From: an archaeon | GTDB taxonomy: Archaea > Nanobdellota > Nanobdellia > Pacearchaeales > GW2011-AR1 | DNA length: 64,000 nt | Assembly (NCBI GenBank): GCA_018651605.1 | Contig: JABIDS010000013.1 | Location: 717 to 64,716, forward strand | Reading direction: 5' to 3' | Shown here: one piece after another, positions 1-64,000 of the stretch | Layout: every line of letters begins with the position of its first letter | Numbering within the stretch: the first letter of the stretch is position 1 | The notes under the pieces: generated by a model | The model's database searches: none | What the model was told of the DNA's origin: nothing | The model's input: only the letters and a program-made list of their open reading frames with translations | Program-made: the position numbers and the translations under genes

Positions 1-2
1 AT

Positions 3-3000
3 AAAGCTGACCACACTACAGTAGGACAAACATATTCCACTTATAATGGGACTTCTACTACTGAGTTTGACAGCGTTATACCAAGCTCAGAACTAAATGG
101 GATAAGCAATTCAGACTATTTTGAAAATTATAATCATCAAGATGTCGACCGCTATAATTCTCATGGTAATGAAAGTAATAATTTAAATACTACTATCATG
201 TCAAGGGATGATGAAACAATATATCAATTTACAAATTGTGGACAGACTGGAAGGACAGGACCTTCTCAATCTCAAACTGATAATGCGTATGCAGGTACTT
301 CTTTAGATGGTGCTGTCACAGTTTCAGGTGGAATTCAAAGCTGGACAGTTCCTACTACAGGTGACTATACAATTGATTCATATGGAGCACAAGGAGGAGG
401 ACCGAATGGAGGACTAGGGGCATGGATGTCGGGAACTTTTCCCCTGACAGCAGGGCAAACAATAAAAGTATTAGTTGGTCAAATGGGATCATATTCTGCA
501 CCAATGACCACAGGGGGTGGAGGTAGTTTTGTAGCTACAAGTACTAATGCACCTATGATAGTTGCTGGAGGTGGAGGAGCTGCTAGCCAAGTAGGCAGTG
601 GTAATCAAAATGGTAATACAACTATTACTGGAGGGGTAGCTTATGGAGGATGGCCTGATGTTGGTCTTCAGACATATAATGCAGGTACTAGTGGTAATGG
701 AGGAGATGGATCTAGCGGCAGCGGAGGCGGAGGCGGAGGTGGAGGATTCTCTACAAACGGTAATGATGATGATGCATTTGGTTATTCCTTTTTAAATGGA
801 GGAGTTGGTGGTTCAGGAGGACTTTCTGGAGGCTTTGGTGGAGGTGGAGGCGCTCGTAATAATGGAAATAATTATTGGGGCGGTGGAGCTGGAGGAGGTT
901 ATTCTGGTGGAGGAGGAGGAGGTTGGAGTTCAGGAGGATGGGGTGGTGCGGGAGGTTCATATAATGATGGAACAGACCAAGATAATACTGAGGCATTTAA
1001 TCCTGGAGATGGATATGTTATTATAACTAAACTTGGTTCATCAAAAGGTGGAACAATTTCTATGGTTGAAGGAACAACTCCATTTTATACAACTGTTACA
1101 AATCCTTATAATTTGACATTAAATCAGGATGAGTCTTCTGTAATCACGTGGTTAGTGAATGCAACTGGAGATTTAAATATAACTCATGAATTTTTTATTT
1201 ATGCAAATAAAACTTCTTCTCAGTCTATTGGGGCCATTACTAATATTTGGAATGTTACAACTGTTGATGCTCCTGAGACAACTCCTCCTACATTGAGCAT
1301 TGTTACTCCGACTAATAATTCCAATTATTCTGATAATGGATTGAATATTAATTATACTTTTGGAGATTCTGTTTATTGTTGGTATTCTAATGATAGTTAT
1401 TCTGTGAATAATTCGTTGAGTAGTTGTGAAAATATAACTTCTGTTGTTTGGAGTGAGGGGACACATAATTTAACAATCTGGGCAAATGATAGTTTGAATA
1501 ATGTTGCTAGTACTTTTGTTTCATTTACAATTGATAGTGTTAAACCTTTGATTAATGTTATTAGTCCTGTTAATGGAGCGAATAGTTCTAATAAGGGGTT
1601 GAATGTTAATTATACTTTTGTTGGTGTAAGTAATTGTTGGTATTCTAATGATAGTTATTCTAAGAATACTACTCTTGCTGGTTGTGGGAATATTACTTCT
1701 GTTGTTTGGAGTGAAGGACAGCATAATGTTAGTGTTTGGGTGAACGATAGTGCTGGAAATGTTAATTCTTCTAGTGTCAGTTTTACCATTGATAGTGTTA
1801 CTCCTTTAGTTAATGTTGTTAGTCCTGCAAATGAAACTAATAGTTCTGATAATGGATTGGATGTTAATTATACTTATTCTGATTTGAATGTTGATGAGTG
1901 TTGGTATTCTAATGATAGTTACGCTGTTAATACTTCTTTGGTTTGTGGTGTGAATATAACTTCTGTTGTTTGGAGTGAAGGACAGCATAATGTTAGTGTT
2001 TGGGTGAACGATAGTGCTGGAAATGTTAATTCTTCTAGTGTTAGTTTTACAATTGATACAATTAACCCTCAGGTTAATATTATTTTTCCATTAAATAATT
2101 TAGATTATTCTAAAAATAATTTGAATGTTAATTTTACTTATTTAGATATTAATTTGGATGAATGTTGGTATTCTAATGATTCAATGAGTGTTAATAATTC
2201 TTTGAGTAGTTGTGAGAATATAACTTCTGTTGTTTGGAGTGAAGGACAGCATAATGTTAGTGTTTGGGTGAACGATAGTGCTGGAAATATTAATTCTTCT
2301 AGTGTTGGTTTTACAATTGATTCTCTTGCCCCAAATATTACCTCAATAACTCCTGTTAATGATAGTGCTACGAATAATTCTCAAGTTAATTTTTTTGCAA
2401 ATATTGAAGATTCAGGTGTTGGAATTGATAATGCTACACTTTCAATTTATAATGAAACTGGATTATATCAGGAAACTTTTGTTGAAGTTGGAAATGTTGC
2501 AAGCACAACTATAGGAGTAGTTGTTGTACTTACTGAAGGAATTTATACCTGGTTTTGGACAGTTATTGATGTTGTAGCTAATGTGATTACTTCTCAAAAT
2601 CAAACTACTGGGCCTGGTGGAAATTATACTGTTACTTATGATGCAACTGATCCTGCAATAAATATCTCTCTTCCTTATGATGGTTATCAAACTTCTGATC
2701 CTACTCCTGAAGTTAAATTCATTATAACTGATAATATTTTCACAAATATTAATTATTCAGTTTATATTGATAATGCGATTGTTAATCACTCTGGAGATGG
2801 AATAGCATTAAATAATACTGAAGAAATAATTATTATCACTTCTCGTTTAGAATTAGGGCAACATAACCTCAGTGTTCAGGCAAATGATTCTGCTGGAAAC
2901 TTAATAACTTCAAATATAATTAATATGACTATTGTTCCTCCTACTGTTTATCTTAGAAGTCCTACTTATAATGAATATCTTAATGATGTTAATGTTTCTC

Positions 3001-6000
3001 TTGAATTTGATGTTACAGATCCTTCTTATGAAACTTTAAATTGTTCAATGTATTTTGATGGAGTAATTAATCAAACTAAGAATTCCACTAGAAATATTTT
3101 AGATAGTTTTAATGTAAGTAATCTTGAGGATAAAAATAATTATAATTGGACTGTTCATTGTTTTAATGAAGTGGATGCTTATTCAAATGATACTTTTATT
3201 TTTAATGTAGATACTATTAATCCGTTGGTTAGTGTTGTTAGTCCTGCTAATTTAAGTAATAGTTCTAATGATGGATTAAATATAAGTTATACTCGTTCTG
3301 ACTTGAATTTGGATTCTTGTTGGTATTCTAATGATAGTTATGCTGTTAATATTTCCTTAGGTAATAATGGGAATTGTACAAATATAACTTCAGTTATTTG
3401 GACAGAAGGTATGCATAATATTACTATTTGGACAAATGATTCTGCTGGAAATGAAAATGATTCTTTGGTAAGTTTTACTATTGATACAATTTTGCCTAAT
3501 GCAACTTTGCTTGCTCCAGAAAATACAAGTTATAATTCTACAACATCTCAAAACTTCACAGTTAATTTAACAGATAATTTGGGACTTAAAAATGCAACTT
3601 TGAATATTTATAATTCTTCTGGGAACTTAGTGAATCAAACAACAACTAGTTTTTTTGGAAATGTTTTGAAATATACTTTAGGTGTTGTAGTGGTTTTAAC
3701 TGATGGTGTTTATGATTGGTTTTATGATGTGTTTGATATTGCTAATAATAATTTTTTAACTGAGAATAATACAATTACAATTGATACTATTAATACTTTG
3801 ATTAATGTTGTTAGTCCTGCTAACGGGACTAATAGTTCAGATACAGGATTGGATGTTAATTATACTTATTCAGATACTAATTTAGATGAGTGTTGGTATA
3901 GTAATGATAGTTATGGTGTGAATACTAGTTTGACTTGTGGTGTGAATATTACTTCTGTTGTTTGGAGTGAAGGGCAGCATAATGTAATTGTTTGGGCAAA
4001 TGATAGTGCAGGGAATGTGAATAGTTCGTTTGTAAGTTTTACAATTGATACAATTACTCCTTTAGTTAGTGTGGTTAGTCCTGCTAATGGAACTAATAGT
4101 TCAGATACTGGATTGAATGTTAATTATACTTATTCTGATTTGAGTGTTGATGAGTGTTGGTATAGTAATGATAGTTATAGTGTGAATAGTTCTCTTGCTG
4201 ATTGTGAGAATATTACTTCAGTTGTTTGGAGTGAAGGGCAGCATAATGTAAGTATTTGGGTTAATGATAGTGCTGGAAATGTTAATAATTCTTTTGTTAG
4301 TTTTACAATTGATACAACTCCCCCTTACTTTACAACAATTCCTTCGAATACTACTATTGATTATCTTCAAGGATTTGGTGTTGATTTTGATGGGGCAGAT
4401 AGTTTTGCGTTTGGGAATTATAGTATTAATTGGACAAATACTTTTAGTATTAATTCTTCAGGATGGTTAATTAATTCAAGTGCTAATTTGGCTGTTGGAA
4501 ATTATGGTATAAATGTTTCTATAAATGATAGTGTTGGTAATGAAAATTCTACTTTCTATAATGTTGTTGTTAATCCAATTACTGTTGGACTGATGATGAT
4601 ATTTAATCAAAGCAATAATGTTAGTTATGGTACTGATGTGAATATTACTGGGGCTAATTGTCCGAGTCAATTAAATTGTTTGTTACATAGAAATGATAGT
4701 GGTGTTGTGCCTAATGCGCAGAATGTCAACCTTGGCGTTGGTGTTTATAATTATACTTATAATACTAGTGGAAATAATAATTATTCTAGTGAGAGTGCTT
4801 CATCAATATTTATTGTTAATCAGGTATCTTCTACTTTAAATTTAACTCTTAATTATACTCGTGGAAATGTTTACATTGAGAATGTTACAACTATTGATTT
4901 AAATTGTAGTATTATTTCCGGAGATGCTGGAGCAACCCTTAATTTGTATCGTAATGGAACTTTAATTAATTCAGGAATTTCTCCAATTGGAAATTCAACA
5001 GACTTTAATGATATTCAAGATGAGAATATAACCTGTATGTATGAGGATTCTCAAAATTATACTTCTTCATCTGAAACTTGGTGGGCATATGTTCGTTCTG
5101 TTGATAGGAGTGTTCCAGTGATTTCTATTGATTTGATTAATAATTCTTATTATCCAACAAATAGTTTAGCTATTAATTATTCTGTTGAAGATGAAAATGT
5201 TTCTTCTTGTTGGTATTCTAATGATAGTTATGCTTTGAATCGTTCTTTACTTGGTGTTAGTAGTTGTTTAAATATTACTGATGTTTCTTGGACTGAAGGG
5301 CAACATGATTTAACTATTTGGGCAAATGATTCTGTGGGGAATAATGGTAGTTCTTTAGTTTCTTTTTTCATAGATAGTATTAATCCTCTAATTTATTATG
5401 GTGTTGGAACTGAAGGAGATGGAGTTAAACTTACTAAGGATAATATTTATGTGAATGTTAGTGTAACGGAATTGAATGAAGTTAATATTACTTTTAATTT
5501 ATATTATTCTAATGGGACTTCTGTAAATAGTACCACTTATACTGATTCTAGTCGGGTGATAAATTGGACTGATTTGGCTGATGATAGTTATAAATTTAAT
5601 GTCACAGTTTATGATGATGCAAGTAATTCGAATTTAACTTTAACTAGGAGTGTTTCTACAGATAGTGTTATTCCGGGAATCTCGATTATTTCTCCTGCGA
5701 ATCAAACTTATGTAACTTCTTTAATTAATTTTAATATTGTTGCTAGTGAAAATTTGAGTTCATGTATTTTGAGCATGGATGATTGGGTTACAAATTATAG
5801 TATGAGTTTAAATTCTAGTTTGAATGGTGCTAGTTTTGTTGAGTCAAGTGTTTATGATGGGAGTTATGCTGCAAAGTTTTGGTGTGAAGATATTTCTGGA
5901 AATGTAAATAATAGTGAAAGTGTTGGTTTTAGAGTTGATACTGTTAATCCTGTTGTTAATATTGCGTTTCCTTTTGATAATGCTTATTTGAATTATAATG

Positions 6001-8090
6001 AGAGTATTTCATTTAATTATAGTATTGCTTCTAATGATACAGATACTTGTTGGTATTTTGTGGATGGAGGAAGTAATCAGACGATTGCTAGTTGTGCGAA
6101 TATTACTTTGGATTTATCTGAAGGAAATCATTTGGTTGAATTATGGTTAAACGATACTGCAAATCTTCGTGGAAGTGATAATGTTAATTTTACAATTGAT
6201 TTAACTGAACCTTGGATTGGTTTGATTAATCCTTCAAATGATAGTATGAATATGACTACAAATACTATAGACTTTTATTATAATGTTAGTGATACGAATT
6301 CAATTTCTAATTGTAGTTTGATAATTGAGGATTCAATTAATCAGAGTGTTGTTGGTCCTGGAAAAAATCAAGTGAATAATTTTAGTGTTTATCTCTTGAA
6401 TGGTAATTATGATTGGAGTGTTAATTGCACAGATATTGCAGGTAATGTTAATTCTTCTGAGGTTCGTGTTATTGAAGTAAATTATTCTACTGTTGTTGAT
6501 GATTCTGTTTTTGATGGAGGTTCTACGGATTTTGCTGAGAGAATAAATAATAGTGAACTGAGTAATATAACTAATTTGACATTAGGTAAAATAGCTTATG
6601 GGGATATTAATTTTTTGTATGGTGTGGATTTATCTGAAGACTTGGAAGACAATGTTTTAAATTTTACCAAATATGTTAATATTTCTTATAATCGTATTTA
6701 TGTTAATTCTAGTGCTTTGACAGGATTAAATAGTGATGCTAGGCTTAGATTGTTTAATTTGACTTTTACAAATCCTCAGATATTGAGAGATGATATTGTT
6801 TGCAGTGATTGTGTTGAGGAGAGTTACACTAATGGGACTTTGACTTTTAATGTTACTGGATTTTCAGTTTATTCTGCTAGGGAGACTCCTTCGGTTGTTG
6901 CACCTCCTGCAGCTTCTCCTTCGTCTGGAGGTGGAGGTTCTTCAAGTATAATTGAATGTAAGAAAAATTCTGATTGTAATGATGATTATAGTTGTTATGC
7001 TGGAAAATGTGTTAAGTTGTTTGATGTGGAAATAATTTTAATTAATCCTTTGATTGAGCATCTTAATTTTGAATTAGATTATTTGATAAAGGGTATGGCA
7101 GATATTAATAATGATGTTATTGTGGAATTTTGGATTGAGAATGATGGTGAAAAAGTAATGTTGGGTAAGGATACTATTTATCTTGGTAGTTTTGAGGAGA
7201 AGAGAAAGAAAACTAAGTTGAATCTTCCTGCTAGAATTCCTGATGGAGATTATGATTTGTATGTCCAATCTAGTTATGAAGGGTATAGTGCGCAATCATT
7301 TAGAAAGATTAATATTAGGGTTCCTGAAAAAGTCAGGCTTGAAGAAATGGGGCCTTTCTTTTCTCCAGGAGTAAGGGCTTATTTTAATGCTTATCTTTGG
7401 TTTTTTATTATTTTGTTGGGTTTGATAGTTGTAGCATTGTTAATGAAGAAAACTCGAGTGATTATTTTGAGTTGGTTGGTTTATATTAAAGAGAAGATTA
7501 AAAATCCAAGAATGCATGTTTCTTTCAAGGATACTATGCATGAAGAAGAAGATGAAGAAAAAGAATTGGAGGAAAGAGAGAAGATGGCGATTCAGAAGGT
7601 TGCTCAAAGAAAGAAAGAGATTTTGCCTGTTAGAGATATGCGTCCGTTTCCAATGCCTCGGGCAGGAGTTAATATTGGGAAATCTTTGATGTCTTTACCT
7701 GAAAATATAGTTCCTATTAAAAGTTTAGCTGGGAAAAAGGTTTATGGTGCTTCAGGTAATTTCATTGGAGTAATTGAAAAAGCTAATTTGGGTGAGAAAA
7801 GAATTACTGGTTGGATTATTAAGCCTAAGGATTCCTATAATATTCAGAAAAGTATTTGGATAAAACATGAGGCAGTTATAGAAATAAAAGATAAGTTTAT
7901 TGTAGATAAAAAAGTTGAAGATTATTTGGAGAGAATAAAGAAACCTGTTTTCCCTTCTGAAAAATATTCTCCTGATTTTATTAAAAAGAGAAACGAAATA
8001 ATAAGGCAGAGGAATTTGGATGAATTGAAGAAGAGATATGGTGGTGAGGAGGATTTTAGAAAAAGATATTGGAGTGGAGAGGGTTATTAG
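3..8090 (+). CDS. giant cell-surface protein, 5' end outside the window. Gly-rich N-terminal domain, at least 8 repeated ~88-aa Cys/Trp Ig-like modules, C-terminal TM helix and a PRC-barrel-like cytoplasmic tail
   Basis: The frame has no stop between nt 3 and the ATG at 198, so the N-terminus lies upstream. FTNCGQTGRTGP...WTVPTTGDYTIDSYGAQGGG plus long poly-Gly runs resemble the glycine-rich domain family (bacterial / ALK-LTK type). Modules of the form ...CWYSNDSY...ITSVVWSEGQHNVSVWVNDSAGN...SFTID recur. N-x-S/T sequons are very dense. The hydrophobic helix YLWFFIILLGLIVVALLM is followed by LAGKKVYGASGNFIGVIEKANLGEKRITGWIIKPK, which looks PRC-barrel-like. Confidence 0.8.
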   Translation, partial: KADHTTVGQTYSTYNGTSTTEFDSVIPSSELNGISNSDYFENYNHQDVDRYNSHGNESNNLNTTIMSRDDETIYQFTNCGQTGRTGPSQSQTDNAYAGTSLDGAVTVSGGIQSWTVPTTGDYTIDSYGAQGGGPNGGLGAWMSGTFPLTAGQTIKVLVGQMGSYSAPMTTGGGGSFVATSTNAPMIVAGGGGAASQVGSGNQNGNTTITGGVAYGGWPDVGLQTYNAGTSGNGGDGSSGSGGGGGGGGFSTNGNDDDAFGYSFLNGGVGGSGGLSGGFGGGGGARNNGNNYWGGGAGGGYSGGGGGGWSSGGWGGAGGSYNDGTDQDNTEAFNPGDGYVIITKLGSSKGGTISMVEGTTPFYTTVTNPYNLTLNQDESSVITWLVNATGDLNITHEFFIYANKTSSQSIGAITNIWNVTTVDAPETTPPTLSIVTPTNNSNYSDNGLNINYTFGDSVYCWYSNDSYSVNNSLSSCENITSVVWSEGTHNLTIWANDSLNNVASTFVSFTIDSVKPLINVISPVNGANSSNKGLNVNYTFVGVSNCWYSNDSYSKNTTLAGCGNITSVVWSEGQHNVSVWVNDSAGNVNSSSVSFTIDSVTPLVNVVSPANETNSSDNGLDVNYTYSDLNVDECWYSNDSYAVNTSLVCGVNITSVVWSEGQHNVSVWVNDSAGNVNSSSVSFTIDTINPQVNIIFPLNNLDYSKNNLNVNFTYLDINLDECWYSNDSMSVNNSLSSCENITSVVWSEGQHNVSVWVNDSAGNINSSSVGFTIDSLAPNITSITPVNDSATNNSQVNFFANIEDSGVGIDNATLSIYNETGLYQETFVEVGNVASTTIGVVVVLTEGIYTWFWTVIDVVANVITSQNQTTGPGGNYTVTYDATDPAINISLPYDGYQTSDPTPEVKFIITDNIFTNINYSVYIDNAIVNHSGDGIALNNTEEIIIITSRLELGQHNLSVQANDSAGNLITSNIINMTIVPPTVYLRSPTYNEYLNDVNVSLEFDVTDPSYETLNCSMYFDGVINQTKNSTRNILDSFNVSNLEDKNNYNWTVHCFNEVDAYSNDTFIFNVDTINPLVSVVSPANLSNSSNDGLNISYTRSDLNLDSCWYSNDSYAVNISLGNNGNCTNITSVIWTEGMHNITIWTNDSAGNENDSLVSFTIDTILPNATLLAPENTSYNSTTSQNFTVNLTDNLGLKNATLNIYNSSGNLVNQTTTSFFGNVLKYTLGVVVVLTDGVYDWFYDVFDIANNNFLTENNTITIDTINTLINVVSPANGTNSSDTGLDVNYTYSDTNLDECWYSNDSYGVNTSLTCGVNITSVVWSEGQHNVIVWANDSAGNVNSSFVSFTIDTITPLVSVVSPANGTNSSDTGLNVNYTYSDLSVDECWYSNDSYSVNSSLADCENITSVVWSEGQHNVSIWVNDSAGNVNNSFVSFTIDTTPPYFTTIPSNTTIDYLQGFGVDFDGADSFAFGNYSINWTNTFSINSSGWLINSSANLAVGNYGINVSINDSVGNENSTFYNVVVNPITVGLMMIFNQSNNVSYGTDVNITGANCPSQLNCLLHRNDSGVVPNAQNVNLGVGVYNYTYNTSGNNNYSSESASSIFIVNQVSSTLNLTLNYTRGNVYIENVTTIDLNCSIISGDAGATLNLYRNGTLINSGISPIGNSTDFNDIQDENITCMYEDSQNYTSSSETWWAYVRSVDRSVPVISIDLINNSYYPTNSLAINYSVEDENVSSCWYSNDSYALNRSLLGVSSCLNITDVSWTEGQHDLTIWANDSVGNNGSSLVSFFIDSINPLIYYGVGTEGDGVKLTKDNIYVNVSVTELNEVNITFNLYYSNGTSVNSTTYTDSSRVINWTDLADDSYKFNVTVYDDASNSNLTLTRSVSTDSVIPGISIISPANQTYVTSLINFNIVASENLSSCILSMDDWVTNYSMSLNSSLNGASFVESSVYDGSYAAKFWCEDISGNVNNSESVGFRVDTVNPVVNIAFPFDNAYLNYNESISFNYSIASNDTDTCWYFVDGGSNQTIASCANITLDLSEGNHLVELWLNDTANLRGSDNVNFTIDLTEPWIGLINPSNDSMNMTTNTIDFYYNVSDTNSISNCSLIIEDSINQSVVGPGKNQVNNFSVYLLNGNYDWSVNCTDIAGNVNSSEVRVIEVNYSTVVDDSVFDGGSTDFAERINNSELSNITNLTLGKIAYGDINFLYGVDLSEDLEDNVLNFTKYVNISYNRIYVNSSALTGLNSDARLRLFNLTFTNPQILRDDIVCSDCVEESYTNGTLTFNVTGFSVYSARETPSVVAPPAASPSSGGGGSSSIIECKKNSDCNDDYSCYAGKCVKLFDVEIILINPLIEHLNFELDYLIKGMADINNDVIVEFWIENDGEKVMLGKDTIYLGSFEEKRKKTKLNLPARIPDGDYDLYVQSSYEGYSAQSFRKINIRVPEKVRLEEMGPFFSPGVRAYFNAYLWFFIILLGLIVVALLMKKTRVIILSWLVYIKEKIKNPRMHVSFKDTMHEEEDEEKELEEREKMAIQKVAQRKKEILPVRDMRPFPMPRAGVNIGKSLMSLPENIVPIKSLAGKKVYGASGNFIGVIEKANLGEKRITGWIIKPKDSYNIQKSIWIKHEAVIEIKDKFIVDKKVEDYLERIKKPVFPSEKYSPDFIKKRNEIIRQRNLDELKKRYGGEEDFRKRYWSGEGY
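1279..2335 (+). repeat. four tandem ~264-nt (88-aa) coding repeat units inside the giant gene
   Basis: The period is exactly 264 nt. The 83-nt core acttctgttgtttggagtgaaggacagcataatgttagtgtttgggtgaacgatagtgctggaaatgttaattcttctagtgt is identical at 1695-1777 and 1959-2041 and has 1 mismatch at 2223-2305. Confidence 0.9.
3781..4310 (+). repeat. two further tandem 264-nt units of the same module family
   Basis: attgata..attaat/act...gttagtcctgctaa.gg.actaatagttcagata..ggattg.atgttaattatacttattc.gat recurs at about 3781 and about 4045. The protein motifs VSPANGTNSSDTGL(D/N)VNYTYSD...ECWYSNDSY match. Confidence 0.8.
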
Positions 8091-8141
8091 TGAAGGTTTA
8101 AATAAGTTATTTTTGTTTTAATTACATGAAAAATAAGAATA

Positions 8142-8669
8142 ATGAAAATTTTTGAAATTTTCAAACCTTTATTTTTCCTGGATGGAGATATGAAAAATAA
8201 AAACGTAGGATATTTGATTTGTGGGATGGCTTTTGTAATTTTTATAATTATATTTATATTCAATAATGGTATGAAAGATATTGTTAGTGAGACATGTAGT
8301 CATGGTCCTAGTTGTTCTATGTATGGGACGATTACATTGCAGACACAGATAAGTATGGCTATTGCTGGTTTGGTTTTGGTAATTGGTTTGTTTTTGATTT
8401 TTGCTAAGGAAGAGGAGAGGATTGTTGTTAAGAGGGTTAAGGTTGGTAATCGTAAGAAAAAATTGGATTTGTCTGGGTTGGATGGAGATGAGAAGGAGAT
8501 TGTTAAGTTGCTTTCTAGTGAAGGTGGTGGAATGTTTCAAGCTTCGTTGATGGAGAAATTGGATATTGGAAAAGTTAAGGTTACAAGGTTGTTGGATAAG
8601 TTGGAGGCGAAGGGATTTGTTGAGAGGAAAAGAAGAGGGATGAATAATTTTGTTGTGCTAAAGAATTGA
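8142..8669 (+). CDS. membrane-anchored winged-helix (MarR/ArsR-like) transcriptional regulator
   Basis: Two hydrophobic helices are followed by DGDEKEIVKLLSSEGGGMFQASLMEKLDIGKVKVTRLLDKLEAKGFVERKRRG, a typical wHTH recognition helix plus wing. It lies directly upstream of the metal-handling genes. Confidence 0.6.
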   Translation: MKIFEIFKPLFFLDGDMKNKNVGYLICGMAFVIFIIIFIFNNGMKDIVSETCSHGPSCSMYGTITLQTQISMAIAGLVLVIGLFLIFAKEEERIVVKRVKVGNRKKKLDLSGLDGDEKEIVKLLSSEGGGMFQASLMEKLDIGKVKVTRLLDKLEAKGFVERKRRGMNNFVVLKN

Positions 8670-8717
8670 AACTAGTTTCACCAAAGTGGTTATAAAGAAT
8701 TGATTTTTAGATTTGTC

Positions 8718-10235
8718 ATGGTTAAAAAAGAATTTAAAATTAAAGGTATGACATGTAATTCGTGTGCTTCTATTATTGAAGATGGTTTGAAGAATTTTGT
8801 TAAAGGAGTTGATGTTAATTTTTCTAATGGGGTTGCTAGTGTTTATTTTGATGAGGCTGCACCTGGAGGTGTACCCTCTGAGGGCAAAATAAGTGAGGAA
8901 GAGATTGTTAAGAAGATTGAAGAGATGGGTTATAGTGTTGTTAATGGGGATAATGTTTCTGAAAATAGTAATGATTCTAAAATTGATTTTCTTCCATGGA
9001 TTATATTAATAGGAAGTGTTGGAGTGTTATTGTATGTTATTTATAATTCTTTTTTAAGTGGTTTGGATCTTGGGATTCCTGAGGCTGGGGAAAGTGGTAG
9101 TTTGATTTTGTTGTTTTTTGTTGGAATTTTGACAGGATTTCATTGTATTTCAATGTGCGGAGGTTTTGTTGTTTCATATACAACTAAGAATGCGATGAAA
9201 GGGCATAAGAGTTTTATGCAACATTTTGTTTATGGAGGTTCTAGGGTTTTATCTTATGCTATTATTGGGGGATTGTTTGGTTTGATTGGAGGAGTTATTG
9301 CTTTTAGTGTTGGTTTGCGTGGTTGGATTGCTATTTTTGCTGGAGTGTTTATGATATTTTACTCTATGAGTATGTTTGGATTTAAATGGTTTAGAAGGTT
9401 TCAGTTTAATCCTAAATTTTTGACTAAGTTTAATTCTAGAGTATCTAAAAATACTAAAGGTGTTTTTATGGCTCCTTTAGTTACAGGTTTGTTGAGTGGT
9501 TTGTTTATTGCATGTGGGCCTTTGCAAGCAATGTATTTGTATGCAATGGGTAGTGGGAATTTTGTTAGTGGGTTTTTGAGTTTAGGTGTTTTTGGTTTGG
9601 GAACTTTGCCTGTGATGATTGGATTTGGAAGTTTTGCAACTGTTATTAGTCATAAAGCTACGAAAAGGATTTTGAAAATTTCTGCTATTTTGGTTTTGAT
9701 TTTAGGTTTGATTATGTTGAATAGGGGATTGTTAGTTATTGGAAGTGATTATAGTTATGAGGCTATTAAGGCTAAAGTTGTTGGTGTTGAAGGTGTTGCA
9801 GGAGAAGTTCGGATAGAGGGAGGTTATCAAATTATTGATATGGAAGTTACGCGAAGTGGTTGGAATCCTGATGTGTTTGTTTTGAAAAAAGGAGTTCCTG
9901 TTAAATGGAATATTGATGTTAAAGAATTGACTGGCTGCAATAATGAAATTATTGTTGGAGATTATAATTTAGATATTAAGTTGAAGAAAGGAATGAATGT
10001 TGTGGAGTTTACTCCTGATAAAAGTGGGAATGTTCAGTGGAGTTGTTGGATGGGAATGATTCCTGGAAGTTTTGTTGTGACTGATGATGGTAGTGCGAGT
10101 GCTTCTCAGATTACTGGGGCTGTTGTTTCTGGTTCTGGTTCTGGTGGAGGATGTGGTGGTGGTGCAGATGGTGGAGGTTGCGGGAGTCCGACGTGTGGTG
10201 GTTCAAGTGGTGGTGGGTGTGGGTGTGGTGGATAG
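8718..10235 (+). CDS. heavy-metal-associated (HMA) domain / multi-pass permease / cupredoxin-like domain fusion with a Gly/Cys-rich C-terminal tail
   Basis: GMTCNSCASIIEDGL is an HMA CxxC motif. It is followed by about 6 TM helices (GFHCISMCGGF, ACGPLQAMY), then a cupredoxin-like block (WNPDVFVLKKGVPVKWNIDV...CNNEIIV...WSCWMGMIPGSFVV), then the tail GGGCGGGADGGGCGSPTCGGSSGGGCGCGG. An alternative ATG at 8700 adds 6 aa. Confidence 0.7.
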   Translation: MVKKEFKIKGMTCNSCASIIEDGLKNFVKGVDVNFSNGVASVYFDEAAPGGVPSEGKISEEEIVKKIEEMGYSVVNGDNVSENSNDSKIDFLPWIILIGSVGVLLYVIYNSFLSGLDLGIPEAGESGSLILLFFVGILTGFHCISMCGGFVVSYTTKNAMKGHKSFMQHFVYGGSRVLSYAIIGGLFGLIGGVIAFSVGLRGWIAIFAGVFMIFYSMSMFGFKWFRRFQFNPKFLTKFNSRVSKNTKGVFMAPLVTGLLSGLFIACGPLQAMYLYAMGSGNFVSGFLSLGVFGLGTLPVMIGFGSFATVISHKATKRILKISAILVLILGLIMLNRGLLVIGSDYSYEAIKAKVVGVEGVAGEVRIEGGYQIIDMEVTRSGWNPDVFVLKKGVPVKWNIDVKELTGCNNEIIVGDYNLDIKLKKGMNVVEFTPDKSGNVQWSCWMGMIPGSFVVTDDGSASASQITGAVVSGSGSGGGCGGGADGGGCGSPTCGGSSGGGCGCGG

Positions 10236-10265
10236 ATTTAAATTAAATAAAATGGTTATTATATT

Positions 10266-10541
10266 ATGAAAAAGCCTTCTTTTTTTAGAAAAAAAAGAAC
10301 CTTCGGGAAGAAAAAAACTAAGTTAGTTTTAAGTCTGTTTATTTTAAGTCTGATTAGTTTGGTATCTGCCGATGTTGGTGATGGAGATTTTGGTTGTTTT
10401 AGTGATATGGGTGGAATGATGGGTGGTTCATATGGTTGGAGTGTGATGGGTTTTGGATGGTTGATTAGTTTGTTGGTTGTTGTTGCGTTAGTGTTGTTGA
10501 TAATTTGGTTAATTAAACAGATAAATTCAGGAGGAAAATAA
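10266..10541 (+). CDS. small secreted/membrane protein (basic N-region, signal-like helix, Gly/Met-rich segment, C-terminal TM)
   Basis: [18 protein letters not shown] + [16 protein letters not shown]; [10 protein letters not shown]; [18 protein letters not shown]. The first 16 aa are encoded by a 48-nt block identical to 26943-26990. Confidence 0.55.
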
Positions 10542-10542
10542 A

Positions 10543-12729
10543 ATGAAAAAAGCTAAGATAAAAATAAGTGGAATGACTTGCGTCAATTGTTCTAACCATG
10601 TTGAGAAGAGTTTGTCTGGAGTTTCTGGAGTTAGTAATATTAATGTGAACTCTGTTATGGATAATGCTGTTGTTGATGTTAGTGATGAGGTTAGTGAAGT
10701 GCAGTTAAAGAAAGCGGTTAAGGATGCAGGTTATGAAGCTGTTTCAGTTGAGTTTGAAGAATCTTCGGGTTCTTCAAATTCTTTTTCTAAAAAGAAAAAA
10801 GTTGGGAAAGGGCGTATGACAGAATCTCAGATATGGTTTAGGAAGTTGGTTGGGACTTGGGTGTTTACTATTATTATAATGGTTATTATGTATGCTCCTA
10901 AATTGTTTGATGTTGAGATTATTTCTATGAATGCGATGACCCCTGTTATGTTGATTTTGAGTTTTCCTATTTTATTTTATTTTGGGTTTAATACTATTAA
11001 GGCAGGGTTTAAGGGATTTTTGAAGTTGAATTTTAGTATGGATTCTTTGATTGCTCTTGGAACTGTTGTTGCTTTTTCTACTGGGATTTTGAGTTTTTTT
11101 ATTGAGGTTGTTGATTATTCAGGTGTTAGTGGAATGATTATGACTATTTTTATTACTGGTAAATTTATTGAGTCTAAGGCTAAGGGGCGGGCGACTAGTG
11201 AGATTAAAAAGTTGTTGGAGTTGGGGGCGAAGAAGGCTAGGTTGTTGAGAGATGGCGAGGAAGTTGAAGTTGATATTAAGGATGTGAAGGTTGGAGATGT
11301 TTTTATTGTTAAACCTGGTGAGAAAATTCCAACAGATGGTGAGATTGTTGATGGTGATAGTAGTGTTGATGAAAGTATGGTGACTGGTGAGAGTTTGCCT
11401 GTGGATAAAAGGGCAGGTGGTTTGGTTATTGGGGCTACGATTAATCAAGATGGTGTTTTGCATGTTAAGGCTACGAAGATTGGGAAGGATACTTTTTTGT
11501 CTGGGATAATTAAGTTGGTTGAAGAGGCGCAGGGGACAAAAGTTCCTATTCAGAAAGTTGCAGATAAGGTTACGAATGTTTTTGTTCCGATTATTTTAGT
11601 TATTTCTTTATTGACTTTTGGTGCGTGGTGGTGGGGCTCTGGTGATTTGGGGCGTTCAATTGGAATTGGTATTTCTGTTTTAGTTATTGCGTGTCCTTGT
11701 GCATTAGGTTTGGCTGTCCCTATTTCATTAACTGTTGGTGCAGGAATGGGTGCTAAGAGAGGGATATTGATTCGTAAAGGTGAAGCTATTCAAACTATGA
11801 AGGAAATTAAGACTATTGTGTTTGATAAGACTGGGACGATTACAAAAGGTAAACCTGAGGTTGTTGGAGTTTATGCTGTTGGTTCTTCTGAGGCAGGGTT
11901 GTTGAAGATTGCTGGAAGTTTAGAGAGATTAAGTGAGCATCCTATTGCTCGTGCAATTGTTAAGAAAGCTGGTTTGGTGAAACCGTTGAAAGTTAAGGGA
12001 TTTAAGGCTGTTAGAGGTAGGGGAATTGAGGGCATGATTGATAGGAAAAGGTATGTTATTGGTAATGATGTTTTGATGAAAGAGAAAAAAATTTTAATTA
12101 TTAAATTGAAAAAAATAATTGGGCGGTTTGAAAGTAAGGGATGGACTACGATGATTGTTGCAGAAGGTAAAAAGGCAATTGGTGTTATTGGTGTTGCTGA
12201 TGCTGTTAAAAAGGACTCTGTTTTGGCGATTAGTCGGTTGAATAATTTAGGATATAAGACTGTCATGATTACTGGAGATAATGAGAAAACTGCGGAGGCG
12301 ATTGCTAAACAAGTTGGGATTAAGAAAGTCATTGCTCGTGTTTTGCCTGAGGATAAATCTCGGCGAGTTCGAGAGTTGCAGAGAGAAGGAATGGTTGCTT
12401 TTGTTGGTGATGGAATTAATGATGCACCCGCATTAAAAGAGTCGAATGTTGGTATTGCGATTGGAACTGGGACAGATATTGCGATTGAGGCAGGAGATAT
12501 TGTTTTAGCTAAGGGAAGTTTGATTGGGGTTGTTCAGGCTATTAATTTATCTAAGGCTACTTTTAGTAAGATAAAACAGAATTTATTTTGGGCATTTTTT
12601 TATAATATTGTTGCAATTCCTTTGGCGATTGGTGGTGTTTTGAATCCTGTTGTTGCTGAGATTGCAATGGCTTTATCTTCTATAACCGTTGTGACGAATG
12701 CGAATTTGTTGAGACGGGTGAGGGTTTGA
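10543..12729 (+). CDS. copA: copper-translocating P1B-type ATPase
   Basis: N-terminal [23 protein letters not shown] motif ([12 protein letters not shown]), DKTGTIT phosphorylation site, GDGINDAP hinge. GGAGG sits 8 nt upstream of the ATG. Confidence 0.93.
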
Positions 12730-13382
12730 TGGGTGATGGAAATATCCTTAAAATAATGAAAACTCTTGTAGAACATTTTGATTATAAAGAGAGGACTACA
12801 TTGAATCGGATGAGGAAGAAGCCTGATGCTTTTAAGATTTTGATTTCTTGTTTGCTTTCTTTGAGGGCAAGGGATGAGAGTACTGAGAAGGTTTCTGCGA
12901 AACTTTTTGCTGTTGCTGATAGTCCTGAAAAGATTGCGAATTTATCTTTGGAAGAATTGGAAGGACTGATTTTTTCTTCTGGACATTATAGAAAAAAAGC
13001 TAGAGTGTTGAAAGGGGTTTCTAAAGTTTTGATTGAGGAATATGGTGGTGAAGTGCCTCGTAAGAAAGAGGAATTGTTGTCTATAAAAGGTATTGGACCT
13101 AAGACTGCGAATATTGTTTTGGCTTTTGCTTTTGGTGAGTTGGTGTTGCCGATTGATATTCATTGTCATAGGATTCCTAATAGGTTGGGATGGGTTGAGA
13201 CTTCAAGTCCTGAGAAAACTGAGAAAGAGTTGGAGAAGATTTTGCCTAAGAAATATTGGAGAGAGTTTAATGGGATTTTTGTTTTGTTTGGTAAGACTAT
13301 TTGTCAGCCTGTGAGTCCTTGGTGTTCAAAGTGTCCTGTTGAAAGGTATTGTTGGAGGGTTGGGGTGGGGCGGAGTCGGTGA
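12729..13382 (+). CDS. nth: endonuclease III (HhH-GPD DNA glycosylase with a 4Fe-4S cluster loop)
   Basis: LISCLLSLRARDE, HhH IKGIGPKTANIVL, PIDIHCHRIPNRLGW, C-terminal CQPVSPWCSKCPVERYC. The ATG overlaps the copA stop (TGATG). The track start at 12726 is TTG. Confidence 0.88.
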   Translation: MGDGNILKIMKTLVEHFDYKERTTLNRMRKKPDAFKILISCLLSLRARDESTEKVSAKLFAVADSPEKIANLSLEELEGLIFSSGHYRKKARVLKGVSKVLIEEYGGEVPRKKEELLSIKGIGPKTANIVLAFAFGELVLPIDIHCHRIPNRLGWVETSSPEKTEKELEKILPKKYWREFNGIFVLFGKTICQPVSPWCSKCPVERYCWRVGVGRSR

Positions 13383-13742
13383 TTAAAACTCACAATGTTC
13401 ACAATCTGTTTCTGTGCAATGTTTGCTTTTTATATTATTTTTTAATGCCCATGATTTTATGCTTTTTATAATTGGAATAATTTCAAGTCCACTTTTTGTT
13501 AAGGTATATTCTGTTTTTATTGGAAACTTTGAGGCGTCTGTTGTTTTGATTATTATTTGATTTTGTTCTAATTCTTTTAATCTTTGTGAGAGAATTTTTG
13601 GAGTTATTTCTGGGAATTTCTTTTTTATTTCTGAATATCTTTTGTGTTTGTTTTCCCCCTTGTGTAATTCTAAGATAATTAAAAATGTCCATTTTTTTCC
13701 TAGGAAATCTAGTGTTTTGTAGATTGTGCAATTTGTGTTCAT
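13383..13742 (-). CDS. HxlR-family winged-helix transcriptional regulator
   Basis: CTIYKTLDFLGKKWTFLIILEL...RYSEIKKKFPEITPKILSQRLKELEQNQII...EYTLTKSG is the canonical HxlR pattern. A TATA-like box (revcomp of ctttaatatataaag) lies about 30 nt upstream. Confidence 0.85.
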   Translation of the reverse strand: MNTNCTIYKTLDFLGKKWTFLIILELHKGENKHKRYSEIKKKFPEITPKILSQRLKELEQNQIIIKTTDASKFPIKTEYTLTKSGLEIIPIIKSIKSWALKNNIKSKHCTETDCEHCEF

Positions 13743-13801
13743 ATCCTTTTGGAAACTCTTTAATATATAAAGGTATATTCTTTGAAGTAGGTATTATCGA
13801 T

Positions 13802-13930
13802 AGCTCTGTTGAGTTGTTAGTTTCGTGATTTCAAAATCCCACTAACTTCGACTATCGTCGAAACCCTCCCTTACCACCCCACCGCACCCCCCAATTTATT
13901 TTGTGAAATCACTAAACTTTAAACAGAGCT
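13802..13930. repeat. intergenic long imperfect palindrome with an internal hairpin and a C-tract core
   Basis: Left arm agctctgttgagttgttagtttcgtgatttcaaaat, right arm attttgtgaaatcactaaactttaaacagagct. Internal perfect hairpin ttcgac-tatc-gtcgaa. Core ccctcccttaccaccccaccgcacccccc. Confidence 0.7.
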
Positions 13931-13947
13931 TAGATTATTGATATAAA

Positions 13948-14856
13948 ATGGCAAAAAGAAAAATAATAAAAATTGATGAAGAGAAATGTAATGGATGTGG
14001 GTTGTGTATTCCTAATTGTCCTGAAGGTGCTTTGAAGGTTATTGATGGGAAGGTTCGGTTGATTAGTGATTTGTTTTGCGATGGACTTGGTGCGTGTATT
14101 GGACATTGTCCTGAAGGTGCGATTGAAATTGAGGAGCGTGAGGCAGAGAAATATGATGAAAGAAAAGTTATGGAGAATATTGTTAAACAAGGAGAGAATG
14201 TTGTGAGGGAGCATTTGGAGCATTTGGAGGAACATGGTGCTGATGAGTTTTTGAAAGAGGCTGTTGATTATTTGAATGAGATTGGGATACAAAAATTTTC
14301 TCCCAACAAGGGAAAAAATTTTAGTCTTTTCAAATCTTCCGCAGTAAACTGCGGAGATCAAGATTTGAAAATGAATATTGAACGTAAGGTTGTTGAGAAG
14401 GCTAGTGATTTGCCTTGTGGTTGTCCTGGGACTGCGATGAGAGAAGTGAATGTTTCTGAGGATGTTTCTGAGGATTCTGTTGAATTGAAATCTGCTTTAA
14501 GGCAATGGCCTGTTCAATTGAATTTGTTGCCACCTCATGCTAGTTTTTTTAATGATTCTCATTTGTTGGTTGCTGCAGATTGTGTTCCGTTTGCAGATGC
14601 GAATTTTCATTCTGGTTTGTTGAAAGGAAAAAGTCTTGTTATTGGTTGTCCTAAATTAGATGATGTTAATGGATATGAAGAGAAATTAACTGAGATTTTT
14701 AAGGGAAATAATGTTAAGAGTGTAACTGTGGCGATTATGGAAGTTCCTTGTTGTTATGGGATGTATGCAGCTGTTGAAAATGCTATTGGTGCATCAGGTA
14801 AGGATATTGAATTGAAGAAGGTGGTTGTGGGTGTTGATGGTAGCCTTTCTTTTTAG
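13948..14856 (+). CDS. 4Fe-4S dicluster domain protein with a Cys-rich C-terminal domain
   Basis: Two CxxCxxCxxxCP motifs (CNGCGLCIPNCP, CDGLGACIGHCP). The C-terminal part carries CGCPG, AADCVPF, GCPKLDD and VPCCYG. Confidence 0.7.
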   Translation: MAKRKIIKIDEEKCNGCGLCIPNCPEGALKVIDGKVRLISDLFCDGLGACIGHCPEGAIEIEEREAEKYDERKVMENIVKQGENVVREHLEHLEEHGADEFLKEAVDYLNEIGIQKFSPNKGKNFSLFKSSAVNCGDQDLKMNIERKVVEKASDLPCGCPGTAMREVNVSEDVSEDSVELKSALRQWPVQLNLLPPHASFFNDSHLLVAADCVPFADANFHSGLLKGKSLVIGCPKLDDVNGYEEKLTEIFKGNNVKSVTVAIMEVPCCYGMYAAVENAIGASGKDIELKKVVVGVDGSLSF

Positions 14857-14860
14857 CTGA

Positions 14861-14907
14861 GAAGATTAAAAAATCTTCAGTGCCTCACAAAGTGAAACTT
14901 TCTGAGG
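14861..14907. terminator. two hairpins between convergent genes
   Basis: gaagat-taaaaa-atcttc (14861-14878) and cctcacaaagt-gaa-actttctgagg (14883-14907), located between the stop at 14856 (+) and the stop at 14956 (-). Confidence 0.4.
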
Positions 14908-14955
14908 AAAAAAGAAACTTTAGGGAAAGAAAAACTAAGAATGCTGATAATTAAT

Positions 14956-15786
14956 TTAAACCTGATTTTCTAAAACTTTTTCAGCATCTTTTTTTGCTTT
15001 TGTTTTCATGAAATAATTTCCAATGAATCTGAAATGTCTGAAGAAGTAATATGCGATTATTGAAAGTGTGTTTGGCAATATTATTAGTTTTTTTGAATCT
15101 AATTTTTTTACAATGTGTTTTGCTACAGGCATTGATTGAGATGAGCCTGCTGTCCATTTTTGGACGCAGGTTTTTTGTTCTTCTCCTGTTAGTGATTTGC
15201 ATTTGAATGCAATTGCCCAGAAAGGTGTTTTCATTCTTGCTGGAAATACTGTTGATGTTGAAACTCCTGTTCCTTTTAATTCATAACTTAATGAACGAGT
15301 GAATCCATGAACTGCGTATTTTGCAGAGTTATAGGTGGCGAAATAAGGTGGTGGTTGAATTGCTGCGATAGATGAAATGTTTATTATTTTTCCTGATTTT
15401 TGTTTTTTCATTGAGGGTAAAGTTAATGCACAAAGATGTTGTAATGCTATGACATCTAAATCAATCATTCCTTTTAGGTCTTTGAAATCAATTTTGTCTA
15501 ATGCTCCTAATTTTCCATAACCTGCGTTGTTTATTAGATAATCTATTTTTCCTTCTTTTTTTAAAATTTCTGATATGAGATTTATTCTGAAGGTTTCGTT
15601 GGTTAAATCTCCTGGGATTATTTTTATTTCTCCTTTATCTTTGGTGCATTCTTTTTTTAGTTTTTCTAATTCTTCTTTTCTTCTTGCTGTTATGTATACT
15701 ATTAATCCTTTTTTTGATAGAAGTGTTGCTATGTCTTTTCCTAAACCTGATGATGCACCTGTTACTAAACTCACCTTTTTTTCCAT
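14956..15786 (-). CDS. short-chain dehydrogenase/reductase (SDR)
   Basis: TGASSGLG cofactor motif, NNAG, catalytic YNSAKYAV (YxxxK). Confidence 0.88.
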   Translation of the reverse strand: MEKKVSLVTGASSGLGKDIATLLSKKGLIVYITARRKEELEKLKKECTKDKGEIKIIPGDLTNETFRINLISEILKKEGKIDYLINNAGYGKLGALDKIDFKDLKGMIDLDVIALQHLCALTLPSMKKQKSGKIINISSIAAIQPPPYFATYNSAKYAVHGFTRSLSYELKGTGVSTSTVFPARMKTPFWAIAFKCKSLTGEEQKTCVQKWTAGSSQSMPVAKHIVKKLDSKKLIILPNTLSIIAYYFFRHFRFIGNYFMKTKAKKDAEKVLENQV

Positions 15787-15893
15787 AGTTTATTGAAGGT
15801 GAAGGAGTTTTTAAGGTTTGGGTGGAAGGGATTATTTTTTAGTAACTTTTATAAATATTGGTTTGTTGTAAATGTTGAAAGGAGGTGTATAAT

Positions 15894-16571
15894 ATGAAGA
15901 AATTAGTGATGTTGTTAATGGTAGGTTTTTTAATAATTGGATTAGGAGGTTTTGTTTTGGCTGCGTCTGATGGAGGGGGTACAGGAGGAAATTCTGATGA
16001 AGTTGTTGCTGCAGGTGGACAGGGGGGAGAAAATAGTGGTGATGAATTGCAAGATAATATAGGTACTGGAACTTCTAATCAAGGAGAAAATAGTGAATTA
16101 CAAAATCAGATTAGAACTGGAAATTATGTTAATGCAAATGGGCAACAAATGCAGATTCAAGAAAAATCTAATAATAGGATTGAATTAAAGACGGGTAATT
16201 CTAGGGCTGAAACAGGTTTGAAGATTAGTTCTGAAGAGGTTGAAGGTAAAACTAAATTGAAAGCTACTCTTTCAAATGGTAAAAATGCAGAGGTTAAAGT
16301 TATGCCGGATAGTGCTAGTGAAAAAGCATTGACGAGACTTAGATTAAAAACTTGTTCTGAAGAGGATGGATGCCGAATTGAATTAAAAGAAGTTGGCTCT
16401 GGAGAAAATGCAAAGTTAGCTTATGAAGTTAAAACGCAAAGGACTTCAAGATTCTTGGGTTTATTTAAAATGAAAATGGATGTTGAGGCACAAGTTGATG
16501 CTGAAACTGGAAAGGTGATTCGGACAAAAAAACCTTGGTGGGCATTTTTAGCTAGTGAGCCTGCTGAATAA
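15894..16571 (+). CDS. secreted hypothetical protein
   Basis: MKKLVMLLMVGFLIIGLGGFVLA signal-like N-terminus. GGAGGTG sits 7 nt upstream of this ATG. The track start at 15885 is GTG inside the SD. Confidence 0.55.
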   Translation: MKKLVMLLMVGFLIIGLGGFVLAASDGGGTGGNSDEVVAAGGQGGENSGDELQDNIGTGTSNQGENSELQNQIRTGNYVNANGQQMQIQEKSNNRIELKTGNSRAETGLKISSEEVEGKTKLKATLSNGKNAEVKVMPDSASEKALTRLRLKTCSEEDGCRIELKEVGSGENAKLAYEVKTQRTSRFLGLFKMKMDVEAQVDAETGKVIRTKKPWWAFLASEPAE

Positions 16572-16635
16572 TTTTTTTATTTTTTTATTTTTTTTAATTG
16601 GAAATCTTTATAAAAGCTGGTTGTCTTAGGATTTT

Positions 16636-16983
16636 ATGAAAAAGAAAGTGTTAATTATAGATGATGATAAAGAAGATTTAGGAACTATGAAATCTATTCT
16701 TGAAAAAGAAGGTTGTGAGGTTTCTAGTGCTAGTGATGGTGCAAAGGCTTTGGAAATTTTGAAAGAAGATGGTTTTAGTTTGGTTTTAATTGATATTAAG
16801 ATGCCGACTTTGTCTGGTTATGATTTGTTAAGGTTGTTGAGAGAGAGGTTGAATCATAAAGTTAAGATGATTTATGTTTCAATTGTTCCTGAGCAAGAAG
16901 TTGATATGGATGATGTTGATGGATTTGTGCAGAAACCTTTTTCACCTGAGACTTTGTTAAATAAAGTTAAAGAAGTTTTATGA
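16636..16983 (+). CDS. CheY-like response regulator receiver (stand-alone)
   Basis: VLIIDDD...LVLIDIKMPTLSGYDLL...K...PF pattern with the phospho-acceptor Asp. TATA-like ctttataaaa lies about 25 nt upstream. Confidence 0.88.
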   Translation: MKKKVLIIDDDKEDLGTMKSILEKEGCEVSSASDGAKALEILKEDGFSLVLIDIKMPTLSGYDLLRLLRERLNHKVKMIYVSIVPEQEVDMDDVDGFVQKPFSPETLLNKVKEVL

Positions 16984-17011
16984 TTTTAATAAATAAAAAG
17001 GAGGACAAAAT

Positions 17012-17365
17012 ATGGCAAAAACTATAATGGTTGTGGATGATGAGGCAGATATTAGGACTACTGTTCAAGCTGTTTTGGAGAAGGAAGGTTACAAGGTTGT
17101 GACTGCGATTAGTGGTGATGATGCTTTGAAAAAATGGACTGCTGAAAAACCTGCATTGATTCTTATGGATATTATGATGCCTGGAACTCCTGTTAAGGAT
17201 ATTATTCCAAAGATGAAGGGTACAAAGGTTGCATATCTTTCAGTTGTTAGAACTTCTGAAGCTGAGAAAGAAGATTTAATGAAGAGTAAAAATATTGTGG
17301 ATTTTATACAGAAACCTTTTGATATTAAAGAATTAGTTAAAAAAGTTAAAAAGTTGGTAGGATAA
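17012..17365 (+). CDS. CheY-like response regulator receiver (stand-alone)
   Basis: IMVVDDEADIR...LILMDIMMPG...IQKPF; GGAGG SD. Confidence 0.88.
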   Translation: MAKTIMVVDDEADIRTTVQAVLEKEGYKVVTAISGDDALKKWTAEKPALILMDIMMPGTPVKDIIPKMKGTKVAYLSVVRTSEAEKEDLMKSKNIVDFIQKPFDIKELVKKVKKLVG

Positions 17366-17366
17366 A

Positions 17367-17981
17367 ATGGTAGATATAAAATCTGACCTTGATGCAAATC
17401 AGACTTTGCTTTTAATTATGTCTAGTGTGGAATATAATGATGTTCTTGTTGATGTAGTTAAGCAATTATCTGGGAATATTTGTTATGTTACAACGAATAA
17501 GACTTTTGATTCCTTGAAGGAAGTTTTTGAGAAGTCTAAGGTAGATGTTAAGAATGTTGTTTTTATAGATGCTATTTCTAAAACTATGAAGAAAGTTCCT
17601 GATCAGGGAGAGAGTGTTTATTATGTTAGTTCTCCGGGGGCTTTGACAGAATTGTCTTTGGTTATTGGGAAATTTTTAAGGCATGAGTTTGATTATTTGA
17701 TTTTTGATTCTATTACTAATTTATTGGTTTATCAGAAACCTCAGATGGCTGCTAAGTTTATGAGTAGTCTTATTAATAAGATTAAGAAAACTAAAACAAA
17801 GACTGTTTTTTATGGAATTGAAGGAGGAGATAATTCTAGTATTATTGAACATACTGGGACTGCTGTTGATAAAGTTATTAAGAGTGATGGGAAAGTTGGT
17901 GTTGAGAAAAAAGTGGTTAAGGGTGTTGGGAAAAAAGAAGTCAAGAAAAAGATAATTAAAAAAGTGGAGAAGGAGGTGTAA
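17367..17981 (+). CDS. KaiC/RecA-fold-like protein lacking a Walker A motif, with a Lys-rich tail
   Basis: Shares ICY(V/I)T.NK, FID.IS and (L/I)DS(I/L).N(L/V)L.Y blocks with ORF 25985-26500. A Walker-B-like block (YLIFDSITNLL) is present, but no GxxGxGK(T/S). Confidence 0.45.
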   Translation: MVDIKSDLDANQTLLLIMSSVEYNDVLVDVVKQLSGNICYVTTNKTFDSLKEVFEKSKVDVKNVVFIDAISKTMKKVPDQGESVYYVSSPGALTELSLVIGKFLRHEFDYLIFDSITNLLVYQKPQMAAKFMSSLINKIKKTKTKTVFYGIEGGDNSSIIEHTGTAVDKVIKSDGKVGVEKKVVKGVGKKEVKKKIIKKVEKEV

Positions 17982-17982
17982 A

Positions 17983-18339
17983 ATGGCAGTAGGTTCAATG
18001 AGTTTTTCAGGGTCTGTTCTGTTGATGGTTGCTATTGTTTTAGGTTTAATTGCTTCAGTAGTCACTTATATGAATAGTCGGAAACTTAAGGGAGAGGTAT
18101 TTGAAAAACCTATGATTTACTTTGCTCTTGGAATCTTTTTGGCTACATTATCTTTAATTGCAGTAACTTTTTTTCAAGGAGTTTTTTCAGAAATGACTGT
18201 GGAATTAATTCATGATATTAGTTTTATTTTGGGGTTAGGTTTAATGCTTTTAGCTTCTGTGAAGTTGACAAGATTTTTGCAAGGATTGAGTGGTTTTGAA
18301 AAGAAGTTACCGAAGAATTTACCTTCTAAGGTTAAATAG
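17983..18339 (+). CDS. membrane protein (3 predicted TM helices)
   Basis: Hydrophobic segments VLLMVAIVLGLIASVV, IYFALGIFLATLSLIAVTFF, ISFILGLGLMLLA. Tightly packed after the upstream ORF. Confidence 0.5.
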   Translation: MAVGSMSFSGSVLLMVAIVLGLIASVVTYMNSRKLKGEVFEKPMIYFALGIFLATLSLIAVTFFQGVFSEMTVELIHDISFILGLGLMLLASVKLTRFLQGLSGFEKKLPKNLPSKVK

Positions 18340-18423
18340 TTTTTTATTTTTTATATGGTTTTGGGGTGGTGGTTTTTTTATTTTTTTAGAAAGTTTTATT
18401 AAGTTGAGTTTGTTGCGAATCTT

Positions 18424-18624
18424 ATGAAATATGAATTATTATTTGGATTAAGTATGCTTTTGTTTGGAGTGGGGGGTTTTTTCTTAACTGGTTCTGTTTT
18501 AACAATGACCGGGTTTTCAATTTCAGATGTTGAAGGTGGTTCTTCCTCTTCGTTTGTTGTTGGAGTGGGAGTTGTTGTTGTAGGTATGTTGATGGTTGTT
18601 TTTGCAAGGAAATTAAAAAAATAA
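18424..18624 (+). CDS. small membrane protein
   Basis: 66 aa with two hydrophobic helices. The opposite-strand ORF of similar size is low-complexity. Confidence 0.4.
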   Translation: MKYELLFGLSMLLFGVGGFFLTGSVLTMTGFSISDVEGGSSSSFVVGVGVVVVGMLMVVFARKLKK

Positions 18625-18684
18625 TTTTTACGAACATATAAAAAGGTTTTTCTCTAATTTAAGTATATAAAAAAGGTGAAGTTT

Positions 18685-21600
18685 ATGGAATTAAAGAAAT
18701 TTTTATTTGCAGGGATATTATTAGGTTTGTTTTTGATAAATGTTAATTTAGTATTTGCTGAAGAACATTTGGATAAGAATTTTTTATCTCAAAAAGTATT
18801 AACTGAACTTAATTTTATTGAAGACGACTTAATATTTTTAAAAGAGTTGCCTGATTTTAATGCATTTATTAATGGAGATTTATCTCGTAAAAAACATCTT
18901 CAAGATACTTTTTTCAGTTTTTCAAAAAATAAACAAATTTATTATCAGATAAGATATCTTGATGAGAATGGAAAAGAAATTATTAGGGTAGATAATATTG
19001 AAGATAAGACTGAGATTATTTCTGAAGATAAACTCCAGAATAAAAAAGGAAGATATTATTTTGATGATGCATTTCTTTTAGATGATAATGATATTTTTGT
19101 TTCTCCATTGGATTTGAATATTGAGCGAGGGGAATTAGAAAATAGGGGAAGTGAGGAAAATCCAGTTTATGTTCCTGTAATAAGGTATGCTACTCCTGTT
19201 TTTGATTCAGAGAAGAAAAAGGTAGGAATAATTATTCTTAATGTTTATGCGAATTATATTTTAGATATTTTTAGCGAGAATGGTGTTGAGCATTCTAATG
19301 AAAAAGTATATCTTGTGAATAATGAAGGTTATTTTTTATTTCATTCAGATTCTTCAAAAGAGTTTGGTTTTATGTTTGAGAAGGATATTACATTGAATAG
19401 TGAATTTGGAAAAGAGTTTAATCAGGTTTTTGAAACTGATGAGGGAGTGTTTAGTTCTGGCGAGAAAATTTATAATTATATAAAGATTTTTCCTTCTGAC
19501 TTGGAAATAATTTCAAGCAGTGGTTCTCCCCAGAGTTATGCTCCGAGTTTATCTAAGGTTCAGGGAGAGGATTATTTTTGGGTTTTAATTGTTGAATCTC
19601 CAGTTGTTAAAGAAACAATTGTTTTTACAACTCCTATATTGGGCATTTATATTTTGCTTGGAATTATTATTATTTTAGTAATCTATTTTGTTTTTTTTAG
19701 AAAGAAAAAAGAAAAAAAATCAATTTCTAGTGGTTTTTTATTTGGGAAATTAAATAGAAAGATTATTTTTGGGTTTTTAATTGTCGCATTATTGTTTGGA
19801 ATCATTGCAGGTATTGGGAGTTTTTATCTAGAGAAGGTTGCTGAAGGAGATTACGTTGATGCTATTTATGAATTTGAACAGGATTTTAATGATTTTAAAG
19901 AAGGAGATATAAGAACTCTTTCTGTTGGTTTGGAAATTGCTGTTCAAGACGAAGGATTAAAAAAAGTTTATTTGGAAAAAGATAGGGAGAAACTCTATGA
20001 TTATGGGCAAGATTTGTTTAATAATTTGAAAGAAGAATATTTTGTGACTCATTTTTATTTTATTGAACCTGATGGGAATTGTTTTGTTAGGTTGCATAAT
20101 CATGAGAAATTTAATGATGAGATTAAAAGGGCTACTTTTTTGAATGCTAAGGAAACAAAGAATATTGGTGCAGGTATTGAATTAGGGAAAACTGCTTTTG
20201 CAATGAGGGTTGTTAAACCTTATTATGATGATGAGAAGCTAATTGGTTATATAGAATTAGGGGAGGAGGTAGATCATTTTTTAGAGTATATGAAAAAAGG
20301 AAAGAATAATGAATTTTCAATTATTGTCGATAAGAAATTTATAAATAAAGAGGATTGGGCTTCAGTTAGGGATGTTAAAGGTTTAGAAAATAATTGGGAT
20401 AATTTGGAAAATCATGTTACTATTTCTTCTACAATTGAAAATAATGTGCATTGTTTTAATTCAGATAATGTTGCGAAGGTTCTTGATGGGGAACGGGTTT
20501 TTGGAACATTTAATTCTGAAAACGGAAATTTTATATGTGGAGGATTTCCTTTAATTGATGCTTCTGGGAATGAGGTTGGGGCTCTTTTTGCATTGATTGA
20601 ATCTTCTAAAAAAATTGGTTTTATAACTACTGTAAGATATGGGCTATTGAGTATTATTATTCTTTTTATCCTTGCAATCATTGTTCTTAGTTTTTTTATT
20701 AAATCTAAAATCATAACCCCTATTGCTAAATTGAATAATGCAACTTTAGAAATTGAGAAAAAGAATTTTAAGGCTCGTGTAAATATTAAAACTGGAGATG
20801 AGTTACAAGCATTGGGAATGTCTTTTAATAAAACTGCTCAGGTTTTGGAAGGGATGGATAAAGAGCATAAGCAGTTAGAGAAAGCTAAGACTGAATTTTT
20901 GTCTATTACCTCTCATGAGTTGAGGAGTCCGATGACTCCAATGCAGGCACAATTGCAGATGTTGATGGGAGAGTATTATGGGAAGTTGAATGAGAAACAG
21001 AAAAATTCATTAGATATTGTTGCTAGGAATACTAAGCGGCTGGATAATATTATTGTTGATTTTTTGGAGATTTCTCGTATTGAAGCTGCTCGTTTGAAGT
21101 TTAGGTTTGTTAAAAAAGATTTGACTGGTTCTATTAAAAGATTGATGAAAGAGATGGTTGGATTTATGCCTGAGAAAAAAGTTAAGTTGTTTAGTAAGAT
21201 TAGTAAATTGCCTGTGATAGAAGTTGATCCAGATAGGGTTATGCAGGCTTTGAGGAATTTGATGAATAATGCAGTTAAGTTTTCTAAGCCTGGTTCTAAA
21301 GTTGTTGTTAGTGCTAAGTTGAAAGATAATATGATGGAGTTTAGTGTTGCTGATGAAGGTATTGGGATTAAGCCTGAAGACCAGAAGAGAATTTTTGAGC
21401 CGTTTTTTCAAGCAGAACAGACAATGTATAGGGAGCATCAGGGAACTGGATTGGGGTTGGCGATTATTAGAGGAATTGTTGAAAGTCAGAATGGTAGGGT
21501 TTGGTTAGAAAGTGAGGTTGGTAAAGGGACTACTTTTTATTTTACAGTTCCATTGAAACCTGTTAGAAAAATTAAGCCGATTAAATTGTTGTTTTCTGAA

Positions 21601-21915
21601 TCTAAAAATGTTGAGAAACAATTGAAGAAAGTTTTTTTGGAAGTTTTAGGTCCGATGGGTGAGCAGGAGTTTGAAAGTTTGGAGGGAAAAGGGCAGTTGG
21701 GTCGGAAAGATTTGATGTGGTATATTGATTTTTTGGTTAAGAAAGGGGTTCTTGATAATATGAATGGTGAAGTTTTTAAAGGGGAGATTCTTAATGTATT
21801 TGGTGAAGATAAAAAAGAAGTTGATTCAGAATCTTTAAAGAAAGCAGGATTTATTGCAAGTCCTAAAAAAAAGATTAATGCAGTAGAATTTAAAAATAAA
21901 TTGATGAAAAAATAA
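18685..21915 (+). CDS. sensor histidine kinase with two large extracytoplasmic (Cache-like) regions, HAMP, HisKA and HATPase_c
   Basis: H-box FLSITSHELRSPMTP, N-box LRNLMNNAVKF, G-boxes DEGIGI and GTGLGLAI. The HAMP-like segment follows the TM helix LLSIIILFILAIIVLSFFI. An alternative GTG start lies at 18676. Confidence 0.88.
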   Translation: MELKKFLFAGILLGLFLINVNLVFAEEHLDKNFLSQKVLTELNFIEDDLIFLKELPDFNAFINGDLSRKKHLQDTFFSFSKNKQIYYQIRYLDENGKEIIRVDNIEDKTEIISEDKLQNKKGRYYFDDAFLLDDNDIFVSPLDLNIERGELENRGSEENPVYVPVIRYATPVFDSEKKKVGIIILNVYANYILDIFSENGVEHSNEKVYLVNNEGYFLFHSDSSKEFGFMFEKDITLNSEFGKEFNQVFETDEGVFSSGEKIYNYIKIFPSDLEIISSSGSPQSYAPSLSKVQGEDYFWVLIVESPVVKETIVFTTPILGIYILLGIIIILVIYFVFFRKKKEKKSISSGFLFGKLNRKIIFGFLIVALLFGIIAGIGSFYLEKVAEGDYVDAIYEFEQDFNDFKEGDIRTLSVGLEIAVQDEGLKKVYLEKDREKLYDYGQDLFNNLKEEYFVTHFYFIEPDGNCFVRLHNHEKFNDEIKRATFLNAKETKNIGAGIELGKTAFAMRVVKPYYDDEKLIGYIELGEEVDHFLEYMKKGKNNEFSIIVDKKFINKEDWASVRDVKGLENNWDNLENHVTISSTIENNVHCFNSDNVAKVLDGERVFGTFNSENGNFICGGFPLIDASGNEVGALFALIESSKKIGFITTVRYGLLSIIILFILAIIVLSFFIKSKIITPIAKLNNATLEIEKKNFKARVNIKTGDELQALGMSFNKTAQVLEGMDKEHKQLEKAKTEFLSITSHELRSPMTPMQAQLQMLMGEYYGKLNEKQKNSLDIVARNTKRLDNIIVDFLEISRIEAARLKFRFVKKDLTGSIKRLMKEMVGFMPEKKVKLFSKISKLPVIEVDPDRVMQALRNLMNNAVKFSKPGSKVVVSAKLKDNMMEFSVADEGIGIKPEDQKRIFEPFFQAEQTMYREHQGTGLGLAIIRGIVESQNGRVWLESEVGKGTTFYFTVPLKPVRKIKPIKLLFSESKNVEKQLKKVFLEVLGPMGEQEFESLEGKGQLGRKDLMWYIDFLVKKGVLDNMNGEVFKGEILNVFGEDKKEVDSESLKKAGFIASPKKKINAVEFKNKLMKK

Positions 21916-21928
21916 AAAGGAGGTAAAA

Positions 21929-22366
21929 ATGAAAGTAATAAATTTAATGTTTATGATGTTGGTTGTTGGGATGATGTTGATTGTTCCTGTAATGGCTGCG
22001 GAAGATGATGAGCATGATGAAGATAATGCTGTTGGAACTTTTGTGCATGTTTTGTCTTTGGTTTTGGCTATAGTGGTAGTTGTTTTTGCATTTATGGCTG
22101 CAGGAATGTTTGCAGAAAGTTTAGGTAATGCAATGAAGATGGTAGGGGTTGGTATGATTTTTTTGGCTATTAATAATGGTTTAGAAGAATTACATCATTT
22201 TGGAGTTAGTTTTCTTCCTGATGGAATAACACATTCTATAATGCATCATGGTTTTGGTGGAATTGGATATGTTTTATTGGCCTATGGATTTTATAAAGTG
22301 TATAGGGTAGCTAAAGGAGTATCTAGTGATTCAATCAATAAACCTGTACAAAAGGAGACTAAGTAA
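21929..22366 (+). CDS. His-rich membrane protein
   Basis: Signal/TM helices, EELHHFG and SIMHHGFGG motifs, GGAGG SD. Confidence 0.5.
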   Translation: MKVINLMFMMLVVGMMLIVPVMAAEDDEHDEDNAVGTFVHVLSLVLAIVVVVFAFMAAGMFAESLGNAMKMVGVGMIFLAINNGLEELHHFGVSFLPDGITHSIMHHGFGGIGYVLLAYGFYKVYRVAKGVSSDSINKPVQKETK

Positions 22367-22555
22367 ATGGTAAGAAATATAGTTACTGTTGGAACTTTAT
22401 TAGATAGTGGTCTGATAAAAAAAGAAACTAAAGTTAAAATTAGTGCGGATAATCTAATGGAGATAAATTTAATTAAACCTTTGATTAAAAAGAAAGTTGT
22501 AGAAATAACTGAGCTTGATGAAAAAGGTTGGATAAAGAAAAAAGGAGGTAAATGA
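22367..22555 (+). CDS. small hypothetical protein
   Basis: 62-aa ORF abutting its neighbours in an operon-like arrangement. No recognisable motif. Confidence 0.35.
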   Translation: MVRNIVTVGTLLDSGLIKKETKVKISADNLMEINLIKPLIKKKVVEITELDEKGWIKKKGGK

Positions 22556-22556
22556 A

Positions 22557-22982
22557 ATGAAATTAATAGTACAATTAAAAAAAGAGCACGTAGAAATTAT
22601 GCATGCATTTGAGTCTATAAAGTCTGGAGTTTCTGAGGGTAAATCTGGAGATGCGGATTTGATTAATGAGTTGAGGGAGTTGAAGAATATTCTTGTTGCA
22701 CATTTGGATTTGGAGGATAAGATGCTGTATCCTGGATTGAATAAATCAGGAGGTGAAGCTAAGGAGGTAGGTGAAAAGTTTTCAAAAGAGATGCTGGAAA
22801 TTTCAAAAGTTGCTTTAGCTTTTTTTGGAAAATATATGAGTGAAACTATTGGGGATTTATTAAGGAGTGCAGAGTTTAGAAAAGAATTGGATGGAGTTAT
22901 TCAAGCTGTGACTAAAAGAGTAGATGCCGAGGAAAACACATTGTTTCCTATATATGAAAAGTGTTGCGAGGTTGGGAAATGA
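22557..22982 (+). CDS. hemerythrin HHE cation-binding-like protein
   Basis: LKKEHVEIMHAF...LVAHLDLEDKMLYPGL...EENTLFPIYE fits the H/E-rich four-helix pattern. Confidence 0.5.
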   Translation: MKLIVQLKKEHVEIMHAFESIKSGVSEGKSGDADLINELRELKNILVAHLDLEDKMLYPGLNKSGGEAKEVGEKFSKEMLEISKVALAFFGKYMSETIGDLLRSAEFRKELDGVIQAVTKRVDAEENTLFPIYEKCCEVGK

Positions 22983-24529
22983 AATTAGCAACAATATTAA
23001 TTATGTCGTTTATATTAATGGGTTTAATTGGGAGTCTTAGTGGAACTTATTATTTTTATTCTCAATCAGAAGCATTATTAGAAGAAAGAATTATAGAAGG
23101 TTTACAATCAACTGCAGCAGCACTTGAAAACTTTATTGATAAATTTTTAGAAGAACAAGAAGATAAAATTAGAATAGCTGCAACTCATGGAGACCTTACA
23201 AATGAAGAATTAAAGGAAATACGAGATTTACAAGAAGAATTTTATGAAGTTTTTGTTTTAGATTCTAAGGGGATTATAATTGTTTCTTCTGAGGAATCTC
23301 AGATTGGAAAAGATAAATCAAATGATGCTTATTTTATAAATGCAAGAGATAAAATATATATTAAACCTGCTTATTTATCTGAATCAACTAAGAAACAGTC
23401 TATTTCTGTTTCTACTCCTTTTCATGAAGGTGTTTTAGTTGCAAGAATTGAATTAGAAGCATTTGAAGAGATTATTTCTGATAAAACTGGTTTAGGTGAG
23501 ACTGGAGAGTCATTATTAGGTTATAATGATGAACATGGACAACCAGTATTTTTTACTGAATTAAGATTTGAAGAAGAAGAAGAAGAAGAAGATGGAAAAC
23601 ATATTGTTTTGCCAATTGAAGAAGCATTAGCTGGAAAAGAAGAAGTATTTTTGGATTCTCATGATTATCGCCATGTTAATGTAATTGCAGTAACAAGATA
23701 TATTGAAGCAATTGATGTTGGAATGGTTGTTAAATTTGATGATGCTGAAGCATTTGGTGTTGCAAGGGATCAATTGATGAAGACTAGTATTTATATAATT
23801 ATTGCAATTTTGATTTCTTTTTCAATTGTTGGATTTTTTATTGCTCGTTTTGTTTCAAAACCTATTGCAAAATTGACCTCAGATGTTGATGAAGTTACTA
23901 AGGGTAAATTGGATATTCAGTTATCTAAGAGTGGGATTTATGAAGTTCAGAAGTTGACTAACTCTTTGAATAGGATTTTAGCTTCGCTGAAGTTGGCGAT
24001 TTTGAAGACTGGTTCGGGTAAGGAAGAATTAGGTTTAGGAGAAATTGTTAAATCTAAGAAAGAGGCTGAGGAAAAATATAAGATATTGTATGAAAGTTCT
24101 AGGGATGCTATAATGATTTTAGAACCTCCTACTTGGAACTTTACTGCTGGAAATCCTGCTACTGTTAAGATGTTTGGTGCAAAGGATGAAAAAGAGTTTA
24201 TTTCTAAAACTCCTGGAGATTTATCTCCTAAGAAACAAATTGATGGGCAGTTGTCTTCTGTTAAGGCAAAGAAAATGATTGAGGGTGCAATGAAAAAAGG
24301 TTCAAATTCTTTTTATTGGACTCATAAAAAAATTGATGGAGAAGATTTTTTAGCCCAGGTTTTATTGACAAAGTTTAAATTGGATGGGAAAGATGTTTTG
24401 CAGGCTACGGTTAGGGATTTGTCTAAAAAGAAAGTTGTTAAAAATGTTGTTGTTCCAGTTAAGAAAATTGTTGATAAAAAAGTTTCTAATGTGATTAAGA
24501 AATTGCCTAAAAAAGGAGAGGGTAAATAA
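22979..24529 (+). CDS. membrane sensor protein: extracytoplasmic Cache-like domain, HAMP and PAS, with no kinase or output domain
   Basis: TM helix - approximately 260-aa periplasmic-type domain - TM helix. HAMP (FIARFVSKPIAKLTSDVDEVTKGKLDIQL). PAS-like (YKILYESSRDAIMILEP...GEDFLAQVLLTKFKLDGKDVLQATVRDLS). The ATG overlaps the upstream stop (ATGA). The track start at 22961 is GTG. Confidence 0.7.
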   Translation: MKLATILIMSFILMGLIGSLSGTYYFYSQSEALLEERIIEGLQSTAAALENFIDKFLEEQEDKIRIAATHGDLTNEELKEIRDLQEEFYEVFVLDSKGIIIVSSEESQIGKDKSNDAYFINARDKIYIKPAYLSESTKKQSISVSTPFHEGVLVARIELEAFEEIISDKTGLGETGESLLGYNDEHGQPVFFTELRFEEEEEEEDGKHIVLPIEEALAGKEEVFLDSHDYRHVNVIAVTRYIEAIDVGMVVKFDDAEAFGVARDQLMKTSIYIIIAILISFSIVGFFIARFVSKPIAKLTSDVDEVTKGKLDIQLSKSGIYEVQKLTNSLNRILASLKLAILKTGSGKEELGLGEIVKSKKEAEEKYKILYESSRDAIMILEPPTWNFTAGNPATVKMFGAKDEKEFISKTPGDLSPKKQIDGQLSSVKAKKMIEGAMKKGSNSFYWTHKKIDGEDFLAQVLLTKFKLDGKDVLQATVRDLSKKKVVKNVVVPVKKIVDKKVSNVIKKLPKKGEGK

Positions 24530-24530
24530 A

Positions 24531-24932
24531 ATGGTATTTATGAAATGGAGTGATGAATTAGGTGTTAATGTTAAGGAGATTGATGAGCAACATAAAAAAT
24601 TGTTTGAAATTATTAATAGGGCTCATGAAGGGGCTATAAATAAAGATAAGAAAGAAGGTAATGATGTTTTGAATGAATTGATTGAGTTTGTTAGAGTGCA
24701 TTTTTCAACAGAGGAGAAGTATTTTGAAAAATGTAATTATTCTGGGGCTAAAGAGCATATTGCAGAGCATTTGAAATTGACTGAAAAGGTTTTGAAATTT
24801 AAGAATGATTTTGATAAGGGTGAGTGTGATTGTTCTGCTTTTTTGGATTTTTTGAAATCTTGGATAGAGGAACATTTGAAGGTAATGGATATGAAATATG
24901 TTTCTGAGTTTAAGAAATGTGGATTGAGATAG
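24531..24932 (+). CDS. bacteriohemerythrin-like metal-binding protein
   Basis: WSDELGVNVKEIDEQHKKLFEIIN...HFSTEEKYF...EHIAEH...WIEEHLKVMDMKY is the canonical hemerythrin His/Glu pattern. Confidence 0.85.
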   Translation: MVFMKWSDELGVNVKEIDEQHKKLFEIINRAHEGAINKDKKEGNDVLNELIEFVRVHFSTEEKYFEKCNYSGAKEHIAEHLKLTEKVLKFKNDFDKGECDCSAFLDFLKSWIEEHLKVMDMKYVSEFKKCGLR

Positions 24933-24975
24933 ATTTAAATATTATTATTATTTCTTATAATGAGGTGAGAATTGT

Positions 24976-25983
24976 ATGGTAAAAAAGAAGGTGAAGAAGA
25001 AAAAGAAAGTTGTTGATAAAAAGGAAATTGTTTCTAAAAAGAAGGAGATTAAACAAAAACCTATTGAGAATAAGGAGGATTTGAAGAAATCAAAAATTTC
25101 TAAGGCAGATGGTTCTTCTAAAAAAACTATAGATGTTTCTGAGATTGCTAAGGAAATTAAAGCTGAACAGATTTCTGAACAGAGAAAGCCTCTTGAGAAT
25201 TTTGGAGATGATGGTAAGAAAGTTAAGAAGAAAATTTCTGGTAAATATATTTTGACAGGAGTTCCAGGGTTTGATGATTTGATGACTAAAGGAATTCCTA
25301 AGGGGAACGCTATGTTGGTTGCAGGTGGGGCTGGGAGTGGTAAAACTATTTTTTGTTTACAGACTTTAGTGAATAAGGCTAAGGAGGGTAAGAAATGTTT
25401 GTATATGAGTTTTGAAGAAAGGGAGAGTAGGTTGCTTTCTCATATGGAAGAATTTGGATGGAATCCTAAGGAGCTTATTGATAATGGTAATTTGAAAATT
25501 CAGAGAATAAATCCTTTTGATATTACTCGAAATGTTGATGCATTGTTGGCTAAACAAAAAGGAGAATTGTTAATTGATATTGATCCTGTGATTATTCCTA
25601 AAGACTTTAAACCTGATTTTATTGCTCTTGATTCTTTAACTGCAATAGCTTCGGCGTTTACTGGTAAAGAGGAGAATTATAGAATTTATATTGAACAGTT
25701 GTTTAGGTTTTTTGAAAAGATTGGGGCTACTTCATTGTTGATTACAGAGACTGAACAGATACCTAAGATATTTAGTAAAACTGGTGTTGAAGAATTTTTA
25801 GCTGATGGGGTTGTTGTTTTTTATAATTTGAAACATGGAAACGTTCGGGAGAATGCTATGGAGATTTTGAAGTTAAGGGGTGCTGCCCATCAGAAAAAGA
25901 TTGTTGCAATGCAAATTACTGGGCAAGGGATTGTTATTTATCCTGAACAAGAAGTATTTTCGGATATTTCAGAAGGAAGTTAA
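24976..25983 (+). CDS. KaiC-like RecA-superfamily ATPase (single domain) with a Lys-rich N-terminal extension
   Basis: GVPGFDDLMTKGIPKGNAMLVAGGAGSGKT (Walker A), CLYMSFEE, Walker B FIALDSL, ILKLRGAAH. Confidence 0.85.
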   Translation: MVKKKVKKKKKVVDKKEIVSKKKEIKQKPIENKEDLKKSKISKADGSSKKTIDVSEIAKEIKAEQISEQRKPLENFGDDGKKVKKKISGKYILTGVPGFDDLMTKGIPKGNAMLVAGGAGSGKTIFCLQTLVNKAKEGKKCLYMSFEERESRLLSHMEEFGWNPKELIDNGNLKIQRINPFDITRNVDALLAKQKGELLIDIDPVIIPKDFKPDFIALDSLTAIASAFTGKEENYRIYIEQLFRFFEKIGATSLLITETEQIPKIFSKTGVEEFLADGVVVFYNLKHGNVRENAMEILKLRGAAHQKKIVAMQITGQGIVIYPEQEVFSDISEGS

Positions 25984-25984
25984 A

Positions 25985-26500
25985 ATGAAAAATAAATTAG
26001 TATTTTTGTTGAAGCATGATGATTATTTTAATGGGGTAGTTAAACTTGCTGAAAAAAAAGGAAGTAAGATTTGTTATATAACTTTGAATAAAAGTTGCGA
26101 GTATTTGAATGAGAAATTGAATGTGAGTAATTTTAGTGAGGGTAAGTTTTATTTTATTGATGGTATTTCTCCTATAATAAAAAAGTCTGGGGAGGTTAAG
26201 GGTTGTGATTTTATTAATGTGTCTAAAGGGTTTGCTAGTTTAATGAATCATGTTAAAAAGGCATTGAAAAATGGATATAATACTGTTATCTTGGATTCTT
26301 TGTCAAATGTTTTGACATATTCTTCTTTGAAAAAGACTTGTTCTTTTGTTGATGTTCTTTTGGATGTTGTTAAAAAAAGTGGTGGGAGTTTGATTGTCTT
26401 TTGTAATAAGTCTGATGAAGGTAGGGTTGGAGACTCACTTTGTATTTCTAATTTTAAAGTTTACAAACAACCTTCTTTGCTTTTTGGTACTAGGGAGTAG
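25985..26500 (+). CDS. KaiC/RecA-fold-like protein lacking Walker A (paralog of 17367-17981)
   Basis: KICYITLNK, YFIDGISP and TVILDSLSNVLTY blocks are shared with 17367-17981. The ATG at 25985 lies 2 nt after the kaiC-like stop. The track extension to 25880 overlaps the upstream gene. Confidence 0.45.
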   Translation: MKNKLVFLLKHDDYFNGVVKLAEKKGSKICYITLNKSCEYLNEKLNVSNFSEGKFYFIDGISPIIKKSGEVKGCDFINVSKGFASLMNHVKKALKNGYNTVILDSLSNVLTYSSLKKTCSFVDVLLDVVKKSGGSLIVFCNKSDEGRVGDSLCISNFKVYKQPSLLFGTRE

Positions 26501-26548
26501 ATTTTTATTTTTGGTTAATTGTTTTTGTATTTGGTGTTTTTAGTGTGT

Positions 26549-26637
26549 ATTCAAAGAATCAAAAGATTCTTTGAATCATAACACTAGAAAATTTTTTAAA
26601 TTTTCTGTGCCACAAAATTCTTTGTAAATTTTGTTGG
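26549..26637. repeat. three consecutive AT-rich hairpins downstream of the signalling island
   Basis: attcaaagaatc-aaaa-gattctttgaat (26549-26578), agaaaattt-ttt-aaattttct, and ccacaaaatt-ctttgta-aattttgttgg. Confidence 0.6.
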
Positions 26638-26696
26638 AAACAAGGGGCTTTTTCAAACCCCTCCTTTAGGGAGGGGTGCCCCATTGTTTTTCTGAT
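26638..26696. repeat. nested-hairpin element, copy 1 (the other copy is 54180-54239)
   Basis: aaacaaggggctttttcaaacccctcctttagggaggggtgccccattgtttttctgat. Outer stem acaaggggc/gcccc(a)ttgt. Inner stem cccctcc/ggagggg. Confidence 0.75.
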
Positions 26697-26700
26697 TTCT

Positions 26701-26740
26701 ATGGAAGTATATAGAAGTATAAAGAAGTGTATGGAAATAT
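26701..26740 (+). promoter_or_regulatory. four tandem 10-nt direct repeats (candidate operator) upstream of the RHH gene
   Basis: atggaagtat / atagaagtat / aaagaagtgt / atggaaatat, followed by the TATA-like atatttaaaaagg. The RHH ATG is at 26793. Confidence 0.45.
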
Positions 26741-26792
26741 TTAAAAAGGAAGATTGGTTTAAGTTGTTATTGAAAAAAAGAGATTATTGTAG

Positions 26793-26939
26793 ATGGGAAA
26801 ACGAAAAGTTACATTGAGTTTGGATGAAGATTTGTATAAGAAGTTTCAGGAGTTTTGTGAGGAAAATGATGTTATGCTTTCTAAGAGAATTGATAGATTG
26901 ATTACTAAACATTTGGAAGAGCAGGGGGTTAAGAAATGA
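26793..26939 (+). CDS. ribbon-helix-helix (CopG/Arc-like) DNA-binding protein, 48 aa (not in the supplied track)
   Basis: My own translation gives MGKRKVTLSLDEDLYKKFQEFCEENDVMLSKRIDRLITKHLEEQGVKK, with a beta-strand (KVTLSL) followed by two helices. Its stop overlaps the next ATG (ATGA at 26936-26939). Confidence 0.6.
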   Translation: MGKRKVTLSLDEDLYKKFQEFCEENDVMLSKRIDRLITKHLEEQGVKK

Positions 26940-27616
26940 GAGAGCCTTCTTTTTTTAGAAAAAAAAGAACCTTCGGGAAGAAAAAAACTATCTTTGTGTT
27001 TTTTGTTTTGATGTTTTTTATTGGGAGTGTTAGTGGGGCTGGAGATTTAAGTTGGGCTCCCAGTAATTTTAATGTTTACGAGTCATCTTCTTTAGTTTCT
27101 GATGCAGGAACTTTAGTTTGTTCGTTGAGTTTGACAGATACAGATAATCAAGTTATAGAATGTAGTGGTAGTGGAATGATTGCAGATAGTACTGATTATT
27201 GTTTAGAATATAATATAACCATGCTTGATGCAGATGAAAATAAATGGAAATGGACTGATGTGGAAGATTCGGCATTAGGTTATTTTAATATTATTGGAGT
27301 TATGGGGACTGGGAATATTTTTGGTAATGGGGCTAGTGTGAATGATTGTGAATTTATTTTATATGATGGAGAACATAAGAATACTCCTGATTGTAATCCA
27401 TTTATTCATTCTACTGCGACAGATACAATTCAATTTTATGTTAATGGGACGAATAATAAGGCAGAGATTAAACTTAAAACTACTGCTGGAGAACATGAAG
27501 GATTGAGGGTTTGTATTACTACTGGAACCGGAGTGACTAGTGATGATTCAGTTTATTTGTTTACTCATGAAAATAGGGGGGGATTGAGGAGCGTTCAAAT
27601 AATCTTAGTTTTATAA
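26936..27616 (+). CDS. secreted protein with signal peptide, possibly the detached N-terminus of the following giant protein
   Basis: [18 protein letters not shown] + IFVFFVLMFFIGSVSGA signal. The ORF ends 35 nt after a G7 tract, and the downstream giant ORF frame is open from 27577. Confidence 0.65.
   Translation: MREPSFFRKKRTFGKKKTIFVFFVLMFFIGSVSGAGDLSWAPSNFNVYESSSLVSDAGTLVCSLSLTDTDNQVIECSGSGMIADSTDYCLEYNITMLDADENKWKWTDVEDSALGYFNIIGVMGTGNIFGNGASVNDCEFILYDGEHKNTPDCNPFIHSTATDTIQFYVNGTNNKAEIKLKTTAGEHEGLRVCITTGTGVTSDDSVYLFTHENRGGLRSVQIILVL
27576..27582 (+). other. G7 homopolymer / G_GGG_GGA slippery heptamer at the junction of ORFs 26936-27616 and 27634-34521
   Basis: aaataGGGGGGGattgagg. The 0-frame reads AGG GGG GGA. 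The -1 frame is open from 27577 and runs into the giant ORF. Confidence 0.7.
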
Positions 27617-27633
27617 TTAATGCTGATCCTGTA

Positions 27634-30600
27634 ATGGATAACATAACTGTTTCGCATTCGGTTATTCAGGGCGGAGATACAATTACAATTTGGGCCAATA
27701 CTACTTCTCATGGTGTGAATGATAGTGATGCAGATACTTTGCAATTATTTTGTGATGATACTATTGCTCCTACTTTTGTAAATTCTGATTGTACTGGAGG
27801 GATTACTTCTGATGGTAGTTATCCTTATGCTTTAACTTGTACCTTTGTAGTTCCGAGTGATGATGTGGCTCATGTAGAGTATTGTAGGGTTTATGATGGT
27901 ATTGCTTATTCAAATGTTTCAAATGTGACCTATACTACTGATTCAACTTCTCCTTCATTATCGATTGTTAGTGTTGCAGGAGATAGTGTGGTTAGTTATT
28001 ATGATTCAGTGGATGATTCTGTTAGTGTGATTAATGTTTCTGGTGAGGAAAGTATGTCCTGTAGGTGGAGTTCAAGTGATTTGAGTTATAGTGCTATGAG
28101 TAATGCTTGTTCAACTAATGGGATTTATACTGCTTGTAATGTAAATGATGTTGTTAGTCAGGGATATACTACAAGATATGTTTCTTGTCAAGATAATTAT
28201 ACTAATGGGAATAATGCGACAAATAATTTGAATGTGAATTTTTATTTAGATTATACTGCTCCCACAACTTCGGATGATTCAAGTTCTACGATTATTGCTC
28301 CGAATTATGTTGTTACTTTAAATGAAGGTGATAATGTTGATTCAGATGTTATTACATTATATTGTACTGATACTACGAATACTTGTGCACCTAGTTTAAG
28401 TATTGATGATGGTGGGACTGTAACTTTTACTTCTGCTAATCGTGGAGTTAATTATTTGAGGTATAATTCAACAGATGATGCGGGCAATCAACAAATTACT
28501 GTAAGTAAAACAATTAATATTAATGAGTTGCCTGTTTTTAGTAGTGCTAGTGATGATGCTGTGATTATTGCTGGTGAGGCGGAGGTTAATGTTTCGACGA
28601 TTAGTTCTGATTCTGATGGTTCTCAAACTTTGACATTATGGGTTTGTGATTCAACTTCGGTTACTTCTTCTGGTTGTGGTGGAGGGCATTATTGTAATAC
28701 TAGTGTTTCTAGTGGGGTAAATTTATCTTGTAATTTTTCTTCCGAGTCAGATTCTGCTTTGCATAATTGGTATGCATTTATTTATGATGCTTTGGGAGAG
28801 ATAGCTGTTGCGAATTTTTCTGGAAGTTATACTACTGATTCAGATGGACCTGAAATTACAATTGTTAATCCTGCGAATGATACATTTACTAATGATGATA
28901 TTACTGCTCAAATTGTTTTGAATGAGGGAGGGAGTTTAGCTTGGTATGAGTTGGATGGCAATGGGACTAATGTTACGATGTCTAATTCTTCTACAACTTC
29001 TTGGAATATTAATATTTATAATTTGAGTTTGGGGAATCATAATTTGACTTTTTGGGCGAATGATAGTTATGGGAATGTTGGTGTTAGTGCTATGAGGTAT
29101 TTTGAGATTGCTTTGCCATTAGATACAACTCCTCCTGCGATTACAATTTTGAGTCCTGTAAATGGAAGTTATCAAACTGCTTCTGGAGTTTATATTAATA
29201 TTAGTGCTGATGAGGTTTTGAAAGGAGCTTGGTATGAATTGAATTATAATGGGACAAAGATTGGATTGAGTAATTATACTTCTAGTAATTGGTATGTTGA
29301 TATTAGTTTAAGTGAAGAGAGTGAATATAATTTAACGATTTGGGCGAATGATAGTTCAGATAATGAGAATACTAAGAATATTAGTTTTTATGTTGATTCT
29401 TTGGCTCCTCGTTATAGTTCTGTTAGTGCTTTGCCTTCTATTGCGAATGTTTCTCAGGATGTGAATTGTTCGATTAATTGGATTGATGGTTTTAATTTGA
29501 GTAGTGTTAAGATTAGTGAGAATTCTTCTGGGACTTTTGAAAATCATACTATTGGTTCTTTAGAATTAGGTGGGAGTGCGAGTTATAATATTGTTGGAAA
29601 TAAATTGAATGGTGTTGGAAGTTATGAATGTAGGTTTTATGCTGTTGATAGTGCAGGTAATTTTAATTCTACTTCTGTGAGTTTTAGTGTTAATGATGTT
29701 ACTGTTCCAGTAATTACTGTTACAAGTCCGAGTAATGCAACTTATAATCAGAATTATTTAGATGTTTCTTTAATTGTTTCTGAGAATTCTTCGTGGGCTG
29801 GTTATAGTTTGAATGGTGCTTCGAATGTTACTATGGAGAATACTTCTATGACTAATTGGAATAGGACTTTAACTGGATTGAGTAATGGAGGATATAATAT
29901 TATATTTTATGCAAATGATAGTTCTGGGAATATGGCTAATTCTTCATTGATTCATTTTGCGATTAATACTGGTGCTGCTGATACAACTGCTCCTGTTATA
30001 ACTATTGATACAATTTCAAATGCTTCTTATAAAACTGCTACAAGTGTTGTGGTAAATGTAACTACAAATGAAAATGCAGATTGGGTTGGTTATAAATTGA
30101 ATTCTGGAAGTTTGACTGATATGTCTAATTTAACTTCTGCTATTAAATGGAATGTTACATTGACTGGTTTGGTTGTTGAGAGCTCTAATGATTTAGAGGT
30201 TTATGCAAATGATAGTGCAGATAATGATGGTAGTAAAAATATTACTTTTTATGTAGATAGTGTTGCTCCTAGGATTACGAATATTAGCGCTTCTCCTTCT
30301 CCTGCTAATGAAAGTCAGAATGTTGTTTGTAATGCTTATGTTAATGATACTTTTAGTTTGAGTTCTGTGAAGATTGAAGAGAATGCTTCTAATTCTGGAA
30401 CTTTTGAAAATCATACTTTGGATTTGAGTGCTTCTGGTTGGATGAACTATACTATTTTGAATGTTGAAAAAGGAGCTAATTATACTTGTAGATTTTATGC
30501 AATCGATGCTGCAGGGAATGTGAATAATAGTGAGTTGATTACTTTTGTTGTTAATGATGTGACTGCTCCTGTGATTACAATTAATTCTCCTTTGAATCAG

Positions 30601-33600
30601 AATTATAGTACAGATAATATTTTGTTGAGTGTTAGTTTGAGTGAGGATGCTGTTGTTGATGTTAATTATACTATTGATGGAGGAGTTACAAATGTTAGTT
30701 TATCTGGTAGTGGAAGTAGCTGGAGTGATAGTGTGATTTTTGCTGATGGGAGTAAGACTGTAACTTTTTATGCTTCTGATTCTTCTTGGAATAATGCCTC
30801 TAATTCTGTAACTTTTAATGTTGATACTTCTGTTAATGATGTAACTGCTCCTGCCATTACTGTTTGGAGCCCTTTAAATAATTCTTATGATATAGATGGA
30901 ACTGTTTTGTTAAATATTTCTACAAATGAGGATTTGAGTTGGGCAGGGTATAGTAATAATTCTGCTGACTTGATTGATTTGGATAATGTTTCTACAACTT
31001 ATTGGAATGCTAGTGTTGTTTTTGATGAAGGTCAACATAATTTGACTTTTTATGCTAATGATAGTTCTTCAAATAAAAATCAAGGGAGTAAGGGTTTTGT
31101 TCTTTATGTTGATTTAACAAATCCTGATGTTGAAGGTTTTTCTTGTGGAGATGTTAATGATAGTTTGGATGTTGTTTGTAGTGCTAATGTTAGTGATGAA
31201 ATTGGTTTGAGTTATGCTGTTGTTGGTTATAATTTTACTGGTTCGTGGCAGAATAGTTCTCAGATTAGTTTAAGTAGTGTTAGTTCTAGTTTGAATTATG
31301 TAATTGCTAGTGGGAATAGTTCTCCTGGAGTTTTTGGTGCGGAGATTTATTTGTTTGATTTATCTGGTAGACAGAATTTGACTGTTTCTGATTTGGTTAC
31401 TATTAGTGATGATACTTTACCTTTATTTTCTAATATTAGTTATGTTCCAAATGTAACTGATGATTTGGATCCAGGGGTTTTGGTTAATGTTAGCGTCGCT
31501 GTTAATGAGGATTATAATATTTCTTCTGTGGAGTTGATGTATAAGAATTCTAGTTCTGCTGATTGGAGTTCTATTGTAATGAGTAATGGTTCTGCTTTGA
31601 CTTATTTAGTGGCATCGAATGTTACTTATAATGCTTCTTTTGTTGTTCAGAATGAGACTTGGTATTTTCAAATTAATGCAACTGACTCTGAAGAGAATAG
31701 TGCTTTTTCTTCTAATTATACCTTGCTTGTTGATGATGATATTTCTCAGAATATCAGCACGACAATTCCTCTTACTAAATCTATAACTTATGCGCAAAGA
31801 ACAAGTAATAATTCTTTGGGTTATTTGATTATGAATAATACTGGAGATAGTAGTTTGAATTTTAATATTACTTTGAATTCAAGTGACAGTGGAGTGTTGA
31901 GTAGGTTAAGTGTTAATTATAGTAGGAATCAAACTGCTAACTTTTCTGCTGGTTCTTTGTCTGATGTTAATATTACTATTGATGTTAATACTACTGATTT
32001 AAGTGCAGGATTGTATGATTATAATATTAGTGTTGCTTCTGAATCTGGAACTGAAGTTTTTGCAAGGGGGCTTAATATTCAAACTGCTGCTGGACCTTTA
32101 TTATCTACTTTAATTACAACTTATTCTTCAAATGTTACAAAAGGAGAGAACGATGTTGAGTTAGTTGCTACGGTTACGAATTTGGGAACTGCAGATGCTA
32201 GTAATGTTTTGTTGAATTGGACTTTGCCTTCTGATTTGAGTTTAGCATCTGGAAGTTTATCTAGGAATTTGGGAACCTTAGGAGTTGGAATAAGTGGGAC
32301 TAATACTGTCACAATTAATGTTGCTAGTTCTGCAGGTGATGCAAATGTGAATATAAGTGCAGATGCAACTTCAAGTAATGCAGATTCTTCAAGTATTTCT
32401 AAGATAATTACTATTGGTTCTCCAAGTGTTGTTACAACGACTGTTGGTGGAACTGTTAGTAGTGGTGGAGGTGGTGGAGGTTCTGTTGGAGATGAAGGAG
32501 GAGTAAGTCAAAGTTATGTTAAGACTGTGGAGATAATTAGGGGGGGAGAAGATATTTTTACGATTGATGTTTATAATAAATATCCTAATTCAACTTTGAA
32601 TGATGTAACTCTTAGTTTAAGTGGATATGATGAGCATTATTTTGAATTTTCACCTCAAAAGATTTCCGGAATTAAATACAATGAAACCAAAAGCTTTAAA
32701 GTTAAATTAACTGCGCCATCGTATAAAAGTTATGAAGAAAATATTTTAAAGGCGATGATTAATGGTGATTTAATTCAGAATGGTGCTAGTAGGACTTATA
32801 GTGAGACTCAGAATATTAGATTGCTTATACAAGAAGTAAGTTTAGAGAAAATAATTATTAGCTTAGATGAAGCTGAAAAAGCAATTCAGAAAATGAAAGA
32901 AGCAGGGTTTAATGTTGATGAGGTTGAAAGATTTTTAGAAGAAGCAAGAATAAAATTAAAAGATAATAGAAATAAACAGGCTTGGGATTTGTCTGAAAAT
33001 ATTATTGAGATTAATAATTTGGCTTTTGAGGTTGATACTTTAATAAATAATGTTTTTGCAGTTTTGTCAAATCCTCGGAAAAAGTCTGTGTTAACTCAGG
33101 GGACTGGTTTTAAGGGGAGTGGTTTTTCTGTTAAGGAGTTTTTCTTGGATAGTCCTGCTTTGGAAATGGTTAATTTAGCAAGGGTTGCATTTGAAAGGGG
33201 AGATTATGAACTTGCAAAGAAAAGGGCAGATAGTGCTCGTTCATTGTTGTTGTTTAGTATGAAAGGGAATTTTGGTTTGTTTTTGTATTTGTATTGGTAT
33301 TTTGTTCTTGGATTTATAATTATATTTTCTGCAAGTAGTTTGGTTGGTTATAGGAAATATAAAAAATCAAGTATTACTCAGAGAATTGGGCAATTTGATA
33401 ATGAGGAAAATAATATACGGAAATTGGTTCTTAATTCTCAGAGAAGATATTTTGCAGGGAAGATTAGTGAAGGAGATTATCATGCAACTATAAATCAACA
33501 TAGAAAGAGGTTAGCGAATATAAAGAAGTTTAGAATAAATTTGAGAAATAAGAGGATTAAGATGTTGAAACCTCGGGATATTATTAAGGATTTGGAAGAA

Positions 33601-34521
33601 GAGAAAACTCAGGTTGAAGAAGGGATAAAGCAGCAGCAGATATTATTTTACAAAGAGAATAAGATTTCTGAGAATGAGTATAAATTGCAGTTTAAGATTT
33701 TTAATGAGAGATTGGCGGAGATTGAAGGAGAGAGGACAACCTTGGAATTGTTGAGGGAAACTTCTAAAACAAATAATAAAAATGTTCTTTTGAAGGAGAA
33801 TAAAGTTAAACTTAAGCGAAATATTGTAAAGGCTGAAAAGAAAATTAAAACTCGTGGAAGCTATGTTGATATTTTTAATAAAGTTAAATATGGGTTTTTT
33901 GGATTGTTTGTAAATCCTGTTAAATATGTTAAGAAAAATCTAGAGAGAAAAAGGTTTAGGAAGGAAAATGAAAATAAGTTAAAGGTAGATAAAATATTGA
34001 ATGGAGATTCTAAAAGTGAAAAAAGTTTGCAAGAGAAATCTAAAAATTCTGAGAATTTAAAATTGATTGTTGATAAGGGTAAAAAGGCTGTTTCTAGTTT
34101 GAATCTCTTTAGATATGTTAGGGAAGATAGAGATAGAAGAATGTTTAATGTTGAGAAAGAAAATAAATTAAAGATAGATGCGTTGTTAAATAATAGGAAA
34201 ACTGAAGTTGAAATTGAAGATGATTTAAGGAAGAAACAAGTATTGAAAGATAAAGGAGTTAAAGAATCTTTGAAGTTTCAGGCTAGAGAAAGAAGGAATG
34301 CGAAATTTAGAACTATAAAAAATAATTTGGCCTTGAAATCTGAAAGAATTGTTAGGGGTATTGGTAAGGGAATTAGAAAATTAAATCCTTTTAAGTATAA
34401 GAAAGCAAGGTTTAATATATTTAATTATTATGCTGGATATAAGGAAAGAATGAGATTAAAAGAGGAAGCTAGAGTTAGAAAAGAATTAAATAAATTGTTT
34501 GAAGAGAAGTGGAAAAGATGA
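27634..34521 (+). CDS. giant surface protein (2295 aa): about a dozen Ig-like repeat modules, TM helix, and a ~650-aa Lys-rich coiled-coil cytoplasmic tail. No signal peptide of its own
   Basis: Repeats of ...P(V/A)ITI.SP.N.SY...W.GY.LN......W......L..G.YN..F.ANDS.GN...S...F. Dense N-x-S/T sequons. GGGGGGS linker. TM helix LYLYWYFVLGFIIIFSASSLVGY. The tail carries repeated NKIS(E/G)..Y motifs. The N-terminus MDNITVSH is not hydrophobic. Confidence 0.8.
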   Translation: MDNITVSHSVIQGGDTITIWANTTSHGVNDSDADTLQLFCDDTIAPTFVNSDCTGGITSDGSYPYALTCTFVVPSDDVAHVEYCRVYDGIAYSNVSNVTYTTDSTSPSLSIVSVAGDSVVSYYDSVDDSVSVINVSGEESMSCRWSSSDLSYSAMSNACSTNGIYTACNVNDVVSQGYTTRYVSCQDNYTNGNNATNNLNVNFYLDYTAPTTSDDSSSTIIAPNYVVTLNEGDNVDSDVITLYCTDTTNTCAPSLSIDDGGTVTFTSANRGVNYLRYNSTDDAGNQQITVSKTININELPVFSSASDDAVIIAGEAEVNVSTISSDSDGSQTLTLWVCDSTSVTSSGCGGGHYCNTSVSSGVNLSCNFSSESDSALHNWYAFIYDALGEIAVANFSGSYTTDSDGPEITIVNPANDTFTNDDITAQIVLNEGGSLAWYELDGNGTNVTMSNSSTTSWNINIYNLSLGNHNLTFWANDSYGNVGVSAMRYFEIALPLDTTPPAITILSPVNGSYQTASGVYINISADEVLKGAWYELNYNGTKIGLSNYTSSNWYVDISLSEESEYNLTIWANDSSDNENTKNISFYVDSLAPRYSSVSALPSIANVSQDVNCSINWIDGFNLSSVKISENSSGTFENHTIGSLELGGSASYNIVGNKLNGVGSYECRFYAVDSAGNFNSTSVSFSVNDVTVPVITVTSPSNATYNQNYLDVSLIVSENSSWAGYSLNGASNVTMENTSMTNWNRTLTGLSNGGYNIIFYANDSSGNMANSSLIHFAINTGAADTTAPVITIDTISNASYKTATSVVVNVTTNENADWVGYKLNSGSLTDMSNLTSAIKWNVTLTGLVVESSNDLEVYANDSADNDGSKNITFYVDSVAPRITNISASPSPANESQNVVCNAYVNDTFSLSSVKIEENASNSGTFENHTLDLSASGWMNYTILNVEKGANYTCRFYAIDAAGNVNNSELITFVVNDVTAPVITINSPLNQNYSTDNILLSVSLSEDAVVDVNYTIDGGVTNVSLSGSGSSWSDSVIFADGSKTVTFYASDSSWNNASNSVTFNVDTSVNDVTAPAITVWSPLNNSYDIDGTVLLNISTNEDLSWAGYSNNSADLIDLDNVSTTYWNASVVFDEGQHNLTFYANDSSSNKNQGSKGFVLYVDLTNPDVEGFSCGDVNDSLDVVCSANVSDEIGLSYAVVGYNFTGSWQNSSQISLSSVSSSLNYVIASGNSSPGVFGAEIYLFDLSGRQNLTVSDLVTISDDTLPLFSNISYVPNVTDDLDPGVLVNVSVAVNEDYNISSVELMYKNSSSADWSSIVMSNGSALTYLVASNVTYNASFVVQNETWYFQINATDSEENSAFSSNYTLLVDDDISQNISTTIPLTKSITYAQRTSNNSLGYLIMNNTGDSSLNFNITLNSSDSGVLSRLSVNYSRNQTANFSAGSLSDVNITIDVNTTDLSAGLYDYNISVASESGTEVFARGLNIQTAAGPLLSTLITTYSSNVTKGENDVELVATVTNLGTADASNVLLNWTLPSDLSLASGSLSRNLGTLGVGISGTNTVTINVASSAGDANVNISADATSSNADSSSISKIITIGSPSVVTTTVGGTVSSGGGGGGSVGDEGGVSQSYVKTVEIIRGGEDIFTIDVYNKYPNSTLNDVTLSLSGYDEHYFEFSPQKISGIKYNETKSFKVKLTAPSYKSYEENILKAMINGDLIQNGASRTYSETQNIRLLIQEVSLEKIIISLDEAEKAIQKMKEAGFNVDEVERFLEEARIKLKDNRNKQAWDLSENIIEINNLAFEVDTLINNVFAVLSNPRKKSVLTQGTGFKGSGFSVKEFFLDSPALEMVNLARVAFERGDYELAKKRADSARSLLLFSMKGNFGLFLYLYWYFVLGFIIIFSASSLVGYRKYKKSSITQRIGQFDNEENNIRKLVLNSQRRYFAGKISEGDYHATINQHRKRLANIKKFRINLRNKRIKMLKPRDIIKDLEEEKTQVEEGIKQQQILFYKENKISENEYKLQFKIFNERLAEIEGERTTLELLRETSKTNNKNVLLKENKVKLKRNIVKAEKKIKTRGSYVDIFNKVKYGFFGLFVNPVKYVKKNLERKRFRKENENKLKVDKILNGDSKSEKSLQEKSKNSENLKLIVDKGKKAVSSLNLFRYVREDRDRRMFNVEKENKLKIDALLNNRKTEVEIEDDLRKKQVLKDKGVKESLKFQARERRNAKFRTIKNNLALKSERIVRGIGKGIRKLNPFKYKKARFNIFNYYAGYKERMRLKEEARVRKELNKLFEEKWKR

Positions 34522-35561
34522 AAAGAGAATTTATGATTGTCGTAGGGGATATTTTTTTAATCTTAAGTTTAGTTTTTTTAATTTATAATTTTAATCCAGT
34601 TTTAACTGGTTTTGCAGTTTCTGATGTAAATTATTCTGGGGTTGAGTATGATGAAAATTCTAGTGTGATTACTCAAGAGGATGCTTTACAGGGAATTAGT
34701 GAGGCTGAAGCTATTCTTGAAGAAATGAAGAATAATAATTTTTCAGGAATTTATGTTGAAGATTTATTAATTCGTGCTAGAAATGTTTTTCAACAAGTAA
34801 AATATGCGGAAATTTTAAGGAAGGATGTTGAGGCAACCCAGGTTGAGAGGGTAGAGGCAGTAGAAGCATTAAAATTAGTTGATTGGAAAGATATTAATTA
34901 TTCTTTGGTTTTAATTCAAACTGAAAACATTAAGGAAGTAAGAGAGCTTGCTTTTTTTGTTACTGATTTGCTTTCTATTCAGGAGAGTTTTCTTGGAGCT
35001 GAAAGAGATGAGTCTGGGAAAATTGTTTCTTTTTCTAAGGTTGAAGAAGTTAATTTGGAGAAATTTAGAAATCTTATTAATGAAATAGAAGATGCTTTGA
35101 ATGAATCTCGGTTTGAAGAAGCTGAAAGTTTGACTATTGCATTAAAAGAAGAAGTAGAGTTAAGGAGAAATGAGGCTTTGACTTCTCTTGCATTAAAGGC
35201 AAGTGCTGAACAGTTTTTGAAAAAATATTGGTATTTGGTTGTTTTGATTTTGATTTTGATTTTTGTTGTAGGGCGGTTTTTTTATAAAAAATTTGAAAAG
35301 AAGTTATTAAAAAAGAAAATTGAAAAAATGAATTTAGAGAAAAAAGTTTTGATTGATTTAATGAAAAGAACTCAGGTAGAGAGATTTAGAGAGAATAAAA
35401 TTTCGGGATTAGTTTATAATCTGAGGATGAAAAAATATAAGGAGAAATTGCAAAAGGTTAAACAAGAGTTGCCTTTTTTGGAGAAGAAGTTGGTTAAGAT
35501 TAAGAAGGTTGGTTATGGTGTTAAGGGAGAGGGGAGTGAGAAGATGGTTGTTAAGAGTTAG
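34518..35561 (+). CDS. bitopic membrane coiled-coil protein with a Lys-rich tail
   Basis: N-terminal TM helix IVVGDIFLILSLVFLIY and second TM helix YWYLVVLILILIFVVGRFF. The tail ENKISGLVYNLRMKKYKEKL is similar to the giant protein tail. The ATG overlaps the upstream stop (ATGA). The track start at 34509 is GTG. Confidence 0.6.
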   Translation: MKREFMIVVGDIFLILSLVFLIYNFNPVLTGFAVSDVNYSGVEYDENSSVITQEDALQGISEAEAILEEMKNNNFSGIYVEDLLIRARNVFQQVKYAEILRKDVEATQVERVEAVEALKLVDWKDINYSLVLIQTENIKEVRELAFFVTDLLSIQESFLGAERDESGKIVSFSKVEEVNLEKFRNLINEIEDALNESRFEEAESLTIALKEEVELRRNEALTSLALKASAEQFLKKYWYLVVLILILIFVVGRFFYKKFEKKLLKKKIEKMNLEKKVLIDLMKRTQVERFRENKISGLVYNLRMKKYKEKLQKVKQELPFLEKKLVKIKKVGYGVKGEGSEKMVVKS

Positions 35562-35625
35562 AAAGGTTTATTAATAATGTTTCTTTAATTGTGTTATGGT
35601 AAGTAAAAAGAAAAAGGAGGTAAAG

Positions 35626-35835
35626 ATGAACGGAAAATCTGGACCGGTTTCAATGTTGGTGCATTTGGCAGTTTGGGTAACTGGGATTTTGGTTAGTTTG
35701 GCGGTTGGTTTTGGAATGACTGGTGGAATTTTAACAATACCTTATATTCCTGATGTAGTTACTGTTGCTGCTGGTTGGCTTGTAGTTGTTTTAACATTGT
35801 TAAGTGTAGTATTAGCAGTTGTAGATCAACTTTAA
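35626..35835 (+). CDS. small membrane protein (2 TM helices)
   Basis: AAGGAGG sits 6 nt upstream of the ATG at 35626. An upstream in-frame ATG at 35596 is also possible. Confidence 0.5.
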   Translation: MNGKSGPVSMLVHLAVWVTGILVSLAVGFGMTGGILTIPYIPDVVTVAAGWLVVVLTLLSVVLAVVDQL

Positions 35836-35892
35836 TTTTTATTTTTTTATTTTTTTAAATAAGTTTTTATAGTTTGAATTATGCTTTAATTT

Positions 35893-38544
35893 ATGGTGAA
35901 TTGGCATGTTTTGTCGAGTAAAGAAGTGATTGAAAAATTAGGTTCTGATATGAAGGGACTTAGTTCTAAGGATGTTGATAAGCGGTTGAAGAAGTATGGG
36001 AAGAATGTTCTGAAGAAAAGTGGGCATTTTGATTTTTTGAAAGTTTTTTTAAATCAGTTTAAATCTTTTTTGATTTTGATTTTGATTTTTGCAGGTGTTG
36101 TTTCTTTTTTTATGCATTCGCGGATTGATGCTATTGTTATTTTTGCGATTATTATTTTGAATGCTTTTTTGGGGTTTTTTCAAGAGTATAAGGCTGAGAA
36201 GGCTATTGAAGAATTGAGAAAGATGATGGTTTCTTTTGCAAGGGTTTTGAGAGATGGTAAATTGATTGAGATTGATTCTAAGGGGGTTGTTCCTGGAGAT
36301 ATTTTGATTTTGAGAGAGGGTGATAAGATTGTTGGGGATGCTAGGATTTTGAAGTCAGAGGGTTTGAAGATTAATGAGGCATCTTTGACTGGAGAGAGTG
36401 TTTCTGTTGAGAAGATTGTTAAGAAGCTTGGAGAGAATGTTGCTCTTGCAGATAGGGTGAATATGGTTTATCAGGGTACAGAGGTTGTTGCAGGAAGTGG
36501 TGTTGCTATTGTTGTGAATACTGGAAGGAATAGTGAGTTTGGTAAGATTTCTGAGATGGTGCAAAAGGTTGAGTCTGAGAAGAATCCTTTTAGAGATAAG
36601 CTGGATAAGTTTGCACAGAAGATTGGGATTTTTATTTTGATTTTATCTGGGTTGATTGTTGGTTTGTTGATTTTTGAAGGTGTTGAGGTTTTTCAGTCTT
36701 TTTTGGTTGCAGTTAGTTTGGCTGTTTCTGCTATTCCTGAAGGATTGCCGGCTGTTATTTCTTTGGGTTTGGCTTTTGCTACTCGTAGAATGATTAAGAA
36801 AAATGTTTTAATTAGAAAATTACCTGCGTCTGAAACTTTGGGCAGGGTTACTGTTATTTGTACTGATAAGACTGGGACTTTGACTGAGGAGAAGATGAAG
36901 GTTTCAGATATTTATGTTGATGGGAAATTAAATTTTCCAGGTTCTAAGAATAGTAAGTTGTTGTTTAAGATTGGTGTTTTGTGTAATAATGCTCGGTATG
37001 GTGAGAAAGATGGTAAGAGGGTTTTGATTGGAGATCCTACTGAAAATGCGTTGATTGAAGTTGCTGAAGATAATTTTTTGGATATGGGGAAATTGATTGA
37101 GAATGAGAAAAAGGTTAAGGAGTTTGCTTTTAGTAGTGGAAGGAAGATGATGTCTGTTGTTCGTAAGAATAATAAGGGTTTGGTTTCTTATGTTAAGGGC
37201 GCTCCTGAGAGGATAATTGATAAAAGTAATTATGAGCTTGTTAATGGTGTGAGGGTTAAGTTGGATGAGAAGGGAAGGGAAAGGTTGATGGAGGTTTATA
37301 GAAAAATGGCTAAGAGTGGTTTGAGAGTTTTAGGTTTTGGGTATAAGGAGATAGGGAGTTTATCTAAGGCGGAATCTTTTTTGAAAGATTCCGAGGCCCA
37401 CCCGCCCACCCGCGATTTGATGAGTATCGCTGAAAGTGAATTAATTTTTGTAGGATTTCAAGGAATGATTGATCCTCCTCGGAAAGAGGTTAAGAATGCG
37501 ATTAAATTATGTAATGATGCTGGGATTAAGGTTTTGATGATGACTGGAGATTCTAAGTTGACTGCTGAAGCGATTGCTGAGGATATTGGTTTGAAAGGAG
37601 ATTCAGTAGGTGTTGCTGAATTGCATAGTATGAGTAATGTTGATTTGTTGAAAAGGATTGATGATATTTCTGTTTTTTCAAGAATTACTCCTGAAGATAA
37701 ATTGAGGATTATTAATATTTTGAAAAAGAAGAATGAGATTGTTGCGATGACTGGTGATGGGGTTAATGATGCTTTGGCTTTGAAGAGGGCGGATATTGGG
37801 ATTGCGATGGGGATTCGTGGGACTGATGTTGCTCGGGATTCTTCGGATATTGTTTTGATTGATGATAATTTTGCTTCGATTGTCGAGGGTGTTAGGGAAG
37901 GGAGGACGATTTATGATAATGTTAAGAAGTTTGTTAAGTATTTGTTGTCTGCGAATTTTTCAGAGGTTGTTTTGGTTTTGATTGTTATGTTGATTTGGAG
38001 GGATGCTAGATTTTTGCCATTGTTGCCTTTACAGATTTTATGGATTAATTTGATTACAGATAGTTTGCCTGCTTTGGCTTTGAGTTCTGAAAAAATGGAG
38101 GATGATGTTATGAAGAGAGCGCCTTCTGGTGAGGGAATTTTGAAAGGGATTAAGAGTTTTATTTTTGTTGCAGGTTTGATTGCTGTTTTAATTGGGTTTT
38201 TGTTTTTTTATATGAATAAGGGAGACATGGATTATGCTAGAACTATGGTGGTTTCGTCGTCGATTGTTTTTGAGATGTTTTTGGTTTTTAATTGTAGGAA
38301 TAATGGATTTGTTTTTAGTAATGGTGGTTTTTTTGGAGGTTTGAAGAAGGGAATTTTTGGGAATAAATATTTGATTTATGCTGTTTTGGTTTCTATTGGG
38401 TTGCATGTTTTTGCGATTTATAGTCCTCTTGGTGGTTTGTTTGGGTTTGTTAGGTTGGAGTTGATGGATTGGGTGTGGTTGGTAGGGGTTGGGCTTGTAG
38501 GGTTTGTTGGGGTTGAGGTTTTCAAAGGCTTGAATCGGGGGTGA
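35893..38544 (+). CDS. P-type ATPase, type II (Ca2+/cation-transporting, SERCA/PMCA-like)
   Basis: TGES, PEGLPAV (TM4), DKTGTLT, MTGDSKLTA, TGDGVNDALALKRADIGIAMG; about 10 TM helices. Confidence 0.9.
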   Translation: MVNWHVLSSKEVIEKLGSDMKGLSSKDVDKRLKKYGKNVLKKSGHFDFLKVFLNQFKSFLILILIFAGVVSFFMHSRIDAIVIFAIIILNAFLGFFQEYKAEKAIEELRKMMVSFARVLRDGKLIEIDSKGVVPGDILILREGDKIVGDARILKSEGLKINEASLTGESVSVEKIVKKLGENVALADRVNMVYQGTEVVAGSGVAIVVNTGRNSEFGKISEMVQKVESEKNPFRDKLDKFAQKIGIFILILSGLIVGLLIFEGVEVFQSFLVAVSLAVSAIPEGLPAVISLGLAFATRRMIKKNVLIRKLPASETLGRVTVICTDKTGTLTEEKMKVSDIYVDGKLNFPGSKNSKLLFKIGVLCNNARYGEKDGKRVLIGDPTENALIEVAEDNFLDMGKLIENEKKVKEFAFSSGRKMMSVVRKNNKGLVSYVKGAPERIIDKSNYELVNGVRVKLDEKGRERLMEVYRKMAKSGLRVLGFGYKEIGSLSKAESFLKDSEAHPPTRDLMSIAESELIFVGFQGMIDPPRKEVKNAIKLCNDAGIKVLMMTGDSKLTAEAIAEDIGLKGDSVGVAELHSMSNVDLLKRIDDISVFSRITPEDKLRIINILKKKNEIVAMTGDGVNDALALKRADIGIAMGIRGTDVARDSSDIVLIDDNFASIVEGVREGRTIYDNVKKFVKYLLSANFSEVVLVLIVMLIWRDARFLPLLPLQILWINLITDSLPALALSSEKMEDDVMKRAPSGEGILKGIKSFIFVAGLIAVLIGFLFFYMNKGDMDYARTMVVSSSIVFEMFLVFNCRNNGFVFSNGGFFGGLKKGIFGNKYLIYAVLVSIGLHVFAIYSPLGGLFGFVRLELMDWVWLVGVGLVGFVGVEVFKGLNRG
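37370..37430 (+). repeat. hairpin / C-tract / hairpin block inside the P-type ATPase N-domain loop
   Basis: cggaatcttt-tttg-aaagattccg (37370-37393), gcccacccgcccacccgc (37396-37413), gcgat-ttgatgagt-atcgc (37411-37430). It encodes ...ESFLKDSEAHPPTRDLMSIA... in frame. Confidence 0.55.
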
Positions 38545-38624
38545 GGAGGGTTTAAGTGGAATGGGAGAAAATAACCCAAATCTTTTTATAGTTTATTTCT
38601 TTTTTTAAAGTAGGTGAAAATAAA

Positions 38625-38939
38625 ATGATAAGTTGGATTGTGATGCTGATATTGGTTGTGATAGGAATTTTTGCTATTAAAATGAATCATCTTAAACATC
38701 GGTTGTTTATTATAATGTTGGTTTTGGTTGCTTTGTTTTTGTATTCAAGTATGGCGCTTATAACGACTCAGAATGAATTAAGTTTTGATGATAGTGAGGG
38801 TTTTTTTAATGCTATGAAAGTTTATAATGGGTGGCTTGCGAATGGATTTAGTAATCTTAAGGCTATTACTGGTAATGCTATGAAGATGGATTGGAGTTCT
38901 ACAAATGAAACTTTTTTTGAAGGTTCTGGGGAGGGATGA
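38625..38939 (+). CDS. small membrane protein
   Basis: Two N-terminal hydrophobic helices. TATA-like ctttttatag upstream. Confidence 0.5.
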   Translation: MISWIVMLILVVIGIFAIKMNHLKHRLFIIMLVLVALFLYSSMALITTQNELSFDDSEGFFNAMKVYNGWLANGFSNLKAITGNAMKMDWSSTNETFFEGSGEG

Positions 38940-38942
38940 TGA

Positions 38943-39146
38943 ATGAAAATTTTGATGTTGTTTGTTATTTTTTTGTTGTTTGGGATGTTTTTTATAATTT
39001 CTAATGGGAATCTTCTGTTGAGTAATGCTGATGATAGGGCTGAGTTTTTTGGATTGTATTCTGAATGGATTGATAGTTTGACTGGTAATGGGAAAGGTGT
39101 TGCGGGGCATGTTGTTAAGATGGAATGGTTGCCTGAGAGTGGTTGA
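38943..39146 (+). CDS. small membrane/secreted protein
   Basis: MKILMLFVIFLLFGMFFIIS hydrophobic N-terminus, 3 nt after the upstream stop. Confidence 0.45.
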   Translation: MKILMLFVIFLLFGMFFIISNGNLLLSNADDRAEFFGLYSEWIDSLTGNGKGVAGHVVKMEWLPESG

Positions 39147-39198
39147 TGGTTGGTGTTGGAGGGTAGTTTTATAAATTGTTGTGATGATTATTGTTTGT

Positions 39199-39211
39199 GC
39201 CGCAATAGCTT
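39199..39211 (+). repeat. 13-nt direct duplicate of the tRNA-Thr 5' end
   Basis: gccgcaatagctt occurs at 39199-39211 and again as nt 1-13 of the tRNA at 39278-39290. Confidence 0.85.
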
Positions 39212-39277
39212 TCCCTGCTGGGATGACCTATTTTTCAAATAGGCCTCAGTTGGCGTGAGGTTATATTGTAAGAGTAT

Positions 39278-39351
39278 GCCGCAATAGCTTCAGTTGGTAG
39301 AGCGCTACATTGGTAATGTAGAGGTCCCGAGTTCGATCCTCGGTTGTGGCT
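39278..39351 (+). tRNA. tRNA-Thr (anticodon GGT)
   Basis: Manual cloverleaf. Acceptor gccgcaa/ttgtggc (one G-U). D stem gctt/gagc. Anticodon stem ctaca/tgtag with loop ttGGTaa. Variable loop aggtc. T arm ccgag-ttcgatc-ctcgg. Discriminator t. No encoded CCA. Confidence 0.9.
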
Positions 39352-39431
39352 TTTATTTATTTGGGCAGTTTTAAATTTCTTATTTTCACTATTGAGAAAA
39401 CTTTTAAATAGATTTTTGTAAATTTATAGGA

Positions 39432-39794
39432 ATGATAGATAGATGTAATGTGGAGGAATTAATGAAATATCAAATACCTGCAGTGAAATTAGCTGTGCAA
39501 AGAAATGCTTGGTATTTGGGTGAAGCATCTAAAGGATATGTTTCTGAAGAAATGGCTATGGAGGATTTTTTAGAAAATCATCTTGTGCCTTATTGGGCTG
39601 AAATTTTTAAAGCATTATTTTGTCATTTTAAGTGTGATTATGGTCAGGATTGTTCACTTGCAAGGAATAATGTTAGTTTAGCAAATATGTTTAGGGGAGA
39701 GGTTTATTTAGGAAATATTGATGATATTTTATCTGGTGGTGATGAAACTGAGAAAATTTTTAAGAAATTTAAAGAGATTTCAGATAACAGTTAA
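39432..39794 (+). CDS. hypothetical protein
   Basis: 120-aa ORF with TATA-like cttttaaatag about 25 nt upstream. No motif recognised. Confidence 0.5.
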   Translation: MIDRCNVEELMKYQIPAVKLAVQRNAWYLGEASKGYVSEEMAMEDFLENHLVPYWAEIFKALFCHFKCDYGQDCSLARNNVSLANMFRGEVYLGNIDDILSGGDETEKIFKKFKEISDNS

Positions 39795-39824
39795 TTTTAT
39801 AAGTGTAGTGATGTAGGGTTTTTT

Positions 39825-40316
39825 ATGGTAGCATGTGAAGATTGTTCTGGGTTGAAAGATTTGAAAGATAGATATGGTGTGTTTAGGGGAAAGTATGATT
39901 TGCCTGAGTTTTCTGATTTGAATAGATTGTTTGATGTTGAGGAGATTGATTTTGATAGTGATTTTTTGTTGAGGAAAGTGAGGAGAGTTATTTCTGAAAG
40001 GATTGCTGGTTATTTGAGGTTTGTTGAGGTTATTTTGAATCCAAGTAATGCTCCGATGTTTTTCTTTAAGTTGATTAAGAAATTAGATGAAGGAGATAGG
40101 GAAGTTTTGTCTGAAGTTTATGAGATTCTTGGGAAGTTTGAGATTAGGATTCTTGGATTAGATGTAGATTATTCTGAGGAGAAAGAAGCTGATTTTATTA
40201 AGGATGCTTTTAATGTTTTTGATAATGATGTTAAGAATAAATTTCTGAGTATTATTGGGAAATTTAATAATGGGGATTCTAAGGTTAAGAAGGGTGGGAA
40301 TGGTTATGTTGGGTAG
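39825..40316 (+). CDS. hypothetical protein
   Basis: 163-aa ORF with TATA-like attttataag about 25 nt upstream. Confidence 0.5.
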   Translation: MVACEDCSGLKDLKDRYGVFRGKYDLPEFSDLNRLFDVEEIDFDSDFLLRKVRRVISERIAGYLRFVEVILNPSNAPMFFFKLIKKLDEGDREVLSEVYEILGKFEIRILGLDVDYSEEKEADFIKDAFNVFDNDVKNKFLSIIGKFNNGDSKVKKGGNGYVG

Positions 40317-40320
40317 AAAA

Positions 40321-40366
40321 AATTAATAAAACTGTACTTGATTTTAGACAAGGCGTTTTATTAATT
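40321..40366. repeat. nested hairpin (12-bp perfect outer stem, inner hairpin with attttaga loop)
   Basis: aattaataaaac-tgta-cttg-attttaga-caag-gc-gttttattaatt. Confidence 0.7.
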
Positions 40367-40381
40367 AATTAAAGAATAATC

Positions 40382-40420
40382 AACAAAGCAGTACCTGATT
40401 TTAGACAGGTTTATTTTGTT
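40382..40420. repeat. second nested hairpin sharing the gtacYtgattttagacaRg core
   Basis: aacaaa-gcagt-acctg-attttaga-caggt-ttat-tttgtt. A third long hairpin, cccag(g)aaga...tcttctggg, lies at 40441-40490. Confidence 0.6.
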
Positions 40421-40656
40421 AATTAATTGAGGAATATAAACCCAGGAAGAATCGGTGTCACACAAAAAAGCATGTCCTGACTCTTCTGGGAAAAAGAGGT
40501 GATAGTATAGTTAGTGTTGTGAGGTATTTAAATGTTTCGGTTCTGTTGTAACTTGGAAATGACAGAAGAGTATAGTTGAGATATATATTTGAGGTAGATT
40601 GTTTGTTGTTGTTTAGGGTAGTAGAATTTATAAGTTCTTTTGAGTTAGTTATAAAA

Positions 40657-41847
40657 ATGGGATTTGAGGATTTTTTGCCTTCTGAATTAGCAGAATCTTC
40701 TAATGAAGATTCTGAGTCTAGTCTGCCTGCCAGTGATTTGTTAGATGAGCCGGAGGAGGATTCTGAGAAAATCGGACCTAGTCAGTTTTATGGAATTATC
40801 ACTAGTAATAAACCTGATTGGCAGGTGATTATTTATGATTTGATTCATAGTGAGCAATTGGATCCTTGGGATATTGATATTGTTATTTTGACAAGAAAGT
40901 ATTTTGAGAGAATTTATGAGATTGAGGAGAGTGAAGATGGTGGGATGGATTTTTATGCGTCTAGTAAGGTTTTGTTGGCAGCGTCTTTGCTTTTGAGGAT
41001 TAAATCTGAGTTTTTGTTGAATCGTTCTATTAAAGATATTGATGAGGCGTTGTTTGGTAAAAAGGTAGAAAACCGTCCGGTTATGGAGCGAATTATTGTT
41101 AATGAAGATGAATTGCCTATGTTGATTCCTAAGACGCCTTTGCCGAGGGCTAGGAGGGTTACATTGCCTGAGTTGATGTCTGCCTTGAATAAGGCGATTA
41201 ATACAGAGTCTCGGAGAATTAAGAGAGAGGTTTCTGTTAAGAGGGCTAAGAGGATTTCTGAAATTAATTTGCCAGAGTTTCGGAGGATTGATTTGAAAGA
41301 TAGGATTAAGCAGTTTTATGCAAGGGTTTTGACTTCTATTAAAGGTAAAGCGATTAAACCTGATAGGGATTTTAACAAGATAGGTTATGGTGATTTGATA
41401 GGTAAGGAGAGAGAGGAGAAGATTGCGTGTTTTCTTCCGCTTTTGCATTTGAGTAATAATAAGAAATTGTGGTTGGAGCAGGAGAATCATTTGGAGGAGA
41501 TTTGGGTTTATCTTCACAAGTATTATGAGAATAATCAGAAGGTTTTTTTTAATGATGTTGAAGATGAGTTGGAGGATTTTAATGAAGAGGATTTTGTTGA
41601 GGAAGAGATGTTGAGTGGGTTGGATAAGGCGAGAGTTAAGAGGGAGGAGAAGAAGAGGCTTGCTGAGGAGATTGCTAAGGAATTGGAGGGAGAGTTTGGG
41701 ATAGTTGAGGAGGTTGTTGGTTCTGGAGGAGAGGTTGGTGTTGGTTTAGGGGGTGGCGGTGGGATTGGTTCTGGCGTGGAGGAAGTTGAGAGGTTGGAGA
41801 AAGAAGAAAAGATTGATAAGATTAGTGGGTTTGATGATAATCAATAG
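40657..41847 (+). CDS. scpA: segregation and condensation protein A (kleisin)
   Basis: IIYDLIHSEQLDPWDIDIVILTRKYFERI (archaeal ScpA N-terminal motif). C-terminal winged-helix block EKIACFLPLLHLSNNKKLWLEQENHLEEIWV. Acidic / Gly-rich tail. TATA-like gaatttataag lies about 30 nt upstream of this ATG. The track start at 40576 is TTG in the intergenic region. Confidence 0.8.
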   Translation: MGFEDFLPSELAESSNEDSESSLPASDLLDEPEEDSEKIGPSQFYGIITSNKPDWQVIIYDLIHSEQLDPWDIDIVILTRKYFERIYEIEESEDGGMDFYASSKVLLAASLLLRIKSEFLLNRSIKDIDEALFGKKVENRPVMERIIVNEDELPMLIPKTPLPRARRVTLPELMSALNKAINTESRRIKREVSVKRAKRISEINLPEFRRIDLKDRIKQFYARVLTSIKGKAIKPDRDFNKIGYGDLIGKEREEKIACFLPLLHLSNNKKLWLEQENHLEEIWVYLHKYYENNQKVFFNDVEDELEDFNEEDFVEEEMLSGLDKARVKREEKKRLAEEIAKELEGEFGIVEEVVGSGGEVGVGLGGGGGIGSGVEEVERLEKEEKIDKISGFDDNQ

Positions 41848-41878
41848 GTTTTTAAAGTAAGATTAAATAGATTTCTTT

Positions 41879-42148
41879 ATGATAGAAATAGATATTCGAA
41901 TGAGATATGCGCATAGAGATAGTTATTCTGTTGAATTTTATCCTTCACTTATTGATTCAAGTGGTTTGAGAGTGTTTGGTTTTGAAGCAGTTTTTGAAGG
42001 TTTGAAAGATAAAATTGTTGAATATACTGATATGTTGAAAAGTATGGGCGAGAGGTTTAATATTTGTTTGAGTGGGGATTTTTTGAATTTGGATAAAAGT
42101 CCTTGTGTTAATTTTGTTAAAGGTATTTTGGAAGATAAAGTTGAGTAA
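41879..42148 (+). CDS. hypothetical protein
   Basis: 89-aa ORF with a TATA-like box about 25 nt upstream. It does not look like ScpB. Confidence 0.45.
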   Translation: MIEIDIRMRYAHRDSYSVEFYPSLIDSSGLRVFGFEAVFEGLKDKIVEYTDMLKSMGERFNICLSGDFLNLDKSPCVNFVKGILEDKVE

Positions 42149-42186
42149 TTCTAAATATTTATATAATCTGTTTATTTTGTTTAATT

Positions 42187-43488
42187 ATGGTTAGTGAGAA
42201 AATACAGAGAAAAAGAGAAGATAGAACTAATTCTTTTTCTCTGTCTGTTCAAATCCCAAGAAAATCACGATCTAAAGATCGTGATAATGTTTTCAGGGAT
42301 TTGAACATTATTCGGGCGTATGCATTGAAGAATGCTGTTGAGCATGAGGGTTTGGCTGTTGTTGGAAATGTTGTTCCTGGATTGTTTAATCATGGTTTGA
42401 AAAAAGAAGGTGTTGGAAAGATTATGCCTTTGGTTAAAGATGTTGTTGCAGAGATTAATGGTTTGAGTGTGGAGGAGCAAAAGGTTTTGTTTAAGAAGTA
42501 TGAGGATTTGGTTGGGCATCGTGTGGAGCGTGAGGGTTTACATGCATTGAAAGTTGGACGTAATGGGATTGTTACTCGGTTTTCACCGTCTGCATCTGGA
42601 GGTTTTCATATTGGACATGCTTTGACTGGGAGTTTGTCGTATTTGTATTTTAAAAAATATGGTGGAAAGTTTTATGTTCGGATTGAGGACACTAATCCTG
42701 ATAATAGTTTTAAGGATTCTTATAAAATGATTAAGGAAGATTCTAAATGGTTGTTTGATGGTGATGCTGAGATTGTGATTCAGTCGGAGAGAATGAATTT
42801 GTATTATAAGTATGTTGAGAAGTTGATTAAGAAAGGAAGTGCTTATGTTTGTGAGTGTAGTTCTGAGGAGTTTAAGAAATTTGTCGAGGGAAAGGTTGAT
42901 TGTGGTTGCAGGAGTTCTAGTGTTAAGGAGAATGTTTTGAAGTGGGGACAGATGTTGGATAAGAAGGGTTATGAGGTTGGTGGGGCTGTTTTGAGATTTA
43001 AATCTGATATGACTGATAAGAATCCTGCGATGAGGGATTTTCCTTTGGCTCGAATTAATTTGAATAAACATCCTTTGCAAGGAAAAAAATATAGGGTTTG
43101 GCCTTTGATGAATTTAGCTGTCGCTGTTGATGATATTGAAATGAAGATGACACATATTATTCGGGCGAAGGATCATAGAGATAATGCTTTGCGTCAGAAA
43201 ATGATTTTTGAAGTTTTAGGAAAGAAGTTTCCTTGGACTGGTTTTCTTGGGAGGATTCATTTTAAAGATATGGTTTTGTCGACGAGTGAGATGCGAAATG
43301 GTGTTGAAGACGGGAAGTTTTCAGGGTGGGATGATGTTAAGTTGCCTACTTTGGTTTCCTTGAGAAAGAGAGGATATAATCCGGGAGCTTTTTGGAAATT
43401 TGCTGAACAGATTGGTTTGAATGAGATAGATAAGAAAATGGATAAGAAAGAATTTTTTTTAATGTTGGATGGATTTAATCGAGGGTGA
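42187..43488 (+). CDS. gltX: archaeal-type glutamyl-tRNA synthetase, N-terminal and catalytic domains only (the anticodon-binding domain appears absent)
   Basis: HIGH motif (SGGFHIGHALTG), YVRIEDTNP, WPLMNLAVAVDD, IIRAKDH, LSTSEM (KMSKS equivalent), GWDDVKLPTLVSLRKRGY. The ORF stops right after the ...FAEQIGLNE... region, and the pilin promoter follows. Confidence 0.8.
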   Translation: MVSEKIQRKREDRTNSFSLSVQIPRKSRSKDRDNVFRDLNIIRAYALKNAVEHEGLAVVGNVVPGLFNHGLKKEGVGKIMPLVKDVVAEINGLSVEEQKVLFKKYEDLVGHRVEREGLHALKVGRNGIVTRFSPSASGGFHIGHALTGSLSYLYFKKYGGKFYVRIEDTNPDNSFKDSYKMIKEDSKWLFDGDAEIVIQSERMNLYYKYVEKLIKKGSAYVCECSSEEFKKFVEGKVDCGCRSSSVKENVLKWGQMLDKKGYEVGGAVLRFKSDMTDKNPAMRDFPLARINLNKHPLQGKKYRVWPLMNLAVAVDDIEMKMTHIIRAKDHRDNALRQKMIFEVLGKKFPWTGFLGRIHFKDMVLSTSEMRNGVEDGKFSGWDDVKLPTLVSLRKRGYNPGAFWKFAEQIGLNEIDKKMDKKEFFLMLDGFNRG

Positions 43489-43496
43489 GGGAAATG

Positions 43497-43505
43497 TTTA
43501 TAAAT
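43497..43505 (+). promoter_or_regulatory. TATA-like box of pilin gene 1
   Basis: gaaatgTTTATAAAT. The related gaaatgtttatatatt / gaaatatttatatatt motifs lie upstream of genes 2 and 3. AGGAGG SD at 43561. Confidence 0.45.
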
Positions 43506-43577
43506 GGTTTTATCTTTAGTGAATTAGTTATTATTAATAAATTAAAAAAAGAAGTTTGAAAGGAGGTATGATTTAAT

Positions 43578-43976
43578 ATGAAAAAAGCTCAAGGACAGAT
43601 AATTACGACTATCTTGATCATACTTTTGGTTCTTGCTGCAATTGTTATTGTGTGGCAGGTTGTGAATAGGACTGTTAGTGAAAGTGCTGAAGAGGTTTCT
43701 ACGCAATCAGATTGTATTGGTTCAAGTGTTACTATAGAGAGTGCAACTGGAACTACTGTAAGTGTTAGAAGAAATGCTGGAGGACCTAGCGATGATTTAG
43801 TTCTTTATGCTATTCCTGCTGGACAAAATAAGGCAGAATCTGCTGCAGCTGTTGCTATTGGAAATCTTGGAACTATTACTGTTGGTGCTTTAACTGTAAG
43901 TGATGAAGTTAAGGCTGGTGTTATTTTAGCAGACGGTACTGTATGTAATCCAATTGCTATTGCAGTTGCTTCTTAA
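43578..43976 (+). CDS. archaeal type IV pilin-like protein (class III signal peptide), paralog 1
   Basis: MKKAQGQIITTILIILLVLAAIVIVWQVV has a short basic N-region, an AQG/Q cleavage-type site and a hydrophobic helix without Glu+5. Conserved Cys pair (DCIGS...CNP). Confidence 0.7.
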   Translation: MKKAQGQIITTILIILLVLAAIVIVWQVVNRTVSESAEEVSTQSDCIGSSVTIESATGTTVSVRRNAGGPSDDLVLYAIPAGQNKAESAAAVAIGNLGTITVGALTVSDEVKAGVILADGTVCNPIAIAVAS

Positions 43977-43983
43977 ATCTTAA

Positions 43984-44013
43984 TTTTTATTTTTTTATTT
44001 TTTTATTTTTATT
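43984..44013 (+). terminator. poly-T terminator tract
   Basis: tttttatttttttatttttttatttttatt immediately after the stop. Confidence 0.45.
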
Positions 44014-44030
44014 CTTACTTATTGGAAATG

Positions 44031-44040
44031 TTTATATATT
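44031..44040 (+). promoter_or_regulatory. TATA-like box of pilin gene 2
   Basis: ggaaatgTTTATATATTgatttaccc, with GGAGG at 44074-44078. Confidence 0.45.
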
Positions 44041-44086
44041 GATTTACCCTTTGTAAAGAAAAGGGATTTGAAAGGAGGATGATAAA

Positions 44087-44515
44087 ATGAAGAAAGCTCA
44101 AGGGCAGATTATTACGACTATATTGATAATTTTGTTGATACTTGCTGTTATTGTTATTATCTGGCAGGTTGTGAATAGGACTGTTAGGACGGGTTCTGAG
44201 GAGATTTCATTACATGCTGATTGTACAGGTATAAATTTAGAGATTGAAAGTGTTTATGCTGATGGGAGTGTGACTATAAGGAGAAAAACTGGAGGTCCTG
44301 AGAAGGTTGCTGTTTATGCTGTTCCTACTGGTGGAACTAGGAAGGATGGTCTTAAGGTTGCAGGTATTAAAGAATTAGAGGTTGATACTGTTGCATTAGT
44401 AGATTCTGAAGTAAATGTTGAAACTGAAGTTAAGGTTGGTGCTAAGTTGATAGGTGGTGATGAAACTTTATGTTTTCCAGTTAGTGTTAAAAAAGCTGTC
44501 GCAGTGCCTGCATAA
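44087..44515 (+). CDS. archaeal type IV pilin-like protein, paralog 2
   Basis: MKKAQGQIITTILIILLILAVIVIIWQVVNRTV; Cys pair DCTG...LCFP. Confidence 0.7.
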   Translation: MKKAQGQIITTILIILLILAVIVIIWQVVNRTVRTGSEEISLHADCTGINLEIESVYADGSVTIRRKTGGPEKVAVYAVPTGGTRKDGLKVAGIKELEVDTVALVDSEVNVETEVKVGAKLIGGDETLCFPVSVKKAVAVPA

Positions 44516-44550
44516 TTTTTTATTTTTATTTTTTTCTTATTTTCTCTTAT
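44516..44550 (+). terminator. poly-T terminator tract
   Basis: tttttatttttatttttttcttattttctcttat after the stop. Confidence 0.45.
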
Positions 44551-44568
44551 TTCTATTTATGGGAAATA

Positions 44569-44578
44569 TTTATATATT
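44569..44578 (+). promoter_or_regulatory. TATA-like box of pilin gene 3
   Basis: gggaaataTTTATATATTgatttatcc, with AGGAGG at 44611-44616. Confidence 0.45.
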
Positions 44579-44624
44579 GATTTATCCTTTATAATAAAAA
44601 GGAATGTGAAAGGAGGATTATAAT

Positions 44625-45077
44625 ATGATTAAAATGAAGAAAGCTCAAGGACAGATTATTACAACTATATTGATAATTTTGTTGGTTCTTGCGGCGGTTG
44701 TTATTATATGGAGTGTTGTTTCTAATACTGTTCAAAGAGGTTCTGATGAAATTGCGTCCCAAACTGATTGTATTGGGATAAATTTAGAAGTTCTTAAGGC
44801 AGATTCTAATGGTAATGATGTTGATGTTACAAGAAAATTAGGTGGTGGAAGTGATGACTTGAAAAATATTAAGATTTTAGTGGATAGTAAGGCTGTGAAT
44901 CATGATTGTGAAGGTACTGCTAGTAATAATAATTGTACTTTAGGTCTTTTTGAGACTAAGACCTATAATATTAATGGTGCAGATCCTTTGACTACGGCAA
45001 ATCAATTAGTTGAAGTTTTTGCAGAATTGAGTGATGGAACTTTTTGTGAAGCATCAGCTTCTATAGAATCAATTTAA
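44625..45077 (+). CDS. archaeal type IV pilin-like protein, paralog 3
   Basis: MIKMKKAQGQIITTILIILLVLAAVVIIW. SD spacing favours the ATG at 44625, while homology favours 44634. Confidence 0.7.
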   Translation: MIKMKKAQGQIITTILIILLVLAAVVIIWSVVSNTVQRGSDEIASQTDCIGINLEVLKADSNGNDVDVTRKLGGGSDDLKNIKILVDSKAVNHDCEGTASNNNCTLGLFETKTYNINGADPLTTANQLVEVFAELSDGTFCEASASIESI

Positions 45078-45115
45078 TTTTTTATTTTTTTTATTTTTTT
45101 TTTATTAATTTTTTC
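45078..45115 (+). terminator. poly-T terminator tract
   Basis: ttttttattttttttattttttttttattaatttttt after the stop. Confidence 0.45.
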
Positions 45116-45170
45116 AAAGGATTTATAAACTTTGAATTTGTTTATAGTAATATTAAAGATGGTGAGTGAT

Positions 45171-45581
45171 ATGAAAAAAAAAGCGCAGGGGCAGATGATT
45201 ACTATAGTATTGATTATACTTTTAATTCTTGCAGCGATTGTTGTTATTTGGGTGGTTATTGGTAATTCTGTTAGAAAGAGTTCTAGTGAGGTAACTGATG
45301 CAAGTAAATGTTTTGGAATTACTTTGACGATTCAGAAAGCTGTTCAAGGAGTTATTAATAATGTTATTATTGAGAGAGGTGTTGGTGGGCCTGAGATGGT
45401 TGGAATTTATTTATTGCCTGAAAATGGAAATGCAATTTATAGTAGTGGATATGATGTTAAAGAATTAGACTCTAGAGGGTTTGATGTAGATAGTCTTCAA
45501 GATGGCGAGGATATTAAAGTGGGTGCGAGATTAGGTGATGGAACTTTGTGTTTTCCTATGGCTGTTAAGAAAGTTGGTTGA
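45171..45581 (+). CDS. archaeal type IV pilin-like protein, paralog 4
   Basis: MKKKAQGQMITIVLIILLILAAIVVIWVV; Cys pair KCFG...LCFP. TATA-like atttataaac at 45121-45130. The track start at 45132 is TTG. Confidence 0.65.
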   Translation: MKKKAQGQMITIVLIILLILAAIVVIWVVIGNSVRKSSSEVTDASKCFGITLTIQKAVQGVINNVIIERGVGGPEMVGIYLLPENGNAIYSSGYDVKELDSRGFDVDSLQDGEDIKVGARLGDGTLCFPMAVKKVG

Positions 45582-45585
45582 TTTT

Positions 45586-47046
45586 TTATAATTTTTTCCC
45601 CATATAAACTTTATTTTTATCTAATTTATATTTTAGTTTTTTGTAGTATTCTCTGACTCCAACTCCTGAGATTATTTGTAGGTTTTTGATGTTGTGTTTT
45701 TTTGTTATTTGTTCGGCTTCGTGGATTAATTGTTTTCCTAAACCTGTGTGTTGTCCAAGGTGTTTTGGTTTTTGTCCTATGGAGAGAGATTGTCCGTAGA
45801 CATGGATTTCTCTTATGATTGCCTTACTATTTGTTTCAGCATTATCAATCCCAATAACCCCTCCCACCCGCCCGTTGTTGGGATAATACTGAAACTTATC
45901 TTTCTGATTTGTTATTCTTAATCTAAGAAGTGCGAAAAGAATGTTTTGGTTGTTTGTTATTTCTAGAAAGTATTCTGTTCCATTTTGTGCTTGGTATTTT
46001 GTTGTTTTGAGTTTTAGTTTTGGATTTATTTTTTGGTTTTTTTGAAGGTCTCTAATATGGAAACCTATTTCTCTGAATCTTATTTCGTTTATTTTTGTTT
46101 TTGATTGTTTTAGGTTTTGTTCTATGTCTCTTCTTAAGTCTATTCTTGTTGTTCCTGCTGTTAGAAATTCTGGAGGAATTTCTCTCATTACTCTCATTAC
46201 TCTGCAATAATTTGGAATTATTTTCATTATTTGGATTATTAATTCTTGGATTTGTTCTTTTGAGTAAGGTTTGTATTTTTGTTTTTTGTGGGTTTTTTCT
46301 AATTGACTTCCTTTGATTACTTGACAAGGATAGATTTTTAATTGGTCTGGTTTGAAGTCTTGATTTTTGAAAAGTGTTTCAAAGGTTTGTAAATCTTTTT
46401 TTGGATTGCTTTTTGGTAAGCCGAGCATCATGTGATAGCCGATTTTGAATCCTGCGTTTTTTAGTTGATGTGTGGCTTGGATTACGTCTTCAACTGTGTG
46501 TCCTCTGTTTACTGCTTTGTATATTTTATTGTCTAGACATTGAACGCCTAGTTCTACTCTTGTGCATCCGTAGTTTAGGATTTTTTGAATTGATTTTTGG
46601 TTTATTGAATCTGGACGAGTTTCTATGCAAAGTGCAACGCATCTGTGTTTTGCTTTTTGGTTTAGTTTTTTTGCTTGTTCTAATGTTTTGGATTGTTTTT
46701 TATTTAATGCGTCGTAGATTTGTTTTATGAAATTGTTTTGATATTTTGTTGGGAAGTTTAGGAAGTCTCCTCCCATGATTATTATTTCTATTTTTTCTGT
46801 TGGATGGTTCATTAAGTTGAATGCTTTTAATCTTGATTTTACTTGTTCTTCTGCGTTGTATTTTAGGATTTCTGCTCTTAGAACTGGCGGAGATTTTGGA
46901 GTATATGATTGTGGAACGTTTAATGATGGGCAGTAGGTGCATGTTCCGTGTTTGCATTTTTTTGGTTTGCACATTACTGCGATTGGTGTGACGCCTGCTA
47001 AGGTTTTTGATGGTTTACGTATTTCTCCTTGTTGTGGGATTTTCAT
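45586..47046 (-). CDS. elp3: Elp3-family radical-SAM / GNAT tRNA U34 carboxymethyl-transferase homolog
   Basis: N-terminal VTPIAVMCKPKKCKHGTCTYCPS, a radical-SAM TIM-barrel region, and a C-terminal GNAT block IREIHVYGQ...HTGLGKQLIHEAE...ISGVGVREYYKKLKY. Confidence 0.85.
   Translation of the reverse strand: MKIPQQGEIRKPSKTLAGVTPIAVMCKPKKCKHGTCTYCPSLNVPQSYTPKSPPVLRAEILKYNAEEQVKSRLKAFNLMNHPTEKIEIIIMGGDFLNFPTKYQNNFIKQIYDALNKKQSKTLEQAKKLNQKAKHRCVALCIETRPDSINQKSIQKILNYGCTRVELGVQCLDNKIYKAVNRGHTVEDVIQATHQLKNAGFKIGYHMMLGLPKSNPKKDLQTFETLFKNQDFKPDQLKIYPCQVIKGSQLEKTHKKQKYKPYSKEQIQELIIQIMKIIPNYCRVMRVMREIPPEFLTAGTTRIDLRRDIEQNLKQSKTKINEIRFREIGFHIRDLQKNQKINPKLKLKTTKYQAQNGTEYFLEITNNQNILFALLRLRITNQKDKFQYYPNNGRVGGVIGIDNAETNSKAIIREIHVYGQSLSIGQKPKHLGQHTGLGKQLIHEAEQITKKHNIKNLQIISGVGVREYYKKLKYKLDKNKVYMGKKL
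45833..45895 (-). repeat. in-frame palindromic G-tract element (diverged copy) inside elp3
   Basis: + strand: gtttcagcattatcaatcccaataacccctcccacccgcccgttgttgggataatactgaaac. It has 14-bp terminal inverted repeats (1 mismatch) and is 63 nt = 21 codons. It encodes QYYPNNGRVGGVIGIDNAE. Confidence 0.75.
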
Positions 47047-47083
47047 GTTATTATAGTATTTTAATCTTTTAGATTAAATGTGT

Positions 47084-47111
47084 TATTTGCTTTAACTTTG
47101 TTAAAGTTATT
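47084..47111. promoter_or_regulatory. 28-nt palindrome-containing motif in the divergent promoter region (copy 1)
   Basis: tatttgctttaactttgttaaagttatt, compared with 50074-50101 tatttgctttgactttgtcaaagttatt. Confidence 0.55.
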
Positions 47112-47163
47112 ATATATAATCAAGGATATAAATAGTTTATAAGGTTTGGTTTTTAGTGTGAAT

Positions 47164-47607
47164 ATGATAATGAAACCAGAAGCAAAGGTTATTCGTCCAG
47201 GAGTTGGATTGGCAGGGTTAATTCTTAATGGGGATAAGATTTTAATGGGCTTGAGAAAGGGGAGTCATGGTTCTGGGGCTTGGGCTCCACCAGGAGGGCA
47301 TTTAGAAATGTTTGAAGATTTTGATTATTCTTTGATGAGAGAGATTGATGAAGAGACTGGATTGGTTGGGAAAAGTTTGAAGTTGTTGGATTATAATCCT
47401 TGTGTTGTTACTAATGATTTTTTTGAAGAAGATAATAAACATTATGTTACTTTATTTTTTAAATTGCAGTATTTGTCTGGGATGCCTAAAGTAAGGGAAC
47501 CTGATAAATGTGAGGAATGGAGATGGTGTTATTGGGATGATTTGCCTTCTCCTTTGTTTAAGTCTATTGAGAATTTGAAAGAGATGGATTATAATCCTTT
47601 TAGATAA
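47164..47607 (+). CDS. NUDIX hydrolase
   Basis: Nudix box GGHLEMFEDFDYSLMREIDEETGL (Gx5Ex7REUxEExGU). The track start at 47146 is TTG. The ATG at 47164 fits a leaderless start about 25 nt after tttataagg. Confidence 0.85.
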   Translation: MIMKPEAKVIRPGVGLAGLILNGDKILMGLRKGSHGSGAWAPPGGHLEMFEDFDYSLMREIDEETGLVGKSLKLLDYNPCVVTNDFFEEDNKHYVTLFFKLQYLSGMPKVREPDKCEEWRWCYWDDLPSPLFKSIENLKEMDYNPFR

Positions 47608-47637
47608 TGTTTTAAGTGTGGATTTCTTGGATTTTTT

Positions 47638-48342
47638 ATGACAATACCAATTAAAATAATAAGTGAGAAGGATTTTGAGGATGTAGCTGGGCAAGAGGAT
47701 GTTTGGGATAGTATTGCGGTGCCTTGGGGGAAGTATGTTGTGAAAAAAATTCCTGTTGTTGAGGAGTTTCTTTCTGGGAAGAAAGGGAAGGTTGTTGATT
47801 TGGGTTGTGGTAGTGGGAGAAATATTATTGCTTCAGAGGGTTTGAAATATTGGTGTGTTGATTTTTCTTCTGGGCAATTGATGCATGCGAGGAGTTATGC
47901 TGAGGATGAAGGAATTGATGCTAAATTTTTTAAGATGAGTGTTGATAAGTTGAGTAAGAAAGAGTTTAAGAATGAGATGTTTGATTATGGTTTGTTTATT
48001 GCGACGTTGCATTGTGTTGGGAGTAAGGAGGGTAGGCTTAGGGCTTTGAAAGAGTTTTATAGAGTGTTGAAAAAGGGTGGTGAGGGATTGATTAGTGTTT
48101 GGAATAGTTCTGATAAGAGATTTGATTTTGTGGGTAATCATGGAGGAATTTATATGTCTTGGAGGGAGGATGGTGTGAGTTATATGAGGTATTATTATTT
48201 ATATTCTGAGGAGGAGTTGTTGGGGTTGCTTCGCGAGGTGGGGTTTGAGATTAAAGAGGTTTATGGTGGTGAGGGGGTTTCTGGTGGGGGTGAGAGGGAT
48301 AGGTTTATGAAGAAGAATTTGGTGGTTAGAGTTAGAAAGTGA
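47638..48342 (+). CDS. class I SAM-dependent methyltransferase
   Basis: Motif I VVDLGCGSGRN; post-I acidic residue (CVDFS); motif II/III region GLFIATLHCV...LKKGGEGLISV. Confidence 0.8.
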   Translation: MTIPIKIISEKDFEDVAGQEDVWDSIAVPWGKYVVKKIPVVEEFLSGKKGKVVDLGCGSGRNIIASEGLKYWCVDFSSGQLMHARSYAEDEGIDAKFFKMSVDKLSKKEFKNEMFDYGLFIATLHCVGSKEGRLRALKEFYRVLKKGGEGLISVWNSSDKRFDFVGNHGGIYMSWREDGVSYMRYYYLYSEEELLGLLREVGFEIKEVYGGEGVSGGGERDRFMKKNLVVRVRK

Positions 48343-48388
48343 TTATTGATTAGATATATTTATAAACTTTGATTTTTGGATTTTTATT

Positions 48389-48670
48389 ATGGTAGAAAGA
48401 ATGTTTGATAGTTATGATGATCCAGAAAAAGCTAGAAGAATCTTTAGAGAATATGTTTCAGATAAAGAATTAATTTCAGAAAAGGGTATGCTTTATCTTT
48501 TTGAAGCAATAATTGAAAATAATGTAGCAGACGATTTAGATATTGTTTTGGATAGAATTTTAACTGGGCATGCTTCTACTCATGTTGGTAGTGGTTCTCC
48601 TAACTCTGTTAGGGATTCTTATAGGGGTTCATGGTCTAATTGTGTAAGGGCTTTAGAAGAACGTCATTAA
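48389..48670 (+). CDS. hypothetical protein
   Basis: 93-aa ORF with TATA-like atttataaac 29 nt upstream (leaderless geometry). Confidence 0.5.
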   Translation: MVERMFDSYDDPEKARRIFREYVSDKELISEKGMLYLFEAIIENNVADDLDIVLDRILTGHASTHVGSGSPNSVRDSYRGSWSNCVRALEERH

Positions 48671-50068
48671 TCATTGCAACAACCTAATAAATTGTTCCCA
48701 TTCGTATCTTAATTTTTTTAGGGTTGATGTGCTTTTGTAGATGTTGTAGTCTGTAGTGTAAATTCTATTTTGATTGTTGTAGATTTTATTGAAATAATCA
48801 TTTGTTTGTTTTGTTATTGAGGAGTTGTTTGGTGATGTGATTTTTATGTCTGATTGTAAGTTGTAAAGTCTTATGTTGTTGTTTGCGATGTTTGTTGAAC
48901 CTGTTAGAATGGTTGTATGGGTTTGATTGGTTATTGTTATGAGTTTTGTGTGGAATTGTTCTCCGTGAGATTTATACCAACGAATGTTTATTTTGTTGTT
49001 TGATTCTTTGAGGAGTTTTTCTGCGACTGGTTTGTTTGGTATTCCAAATTTTTGTTGTGAAAAGAAAAAGTCGTTTGTATCTAAGATTATGTTTATGTTT
49101 GCTCCTCTTTTTGATGCTTGGATTAATTGGTTGGTTGTTTTTTTGTCTGATAAAGTGAACATTGCTATGTTTATTGTATGTTCTTGGTTTGTTTTTGATA
49201 GTTCTTTTTTTAGTGAGTGCATTAGTCCGTTGTCGGCTAGGTATTGGACTTTTATTGGTTTATTTTCCCCTTCTCCTTCGGCATTATCAATCCCTATTAA
49301 CCCACCCATCCCACCCTTAATTGGGATAATGCCTTCATCCCCTCCAACAGGCTCTTGAAAGTTGTCTATAAAACTTTGAATTTGTTGATTGTTAATGTTT
49401 GCATCTTTTATTTCTAGGTTGTAAACATCTTGCCAGATTTTTTCTTTGATTAATATTGCAGTGTTTGAGTTTGGACTGCTCTGATCGTGAGGGTTTGCTG
49501 ATGTGATTAGGGTGTGGATTTGATTGTTGTTATCTGCGATTATGAATTTTCTATGGTTTAGTCTTTTTTTTGCTTTTTTGAGGAGATAGTTTGTTATTGG
49601 ATTTTTATTTATGGGGGTGTAGATTATGTTTATGTTGTTTTGTTCTAGTTGGTTTATGAATGGTTTGTTGTATGGTTTGTTTATTATGTTGAATTTGTCT
49701 GTTATGAAGTAGATAGGCATGTTTGGATTTGATTGTTTTTTGTTTATTAGTTGGGTTGTTAATTCTTGGGTTAGGTTTTTTAGGTGTGGTTCTTTTGTTG
49801 TTCCGAATAAGAACATGTTTATTATTATGAAGTTTTCTGCGTTTTGGATTATATTGTAGGTTTTGTTGAAGATTTCTTGGTTGTATTGGATGTTTTGGTT
49901 TTTATCTTCATAGGTTAAGTCTGAAAGGAATTGGATTGAATCTTCTGAGATTTGGTGGGTTGGACTTATGATGGTTCTTCCTTTTGGTAGTGAGATGTAG
50001 TAGATTAAAATTAGGATTATTAAGAGGGAGATTATGGTTAGGAGGATTTTTATAGTTCTCTTTTTCAT
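48671..50068 (-). CDS. phospholipase D / cardiolipin-synthase-family protein (two HKD motifs) with an N-terminal TM anchor
   Basis: HRKFIIAD...TSAN and HTKLITIT...GSTN; TM helix IKILLTIISLLIILILIYYI. Confidence 0.8.
   Translation of the reverse strand: MKKRTIKILLTIISLLIILILIYYISLPKGRTIISPTHQISEDSIQFLSDLTYEDKNQNIQYNQEIFNKTYNIIQNAENFIIINMFLFGTTKEPHLKNLTQELTTQLINKKQSNPNMPIYFITDKFNIINKPYNKPFINQLEQNNINIIYTPINKNPITNYLLKKAKKRLNHRKFIIADNNNQIHTLITSANPHDQSSPNSNTAILIKEKIWQDVYNLEIKDANINNQQIQSFIDNFQEPVGGDEGIIPIKGGMGGLIGIDNAEGEGENKPIKVQYLADNGLMHSLKKELSKTNQEHTINIAMFTLSDKKTTNQLIQASKRGANINIILDTNDFFFSQQKFGIPNKPVAEKLLKESNNKINIRWYKSHGEQFHTKLITITNQTHTTILTGSTNIANNNIRLYNLQSDIKITSPNNSSITKQTNDYFNKIYNNQNRIYTTDYNIYKSTSTLKKLRYEWEQFIRLLQ
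49280..49333 (-). repeat. in-frame palindromic G-tract element inside the PLD-family gene, between the two HKD halves
   Basis: + strand: ggcattatcaatccctattaacccacccatcccacccttaattgggataatgcc. It is 54 nt = 18 codons and encodes GIIPIKGGMGGLIGIDNA. It is 53/54 identical to 53029-53082. Confidence 0.85.
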
Positions 50069-50073
50069 TTTTG

Positions 50074-50101
50074 TATTTGCTTTGACTTTGTCAAAGTTAT
50101 T
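50074..50101. promoter_or_regulatory. 28-nt palindrome-containing motif in the divergent promoter region (copy 2)
   Basis: tatttgctttgactttgtcaaagttatt, 6 nt upstream of the PLD start codon. Confidence 0.55.
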
Positions 50102-50188
50102 TTATAGAGGGTTTTAAGGTATATAAGTTTTGGTTTGGATATGTTTGAGGATAATTATCTTTATATATGTTGAAGGGTTTGGTTTTTT

Positions 50189-50575
50189 ATGAATGGGTTT
50201 AATTTAAAATTAAGTGCAGGACAAGTAGATAGGACTGTTTTTAATTTAAAGGAAAAAGTTAATTCTAAGGGTAATCTTGAGGAGTATTTTTATTCTATGA
50301 AAGTTCTTGGAGAAGATCCTGTTAAGTTGGATTTTGCATTGTATTTGGAAGAGAGTGGTTGTGAAGATTGTATGATGGAAATTATGGATTATATTGAAGT
50401 TAGGGATGAGGGGAGAGATTCTCGAGATAAGAGTGAGTTTTTTAGGGAATTGAGAGAAAAATATGTTGGCGCTATGCCGAATGTGTCTGGTGGGAAGGTT
50501 GTTTATGGAGTTAGAGGTAAGAGGGGATTGAGTTTTAAGATTAGTGATATGGTGAGTGGTAGGGAAGAGGTTTAG
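50189..50575 (+). CDS. hypothetical protein
   Basis: 128-aa ORF with no recognisable motif. Confidence 0.45.
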   Translation: MNGFNLKLSAGQVDRTVFNLKEKVNSKGNLEEYFYSMKVLGEDPVKLDFALYLEESGCEDCMMEIMDYIEVRDEGRDSRDKSEFFRELREKYVGAMPNVSGGKVVYGVRGKRGLSFKISDMVSGREEV

Positions 50576-50738
50576 TTTTTTAAGAATAGTAAGATTTATA
50601 AGTGTATATTTCTCTGAGAGATTATGAAAGCGAAAATAACTGGGAGTTATCCCCATCATACGAATTAGAGATTTTTCTAGCTTAGCTTTCAATAAAAACA
50701 CAAACTTTTTAATACTTAATTTAACTAAATTAATATAT

Positions 50739-50810
50739 GGCGATTGTAGTTTAATGGCAGAACGTACGGTTGTGGTCCGTAAAACGAGAGTCCGATTCTC
50801 TCCTTTCGCT
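50739..50810 (+). tRNA. tRNA-His (anticodon GTG) with encoded G-1
   Basis: Manual fold. G-1 + acceptor gcgattg/ctttcgc (two central U-U mismatches). D stem gttt/gaac. Anticodon stem tacgg/ccgta with loop ttGTGgt. T arm gagag-tccgatt-ctctc. Discriminator t. Confidence 0.65.
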
Positions 50811-50832
50811 TTTGGTAAAATGAGGTATTAAA

Positions 50833-51993
50833 ATGAAAACAGAAAATGCAAAGGGATTTAAAGATGCTGAGAATGCGTTGAAGAAAATTCAGATAAGAAA
50901 TATAATCGAGCAGACGTTTCAATTGTATAATTTTATTCCAGTTGAAACTCCTATAATAGAATATGAAGAATTTGTAAAGGGAGAGAATCCTAATGATGAG
51001 GCTGTTTCAGATATTTTTAAGTTGAAGGATAAGGGTAAGAGGGATTTGGCTTTAAGATATGAGTTTACTTTTCAGTTGAAAAGATTGGCTAAAAATAAAA
51101 AGCTTCCTTATAAGAGATATCAGATAGGTCCTGTATTTAGGGATGAGCCTGTAACTGGAAATAGGTGGAGGCAATTTACTCAATGTGATATAGATGTAGT
51201 TGGGGCAAGTGTTAAAGATGAGGCAGAAATTTTGAGGGCAACTTCAGATATTTTGAAGAAATTGAAGATTGATTTTGTGATTAATATTAATAATAGGAAA
51301 TTGTTGAATGAGATTTTGGAAGAGTTGAAGATTTCTGAGAAAAATAAGTTGCAAGTAATTAATGAGATAGATAAGTTGGATAAGCTTTCTGAATCTGAGG
51401 TGAAAAGGAATTTGAAGAAGTATGGGGCTGAGAAACTTTTGGCTGTTTTTAAGAAGCCTGAGTCTTATTTTAAGAAGTATGAATCTTATGCGGATGTGAA
51501 GGAGTTGAAGAAGTTTTGTTTGTATTATGGGATAAAGGTTAATTTTCAGGCTTTTTTGGCGAGGGGTTTGTCTTATTATAATGGTTCTATTTTTGAAATT
51601 AAATCTAAGAATTTGAAAGAGACTATAATTGCTGGTGGTTCGTATATGGTGAATAATGTTCAGGCGACTGGGATTTCTTTGGGTTTGGAGAGATTGGAGC
51701 TTTTGGCTAATGTTTCTATGAATTATAAAAAGGTTTTAATTATTTCCTTGAATCAGGATAAGATTGCTGTTGGTGTTGCGGATAGTGTTCGTGAGTTAGG
51801 TATTCCTGTTCAGATTTTGTTTGGTAAAGTTGGAAAGGCTCTTGAGTATGCTAATTCTTTGGATATGCCTTTAGTTGTTTTTATTGGTGAAGAGGAAGTT
51901 AAGAAGGGGAAGGTTAAGTTGAAGAATATGAATAGTGGTAAGGAGAAGTTTGTTTTAATGTCTAAGTTGGGGAAGGAGTTGGAGGGATTGTAG
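50833..51993 (+). CDS. hisS: histidyl-tRNA synthetase
   Basis: GFKD...IRNIIEQTFQLYNFIPVETPIIEYEE, FKLKDKGKRDLALRYEFTFQLKR, YQIGPVFRDEPVTGNRWRQFTQCDIDVVG (class II motif 2), GGSY (motif 3 region), and a C-terminal anticodon-binding fold. Confidence 0.88.
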   Translation: MKTENAKGFKDAENALKKIQIRNIIEQTFQLYNFIPVETPIIEYEEFVKGENPNDEAVSDIFKLKDKGKRDLALRYEFTFQLKRLAKNKKLPYKRYQIGPVFRDEPVTGNRWRQFTQCDIDVVGASVKDEAEILRATSDILKKLKIDFVININNRKLLNEILEELKISEKNKLQVINEIDKLDKLSESEVKRNLKKYGAEKLLAVFKKPESYFKKYESYADVKELKKFCLYYGIKVNFQAFLARGLSYYNGSIFEIKSKNLKETIIAGGSYMVNNVQATGISLGLERLELLANVSMNYKKVLIISLNQDKIAVGVADSVRELGIPVQILFGKVGKALEYANSLDMPLVVFIGEEEVKKGKVKLKNMNSGKEKFVLMSKLGKELEGL

Positions 51994-52091
51994 TTGTGGG
52001 TGTTGGTGTAGGTTTGGTTGGTGGGTGTTGTGGGTTCTCGCGACTGGACAAGTCCAAGTCGCTTCACCTTGCAGTCTTGAAATCTTTTTAG

Positions 52092-52137
52092 AGATTTTAT
52101 TGAGGTTATGAGTTTTCTTTTTGGTTGTTGATGAGAT
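52092..52137 (+). repeat. dispersed ~45-nt intergenic repeat, copy 1
   Basis: agattttattgaggttatgagttttctttttggttgttgatgagat versus 54246-54289 agatttattggggtatgagttttctttttgattgttgataggat (about 40 of 46 positions). It is preceded by the GC-rich hairpin gcgactggac-aa-gtcca(a)gtcgc at 52040-52062. Confidence 0.7.
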
Positions 52138-52189
52138 ATATAGTTTGTGTTGCAATTAATTTTATTAATGTTTATGTTCGTCTAAATTT

Positions 52190-52429
52190 ATGTCTGATCA
52201 AAAAATCCTTCCTGGAAATATTTATCTTAATATTACTAGGGCAAGTGCAACTCGTAAATTAAGAGTTGATATTTATAAGGTTCTTGATGGATCTCATATG
52301 TCTCATGGAATAAGTCATGGTAAGAATTATGGGAGTTTTTTTCTCCAAGATGAAAGGGGTTTGGATAGAGATTTGTCTGAAATGACTGTTTCAGAATTAG
52401 TTGAGATGGTGGAAGTTAATTTAGAATAA
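52190..52429 (+). CDS. hypothetical protein
   Basis: 79-aa ORF with a TATA-like box about 25 nt upstream. Confidence 0.4.
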   Translation: MSDQKILPGNIYLNITRASATRKLRVDIYKVLDGSHMSHGISHGKNYGSFFLQDERGLDRDLSEMTVSELVEMVEVNLE

Positions 52430-52431
52430 TT

Positions 52432-53643
52432 TTATTCTCCATAAACTCTCTGCACCTTTTCTTTAAATTCTTTAAATGTTCCTTTTTTGATATGTTCTTT
52501 GGCTTGTTTGATTAAATTTTGTAAATAGTAAAGATTATGGTAAGATGCTAAATGTTTTCCTGTAGGTTCTTCTTGTTTTAAGAGAAATCTTATATAGGCT
52601 TTTGTGTAGTTTTTGCATGTTTTGCAATTGCAGTTTTTGTCTATAGGTGTTTTATCTGTTTCATATTTTTTGTTTAGGAGTTTGAGTTTTCCTTTTGATG
52701 TGAAGAGTGTTCCTCTTCTTGCGTTTTGAGTTGGAAGTCTTGAGTCGAATATATCTACTCCGTAGGAGATTGCTTCAAGTATTTCTGATGGGGAGCCTAT
52801 TCCCATTAAGTAAACTGGTTTGTTGTTTGGAATGATTGTTTTTTGTTGTTTGACTATTTTCATTTCTTCTTGAAATGTTTCTCCCATTCCAAAACCTCCT
52901 ATTGAGTATCCGTCAAAGTTGAGTTTTGTTAATTCTCGTGCTGATTGTTTTCTTAAATCTTTATGGATTCCTCCTTGAGTTATTCCGAAGAGAAGTTGTT
53001 TTTTTGTTTTATTCCTTTTTTCCCTTTCGGCATTATCAATCCCTATTAACCCACCCGTCCCACCCTTAATTGGGATAATGCCTAAACCTTTTTTACCCCT
53101 CCTTTGCAATTTGTCATGGGTTTCTTTACATCTTTTTGCCCAATTTGTTGTTAGATTTACTGCTGTTTGTATTTCTTTTTTTGAATCTTCATATAATGGC
53201 ATTCTATCTAAACACATTGCAACATCGCTGTTGATGTCTGTTTGTATTTTCATGTTTTCTTCAGGTGTCATGAATATTTTTTCTCCTGAGATTGGGTTTT
53301 TGAATGTAACTCCTTTTTCATTTGATTTTATGTAGATTGATGGTGAATACATTTGAAATCCTCCGGAATCTGTGAAGTTTATTAATTGTGTGTTCATGAA
53401 TTTTTTTATTCCTCCTAGTTTTTTTATTGTTTTTGTTCCAGGTCTTAAAGATAGAATGAATGCGTTTGAGATTGTTGCTGTTGCTCCTAGTTTTTTTAGT
53501 TGTGATTGTGTTAAGAATTTTGCTGCTGCTTTTGTTGAGACTGGCATAAAAAAAGGTGTTTGGATTTCTCCTGATTTTGTTATTAGTGTTGCGATTCTTG
53601 CTTTTGTTTTTTTGTCTTGATGGGTTATTGTGAATGGTTGCAT
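52432..53643 (-). CDS. tgt: tRNA-guanine transglycosylase, catalytic domain only; resembles the bacterial/eukaryal queuine-type Tgt
   Basis: TPFFMPVSTKAA, ISNAFILSLRPG, DRMP, LFGITQGG, DGYSIGG, YLMGIGSP, DIFDSRLPTQNARRGTLF, and the Zn motif CNCKTCKNY...H. There are no C-terminal PUA or ArcTGT-specific domains. Confidence 0.85.
   Translation of the reverse strand: MQPFTITHQDKKTKARIATLITKSGEIQTPFFMPVSTKAAAKFLTQSQLKKLGATATISNAFILSLRPGTKTIKKLGGIKKFMNTQLINFTDSGGFQMYSPSIYIKSNEKGVTFKNPISGEKIFMTPEENMKIQTDINSDVAMCLDRMPLYEDSKKEIQTAVNLTTNWAKRCKETHDKLQRRGKKGLGIIPIKGGTGGLIGIDNAEREKRNKTKKQLLFGITQGGIHKDLRKQSARELTKLNFDGYSIGGFGMGETFQEEMKIVKQQKTIIPNNKPVYLMGIGSPSEILEAISYGVDIFDSRLPTQNARRGTLFTSKGKLKLLNKKYETDKTPIDKNCNCKTCKNYTKAYIRFLLKQEEPTGKHLASYHNLYYLQNLIKQAKEHIKKGTFKEFKEKVQRVYGE
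53029..53082 (-). repeat. in-frame palindromic G-tract element inside tgt
   Basis: + strand: ggcattatcaatccctattaacccacccgtcccacccttaattgggataatgcc. It is 54 nt and encodes GIIPIKGGTGGLIGIDNA, just upstream of the conserved LFGITQGG block. Confidence 0.85.
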
Positions 53644-53887
53644 GATTGGGATAAGTTTTGGTTGTTATTTAAGGTTTGGGTTGGGTTGGGTTGGTAGTTG
53701 GTTTTGGTTGGGTTGGGAATATTTCCAACCCTGCGGAAAGCCGGTTTCACCTTTTCCTTTCCGCACCTAGGTTTTGAAATCTTGTTAAAGAGTTCTTTTA
53801 TGTAGGTGATGGAATTGATTTTTTTATAAGTTGGTTGAATTTTTTTAGTATAATAATACTTATATAATAAAAAATGTTTAAATTATA

Positions 53888-54115
53888 ATGAAAGGAAAAA
53901 GTGAATGTGTGAAAAAACTTGAAGAACTGTTTAGAAAACGAAATAAGTGCGAGGCGAATGGACATCCTTTTGAACAAAATGTGCTGACTCCATATCAGGG
54001 TGGAAGTTCTCAGGTTTTTGTGAAGTGTAGTGGGTGTGAAGCACTCTATGATAGGCGTCCAACAAGTGACGAGGTAGAAGAATATTATAATCTTTTCAAA
54101 TTAGAATTTCGATAA
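53888..54115 (+). CDS. small hypothetical protein (possible Cys4 zinc ribbon)
   Basis: 75 aa; C..(CEANGH)...CSGC spacing; TATA-like cttatataat about 25 nt upstream. Confidence 0.4.
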   Translation: MKGKSECVKKLEELFRKRNKCEANGHPFEQNVLTPYQGGSSQVFVKCSGCEALYDRRPTSDEVEEYYNLFKLEFR

Positions 54116-54122
54116 GTTTAAT

Positions 54123-54172
54123 ATAGAGAAAATAAACCTTTGCCTTTAGGCAAAGGACGTCGTTTTCTCTAT
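54123..54172. repeat. nested hairpin with a TTTA-looped inner stem
   Basis: atagagaaaa-taaa-cctttgcc-ttta-ggcaaagg-acgtcg-ttttctctat. Confidence 0.7.
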
Positions 54173-54179
54173 CTCTTAA

Positions 54180-54239
54180 AAACAAGGGGCTGTTTCAAAC
54201 CCACACCTTTAGGTGTGGGTGCCCCATTGTTTTTCAGAT
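54180..54239. repeat. nested-hairpin element, copy 2 (the other copy is 26638-26696)
   Basis: aaacaaggggctgtttcaaacccacacctttaggtgtgggtgccccattgtttttcagat. The inner stem cccacacc/ggtgtggg differs from copy 1 by compensatory changes. Confidence 0.75.
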
Positions 54240-54245
54240 AGTGTT

Positions 54246-54289
54246 AGATTTATTGGGGTATGAGTTTTCTTTTTGATTGTTGATAGGAT
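54246..54289 (+). repeat. dispersed ~45-nt intergenic repeat, copy 2
   Basis: See 52092-52137. Confidence 0.7.
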
Positions 54290-54395
54290 TGATTGTTGAC
54301 AAGAGAAATATTTAGGAGATTATTAAGATTTGTGGAGAAAAGGAAAAGTGCGAGCATGGCTTTTCGTGGGGAATTGTATGAATTAATAATAAGTT

Positions 54396-55358
54396 TTATG
54401 CAGTTTCTCTTTCTTGATAGAGTCTGAAGAAATTATCTATTGGAGATTCTATTGGAGGACCCCATTTTTTTGCATTTTCTTTGTGATATTTTTTGACATC
54501 ATCATCTTTTGCAAGAATTGTGAATTTGAAAAAAGTATGAAATACTTCTTGTTGTGTTGGGTCTGAGATTATTGAGGGTTGTGTTGGTTCATATTGTGGA
54601 GGGTTTGTTTCAGGGTTTGTGTTTACTTTTATTTCAATTGAAGATTGATAAGGGTTTGTTGTTAAAATTATTTTACTTTGAGGAGGGAATAGATAAAGTT
54701 TTCTGTCCCACCCTATGTATGGGCTTATTGTTTCTGTAAGTGGGCTTGTTAAATTGTCTTTTAGTATTTTATCTAGGACTTTTTTGTTTGATTTTGTGAA
54801 TGTTAATTCTGGGTCTAGTTTTAGATTGTCGTATTTTTGGTCTAATTCTTGGTTGCTGTATTTTATGAATTGTTTTGCTCCTTCTTGGAGTTCTTTTAGT
54901 AAGTCTTCGTGATTTATTGGACCGGGATGAATAACTGGGAATCCTTTGAGTACCGGAGTTATGGTGCTTTGCATTGGTGTGTCTTTTATTAGATTGTAAA
55001 ACTCTTGTTTATCCTTTCCATTTGGAAGATTTTCCCATGTTTGTTTTTCAAATGCAAATTGGGCATTAACTGTGTGAACTAGTCCTTTTGCTTTCATTAC
55101 TGGTCTTGTGGCGATTATATGGTATTCTATTGGTTCTGTTGGTGTAGGTGTTGTTAATGAAGGGGTTTGATAGGGTGTTGAAATTGGTTCAGGAGTTGGG
55201 TTTGGTTTAGGGGTTAATGAAGGGGTTTGGTTTGGTGTATTTTTAGAACGTCTAGAACGTCTAGGGCTTGGTTCAGAGTGAGCATAAGTTGGTAGAATTA
55301 AAGTTGTTGCGGTTGTTGCGATTGTTGCAAGGGCAGTTCTTCTTGATATTAGTTTCAT
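54396..55358 (-). CDS. secreted hypothetical protein with a twin-arginine-like signal and a Pro/Thr-rich linker
   Basis: MKLISRRTALATIATTATTLILPTYAHS, followed by PSPRRSRRSKNTPNQTPSLTPKPNPTPEP. Confidence 0.6.
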   Translation of the reverse strand: MKLISRRTALATIATTATTLILPTYAHSEPSPRRSRRSKNTPNQTPSLTPKPNPTPEPISTPYQTPSLTTPTPTEPIEYHIIATRPVMKAKGLVHTVNAQFAFEKQTWENLPNGKDKQEFYNLIKDTPMQSTITPVLKGFPVIHPGPINHEDLLKELQEGAKQFIKYSNQELDQKYDNLKLDPELTFTKSNKKVLDKILKDNLTSPLTETISPYIGWDRKLYLFPPQSKIILTTNPYQSSIEIKVNTNPETNPPQYEPTQPSIISDPTQQEVFHTFFKFTILAKDDDVKKYHKENAKKWGPPIESPIDNFFRLYQERETA

Positions 55359-55492
55359 TTTCGTATATTTGTTTTATTTAATCAGAACTCTTTCCCAGGG
55401 GTAAAATTATAGTGTTTTTTGGGTTTTTAAAACTTGGGGTTTGGAGTATTGAGTATATAAAAATTTAAATAAATTAAAGTTATTAGATAGAT

Positions 55493-55858
55493 ATGAAATC
55501 AGAGGATTTAAAGAAAAAAACACCTTTTATGAGACAAGGGTTTTTGAATGATTTGGTTGGAAATTACTGTGATGAAAATGAATTAGATGAGGTAAAAGAA
55601 GCATTAAAATTAAAAAATTTGAAAGTAGTTAATGCAGGAGATAAATATTCTTTTATTTTGTTAAATGATTTATATTATTTTATTGAAATGAATTCAGATT
55701 ATTTTGCACCTGGAATTATTGAAATTCCTGTATTTAGAGTGGAAGAGATGGATTTTGAAAATGATAGGTTAGAGTTATTAGGAGTAGATTCTGATAGAGA
55801 TTCGCCATTAGTTCGGGGATTGTATTCAGTTGTTGAGAGGGATACTTATATTCCTTAA
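55493..55858 (+). CDS. hypothetical protein
   Basis: 121-aa ORF with TATA-like gtatataaaaa upstream. Confidence 0.45.
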   Translation: MKSEDLKKKTPFMRQGFLNDLVGNYCDENELDEVKEALKLKNLKVVNAGDKYSFILLNDLYYFIEMNSDYFAPGIIEIPVFRVEEMDFENDRLELLGVDSDRDSPLVRGLYSVVERDTYIP

Positions 55859-55931
55859 ATAGGATTGATGATATTTGAGACTTTTATTTATTTATCAAAA
55901 GTATTTTATAGTTTAATATTTTGGTAGTATT

Positions 55932-56588
55932 ATGGTTTATAAGATTAAGTTTTATTTTTTTTGGTTGGCTGTGATTTGTGTAGCTGTGTTTGGATTGCAG
56001 AATTTGCCTGGGATTCCAGGTTTTACTGATACGTTTGTTTTGAATGATAAGGCTGTTAATGATTTTCAGATTTGGAGGTTTGTTAGTGCAGTGTTTTTGC
56101 ATGGGGGTGGAGGGCATTTGTTGTATAATATGTTTGCTCTTTTGCTTTTTGGATTTATTTTGGAAAGATTGATTGGTAGTAAGAGATTTTTGTTTGTGTT
56201 TTTTGTAAGTGGTATTATTGGAAATTTGATTGGTGTTAATTTTTATAATTCTTCGCTTGGTGCGAGTGGAGCTATTTATGGGATTTTGGGTTGTATTATT
56301 ATTTTGCGTCCAATGATGATGGTTTGGGCTTTTGGAGTTATTGTTCCTATTTTTGTTGCAGGGATTTTTTGGATTATTGGAGATATTATGGGTGTGTTTG
56401 GTTTTGGTGATGAAGGAGTTGGGCGATTTGCTCATCTTGGTGGGATTTTTGTTGGGTTTGTGATGGGCTTGTGGTGGAGGTTTGGTGGTGGTTGGAAGGT
56501 TGTTGATAAAAAAGAAAAAGTTGAAATTTCTGAAGAGGTTGTTGATAAGTCTATTGAGGAGTTTGAGAGGATTTATATGAGAGGTTAA
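55932..56588 (+). CDS. rhomboid-family intramembrane serine protease
   Basis: WRFVSAVFLHGGGGHLLYNM, catalytic GASGAIYGILG (GxSG), and HLGGIFVGFVMG (catalytic His helix). Confidence 0.85.
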   Translation: MVYKIKFYFFWLAVICVAVFGLQNLPGIPGFTDTFVLNDKAVNDFQIWRFVSAVFLHGGGGHLLYNMFALLLFGFILERLIGSKRFLFVFFVSGIIGNLIGVNFYNSSLGASGAIYGILGCIIILRPMMMVWAFGVIVPIFVAGIFWIIGDIMGVFGFGDEGVGRFAHLGGIFVGFVMGLWWRFGGGWKVVDKKEKVEISEEVVDKSIEEFERIYMRG

Positions 56589-56635
56589 TTTTAAATAGTT
56601 GTTTTGTTTATTTTTAAAAAGAGAAAGGAGGTAAA

Positions 56636-56839
56636 ATGGGATTTTTTAGTGATAAGGTGAAAAATATAGATGCGTTTGATGTAGCTCTGATTAAGTTATC
56701 TGTGGCTGCTTTTACATTGTTTGTTATAACAATTTGGCAAGGGGCTATGGATTGGGTGCATTCAGTAAATACTTGGTATTTTCTTGTAGCATTTGTAATT
56801 TTTGCGATAAGGCCTGTGTATAGGTCTTATTTTAAGTAA
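56636..56839 (+). CDS. small membrane protein
   Basis: 67 aa, two hydrophobic helices, GGAGG SD. Confidence 0.5.
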   Translation: MGFFSDKVKNIDAFDVALIKLSVAAFTLFVITIWQGAMDWVHSVNTWYFLVAFVIFAIRPVYRSYFK

Positions 56840-56887
56840 TGTTTAGTTGTTTTTTTATTTTTATTTATTTTGTTTATTGGAGTTAAG

Positions 56888-57274
56888 ATGAGAAAAAGAA
56901 AGTTGAGTAAGAGAAGGATGAGTAAGGAGTTGAGAATATTGGTTTGGAGTTTTTTAATTGGAATTGTTTCTATGGTTGGACATAATTTGTTTTATGCTCT
57001 TGGTGAGGTGTTTTCTGGTTTTGGAATTTTCTTTGAAGTGTTGTCGGTGATTTTGTTTTTCTTGACTTTGATTTCTGCTTTTTTGTTTTTTATTGTTGTT
57101 ATTTATGTTGGTGTTAAGTATTTGATTTTTGGAAAACCTAGGGATGGTTGGAAAATTGGTTGGATAGGTTTGGTTTTGATGGTTTTCTTTTTAATTGTTG
57201 GGATGAATAGTTTGTGGTTTTATGTTTTTGCTGGTGTGTTGATTTTGTTTTTTATAGGTAGAATTGTTAGGTAG
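56888..57274 (+). CDS. membrane protein (4 TM helices)
   Basis: MRKRKLSKRRMSKE basic N-terminus followed by hydrophobic helices. The track start at 56870 is TTG. Confidence 0.5.
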   Translation: MRKRKLSKRRMSKELRILVWSFLIGIVSMVGHNLFYALGEVFSGFGIFFEVLSVILFFLTLISAFLFFIVVIYVGVKYLIFGKPRDGWKIGWIGLVLMVFFLIVGMNSLWFYVFAGVLILFFIGRIVR

Positions 57275-57364
57275 ATTGGCTTTTCACTATGAACACTATT
57301 CTTCAATATATGAATAGTATCCCAATATAGTCCTTTTTATTAAGATTAATTCTCTATAGATAGT

Positions 57365-57901
57365 ATGAGTTCAGTTCAATTAGAAAAGACATTGGGACAG
57401 GAGATTTATGAGTTTTGTTTAGATAGTCATAGGATTGTTGATTTGGATATGTTTAAGAGGGAGTGTGGTGGGTATGGTGGTTCTTTGGATATGTTATTAG
57501 AGGAATATAATGCGGGGATTGTTAAGGCTCGGGGTGTTTTGGAGGATTCTCCTATTGATGTTGAAGGAGAGTGGAAGAGTTATAGGGAGTTAAGGGAGAT
57601 TGCTAATTCATTAGAAACTGGTTATGGTTTGTCTGGTTTAGAGATGGGTGAGATATTAGATTATGGATATAAGCCTTTTAAGAAAAGGGAAAAAGAAGGG
57701 ATTGTTGAATATTGGGTTGATTATGGTCCTTGTTCGGATGATTCTGCAAAATATGGTAGTTGTTTTTGTTCTTTTGTTCCAAATGATAAGTTTGATATCT
57801 GGAAAGGGGCTTTTAATGATTTGAATAATTATTCTGGGATGGTTGGGGTTTTAGGTGGGATGAAGGGTGATGGTGGGATGAGTGTGGAAAGTGATTTTTG
57901 A
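57365..57901 (+). CDS. hypothetical protein
   Basis: 178-aa ORF with a TATA-like box about 25 nt upstream. Confidence 0.5.
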   Translation: MSSVQLEKTLGQEIYEFCLDSHRIVDLDMFKRECGGYGGSLDMLLEEYNAGIVKARGVLEDSPIDVEGEWKSYRELREIANSLETGYGLSGLEMGEILDYGYKPFKKREKEGIVEYWVDYGPCSDDSAKYGSCFCSFVPNDKFDIWKGAFNDLNNYSGMVGVLGGMKGDGGMSVESDF

Positions 57902-57942
57902 GAATATAAATCTTTAATAATTTGATTATTGTGGTTGTTATA

Positions 57943-58878
57943 ATGAAGCCGATAAATTTAAACATGGAGCTTGATTTTTTTGATGTTTATAGAAGGCTTT
58001 CTTGTGATTATTTTGATGTTGTGGAGAGGACTATTTCTGAGAGACTTTCTCCGACTACGTTGAGGAGTCCTGAGCGTTTGGAGAGTGCGTCTGAGTCTAT
58101 TGATAATGTTTTGCATTATTGTGTTGATAATTTGAAGAGTATTTTTCCTGGTTCTGGAATTTTTTGGGATGATCAAAGAGAGGATGCTCCTGAATATGGG
58201 TGTTGTCCGCGTGTTGTGGTGGATGTTGTTGATGGGGCGAGAAATCTTCAAAAGGGTGGGACAGAGGTTTCGTCTACTTTGGCGATTGTAAGGGGAGATG
58301 ATATTCCTCTTGCAATAGTTTCTTATCCGTTTGGTAAGGAGAGGATTGTCGATGTTAATGGGGAGGTTTATTGGATACCGAATCATATAGAGAAGAGGGT
58401 TGATTTTATTAGGGGGGAGATTGATAGGTATAGGGCATTGCCTTGGAAGCCTAAGGAAATGTTGGAGGATTTTAGGGTTTCTGAAAGGTATGATGTTCTT
58501 GATGATGATATTAGGGAGAGGTTGGATGAGTTGAGGTATAAAGTTAATGGGACTATTATAAGGCCGGCTGGTTCTCTTGCGAAAATGCTTATGGCGATTG
58601 TGTCTGGTTCGTGCGATGTTTTTATAACTCGGAAGAAAAATCGTCCTATTAATTTTTATGATTATCTTGCTCCTTATAATATAATTAAGGATATAGGTGG
58701 AGTGTTTACTGATTTGGATGGTAATGAGCCTGATGGGATTTCGGATATGGATGGGATAATTGCTGGTTCTTGTGTTGAGAATTATGAGATGTTTGTTGGG
58801 TGGATGGGTGGTGATGAAGGGATGGGTTTGGTGGGGAAGAAGGCTGAATGGGAAATTGGGGGTTTGTTGGGTTTTTGA
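57943..58878 (+). CDS. possible inositol-monophosphatase-fold protein (degenerate motifs)
   Basis: VVDVVDGARN is reminiscent of the DPxDGT motif. GSLAKMLMAIVSGSCDVFI and DYLAPYNIIKDIGGVFTDLDGNE resemble the C-terminal IMPase blocks. The track start at 57922 is TTG. Confidence 0.4.
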   Translation: MKPINLNMELDFFDVYRRLSCDYFDVVERTISERLSPTTLRSPERLESASESIDNVLHYCVDNLKSIFPGSGIFWDDQREDAPEYGCCPRVVVDVVDGARNLQKGGTEVSSTLAIVRGDDIPLAIVSYPFGKERIVDVNGEVYWIPNHIEKRVDFIRGEIDRYRALPWKPKEMLEDFRVSERYDVLDDDIRERLDELRYKVNGTIIRPAGSLAKMLMAIVSGSCDVFITRKKNRPINFYDYLAPYNIIKDIGGVFTDLDGNEPDGISDMDGIIAGSCVENYEMFVGWMGGDEGMGLVGKKAEWEIGGLLGF

Positions 58879-58920
58879 GTGGTGGAAAATAATTCTGTTT
58901 TTGAGAATTAGGAGGGTTGT

Positions 58921-58964
58921 GGGGTTTCTAAAGGGGAAGTGAGGGGTTTTGGGGGTGGATGGGG
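58921..58964 (+). other. cluster of five G4-G5 runs (canonical G-quadruplex motif) in the intergenic region
   Basis: GGGGtttctaaaGGGGaagtgaGGGGttttGGGGGtggatGGGG. Confidence 0.6.
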
Positions 58965-59006
58965 AGAAAGAGTTAAATACTTCTAGTTAGTAACAAATTT
59001 AAGAAT

Positions 59007-59099
59007 ATGGAGAATAGAATTAAGAAGGCAGGGTTTGAGTTGGGTGAGGAGTTGGATGTTGAGGTTAAGGATGGGGAAGTTAGGTTGAGGAGGAAATAG
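59007..59099 (+). CDS. 30-aa mini-ORF resembling an AbrB/SpoVT swapped-hairpin segment (possibly a remnant)
   Basis: My own translation gives MENRIKKAGFELGEELDVEVKDGEVRLRRK. The G..LGEEL.VEV.DG.V.L pattern is typical of AbrB-type antitoxins, but the ORF is very short. Confidence 0.25.
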   Translation: MENRIKKAGFELGEELDVEVKDGEVRLRRK

Positions 59100-59155
59100 T
59101 TTATTAGTTTTTAGTAGTGATATAAACTTAAATAATCTTGATTTATTGATAGTTT

Positions 59156-61918
59156 ATGAAAAAGATGTTTGCAATATTTATTTTATTTTTAATAATTGTT
59201 AATTTGAGTTTAATTCAAGCTTCTGTTCATGGAAATGTTTATAAGATAAATGAAGATATTGGGGGACCAATTGTTAATGCTACGATTATATTTTATTCAG
59301 TAGATAATGAAACTTATGAAATACTATCGGATAACGAAGGTTCATTTTACTTAGGAGGTAATAATGAGAATTTAAAAAGCATTGAAGTATATATTGAAGA
59401 ATGTTTAGTTTTTCAAAATAATTTAAATATCTTTACAAAAGAAAATTTAAGTTTTGATGTTTCTATTTTTGATATAAGTTTTTGTAAGAGAGAAAAATCT
59501 AAAGGAGAGATATCTTCTTTTGCATATACTCCTAGTTGCTCCAATTTTCCGAATAGTTTGGTTTATGGGCCAAGCAGTAAAGATCAAACAGAAACACCAA
59601 TTATTTTAGTTCATGGTTGGAGTAACGATGCGGATTCAAGTATGAGTGGTTGGGGAAGTTTAGATTATGAATTAGATAAAGATTATGATGTATTTAGATT
59701 ACAATATTGGCCTGCTAATCTTAGTAATAGAAAAAATGCGTTCATTGTTGATTATGAAATTAATCGATTGCTTAATGCTTATTATTCTGAACAGGATTAT
59801 TTTAATGTAATTTCTCATAGTATGGGTGGTTTAGCAGTAAGAGGATATATTCAAGGGCTTGCCAAAAGTTGTAATGGTAATACGAAGTCTTATAGAGATA
59901 ATATTGATAATTATGTAATAGTTGCAAGTCCAATGAAAGGAACTTATTTCACAAATTTAATTAATGGAATTACAGATATTGATTTAACAAATGATCATCC
60001 CAATTGCCAAAAATTTATAGAAGGAGATTACTTAGGAGTTCCTAATTTAGAAGGAAAGAGTGAAGCAACTTTAGATATGGAAATTGGTAGTGATTTTACA
60101 TGGAATTTAAATAAAAATGAGATTAATTCAAATGTAAATTATTTGTCTATATCTGGATCTAAAATATTAGATAGAGTTACAGATCCTCTAGATTTTGTTT
60201 ATGATTATTGTCTATCTAATAGGGCACAAATTAATGATTGGGTTGTTTCATTACCTAGTTCTAATCTGGCTAAAAAAGGTTACCTGATGATTCTTATGGA
60301 TAAATTCCATACTTCTCCTTTTTTGGAAGTAGGTATTGGTGACTCTAGAAACACTGCAAAATTATCCACATTATTTTTTCAAGGAAAATTAAATTATAAT
60401 TCTGCAAATGAGATATTGGATAAAAATATAGGCGAAGCATATTACTCAAAACAAGAATTAAATCCAGATATGCCTGATGAATTTTATCATAGATCTATGG
60501 TAATCTTAGAAATAGATAATTCAGAAATAAATATAAATAAAGTAGAATTAAAAGATAATCACAATGATTTTTATAAATTAGAAAAAAATATAAATACTGG
60601 ACGATGGTTTTATGTAAATCTTCTTTCGGGGCAAAATACTTTAAATTTTGATACAACACTCCCTAATGGAAGAAAGTATGTTTATATTAATGATAAATGG
60701 ACTAATTATAACTTTATATTAAATCCTCAAAATGATTTTATTAATATTAATTTAGATAAAGATTCTGATAATTATGACCTTCAAAATGTTGGTGGTTCTG
60801 ATTGCAACGACGAAAATCCTAATATTAACCCAAGTATGGATGAATTATGTAATGATATTGATGATGATTGTGATGAGGATATTGATGAAACTTTTTATGA
60901 TAAGGGGAATGTTTGTTATAATGGAATTGGGGAATGTAAGGTAGATGGGGAGATGGTTTGTTCAGTGGATGGTGGAAAAACTGAATGTAATGCTGTTGAG
61001 GGATTGCCTGTTGTTGAGATTTGTGATGATGACTTAGATAATGATTGTGATGGATTAATTGATTATCAAGATGGAGAAGATTGTATTGAAGATATCTCTC
61101 TTTGTGAAATTAATCTCCCTAAAGAAGAGATCTATCCTCTTCGTAGAATTCCTTTTGATATTCAAGCAACGGAAAAATTATCTAGGATAGAATATATAGA
61201 TTATTCAGATTCTCGTCCTCGTTGGAAAAAGTTATGTTCTAAATGTGATAAATATGATAGAGAGAAAAGTTTTAAAGAAGGAGAGCATGAAGTTAAAATA
61301 AAATGTACTCCTTATATTGGAGTGTCTGAGATTTATGAAGTTAATTTTTTTAATGATTATACTGAACCTAAAATATCTAAAGTAGAACCAAAGAGGAATG
61401 CTTATACTAATGGGGATGATTTTTATATTAAGTTTAAAGAAAAACTTCCAAAAGATTTTCAATTTTCTTTAGGAAATGAATTGATAGAAAAAGAGGATTG
61501 CTCAGAGTCAAGAGGATATTATGAATGTTATTTTAATATGAATCTTTCACAATATAATAATCAGGGAATATTTTATTCTTTTAGTATTGAAGATTATGCA
61601 GGAAATAAGGATAAATCTAAACCTCTAAAGGTTAATGTAGATATGACTAATCCAGTTATAAATAATTTTGATAATTTTTATGAGTTTAATGGTAAATATA
61701 TTTATTTTGATATTTCAATAACTGAGAAGAATTTTGATGAGGCTGTTTTGAAGTATGATTATCGTGGTAGAACTAAGGAGAAGAGGTTGTGTTCTAGGTT
61801 GAGGGGTGGGAAATGCGAAAAGAAATTCAGATTTAAAAGTAGTTATAAGAATATGAAGTTGATTGTTAAGGATGAGGCGGGGAATAAGGTTGAGGTTCCT
61901 ATGATTTTGGTATTTTAA
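59156..61918 (+). CDS. secreted alpha/beta-hydrolase (lipase/esterase-like) fused to Cys/Asp-rich repeats and Ig-like domains
   Basis: Signal MKKMFAIFILFLIIVNLSLIQA. PIILVHGW and nucleophile elbow ISHSMGG. DCNDENPNINPSMDELCNDIDDDCDEDIDE and EICDDDLDNDCDGLIDYQDGEDC resemble the MopE-type putative metal-binding motif. Confidence 0.7.
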   Translation: MKKMFAIFILFLIIVNLSLIQASVHGNVYKINEDIGGPIVNATIIFYSVDNETYEILSDNEGSFYLGGNNENLKSIEVYIEECLVFQNNLNIFTKENLSFDVSIFDISFCKREKSKGEISSFAYTPSCSNFPNSLVYGPSSKDQTETPIILVHGWSNDADSSMSGWGSLDYELDKDYDVFRLQYWPANLSNRKNAFIVDYEINRLLNAYYSEQDYFNVISHSMGGLAVRGYIQGLAKSCNGNTKSYRDNIDNYVIVASPMKGTYFTNLINGITDIDLTNDHPNCQKFIEGDYLGVPNLEGKSEATLDMEIGSDFTWNLNKNEINSNVNYLSISGSKILDRVTDPLDFVYDYCLSNRAQINDWVVSLPSSNLAKKGYLMILMDKFHTSPFLEVGIGDSRNTAKLSTLFFQGKLNYNSANEILDKNIGEAYYSKQELNPDMPDEFYHRSMVILEIDNSEININKVELKDNHNDFYKLEKNINTGRWFYVNLLSGQNTLNFDTTLPNGRKYVYINDKWTNYNFILNPQNDFININLDKDSDNYDLQNVGGSDCNDENPNINPSMDELCNDIDDDCDEDIDETFYDKGNVCYNGIGECKVDGEMVCSVDGGKTECNAVEGLPVVEICDDDLDNDCDGLIDYQDGEDCIEDISLCEINLPKEEIYPLRRIPFDIQATEKLSRIEYIDYSDSRPRWKKLCSKCDKYDREKSFKEGEHEVKIKCTPYIGVSEIYEVNFFNDYTEPKISKVEPKRNAYTNGDDFYIKFKEKLPKDFQFSLGNELIEKEDCSESRGYYECYFNMNLSQYNNQGIFYSFSIEDYAGNKDKSKPLKVNVDMTNPVINNFDNFYEFNGKYIYFDISITEKNFDEAVLKYDYRGRTKEKRLCSRLRGGKCEKKFRFKSSYKNMKLIVKDEAGNKVEVPMILVF

Positions 61919-62173
61919 TAATTTTCAAAACCTCGACACCATGTTTTTTTAATCTTTCTCTTGGGCGATTTTGAAGTGGGAGATCTTTGATTTTCATTCT
62001 TCTTTTTGTTTTATGTTGATATTATTAGGAAACCGAAAGATTTTTATATATATTTATATTATATATATCAAGCAGTAATGCGCTTTGGCGCTTCGCGATT
62101 TATCGCGTGGCAATATTGGTCACGGCTCTTAGAGCTCTGGTTACTGCCTATTTTTTTATAATCTTGATAAAAC

Positions 62174-64000
62174 CTATATCTCTATAGAGAGCACCTTACT
62201 AATCCCCTCCTGCATACTCACCCCATATAAAATATCACTCGACTCACTAATAATCGAATCATTATGTGTAATCACAATATATTGCCCTTGTTTCATATTC
62301 TTTTTGAACAAATAAGCAAGTTTCTCACTATTTCTTCTATCTAATGCGGCATCAATTTCATCAAAGATATAGAAACAATAAGGTTTGAGTTCTTGAATTG
62401 CGAATATCAATGATAAAGCCACAAGGGTCTGTTCTCCTCCTGATAAAGACGTGACATCAAAGATTTTCCTACCTGACATTCTTACGATGATGTTTAATCC
62501 TTTTTCAAAGACATCTTTTTTATCTTGGGGTTCTATTGTTACGATTCCTTTGGTGCTGAGTTGACTAAAATTACGAGAGAATAGGGTGTTGATATCTTTT
62601 AATGTTGTTAGAAATGCTTTCTTTTTCTTTTTATCTATTTGTTCAATGATTTTTAGGATTTCTAATTTTTCTTCATCTAATTGGTTTACTTTTTCTTTTA
62701 TTTTGTCGTATTGTTCTTTGATGCCTTCGTAAACTTCTAATGCTCTAAGGTTGACGTTTCCTATTCTGTTAAGTGTGTTTTCTGAGTTGTTTAGTTTTTC
62801 TTTTAGTTTTTCTAAGGGTAGGCTGATGAATTCGATATCTGCGAATTCTTCTAAATCTTGTTTAAATGTGTCGATTCTTGCAGTGATTTGTGCTTTGATA
62901 ATCATAAGGTTGTTTATATCATTTTCAATTAATCTTTTGTTGTTCTGGACTTTCATTAATTCTGTTTCTAAAATTCTTGATTTGTCTTGAAGGATGTTTT
63001 TTTCTTCAAACATTTTTTGATATTTATTTTTTAATTTATCTGCTTGACTTTCTTTTATATTTGTTTTTTCTTGCTTTTCTTCTATTGTGATTGTGATTTC
63101 TTTTAGGTCTTCTGTGATTTCTTGTTTATCTCTAATGTTTTGTTTAATTGCTAATTTTATTCTCTCTAGTTCTCTTTGTTTGGTTGTTATTTCTGCTCCT
63201 AAGTTTCTTTCTTCTGTTCTTTCTAATTCATTAACTTCTAATTTTAATTTTTCATAATCTTCTTCACTCATTTTAATTTTAGAGAATTGATTTTCTAGTG
63301 TTTGTTTTTTTGTTTTAAGATTCTTTAATTCTTTTTCTAAATCTTGGATTTGTTCTGAATCTCTTTTTAATTGTTGTTTTTTGTCCTCGATTGTTTGTAA
63401 TTTTACTATGTCTATGTTTCTTGTATTTATTTCCATTGCTTGTTTTGCTATTGTTTGTTTTAATTCTGATAGGGTGTTTTTGTTTTCTTTAATTTTTTCT
63501 TGTGTTGTTTGAATTAATTGTTTTGATGTTTGAATTATTTTATCTGATTTATCTTTGACTTCTTTTATATGTTTTTCTGTGATGTTTGTTTTACATAATG
63601 GACATGTGTCTAATTCTGAGACTTGTTTTTTTATTTTTTCAGCTTCACTTATTTTTTGTTCTTCTACTGCGAATATTTTTTCTTTTTCTATTAGTTTTGT
63701 TTCTATTTCTTGGTTTTTTTGTTTGTTTGATTCTAAATCTGAGTTTAGGTGGATAAGTGCTTGTTTGTGGTGATTTATTGATGTTGTAGTTCTATTAGCT
63801 CCACCCCTTTTTTCAAACGTCATTTTATTATTTGTTGCACCCGCCCGCGAACCACCCTTAAATGAATGACGTTTGAAATCTCCACCCCCAATAGCATGAT
63901 TTTCAAACTCTCCTTTTATTTTAATTTCTTTCTCAATCTGTTCAATCTGTTCAACAATAAAGTTTGATTCATTCTTTAGTCTTTGAATTTGTCTTTCTTT
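62174..64000 (-). CDS. smc: SMC-type chromosome-segregation ATPase, C-terminal ~608 aa (N-terminus outside the window), with a Rad50-like CPLC hook motif
   Basis: C-terminal head: NRIGNVNLRALEVYE, LSGGEQTLVALSLIFAIQELKPYCFYIFDEIDAALD, QYIVITHND, ILYGVSMQEGISKV. This is SMC-type rather than Rad50-type. My own translation shows the frame stays open from 63823 up to nt 64000 (KERQIQRLKNESNFIVEQIEQIEKEIKIKGEFENHAIGGGDFKRHSFKGGSRAGATNNK-MTFEK...). Confidence 0.85.
   Translation of the reverse strand, partial: KERQIQRLKNESNFIVEQIEQIEKEIKIKGEFENHAIGGGDFKRHSFKGGSRAGATNNKMTFEKRGGANRTTTSINHHKQALIHLNSDLESNKQKNQEIETKLIEKEKIFAVEEQKISEAEKIKKQVSELDTCPLCKTNITEKHIKEVKDKSDKIIQTSKQLIQTTQEKIKENKNTLSELKQTIAKQAMEINTRNIDIVKLQTIEDKKQQLKRDSEQIQDLEKELKNLKTKKQTLENQFSKIKMSEEDYEKLKLEVNELERTEERNLGAEITTKQRELERIKLAIKQNIRDKQEITEDLKEITITIEEKQEKTNIKESQADKLKNKYQKMFEEKNILQDKSRILETELMKVQNNKRLIENDINNLMIIKAQITARIDTFKQDLEEFADIEFISLPLEKLKEKLNNSENTLNRIGNVNLRALEVYEGIKEQYDKIKEKVNQLDEEKLEILKIIEQIDKKKKKAFLTTLKDINTLFSRNFSQLSTKGIVTIEPQDKKDVFEKGLNIIVRMSGRKIFDVTSLSGGEQTLVALSLIFAIQELKPYCFYIFDEIDAALDRRNSEKLAYLFKKNMKQGQYIVITHNDSIISESSDILYGVSMQEGISKVLSIEI
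63800..63889 (-). repeat. palindromic C/G-tract element inside the smc coiled-coil region, flanked by 9-nt direct repeats
   Basis: Perfect 14-bp inverted repeat tttcaaacgtcatt (63811-63824) / aatgacgtttgaaa (63865-63878). The loop contains cacccgcccgcgaaccaccc. ctccacccc occurs at 63800-63808 and at 63880-63888. Confidence 0.7.

Follow-up and report, generated by a model that had tools for sequence, protein, structure and literature searches.

Why should six short C-rich tracts, spread over 64,000 nt of an archaeal contig (the whole stretch analysed here, called the window), all lie on the same strand? The first-pass annotation had read this as a fixed chromosomal polarity, kept regardless of host-gene direction, and had proposed a DNA-level role or an insertion mechanism tied to replication. 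The six sites, all with + strand coordinates, are the following.

45832-45906 (+): family copy A, 75 nt inserted in frame into an Elp3-like radical-SAM gene (45586-47046, minus strand); palindrome 45833-45895 with arms GTTTCAGCATTATCAATCCCAATAAC and GTTGTTGGGATAATACTGAAAC, C-tract of the loop at 45858-45873; minus-strand reading QKDKFQYYPNNGRVGGVIGIDNAET.
49266-49343 (+): family copy B, with a net gain of 72 nt inserted in frame into a PLD-like gene (48671-50068, minus strand); palindrome 49280-49333 with arms GGCATTATCAATCCCTATTAA and TTAATTGGGATAATGCC, loop CCCACCCATCCCACCC at 49301-49316, C-rich flanks CCCCTTCTCC and CCCCTCC; peptide reading ..GGDEGIIPIKGGMGGLIGIDNAEGEGE..
53020-53100 (+): family copy C, 81 nt inserted in frame into a bacterial-type Tgt gene (52432-53643, minus strand); palindrome 53029-53082, loop CCCACCCGTCCCACCC at 53050-53065; reading RGKKGLGIIPIKGGTGGLIGIDNAERE.
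63773-63901 (+): SMC element, 129 nt inserted in frame into the SMC gene (62174 to beyond 64000, minus strand); perfect 14-bp inverted repeat of TTTCAAACGTCATT (63811-63824) with AATGACGTTTGAAA (63865-63878), loop including CACCCGCCCGCGAACCACCC, C-tract at 63839-63858; bordered by CTCCACCCC(C) tracts in direct orientation and, further out, by a CTATT/AATAG pair; reading NHAIGGGDFKRHSFKGGSRAGATNNKMTFEKRGGANRTTTSIN.
37375-37422 (+): ATPase element, a 48-nt in-frame insertion in a P-type Ca-ATPase-like gene (35893-38544, plus strand); hairpin GGAATCTTT/AAAGATTCC (37371-37392) adjoining, not enclosing, the tract CCCACCCGCCCACCC (37397-37411); reading from the C-rich strand SFLKDSEAHPPTRDLM.
13819-13918 (+): intergenic imperfect palindrome with arms 13819-13836 and 13901-13918 (89% complementary), inner hairpin TTCGAC/GTCGAA (13847-13862) and C-tract (13864-13892); it is situated upstream of a small HxlR-type gene on the minus strand (13386-13742), its other neighbour being a plus-strand 4Fe-4S gene (13948-14856).

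The six C-tracts were thus found on the + strand where they had been reported, and the ORF assignments agree with the hosts proposed: four minus-strand genes, one plus-strand gene and one intergenic site. In five of the six, the tract lies inside the loop of an inverted repeat; in the ATPase element it adjoins a hairpin instead.

We then looked at how exceptional these tracts are. The source appears to be a Pacearchaeota-like DPANN archaeon. The + strand of the window contains 9.2% C, 23.4% G, 38% T and 29% A, and its GC skew is about +0.2 to +0.65 in all 2-kb bins but the last; the window is one replichore. The uniform C polarity therefore opposes the compositional bias, as the annotation had noted. 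There are 87 CCC runs on the + strand of the whole window, and clusters, defined as at least 3 CCC runs within 45 nt, occur six times, exactly at the six named sites and nowhere else. Block shuffles of the sequence gave a mean of 0.09 clusters and a maximum of 2. Tight motifs, in which four tracts are separated by loops of 1-3 nt, were counted four times on the C side of the + strand and never on the G side, even though G is 2.5 times commoner. No mirrored element was detected in the window, either by scans for hairpins with perfect stems or with 7-bp stems, or by a covariance model applied unfiltered to the two strands. We conclude that the uniform polarity is real within the window. The statement that the G-quadruplex (G4)-capable strand is always the minus strand holds for the six elements, but not for the window, as looser G4-capable tracts are present on the + strand at 38485, 58933 and 53678. 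C-islands are conspicuous on a C-poor strand, so that decayed mirrored copies would be hard to spot.

Comparison with homologues indicates what the sites are. The Elp3 insertion is missing from all three orthologues, each of 460 aa; the PLD insertion from the syntenic relative L133, in protein and in DNA; the Tgt insertion from the 16 closest homologues (identity up to 81%) and from solved Tgt structures; the SMC insertion from 6 of 6 homologues, one of them 90% identical and out of the same sample, as well as from the DNA of L146 and L143; and the ATPase insertion from 5 of 5 homologues (up to 74% identity) and from Listeria LMCA1. The five insert lengths (75, 72, 81, 129 and 48 nt) are all multiples of 3. 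Judging from these alignments, five of the sites are lineage-specific in-frame insertions, and we hold it very probable that they are insertion elements; the intergenic site is a less certain case. In the AlphaFold model of Tgt, pLDDT is 81 overall and below 50 at residues 184-210, which span the insert, so that the insert models as a disordered loop. Two other origins were considered and rejected. Stems formed by fold-back of the host flanks (P-nucleotide-like) do not account for the same arms in three genes, nor for SMC arms that are unlike the ancestral site and the host flanks. An archaeal bulge-helix-bulge intron has two 3-nt bulges on opposite strands with a 4-bp helix between them. The family hairpin has a single bulge, and the frame is intact with the insert included.

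The copies in Elp3, PLD and Tgt (A, B and C) form one family of imperfect palindromes with a CCCACCCNTCCCACCC loop, scoring 87.7, 91.1 and 96.5 bits with the covariance model; the DNA fold of copy A has a z of -5.8. The hairpins of copies B and C are identical but for 1 of 54 positions, with different flanks and unrelated host genes, and the hairpin of copy A is preserved through three double-sided, compensatory changes. A single 3-4-nt bulge on one arm (ATTATC-AAT-CCC) is kept in all three copies; loops are conserved while stems covary, the loop tract being the most conserved part. Each strand of the element has one open frame, read from the sequence as GIIPIKGGxGGLIGIDNA on one and ALSIPINPPIPPLIGIMP on the other; the G4 motif GGGTGGGNNGGGTGGG has very short loops.

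The other sites are less closely related. The SMC and ATPase inserts have only the C-tract core in common with the family, and this core, CACCCGCCC, is found in the Elp3, ATPase and SMC inserts. Similarity of the ATPase core to copies A and C is significant (z 4.6 and 6.1), that of the SMC element to the family is weak (16 bits, E 0.19 with the covariance model; z ~3 in local alignment), and that of the intergenic site marginal (p 0.04-0.06). Three of the six sites being one family within 8 kb, independent events number ~4 rather than six, and for ~4 such events uniform polarity has a two-sided P of ~0.125. With so few copies a link of polarity to replication is unproven, and we judge the chances that polarity is tied to replication direction to be evenly balanced. 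These numbers lend some weight to an explanation with no replication link, where a few events of local same-orientation copying (by gene conversion, or by hops over short distances from one minus-strand gene to its neighbour), together with unrelated C-rich inserts, would give six out of six by descent and chance. The single-copy state of the SMC and intergenic elements in metagenome runs, and the marginal likeness of the intergenic site to the rest, are consistent with it. Against it, the C-depleting bias should erode precisely the orientation observed fastest, plus-strand genes offer a seven-fold larger target and yet hold no G-sense copy, and the three separate conserved cores carrying CACCCGCCC are on the same strand. 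We regard this explanation as possible, though on the unlikely side.

The direction of the host genes was examined in turn. To say that polarity is kept regardless of host-gene direction is misleading and conceals a stronger pattern: minus-strand genes make up ~12% of the window and hold 4 of the 5 genic copies (4 of all 6 sites). This enrichment has a P of ~0.0025, provided that the copies are independent. Minus-strand genes are the lagging-strand genes, they fill about half of the 8 kb holding the three family copies, and in the four minus-strand hosts the G-rich strand is the sense strand. In the syntenic block, the minus-strand genes for Elp3, PLD, Tgt and SMC are each 24-43 aa longer than those of relatives; no length gain was found for the plus-strand HisRS, methyltransferase, NUDIX and rhomboid genes. 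Chromosome polarity alone does not fit the data, and neither does gene polarity alone.

Could the elements then be a selected cis-acting signal? In head-on (lagging-strand) genes, a G4 plus hairpin might act through the mRNA or through the non-template strand (on translation, R-loops or fork passage), or be a polar DNA site for the replication or segregation machinery. The enrichment of copies in head-on genes, where the sense strand is the G-rich one, the very short G4 loops and the stems kept by compensatory change all point that way. The elements are missing, however, from relatives that share this skew and carry these genes in the same orientation, and other minus-strand genes of the window are without them (an SDR gene at 14956-15786, the ORF at 54396-55358 and RNase HII). 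Moreover, placement at arbitrary loops in conserved coding sequence is more typical of tolerated selfish DNA, and a match in Rfam is lacking. A selected signal is, in our opinion, highly unlikely.

The reading we prefer, which we would give an even chance of being right, is that the elements are non-autonomous selfish GC-rich imperfect palindromes that recently entered this lineage, with a polarity produced by two filters. Short elements of the MITE, Rickettsia-palindromic-element or mitochondrial GC-cluster kind would have arrived recently in one Pacearchaeota-like lineage. Five would have landed in frame in conserved genes and be read through, as a glycine-rich loop in lagging-strand host genes and as a proline-rich loop in the sole leading-strand host; the element-coded loops appear to be tolerated. 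The first filter would be a DNA-level strand bias that places or retains the C-tract strand on the G-rich strand, which would be the leading-strand sequence and the lagging-strand template. Its source may be insertion into single-stranded DNA at the fork or, alternatively, loss of copies that have the very stable GGGTGGGNNGGGTGGG motif on the lagging-strand template. The second filter would act at the protein level, where mainly the G-sense reading would survive. Acting together, the two filters would result in copies lying chiefly in lagging-strand genes. Mobility, the two filters and a connection with replication are inferences on our part. The proline-rich reading has been tolerated at least once, a point against the protein-level filter.

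The ends of the inserts bear on how such elements might move. Terminal inverted repeats, a classical MITE trait, are present as arms of 8-22 nt at or near the insert ends. Four inserts have direct repeats of 6-8 nt at their borders, with a spacing equal to insert length only in PLD (TCCCCT, 72). The spacing is 78 for an insert of 75 in Elp3 (ATTTGTT), 73 for 81 in Tgt (CCTTTTTT) and 126 for 129 in SMC (TGATTT). No consistent target-site duplication was found. C-rich flanking repeats are part of the insert and not of the target, and insert boundaries are ambiguous by several nucleotides. In five elements YTTC either immediately precedes the left arm or opens it, a weak signal on a strand with 38% T and with a freely chosen stem start. 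No constant flanking target or guide tetranucleotide could be demonstrated.

The annotation had also named hairpin-recognising transposases of the IS200/IS605 or REP/RAYT type, while stating that no such gene is present in the window. In line with this, no HUH, Y1 or other transposase domain, and no transposase or nuclease gene to account for the elements, was detected in the ~30 window ORFs scanned or in the precomputed Pfam list for 42-64 kb plus 10 kb beyond (~32 kb of contig). A Y1/HUH enzyme (an IS200/IS605 TnpA or a RAYT) encoded elsewhere might nevertheless paste the C-tract strand into the lagging-strand template, with polarity fixed by fork direction. IS608 and ISDra2 target the lagging-strand template and are oriented in genomes according to replication, and the orientation of IS200/IS605-derived miniature elements and of REP/RAYT hairpins can track replication through insertion there, their imperfect stems giving strand-specific recognition (PMC5027513, PMC6006769). 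The uniform polarity with the C-tract strand on the lagging-strand template, the conserved bulge of the family stem and the conserved loops on covarying stems would all suit such an enzyme. The anatomy does not support it. Both types depend on a Y1/HUH enzyme and on a target tetra- or pentanucleotide that is fixed, IS200/IS605 elements inserting 3′ of it with no target duplication and having in addition two different imperfect hairpins near their ends. None of this is demonstrable here, where every element contains a single palindrome with the C-tract at its centre and no left-end/right-end pair. REP elements are a 5′ GTAG plus a palindrome, extragenic, abundant and often in inverted pairs; here no GTAG unit is demonstrable, 5 of the 6 sites are intragenic, and copies are few (three of the family in the window and one further context in four metagenome runs) and not in paired units. 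Finally, the idea alone leaves the excess in minus-strand genes unexplained. We consider an enzyme of this type an improbable cause.

Known palindromic elements offer nearer parallels to the preferred selfish-element reading. Rickettsia palindromic elements (RPEs), reportedly studied by Ogata et al. (2000), are, like the elements here, short palindromic repeats in frame in unrelated housekeeping genes, translated as extra peptide at fold-compatible places, with no linked transposase; their host genome, like this one, is small, AT-rich and reduced. The defining trait, a palindrome that recurs in frame in genes unrelated to one another and is read through where the structure tolerates it, is present in the window. 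RPEs differ in being ~100-150 bp long, bacterial and in dozens of copies (48-129 nt, archaeal and few here), and have no reported G4/i-motif loop or uniform strand polarity, in contrast to the (CCCN)n loop of the present elements. As there is no sequence similarity and the hosts belong to different domains of life, membership by descent is excluded on this comparison, and the likeness would be functional only. RPEs are a precedent for in-frame palindromic selfish DNA (PMC10969869). For mobile hairpins that are rich in GC while their genome is rich in AT, the precedent is the palindromic GC clusters in the mitochondria of yeast and other fungi, such as GC42 (PMC4478555). GC clusters share with our elements their conspicuousness in a very AT-rich genome, presence or absence between close relatives, constrained stems and a mechanism of movement that is not known. 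They are mostly intergenic and organellar, with an AG target, and it is their loops that vary; in our elements no part is better conserved than the loop tract. The mitochondrial palindromes of Nematomorpha are likewise inverted repeats read through inside protein-coding sequence, with long (up to 284 bp), perfect, coding arms, no tract-rich loop and no family across genes (PMC6649704).

Searches outside the window suggest a narrow distribution. Relatives reached through Tgt and SMC homologues (L133, L135, L138-L148) showed no such elements, including 36 kb of the strongly skewed genomes L133, L143 and L146. The exact pattern ATTATCAATCCC-N(15-40)-GGGATAAT matched 80 metagenome-contig and 52 genome-contig loci, all by chance and without C-tract loops. 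The element core had no match in viral contigs, the elements none in Rfam (two tRNAs only), and the element-coded peptide none in a profile search of 5.8 billion proteins; from the latter, the family would be rare or confined to this genome. In Logan contigs of four marine metagenome runs, the organism is present at ~5x and contigs end at family copies. A fourth family copy was recovered in runs X1 and X2, with 5 differences over 46 nt and other flanks. The SMC element is single-copy in the four runs, and the intergenic site was seen in one contig (13810-13874, ending within the C-tract) and in no other context. No empty-site or excised form was seen in these runs, at that coverage and with contigs breaking at the elements, and three further runs yielded nothing.

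In-frame palindromic selfish DNA is already well documented in Rickettsia and organelles; our search of the DPANN/Pacearchaeota literature found no report of it in DPANN, and we know of no in-frame palindromic element whose loop is a canonical short-loop G4 motif. A more far-reaching version of our reading, which we find doubtful, would make this a new archaeal mobile hairpin with a G-quadruplex/i-motif loop, inserting strand-specifically at the fork or at head-on transcription-replication conflicts, with copies in lagging-strand genes, a polarity flipping at origin and terminus, and a nuclease encoded in a DPANN genome as mobiliser. If polarity follows replication, the elements would naturally mark the direction of forks in uncultured archaea without known origins, and would point to strand-specific insertion or G4-dependent deletion in a lineage with among the strongest GC skews seen. 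If it is independent of replication, they would be a clean case of a tiny streamlined genome tolerating insertions in Elp3, Tgt, SMC and an ion pump.

Two further candidates were set aside. One, in L146, is not an insertion: it is an intergenic element with structure, conserved and found in the window as well. The other, a Gly-rich extra segment of ScpA, a plus-strand gene, might have been a mirrored copy; it contains neither C nor a palindrome, lies between 9-nt TGGTTCTGG repeats starting at 41718 and 41766 (the second ending at 41774), includes GGGGGTGGCGGTGGG, and resembles slippage in G-rich coding sequence.

At all six sites, the position and + strand assignment of the C-rich (CCCN)n tracts in the first-pass annotation were borne out. 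The + strand carries 87 CCC runs in total, and clusters of at least three within 45 nt occur at exactly these six sites, whereas 0.09 are expected on average from shuffles inside 500-nt blocks. Four-tract motifs with 1-3-nt loops are found on + four times as C-tracts and never as G-tracts, although G is 2.5 times commoner than C on this strand. At five sites an inverted repeat encloses the tract in its loop; the ATPase tract adjoins a hairpin. Five sites are genic; the sixth is intergenic, upstream of a small HxlR-type gene on the minus strand.

Comparison with homologues, which bear the names Pacearchaeota or Nanoarchaeota for Tgt and SMC, shows that the five genic sites are lineage-specific in-frame insertions:

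In-frame insertions and the homologues with which they were compared
Tgt (52432-53643, minus strand): +27 residues (81 nt), absent from 16/16 closest homologues (up to 81% identity) and from solved structures
PLD-like (minus strand): +24 residues (72 nt), relative to one syntenic relative, at the protein and DNA level
Elp3 (minus strand): +25 residues (75 nt), orthologues being uniformly 460 aa long
SMC (minus strand): +43 residues (129 nt), absent even from a same-sample homologue at 90% identity
P-type ATPase (plus strand): +16 residues (48 nt), relative to homologues reaching 74% identity

AlphaFold models Tgt with overall confidence (pLDDT 81, pTM 0.83), and leaves residues 184-210, which span the insert, below a pLDDT of 50 and devoid of secondary structure. 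C-rich direct repeats beside the hairpins are part of the inserted DNA rather than of the target, and ancestral sites lack them; short flanking direct repeats are also present, with a spacing equal to the insert length for PLD only. No counterpart of the elements was found in the relatives reached via homologues, including three loci of similarly strong skew (36 kb in total). Very probably, the elements are selfish, non-autonomous palindromic insertions whose read-through products are tolerated as loops. Bulge-helix-bulge introns were ruled out by the element fold, and known RNA families by the lack of any element match in Rfam.

The inserts in Elp3, PLD and Tgt form one family. The hairpins of PLD and Tgt are identical at all but 1 of 54 positions despite unlike flanks, the Elp3 stem is preserved by three double-sided changes, and all three copies have the asymmetric bulge ATTATC-AAT-CCC. 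An additional copy, differing at 5 positions over 46 nt and lying between different flanks, was found in X1 and X2, two marine metagenome runs containing this organism's DNA; aligned to 53035-53080, it has T-rich flanks (CTTTTGTCATTTTGAAATTTGCTTTGCGAA 5′, ATTTCTTATTAAAGTTATTTTAATAAATAT 3′). The SMC insert is weakly related to the family (16 bits, E 0.19; z about 3), and the ATPase insert has the core CCCACCCGCCC in common with it (z 4.6-6.1). Similarity of the intergenic palindrome is marginal (p 0.04-0.06); it was reached by a single metagenome contig, which ends within the C-tract, and no second context was seen. Runs with the organism cover it about 5x, with contigs breaking at repeats, and element-pattern scans of public contig collections gave chance matches only.

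The window has a G+C content of 32%, and its + strand is composed of 9.2% C, 23.4% G, 38% T and 29% A, with a positive GC skew (+0.2 to +0.65) in all 2-kb bins except the last. About 85-88% of genes are on +, which, together with the skew, makes this strand read as leading-strand sequence, and thus also as the lagging-strand template. The skew is linked to replication rather than transcription, since minus-strand genes still show positive skew on +. This bias is marked enough to affect protein composition: products of minus-strand genes are high in K, N, I, Q and T, and low in G, V, A and E. Among loci of relatives, a skew of +0.3 to +0.65 is present in L133, L143 and L146, and absent from L135 and L138-L142 at similar identity.

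No mirrored copy, with its C-tract on the minus strand, was detected in the window by a perfect-stem scan, a looser scan, or a covariance model built on the main family (Elp3, PLD and Tgt inserts) and run on both strands with filters off. If the three-copy family is taken as one event, about four independent events remain, and the two-sided P of a uniform polarity is then about 0.125. The orientation seen is also the one that the C-depleting bias should erode fastest, which adds weight, without a number. We consider a link between polarity and replication probable rather than proven, with the odds near even. It could arise by insertion into the single-stranded lagging-strand template, or by preferential loss of copies placing a very stable G4 motif on that template. 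Hairpin-recognising transposition of the IS200/IS605 or REP/RAYT type, proposed in the first-pass annotation, is a fair lead because those elements follow replication (PMC5027513, PMC6006769). Their defining anatomy is lacking here, however: each element has a single hairpin, no fixed target could be made out, the copies are few and intragenic, and no enzyme of either type was present in the sequence or gene lists searched.

The same annotation held that polarity was fixed regardless of host-gene direction, a wording that hides the main pattern. Minus-strand genes make up about 12% of the window, yet host 4 of the 6 sites (P about 0.0025, if copies are independent). Over the syntenic block, gains of 24-43 residues apiece are seen in the minus-strand genes Elp3, PLD, Tgt and SMC, and none in the plus-strand genes HisRS, methyltransferase, NUDIX and rhomboid. 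With three copies clustered in an 8-kb stretch, half of which is minus-strand genes, these direction statistics are weakened. In minus-strand hosts the G-rich strand is sense, read as GIIPIKGGxGGLIGIDNA, and each strand of the family element is open in a single frame. Gene polarity by itself is insufficient, as plus-strand genes, a seven-fold larger target, hold zero G-sense copies; chromosome polarity alone fails because it predicts that plus-strand genes hold most copies. A DNA-level strand bias and a protein-level filter would together account for both the polarity and the minus-gene excess.

The closest analogues are Rickettsia palindromic elements (PMC10969869) and the mobile GC-rich hairpins found in AT-rich mitochondrial genomes (PMC4478555). 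Unlike these, the present elements have a DPANN archaeon as host, a conserved G4/i-motif loop, few copies, and an apparent polarity together with enrichment in genes of the lagging strand. They would be of clear interest only if polarity flips with replication genome-wide.

Tgt belongs to the bacterial queuine type, which is widespread among Pacearchaeota homologues; among solved structures it matches Thermotoga Tgt best (E 4e-85, versus 7e-22 for archaeosine TGT). Relative to L133, the closest syntenic relative, the HisRS-Tgt pair (50833-53643) is inverted with respect to the Elp3-PLD block. The skew of Tgt is weak (+0.10 on +), which fits a gene that moved onto the lagging strand recently.

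Other structured or repeated features were noted. A nested hairpin is present in two intergenic same-strand copies (26636-26695 and 54174-54238), of sequence aaacaaGGGGC..tttcaaaCCCCTCC-ttta-GGGAGGGG-t-GCCCCattgttttt; compensatory changes in the inner stem of the second copy (CCCACACC/GGTGTGGG) indicate that pairing is kept. Neither copy matched Rfam; a small structured RNA or a terminator family is a possible identity of the pair. The hairpin GCGGAAAG-CCGGTTTCACCTTTTC-CTTTCCGC (53727-53771), adjoined by a (GGGTT)n-like G-tract on + (53678-53717), has a homologue on the opposite strand of a relative (L146:3752-3794, GCGAAAAG-GGAAAGGTGAACCGG-CTTTTCGC). A compensatory change preserves its stem, and it is a conserved structured intergenic element close to the Tgt/rhomboid/SMC block. 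ScpA (plus strand) has an additional Gly-rich segment, GSGGEVGVGLGGGGGIGSG, bounded by 9-nt direct repeats (TGGTTCTGG) starting 48 nt apart (41718-41774 with the repeats); it is G-only, without a palindrome, and probably arose by slippage. Finally, two giant ORFs lie on the plus strand, at 198-8090 (2630 aa) and 27634-34521 (2295 aa).

Follow-up and report, generated by a model that had tools for sequence, protein, structure and literature searches.

Palindromic segments with G-tract loops inserted in frame in unrelated housekeeping genes of a pacearchaeal genome, probable members of a short repeat family

Results

The DNA analysed here, which we call the window, is a stretch of 64,000 nucleotides from an archaeal contig. 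Four of its minus-strand genes, encoding a PLD-family membrane protein, a bacterial-type tRNA-guanine transglycosylase (TGT), Elp3 and SMC, carry a palindromic segment inside the open reading frame (Table 1). A first-pass annotation had drawn attention to a 54-mer shared by the PLD-family gene and the tgt gene, and its description is borne out: an exact pattern search of the window recovers the 54-mer within both minus-strand ORFs and nowhere else, the copies agree at 53 of 54 positions with a single A/G difference, and chance matches numbered 0 in 100 dinucleotide-preserving shuffles. As annotated, the 54-mer amounts to 18 stop-free codons, read in both genes as GIIPIKGG(M/T)GGLIGIDNA, and is predicted to fold into a stem of 8 bp + 9 bp closed by a 16-nt loop, the imperfections of the stem being one A.A mismatch and a 4-nt ATTG bulge. 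On the sense strand the loop holds the G-quadruplex (G4) sequence motif GGGTGGGA(T/C)GGGTGGG. The loop codons in the PLD/tgt frame are GGT GGG A(T/C)G GGT GGG, and the Gly codons of this frame coincide with the G4 motif. The flanks of the two copies are also related, as had been stated, and align by gapped blastn over 87 nt at 88.5% identity; the cores are 98% identical, yet the flanks differ by indels.

Table 1. Hairpin copies, insertion footprints and host genes in the window, and related copies on other contigs
Feature	Position	Strand	Remarks
Possible remnant or relative, isolated G4 motif GGGTGGGCGGGTGGG	37397..37411	-	Covariance model R1 9.7 bits, loop only
Host gene 3, Elp3 (radical SAM + GNAT tRNA-modification enzyme)	45586..47046	-	486 aa; PDB 5l7j, 5e-115
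Elp3 footprint, 75 nt (25 codons)	45832..45906	-	Flanked by 7-nt direct repeat AACAAAT; codon alignment with L088 Elp3
Diverged third copy, Elp3 gene	45838..45890	-	53 nt, ~82% identical; tblastn/blastn; covariance model R1 76 bits, E 1e-20
Host gene 1, PLD-family membrane protein, two HKD domains	48671..50068	-	465 aa; two PLDc_2 domains
Approximate full PLD footprint	49265..49351	-	Core + G-rich flanks GGAGGGGATGAA / GAAGGAGAAGGGGAA; codon alignment with L087, protein alignment
Hairpin core, PLD copy	49280..49333	-	Peptide GIIPIKGGMGGLIGIDNA; covariance model R1 85.7 bits; reproduced in assembly L064
Host gene 2, bacterial-type tRNA-guanine transglycosylase	52432..53643	-	403 aa; Pfam TGT 7e-131
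tgt footprint, 81 nt (27 codons)	53020..53100	-	AGGGGTAAAAAAGGTTTA + core + GAAAGGGAA; codon alignment with L087 and L088
Hairpin core, tgt copy	53029..53082	-	Peptide GIIPIKGGTGGLIGIDNA; covariance model R1 84.7 bits
Host gene 4, SMC	62174..64000	-	Extends past window end
Related palindromic insertion, SMC gene	63799..63888	-	72 nt + 9-nt repeat = 81 nt
L018 copy			Intergenic
L066a copy			Intergenic, immediately 3' of stop codon
L067 copy			Intergenic, immediately 3' of stop codon
L066b copy			In frame in XPF nuclease; ~33 extra residues

The two-copy picture of the annotation was right about both copies but fell short as a tally for the window, since further copies lie in the Elp3 and SMC genes. 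The Elp3 copy has a 1-nt deletion in the loop and over its 5' half is read in a different frame (QYYPNNGRVGGVIGIDNA, i.e. QYYPNNGRV instead of GIIPIKGGM); its stems still pair, its four G3 tracts are all kept, and CAAC replaces the TTAA of the PLD/TGT core, so that the copy's own frame has no TAA stop. Because the Elp3 copy is partly translated in a different frame, the homology lies in the DNA and not in the peptide. The SMC insertion runs in the order GGGGTGGAG, stem arm, loop, stem arm and GGGGTGGAG again, the 9-nt sequences being direct repeats. It has a perfect 14-bp stem (TTTCAAACGTCATT / AATGACGTTTGAAA) and a G-rich 40-nt loop (AAGGGTGGTTCGCGGGCGGGTG) with three G3 tracts and one GG, and its DNA fold has z = -3.3. 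The proposal that the 54-mer is a discrete DNA element also stands, but 54 nt is not the full unit: footprints in the window measure 72-81 nt, and in coding copies generally the inserted unit is ~70-100 nt, bracketed by short G-rich direct repeats. The flanking repeats are perfect in SMC (9 nt) and Elp3 (7 nt) and imperfect and G-rich in PLD, TGT and the XPF copy of another contig. They resemble one another between copies, in flanks that are purine-rich and of low complexity, and may belong to the element instead of being target-site duplications. Covariance model R1 found no intergenic copy within the window itself. The isolated G4 motif of Table 1 is on the G-poor strand, adjoins a 9-bp hairpin and falls within a plus-strand gene for a P-type ATPase, at a point where the protein has 15 extra residues; its stems have no homology to the hairpin family.

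Comparison with orthologs and with a sister genome supports the view that these segments were inserted and are not ancestral, as the annotation had supposed. The best relatives of the window TGT and PLD proteins are named Pacearchaeota or Nanoarchaeota. The peptide is missing from 24 of 24 TGT orthologs (63-81% identity, 372-417 aa), the window TGT having 27 additional codons, an insertion that is also a gap against the TGTs in PDB. It is equally missing from all 14 PLD orthologs, and the window PLD exceeds its sister ortholog by 24 codons net. In the same metagenome, a syntenic sister contig encodes a TGT, PLD and Elp3 of 374, 440 and 460 aa, versus 403, 465 and 486 aa in the window, and an SMC of 946 aa, versus 1006 aa. 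Relative to the Dmc and Min Elp3 structures, the window Elp3 has 14-17 extra residues. Across ~88 kb of syntenic sequence in five related Pacearchaeota, no copy of the element was found, and empty-site/filled-site polymorphism within one species was not observed. Judged from these alignments, the PLD, TGT and Elp3 segments are lineage-specific insertions, as every ortholog examined is without them.

The claim that the element leaves its host proteins intact agrees with AlphaFold models of TGT and PLD, which are confident (pLDDT 87 and 85, respectively) except at the inserts, where pLDDT is below 50. Such values are confined to residues 186-212 in TGT and, besides a short stretch at 336-342, to residues 243-268 in PLD. 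In the ortholog alignments, the catalytic and zinc-binding residues of TGT (D92, D146, Q223 and C338/C340/C343/H369) and the HKD residues of PLD (H172/K174 and H373/K375) are invariant. The frame is preserved, with no in-frame stop, in all five coding copies (PLD, TGT, Elp3, SMC and XPF). The models place the inserts in low-confidence regions, predicted to be disordered, Gly-rich loops that their hosts may tolerate.

The family is recognised by an A/T-rich stem with the signature TTATCC...GGAT..ATAA. In the predicted DNA fold of every copy the G tracts occupy a hairpin loop (z-scores -1.7 to -6.1), and the stem arms, of 8 + 9 bp in window copies or of 12-14 bp, form terminal inverted repeats. 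As the RNA fold energy of the 54-mer is unexceptional (z about -1.2), the structural case rests on covariation. Three compensatory pairs are found among three of the window copies. In a seven-copy alignment, 95.8% of cells are paired and 12 of 17 pairs have changed on both sides, counts that are inflated by the fitting of the alignment to the structure of the model; 0 of 500 shuffles paired as highly, and ~50% of cells paired when the partners were slid. The pattern G3N1G3N1-2G3N1G3 is present in seven copies, its four G3 tracts constant and its spacers variable, and the Elp3 and XPF copies, found without requiring G3 tracts, both have all four tracts intact. With four tracts of at least three G and short loops, the hairpin loop is a putative G-quadruplex by sequence. 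The hairpin would compete with the putative G4 through the flanking arms only.

The strand on which the element had been reported as standing out is indeed starved of C: the plus strand of the window has 9.2% C and 23.4% G, and the GC skew ranges from +0.16 to +0.59 and is positive in every 4-kb bin. In 8 of 8 copies the G-rich face is on the G-poor strand (~9-10% G), and the short-loop G4 motifs of the window number four on this strand and none on the G-rich strand. Because the G-rich face of every copy is on the G-depleted strand, insertion or retention appears to be polar relative to replication. The four window copies share one orientation, occupy minus-strand genes and all fall in an 18-kb interval, clustered instead of being spread over the 64 kb, with three of them at a spacing of 3.4-3.8 kb. 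A replication origin (ORB) was considered and rejected, the cumulative skew being monotonic and an orc1/cdc6 gene lacking.

Two other low-GC archaeal sources of Nanoarchaeota type, represented by three contigs, contain related copies, three of them intergenic and one in frame in an XPF nuclease. The 5' half of the XPF copy is in yet another register, and its peptide partly resembles that of PLD and TGT (IPIKGG.GGLIGI vs NPIKREGGLGFYGI). The RNA sense of the intergenic copies is mixed, some transcripts bearing the G face and others the C face. No further copy of the window sub-type came to light when GTDB was scanned twice and metagenomes once, which indicates that the family is rare or fast-evolving. 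A GTDB exact-core scan with TTAAGGGTGGGNNGGGTGGGTTAA gave 0 matches, and a metagenome scan with AAGGGTGGGNNGGGTGGGTT gave 59 loci, all of them chance G-rich matches except the intergenic copy L018. The sequence GGCATTATC found beside the core in L017/L048 was judged a coincidence, as it encodes a native VWA-domain beta-strand and is read from the other strand. Matches in viral contigs were few and all without the element's stems, phage and plasmid records held no match to the element, and no Rfam family matches the hairpin. At the protein level, a 44-aa tandem peptide construct had no match among 5.8 billion clusters, a search that evidently missed the window's own proteins too, and a 30-aa window peptide gave 0 matches among 1.84 billion representatives, with the sensitivity limited by the short query.

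Discussion

We propose that the 54-mer is probably the core of a non-autonomous family of short palindromic repeats, similar to the Rickettsia palindromic elements (RPEs), in some Nanoarchaeota/Pacearchaeota (DPANN) genomes. The proposal brings together the identity of the repeats, their lineage-specific insertion, their homology at the DNA level, the covariation of the stems, the retention of the G tracts, the strand polarity and the occurrence of copies at unrelated loci in other genomes. The element would spread to new sites at the DNA level and, as these genomes are gene-dense, many of its target sites would be coding. The survivors would be stop-free, frame-keeping insertions at places where the protein is permissive, such as surface loops or linkers between domains. 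Expression of the host gene would carry them through transcription and translation and yield a disordered Gly-rich loop of ~25-30 residues, leaving the enzyme intact; insertion or retention would have a polarity with respect to replication. We infer that the element is mobile, that an enzyme mobilises it, that the inserts are translated and that a G-quadruplex or cruciform can form. A scan of the window ORFs and the JGI gene calls found no transposase or other mobilising gene. The combination of nearly identical cores and indel-bearing flanks in PLD and TGT counts against a simple recent transposition, and gene conversion of the PLD/TGT core is possible.

The four copies within 18 kb of a 64-kb window count against the family reading to the extent that they also fit local copying. 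Neighbouring minus-strand genes could have exchanged the segment by ectopic gene conversion or by template switching at stalled forks, with no dedicated mobility and no genome-wide family. Hairpin and G4 sequences promote both processes, and local copying would account for a single orientation in head-on (minority-strand) genes, for PLD/TGT cores identical at 53 of 54 positions between different flanks, and for a window without a transposase beside related syntenic loci without copies. We nevertheless regard it as unlikely, as the same TTATCC/G4/GGATAA signature recurs in two other sources (three contigs), at unrelated loci that are both intergenic and coding, and as the much greater divergence of the Elp3 and SMC copies points to several events over time.

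Quite unlikely, in our assessment, is a strand-polar cis signal selected by the host, such as a binding site for a replication or segregation protein or an mRNA structure that adjusts the expression of head-on genes. In that case the element would not be selfish DNA, and its placement in coding sequence would reflect the scarcity of intergenic space. The polarity is strict enough for such a signal (8/8), stems and G tracts have persisted in the face of a strong mutational skew in the opposite direction, stop codons are abutted by intergenic copies, and three window copies are spaced at 3.4-3.8 kb. However, close relatives carry the same genes without the element, which argues against an essential conserved function tied to these sites; the copies are clustered and not distributed across the 64 kb, the intergenic copies differ in whether RNA presents the G or the C face, and Rfam offers no match.

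It is very improbable that the segment is an intervening sequence, either removed as an archaeal bulge-helix-bulge mRNA intron or passed over by translational bypass in the manner of the mitochondrial byp elements. The hairpin potential is strong, orthologs do without the insert, and DPANN archaea are known for unusual tRNA introns. A bulge-helix-bulge intron is rejected on geometry, as the only bulge in the fold is one of 4 nt on the 3' arm, in place of the 3-nt/4-bp/3-nt arrangement, and an intein is rejected on size. Moreover, five coding copies are stop-free and in frame, a constraint that would not apply to an excised or bypassed segment, and the Elp3 copy keeps its frame through a frame-compensating deletion and the loss of a TAA. 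We would give still less credit to a shared Gly-rich protein module selected as a peptide and gained either independently or through the shuffling of domains. The PLD, TGT and, in part, XPF peptides are alike, but a module is already contradicted by the 5' half of the Elp3 copy, conserved as DNA in a different frame, and also by the existence of intergenic copies, by the predicted disorder of the inserts and by the absence of the peptide from the protein collections searched, within the sensitivity allowed by a short query. The probability of an assembly artefact or chimera is negligible: the source is a metagenome and an independent low-coverage contig (L064) stops exactly at base 53029, the edge of the tgt copy, but the PLD copy is unchanged in that independent ENA assembly (99.96% identity over 5136 nt), a single base distinguishes the two cores, the ORFs are unbroken, and both the Elp3 and the SMC copy have diverged.

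Among known systems, the closest to the proposed repeat family are the RPEs, palindromic and non-autonomous repeats of an organism with a reduced genome, where they are either intergenic or fused in frame within unrelated, conserved housekeeping genes (Ogata et al. 2000, in the summaries of PMC10969869 and PMC2229807). According to these summaries, they are bacterial, measure 105-150 bp, insert compatibly with the fold of the host protein and comprise several sub-families of different ages (PMC10969869, PMC2229807). The likeness is one of architecture, as the archaeal element too is a multi-copy palindrome (four copies in the window and four at other loci), in frame in unrelated conserved genes and also intergenic, and likewise comprises sub-families that differ in age. 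In contrast to RPEs, it has an archaeal host, a core of ~54 nt and a footprint of 72-81 nt, about half the size of the RPE unit; its loop has four G3 tracts, whereas RPEs have no G-quadruplex loop, and its orientation follows the strand skew in 8 of 8 copies, whereas no strict strand polarity is reported for RPEs. The annotation had been aware of no such element in archaea. A precedent for protein-coding palindromic repeats does exist in an archaeon, as repeats of this kind, some of which may be located inside ORFs, were described in M. jannaschii (Suyama et al. 2005, going by its citation in PMC2229807). They belong to another lineage, a euryarchaeal methanogen, and are likened here by description only. 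To our knowledge, no G4 loop has been described for them.

REP/RAYT elements and the PATEs of IS200/IS605 are hairpins mobilised as single-stranded DNA by HUH Y1 transposases, a mode of transposition that should produce a bias in orientation relative to the replication strand; REPs are extragenic and have G+C-rich stems. The archaeal element resembles them in its short hairpin unit, its orientation bias relative to the replication strand (8/8) and its intergenic copies at gene ends, but has A/T-rich stems and intragenic copies, unlike REPs, whose super-families are covered in PMC3733652. The GTAG/CGTC head is absent from the ends of the element (GGCATTAT or TTTTTATCC), the window has no Y1_Tnp domain, and a REP/IS200-IS605 mechanism would be disfavoured should the direct repeats on either side prove to be target-site duplications. 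MITEs with in-frame ORF fusions include the 107-bp form of Correia/NEMIS and ERIC (PMC2229807, PMC10969869). These are likewise small inverted-repeat elements, stop-free in one frame and fused to host ORFs. MITEs are defined by target-site duplications and by terminal inverted repeats that match a parent IS, whereas here the duplications are ambiguous and the window holds no parent IS. The byp elements of yeast are mitochondrial, and some hairpin elements of this kind are bypassed during translation. Mitochondrial GC clusters and hairpin elements, among them the repetitive hairpin elements (RHEs) of sponges (PMC2800124), are comparable as G+C-rich hairpins that invade a compact A+T-rich genome, coding regions included. 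They are organellar, whereas the frame-preserving, stop-free nature of the archaeal copies would imply read-through translation.

A bolder version of the repeat-family proposal, which we consider doubtful, is that DPANN archaea whose strand skew is extreme harbour a hitherto undescribed class of replication-polar mobile hairpins, to which the copies belong. The G4 tip would then be part of the mechanism, for instance in single-stranded DNA recognition or priming at the fork, or in capture at stalled head-on genes, and would lead to insertion in one orientation into genes of the G-depleted strand, adding Gly-rich loops to TGT, Elp3, SMC, XPF and PLD.

If the repeat-family proposal is correct, selfish palindromic DNA survives inside essential genes of ultra-small, gene-dense DPANN archaea, and the parallel with Rickettsia would point to a general outcome of genome reduction where intergenic space is scarce. 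The copies would also offer a natural G4 test system, in which a strong short-loop motif stands at the tip of a hairpin, inside predicted translated ORFs and always on one replication strand. The mutational skew of these genomes should erase such a motif, and the effects of G4 on archaeal replication, transcription and translation would be directly testable. The inserts lengthen loops in marker proteins and could serve as lineage markers; a practical point is that an independent contig of low coverage breaks off precisely at a copy.

A palindromic element in four minus-strand genes

The 54-nt core GGCATTATCAATCCCTATTAACCCACCC(A/G)TCCCACCCTTAATTGGGATAATGCC, which the first-pass annotation had described as present twice, indeed occurs at exactly two sites in the window, in copies that are 1 base apart and that we name after their host genes, PLD and TGT; the chance expectation from dinucleotide-preserving shuffles is none. 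Each copy supplies 18 stop-free sense-strand codons, read as GIIPIKGG(M/T)GGLIGIDNA, and is predicted to fold, as claimed, into an 8 + 9 bp stem with a 16-nt loop, GGGTGGGA(U/C)GGGUGGG, the predicted stem being interrupted by one A.A mismatch and a 4-nt ATTG bulge. The two cores are 98% identical and their flanks are separated by indels, for which gene conversion of the core is one possibility. The direct repeats at the flanks are G-rich, of the GGAGGGG or GGGGTGG types, and may be either target-site duplications or a piece of the element itself.

In the third copy, in the Elp3 gene, a 1-nt loop deletion puts the 5' half in a frame other than that of PLD and TGT (QYYPNNGRV), and the 3' half is read in the same frame as theirs (GGVIGIDNA). 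This copy has CAAC at the TTAA of the PLD/TGT core, which would be a TAA stop in Elp3's frame. With the 5' half in another frame and the stop-giving TTAA replaced, what is conserved is therefore the DNA and not the peptide. Three stem pairs are altered on both sides (G-C to A-U, U-A to A-U and A-U to C-G), and all four G3 tracts are retained with different spacers. A covariance model built on these three copies found no further ones in the window. The fourth insertion, in the SMC gene, pairs perfectly over a 14-bp stem, carries a G-rich loop, AAGGGTGGTTCGCGGGCGGGTG, and lies between direct repeats of 9 nt that match perfectly, GGGGTGGAG (72-nt unit plus 9-nt repeat, 81 nt); in the protein it adds a stretch rich in Gly midway along the coiled coil.

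Positions of the element copies, host genes and other repeats in the window
Feature	Position	Strand	Remarks
PLD core copy	49280-49333
TGT core copy	53029-53082
PLD host gene	48671-50068	minus	465 aa, two PLDc_2 (HKD) domains
tgt host gene	52432-53643	minus	403 aa, bacterial-type tRNA-guanine transglycosylase; Pfam TGT 7e-131; top PDB match T. maritima 2ash
Elp3 copy (third)	45838-45890	minus	AGTATTATCCCAACAACGGGCGGG-TGGGAGGGGTTATTGGGATTGATAATGCT; translated search and sensitive blastn
SMC insertion (fourth)	63799-63888	minus	same design, stems different from the other three
Isolated G4 motif and hairpin	37360-37440		within P-type ATPase gene (plus strand)
G-rich island	13862-13897		intergenic
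Adjoining palindromes	42198-42307		first 40 codons of Glx-tRNA synthetase ORF (plus-strand gene)
Giant ORF	198-8090		2630 aa
Giant ORF	27634-34521		2295 aa
Four tandem paralogous genes	43574-45581		132-150 aa
HisRS-TGT region	50833-53643		each gene inverted relative to sister contig (L087)

Relatives outside the window

An exact-loop scan of metagenomes gave 59 loci, all but one of them chance matches; the exception, L018, is an archaeal contig of 31% GC in which an intergenic 12-bp hairpin, adjoining FEN-1, carries a loop identical to that of the element. A GTDB scan with the shared TTATCC arm and G tracts as pattern found two loci, L066 and L067, both in the Nanoarchaeota MAG JAHIVP01, where the matches are near-perfect A/T-rich hairpins immediately 3' of stop codons. 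A second L066 copy (2098-2149), found by covariance model, lies in frame inside an XPF/ERCC4 nuclease gene (EINNPIKREGGLGFYGIS), and the protein is ~33 residues longer at the insert than P. furiosus Hef or A. pernix XPF. Across seven copies, in an alignment fitted to structure, pairing holds in 95.8% of cells, and both sides have changed in 12 of the 17 pairs; with the same fitted alignment, 0 of 500 shuffles paired as highly, and sliding the partners left ~50% paired. Local copying only would suit the near-identity of the PLD and TGT cores, and the copies in other contigs point to a wider family. A host cis-signal would suit the hairpins behind stop codons and fits poorly with close relatives that have these genes and lack the element.

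Syntenic DNA of five related Pacearchaeota, ~88 kb in all, had no copy; phage and plasmid records gave no match to the element, viral contigs gave few matches, none a related copy, and no Rfam family matched. We rejected one candidate, a groundwater VWA-domain gene (L017 2623-2669, L048 4001-4047) whose GGCATTATC..AACCCACCCATCCCACCC agrees with the C-rich face of the element over 29 bases, at the same offsets; the match consists of the 20-nt loop motif of the search plus GGCATTATC, and as the segment is native coding sequence (GIIYIGNPPIPPF) it was judged a coincidence. Mucilaginibacter loci L070, L071, L076, L079, L082 and L084 share a recurring motif, TTATCCCTCC..GGGAGGG(C/T)AGGGAGGGGT, present three times in one chromosome, which looks like an unrelated repeat of bacteria, its core resembling a G4.

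Insertion and its effect on the host proteins

Insertion rather than ancestral sequence had been proposed, and the orthologs agree: the segment is missing from 24 of 24 for TGT (63-81% identical, mostly 372-381 aa) and from 14 of 14 for PLD. In TGT the insert adds 27 codons, placed between DKLQ and K..K.QLLFG, and PDB TGTs show the same gap. Proteins of a syntenic sister contig from the same metagenome (JGI 3300072015) measure 460 aa for Elp3, 440 for PLD, 374 for TGT and 946 for SMC, against 486, 465, 403 and 1006 aa in the window, and codon-level alignments to this sister locus (L087) and another relative (L088) show clean gaps of 81 nt in TGT, 72 nt in PLD and 75 nt in Elp3. The TGT ortholog P0093, from another DPANN lineage, has a different 13-residue insert, GLMKISPTRPTLG, in the same loop (TGT protein alignment A2, columns ~240-255), which makes the loop a hot spot of recurrent insertion.

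The AlphaFold model of TGT (pLDDT 87) is confident except at residues 186-212, the insert, and that of PLD (pLDDT 85) except at its insert, 243-268, and a short low-confidence stretch, 336-342. The TGT insert lies between helix 155-186 and the strand leading into the ITQGG motif, which, from TIM-barrel geometry, would place it on the barrel's N-terminal face, away from the catalytic face; the PLD insert lies in the linker that joins the two HKD domains, and that of Elp3 in a variable loop ahead of the GNAT domain's HVYG strand. The catalytic Asp/Gln and CxCxxC...H zinc site of TGT and both HKD motifs of PLD are invariant. An intron or bypass element would suit a segment that orthologs do without, and the stop-free, frame-keeping coding copies speak against it. 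A protein module would suit the matching PLD and TGT peptides and sits badly with the two-frame Elp3 copy. An assembly artefact is not borne out, the PLD copy being unchanged in an independent contig (L064, ENA ERZ4200978 NODE_5174) that matches window 53029-47894 at 99.96%.

Position 1 of L064, a low-coverage SPAdes contig, coincides exactly with the TGT copy's final base (53029), its boundary; the contig may have broken because of the repeat, coverage may have fallen across the hairpin/G4, or the population may be heterogeneous here.

Strand polarity and host composition

The G-rich face lies on the G-poor strand in 8 of 8 copies, that strand having ~9-10% G and its complement ~20-24% (window, L018, L066, L067). 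The window has four short-loop G4 motifs on the G-poor strand and none on the G-rich strand, and inserts are found in 4 of ~7 minus-strand genes versus 0 of ~40 plus-strand genes. The orientation is opposite to the compositional bias, so mutation pressure does not explain it; the polarity suggests either that insertion is strand-specific or that selection acts on which replication template bears the G4 motif.

The C-starved strand noted earlier is real: the plus strand has 9.2% C and 23.4% G, with a skew of +0.16 to +0.59 over all 64 kb. This extreme strand-specific composition spans the window (1-64000) regardless of gene orientation, with coding-strand G of 19-35% and C of 5-11% in plus-strand genes, and G of 9-15%, C of 14-25% and A of 44-51% in minus-strand genes. 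Cumulative GC skew is monotonic, and therefore neither origin nor terminus lies within the window. Elsewhere, GC skew is 0.44 at the sister locus, 0.36-0.46 at element-bearing loci and only 0.10-0.18 in other relatives. HisRS and TGT are each singly inverted relative to the sister, with gene order kept, and TGT synonymous codon endings follow the gene's strand (A/C-ending in the window, G/T-ending in the sister). The closest relatives of the window TGT and PLD carry the names Pacearchaeota or Nanoarchaeota; the host is therefore a DPANN archaeon with a bacterial-type tgt.

Relation to known repeats

The best-supported reading, which we hold to be reasonably probable, is an RPE-like family (after the Rickettsia palindromic element) of non-autonomous palindromic repeats, tolerated and translated inside genes; no mobilising enzyme for it was found in the window. 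PMC10969869 and PMC2229807 describe Rickettsia RPEs of 105-150 bp in frame within many housekeeping genes, as well as in-frame fusions of Correia and ERIC elements. In-frame insertion in housekeeping genes is common to the element and RPEs, whereas the RPE unit is larger. The first-pass annotation knew of no archaeal case; however, palindromic coding repeats of M. jannaschii (Suyama et al. 2005, as cited in PMC2229807) are a precedent. Given these analogues, the phenomenon is of a known kind. The G4-motif loop, small size, strict polarity in extreme-skew genomes and DPANN host range appear to be new, and in our literature search neither hairpin repeats with a G4 tip nor insertions of this type were reported from DPANN archaea.

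Other repeats in the window

Within the P-type ATPase gene, the G-poor strand has an isolated G4 motif, GGGTGGGCGGGTGGG, beside a perfect 9-bp hairpin, GGAATCTTT/AAAGATTCC, where the protein is 15 residues longer than Listeria LMCA1; it may be a decayed relative of the element read from its C-rich face. Between an HxlR-type regulator and a ferredoxin-domain gene, the G-poor strand has a G-rich island, GGGGGGTGCGGTGGGGTGGTAAGGGAGGG, after which comes a short hairpin, TTCGAC GATA GTCGAA. The Glx-tRNA synthetase ORF (433 aa versus 397 aa in the sister) has two adjoining palindromes near its start, one with 19-nt arms that are 89% complementary, the next with 12-nt perfect arms, TGTTCAAATCCC/GGGATTTGAACA, around a 10-bp inner palindrome, and these may be a palindromic insert of a different family. 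The two giant ORFs consist of ~258-300-nt repeat units with a common motif, W(A/V)NDSAGN, and probably encode surface proteins in which Ig-like domains stand in tandem. The four tandem paralogs have DNA repeat units 70-78% identical and no Pfam match on record.
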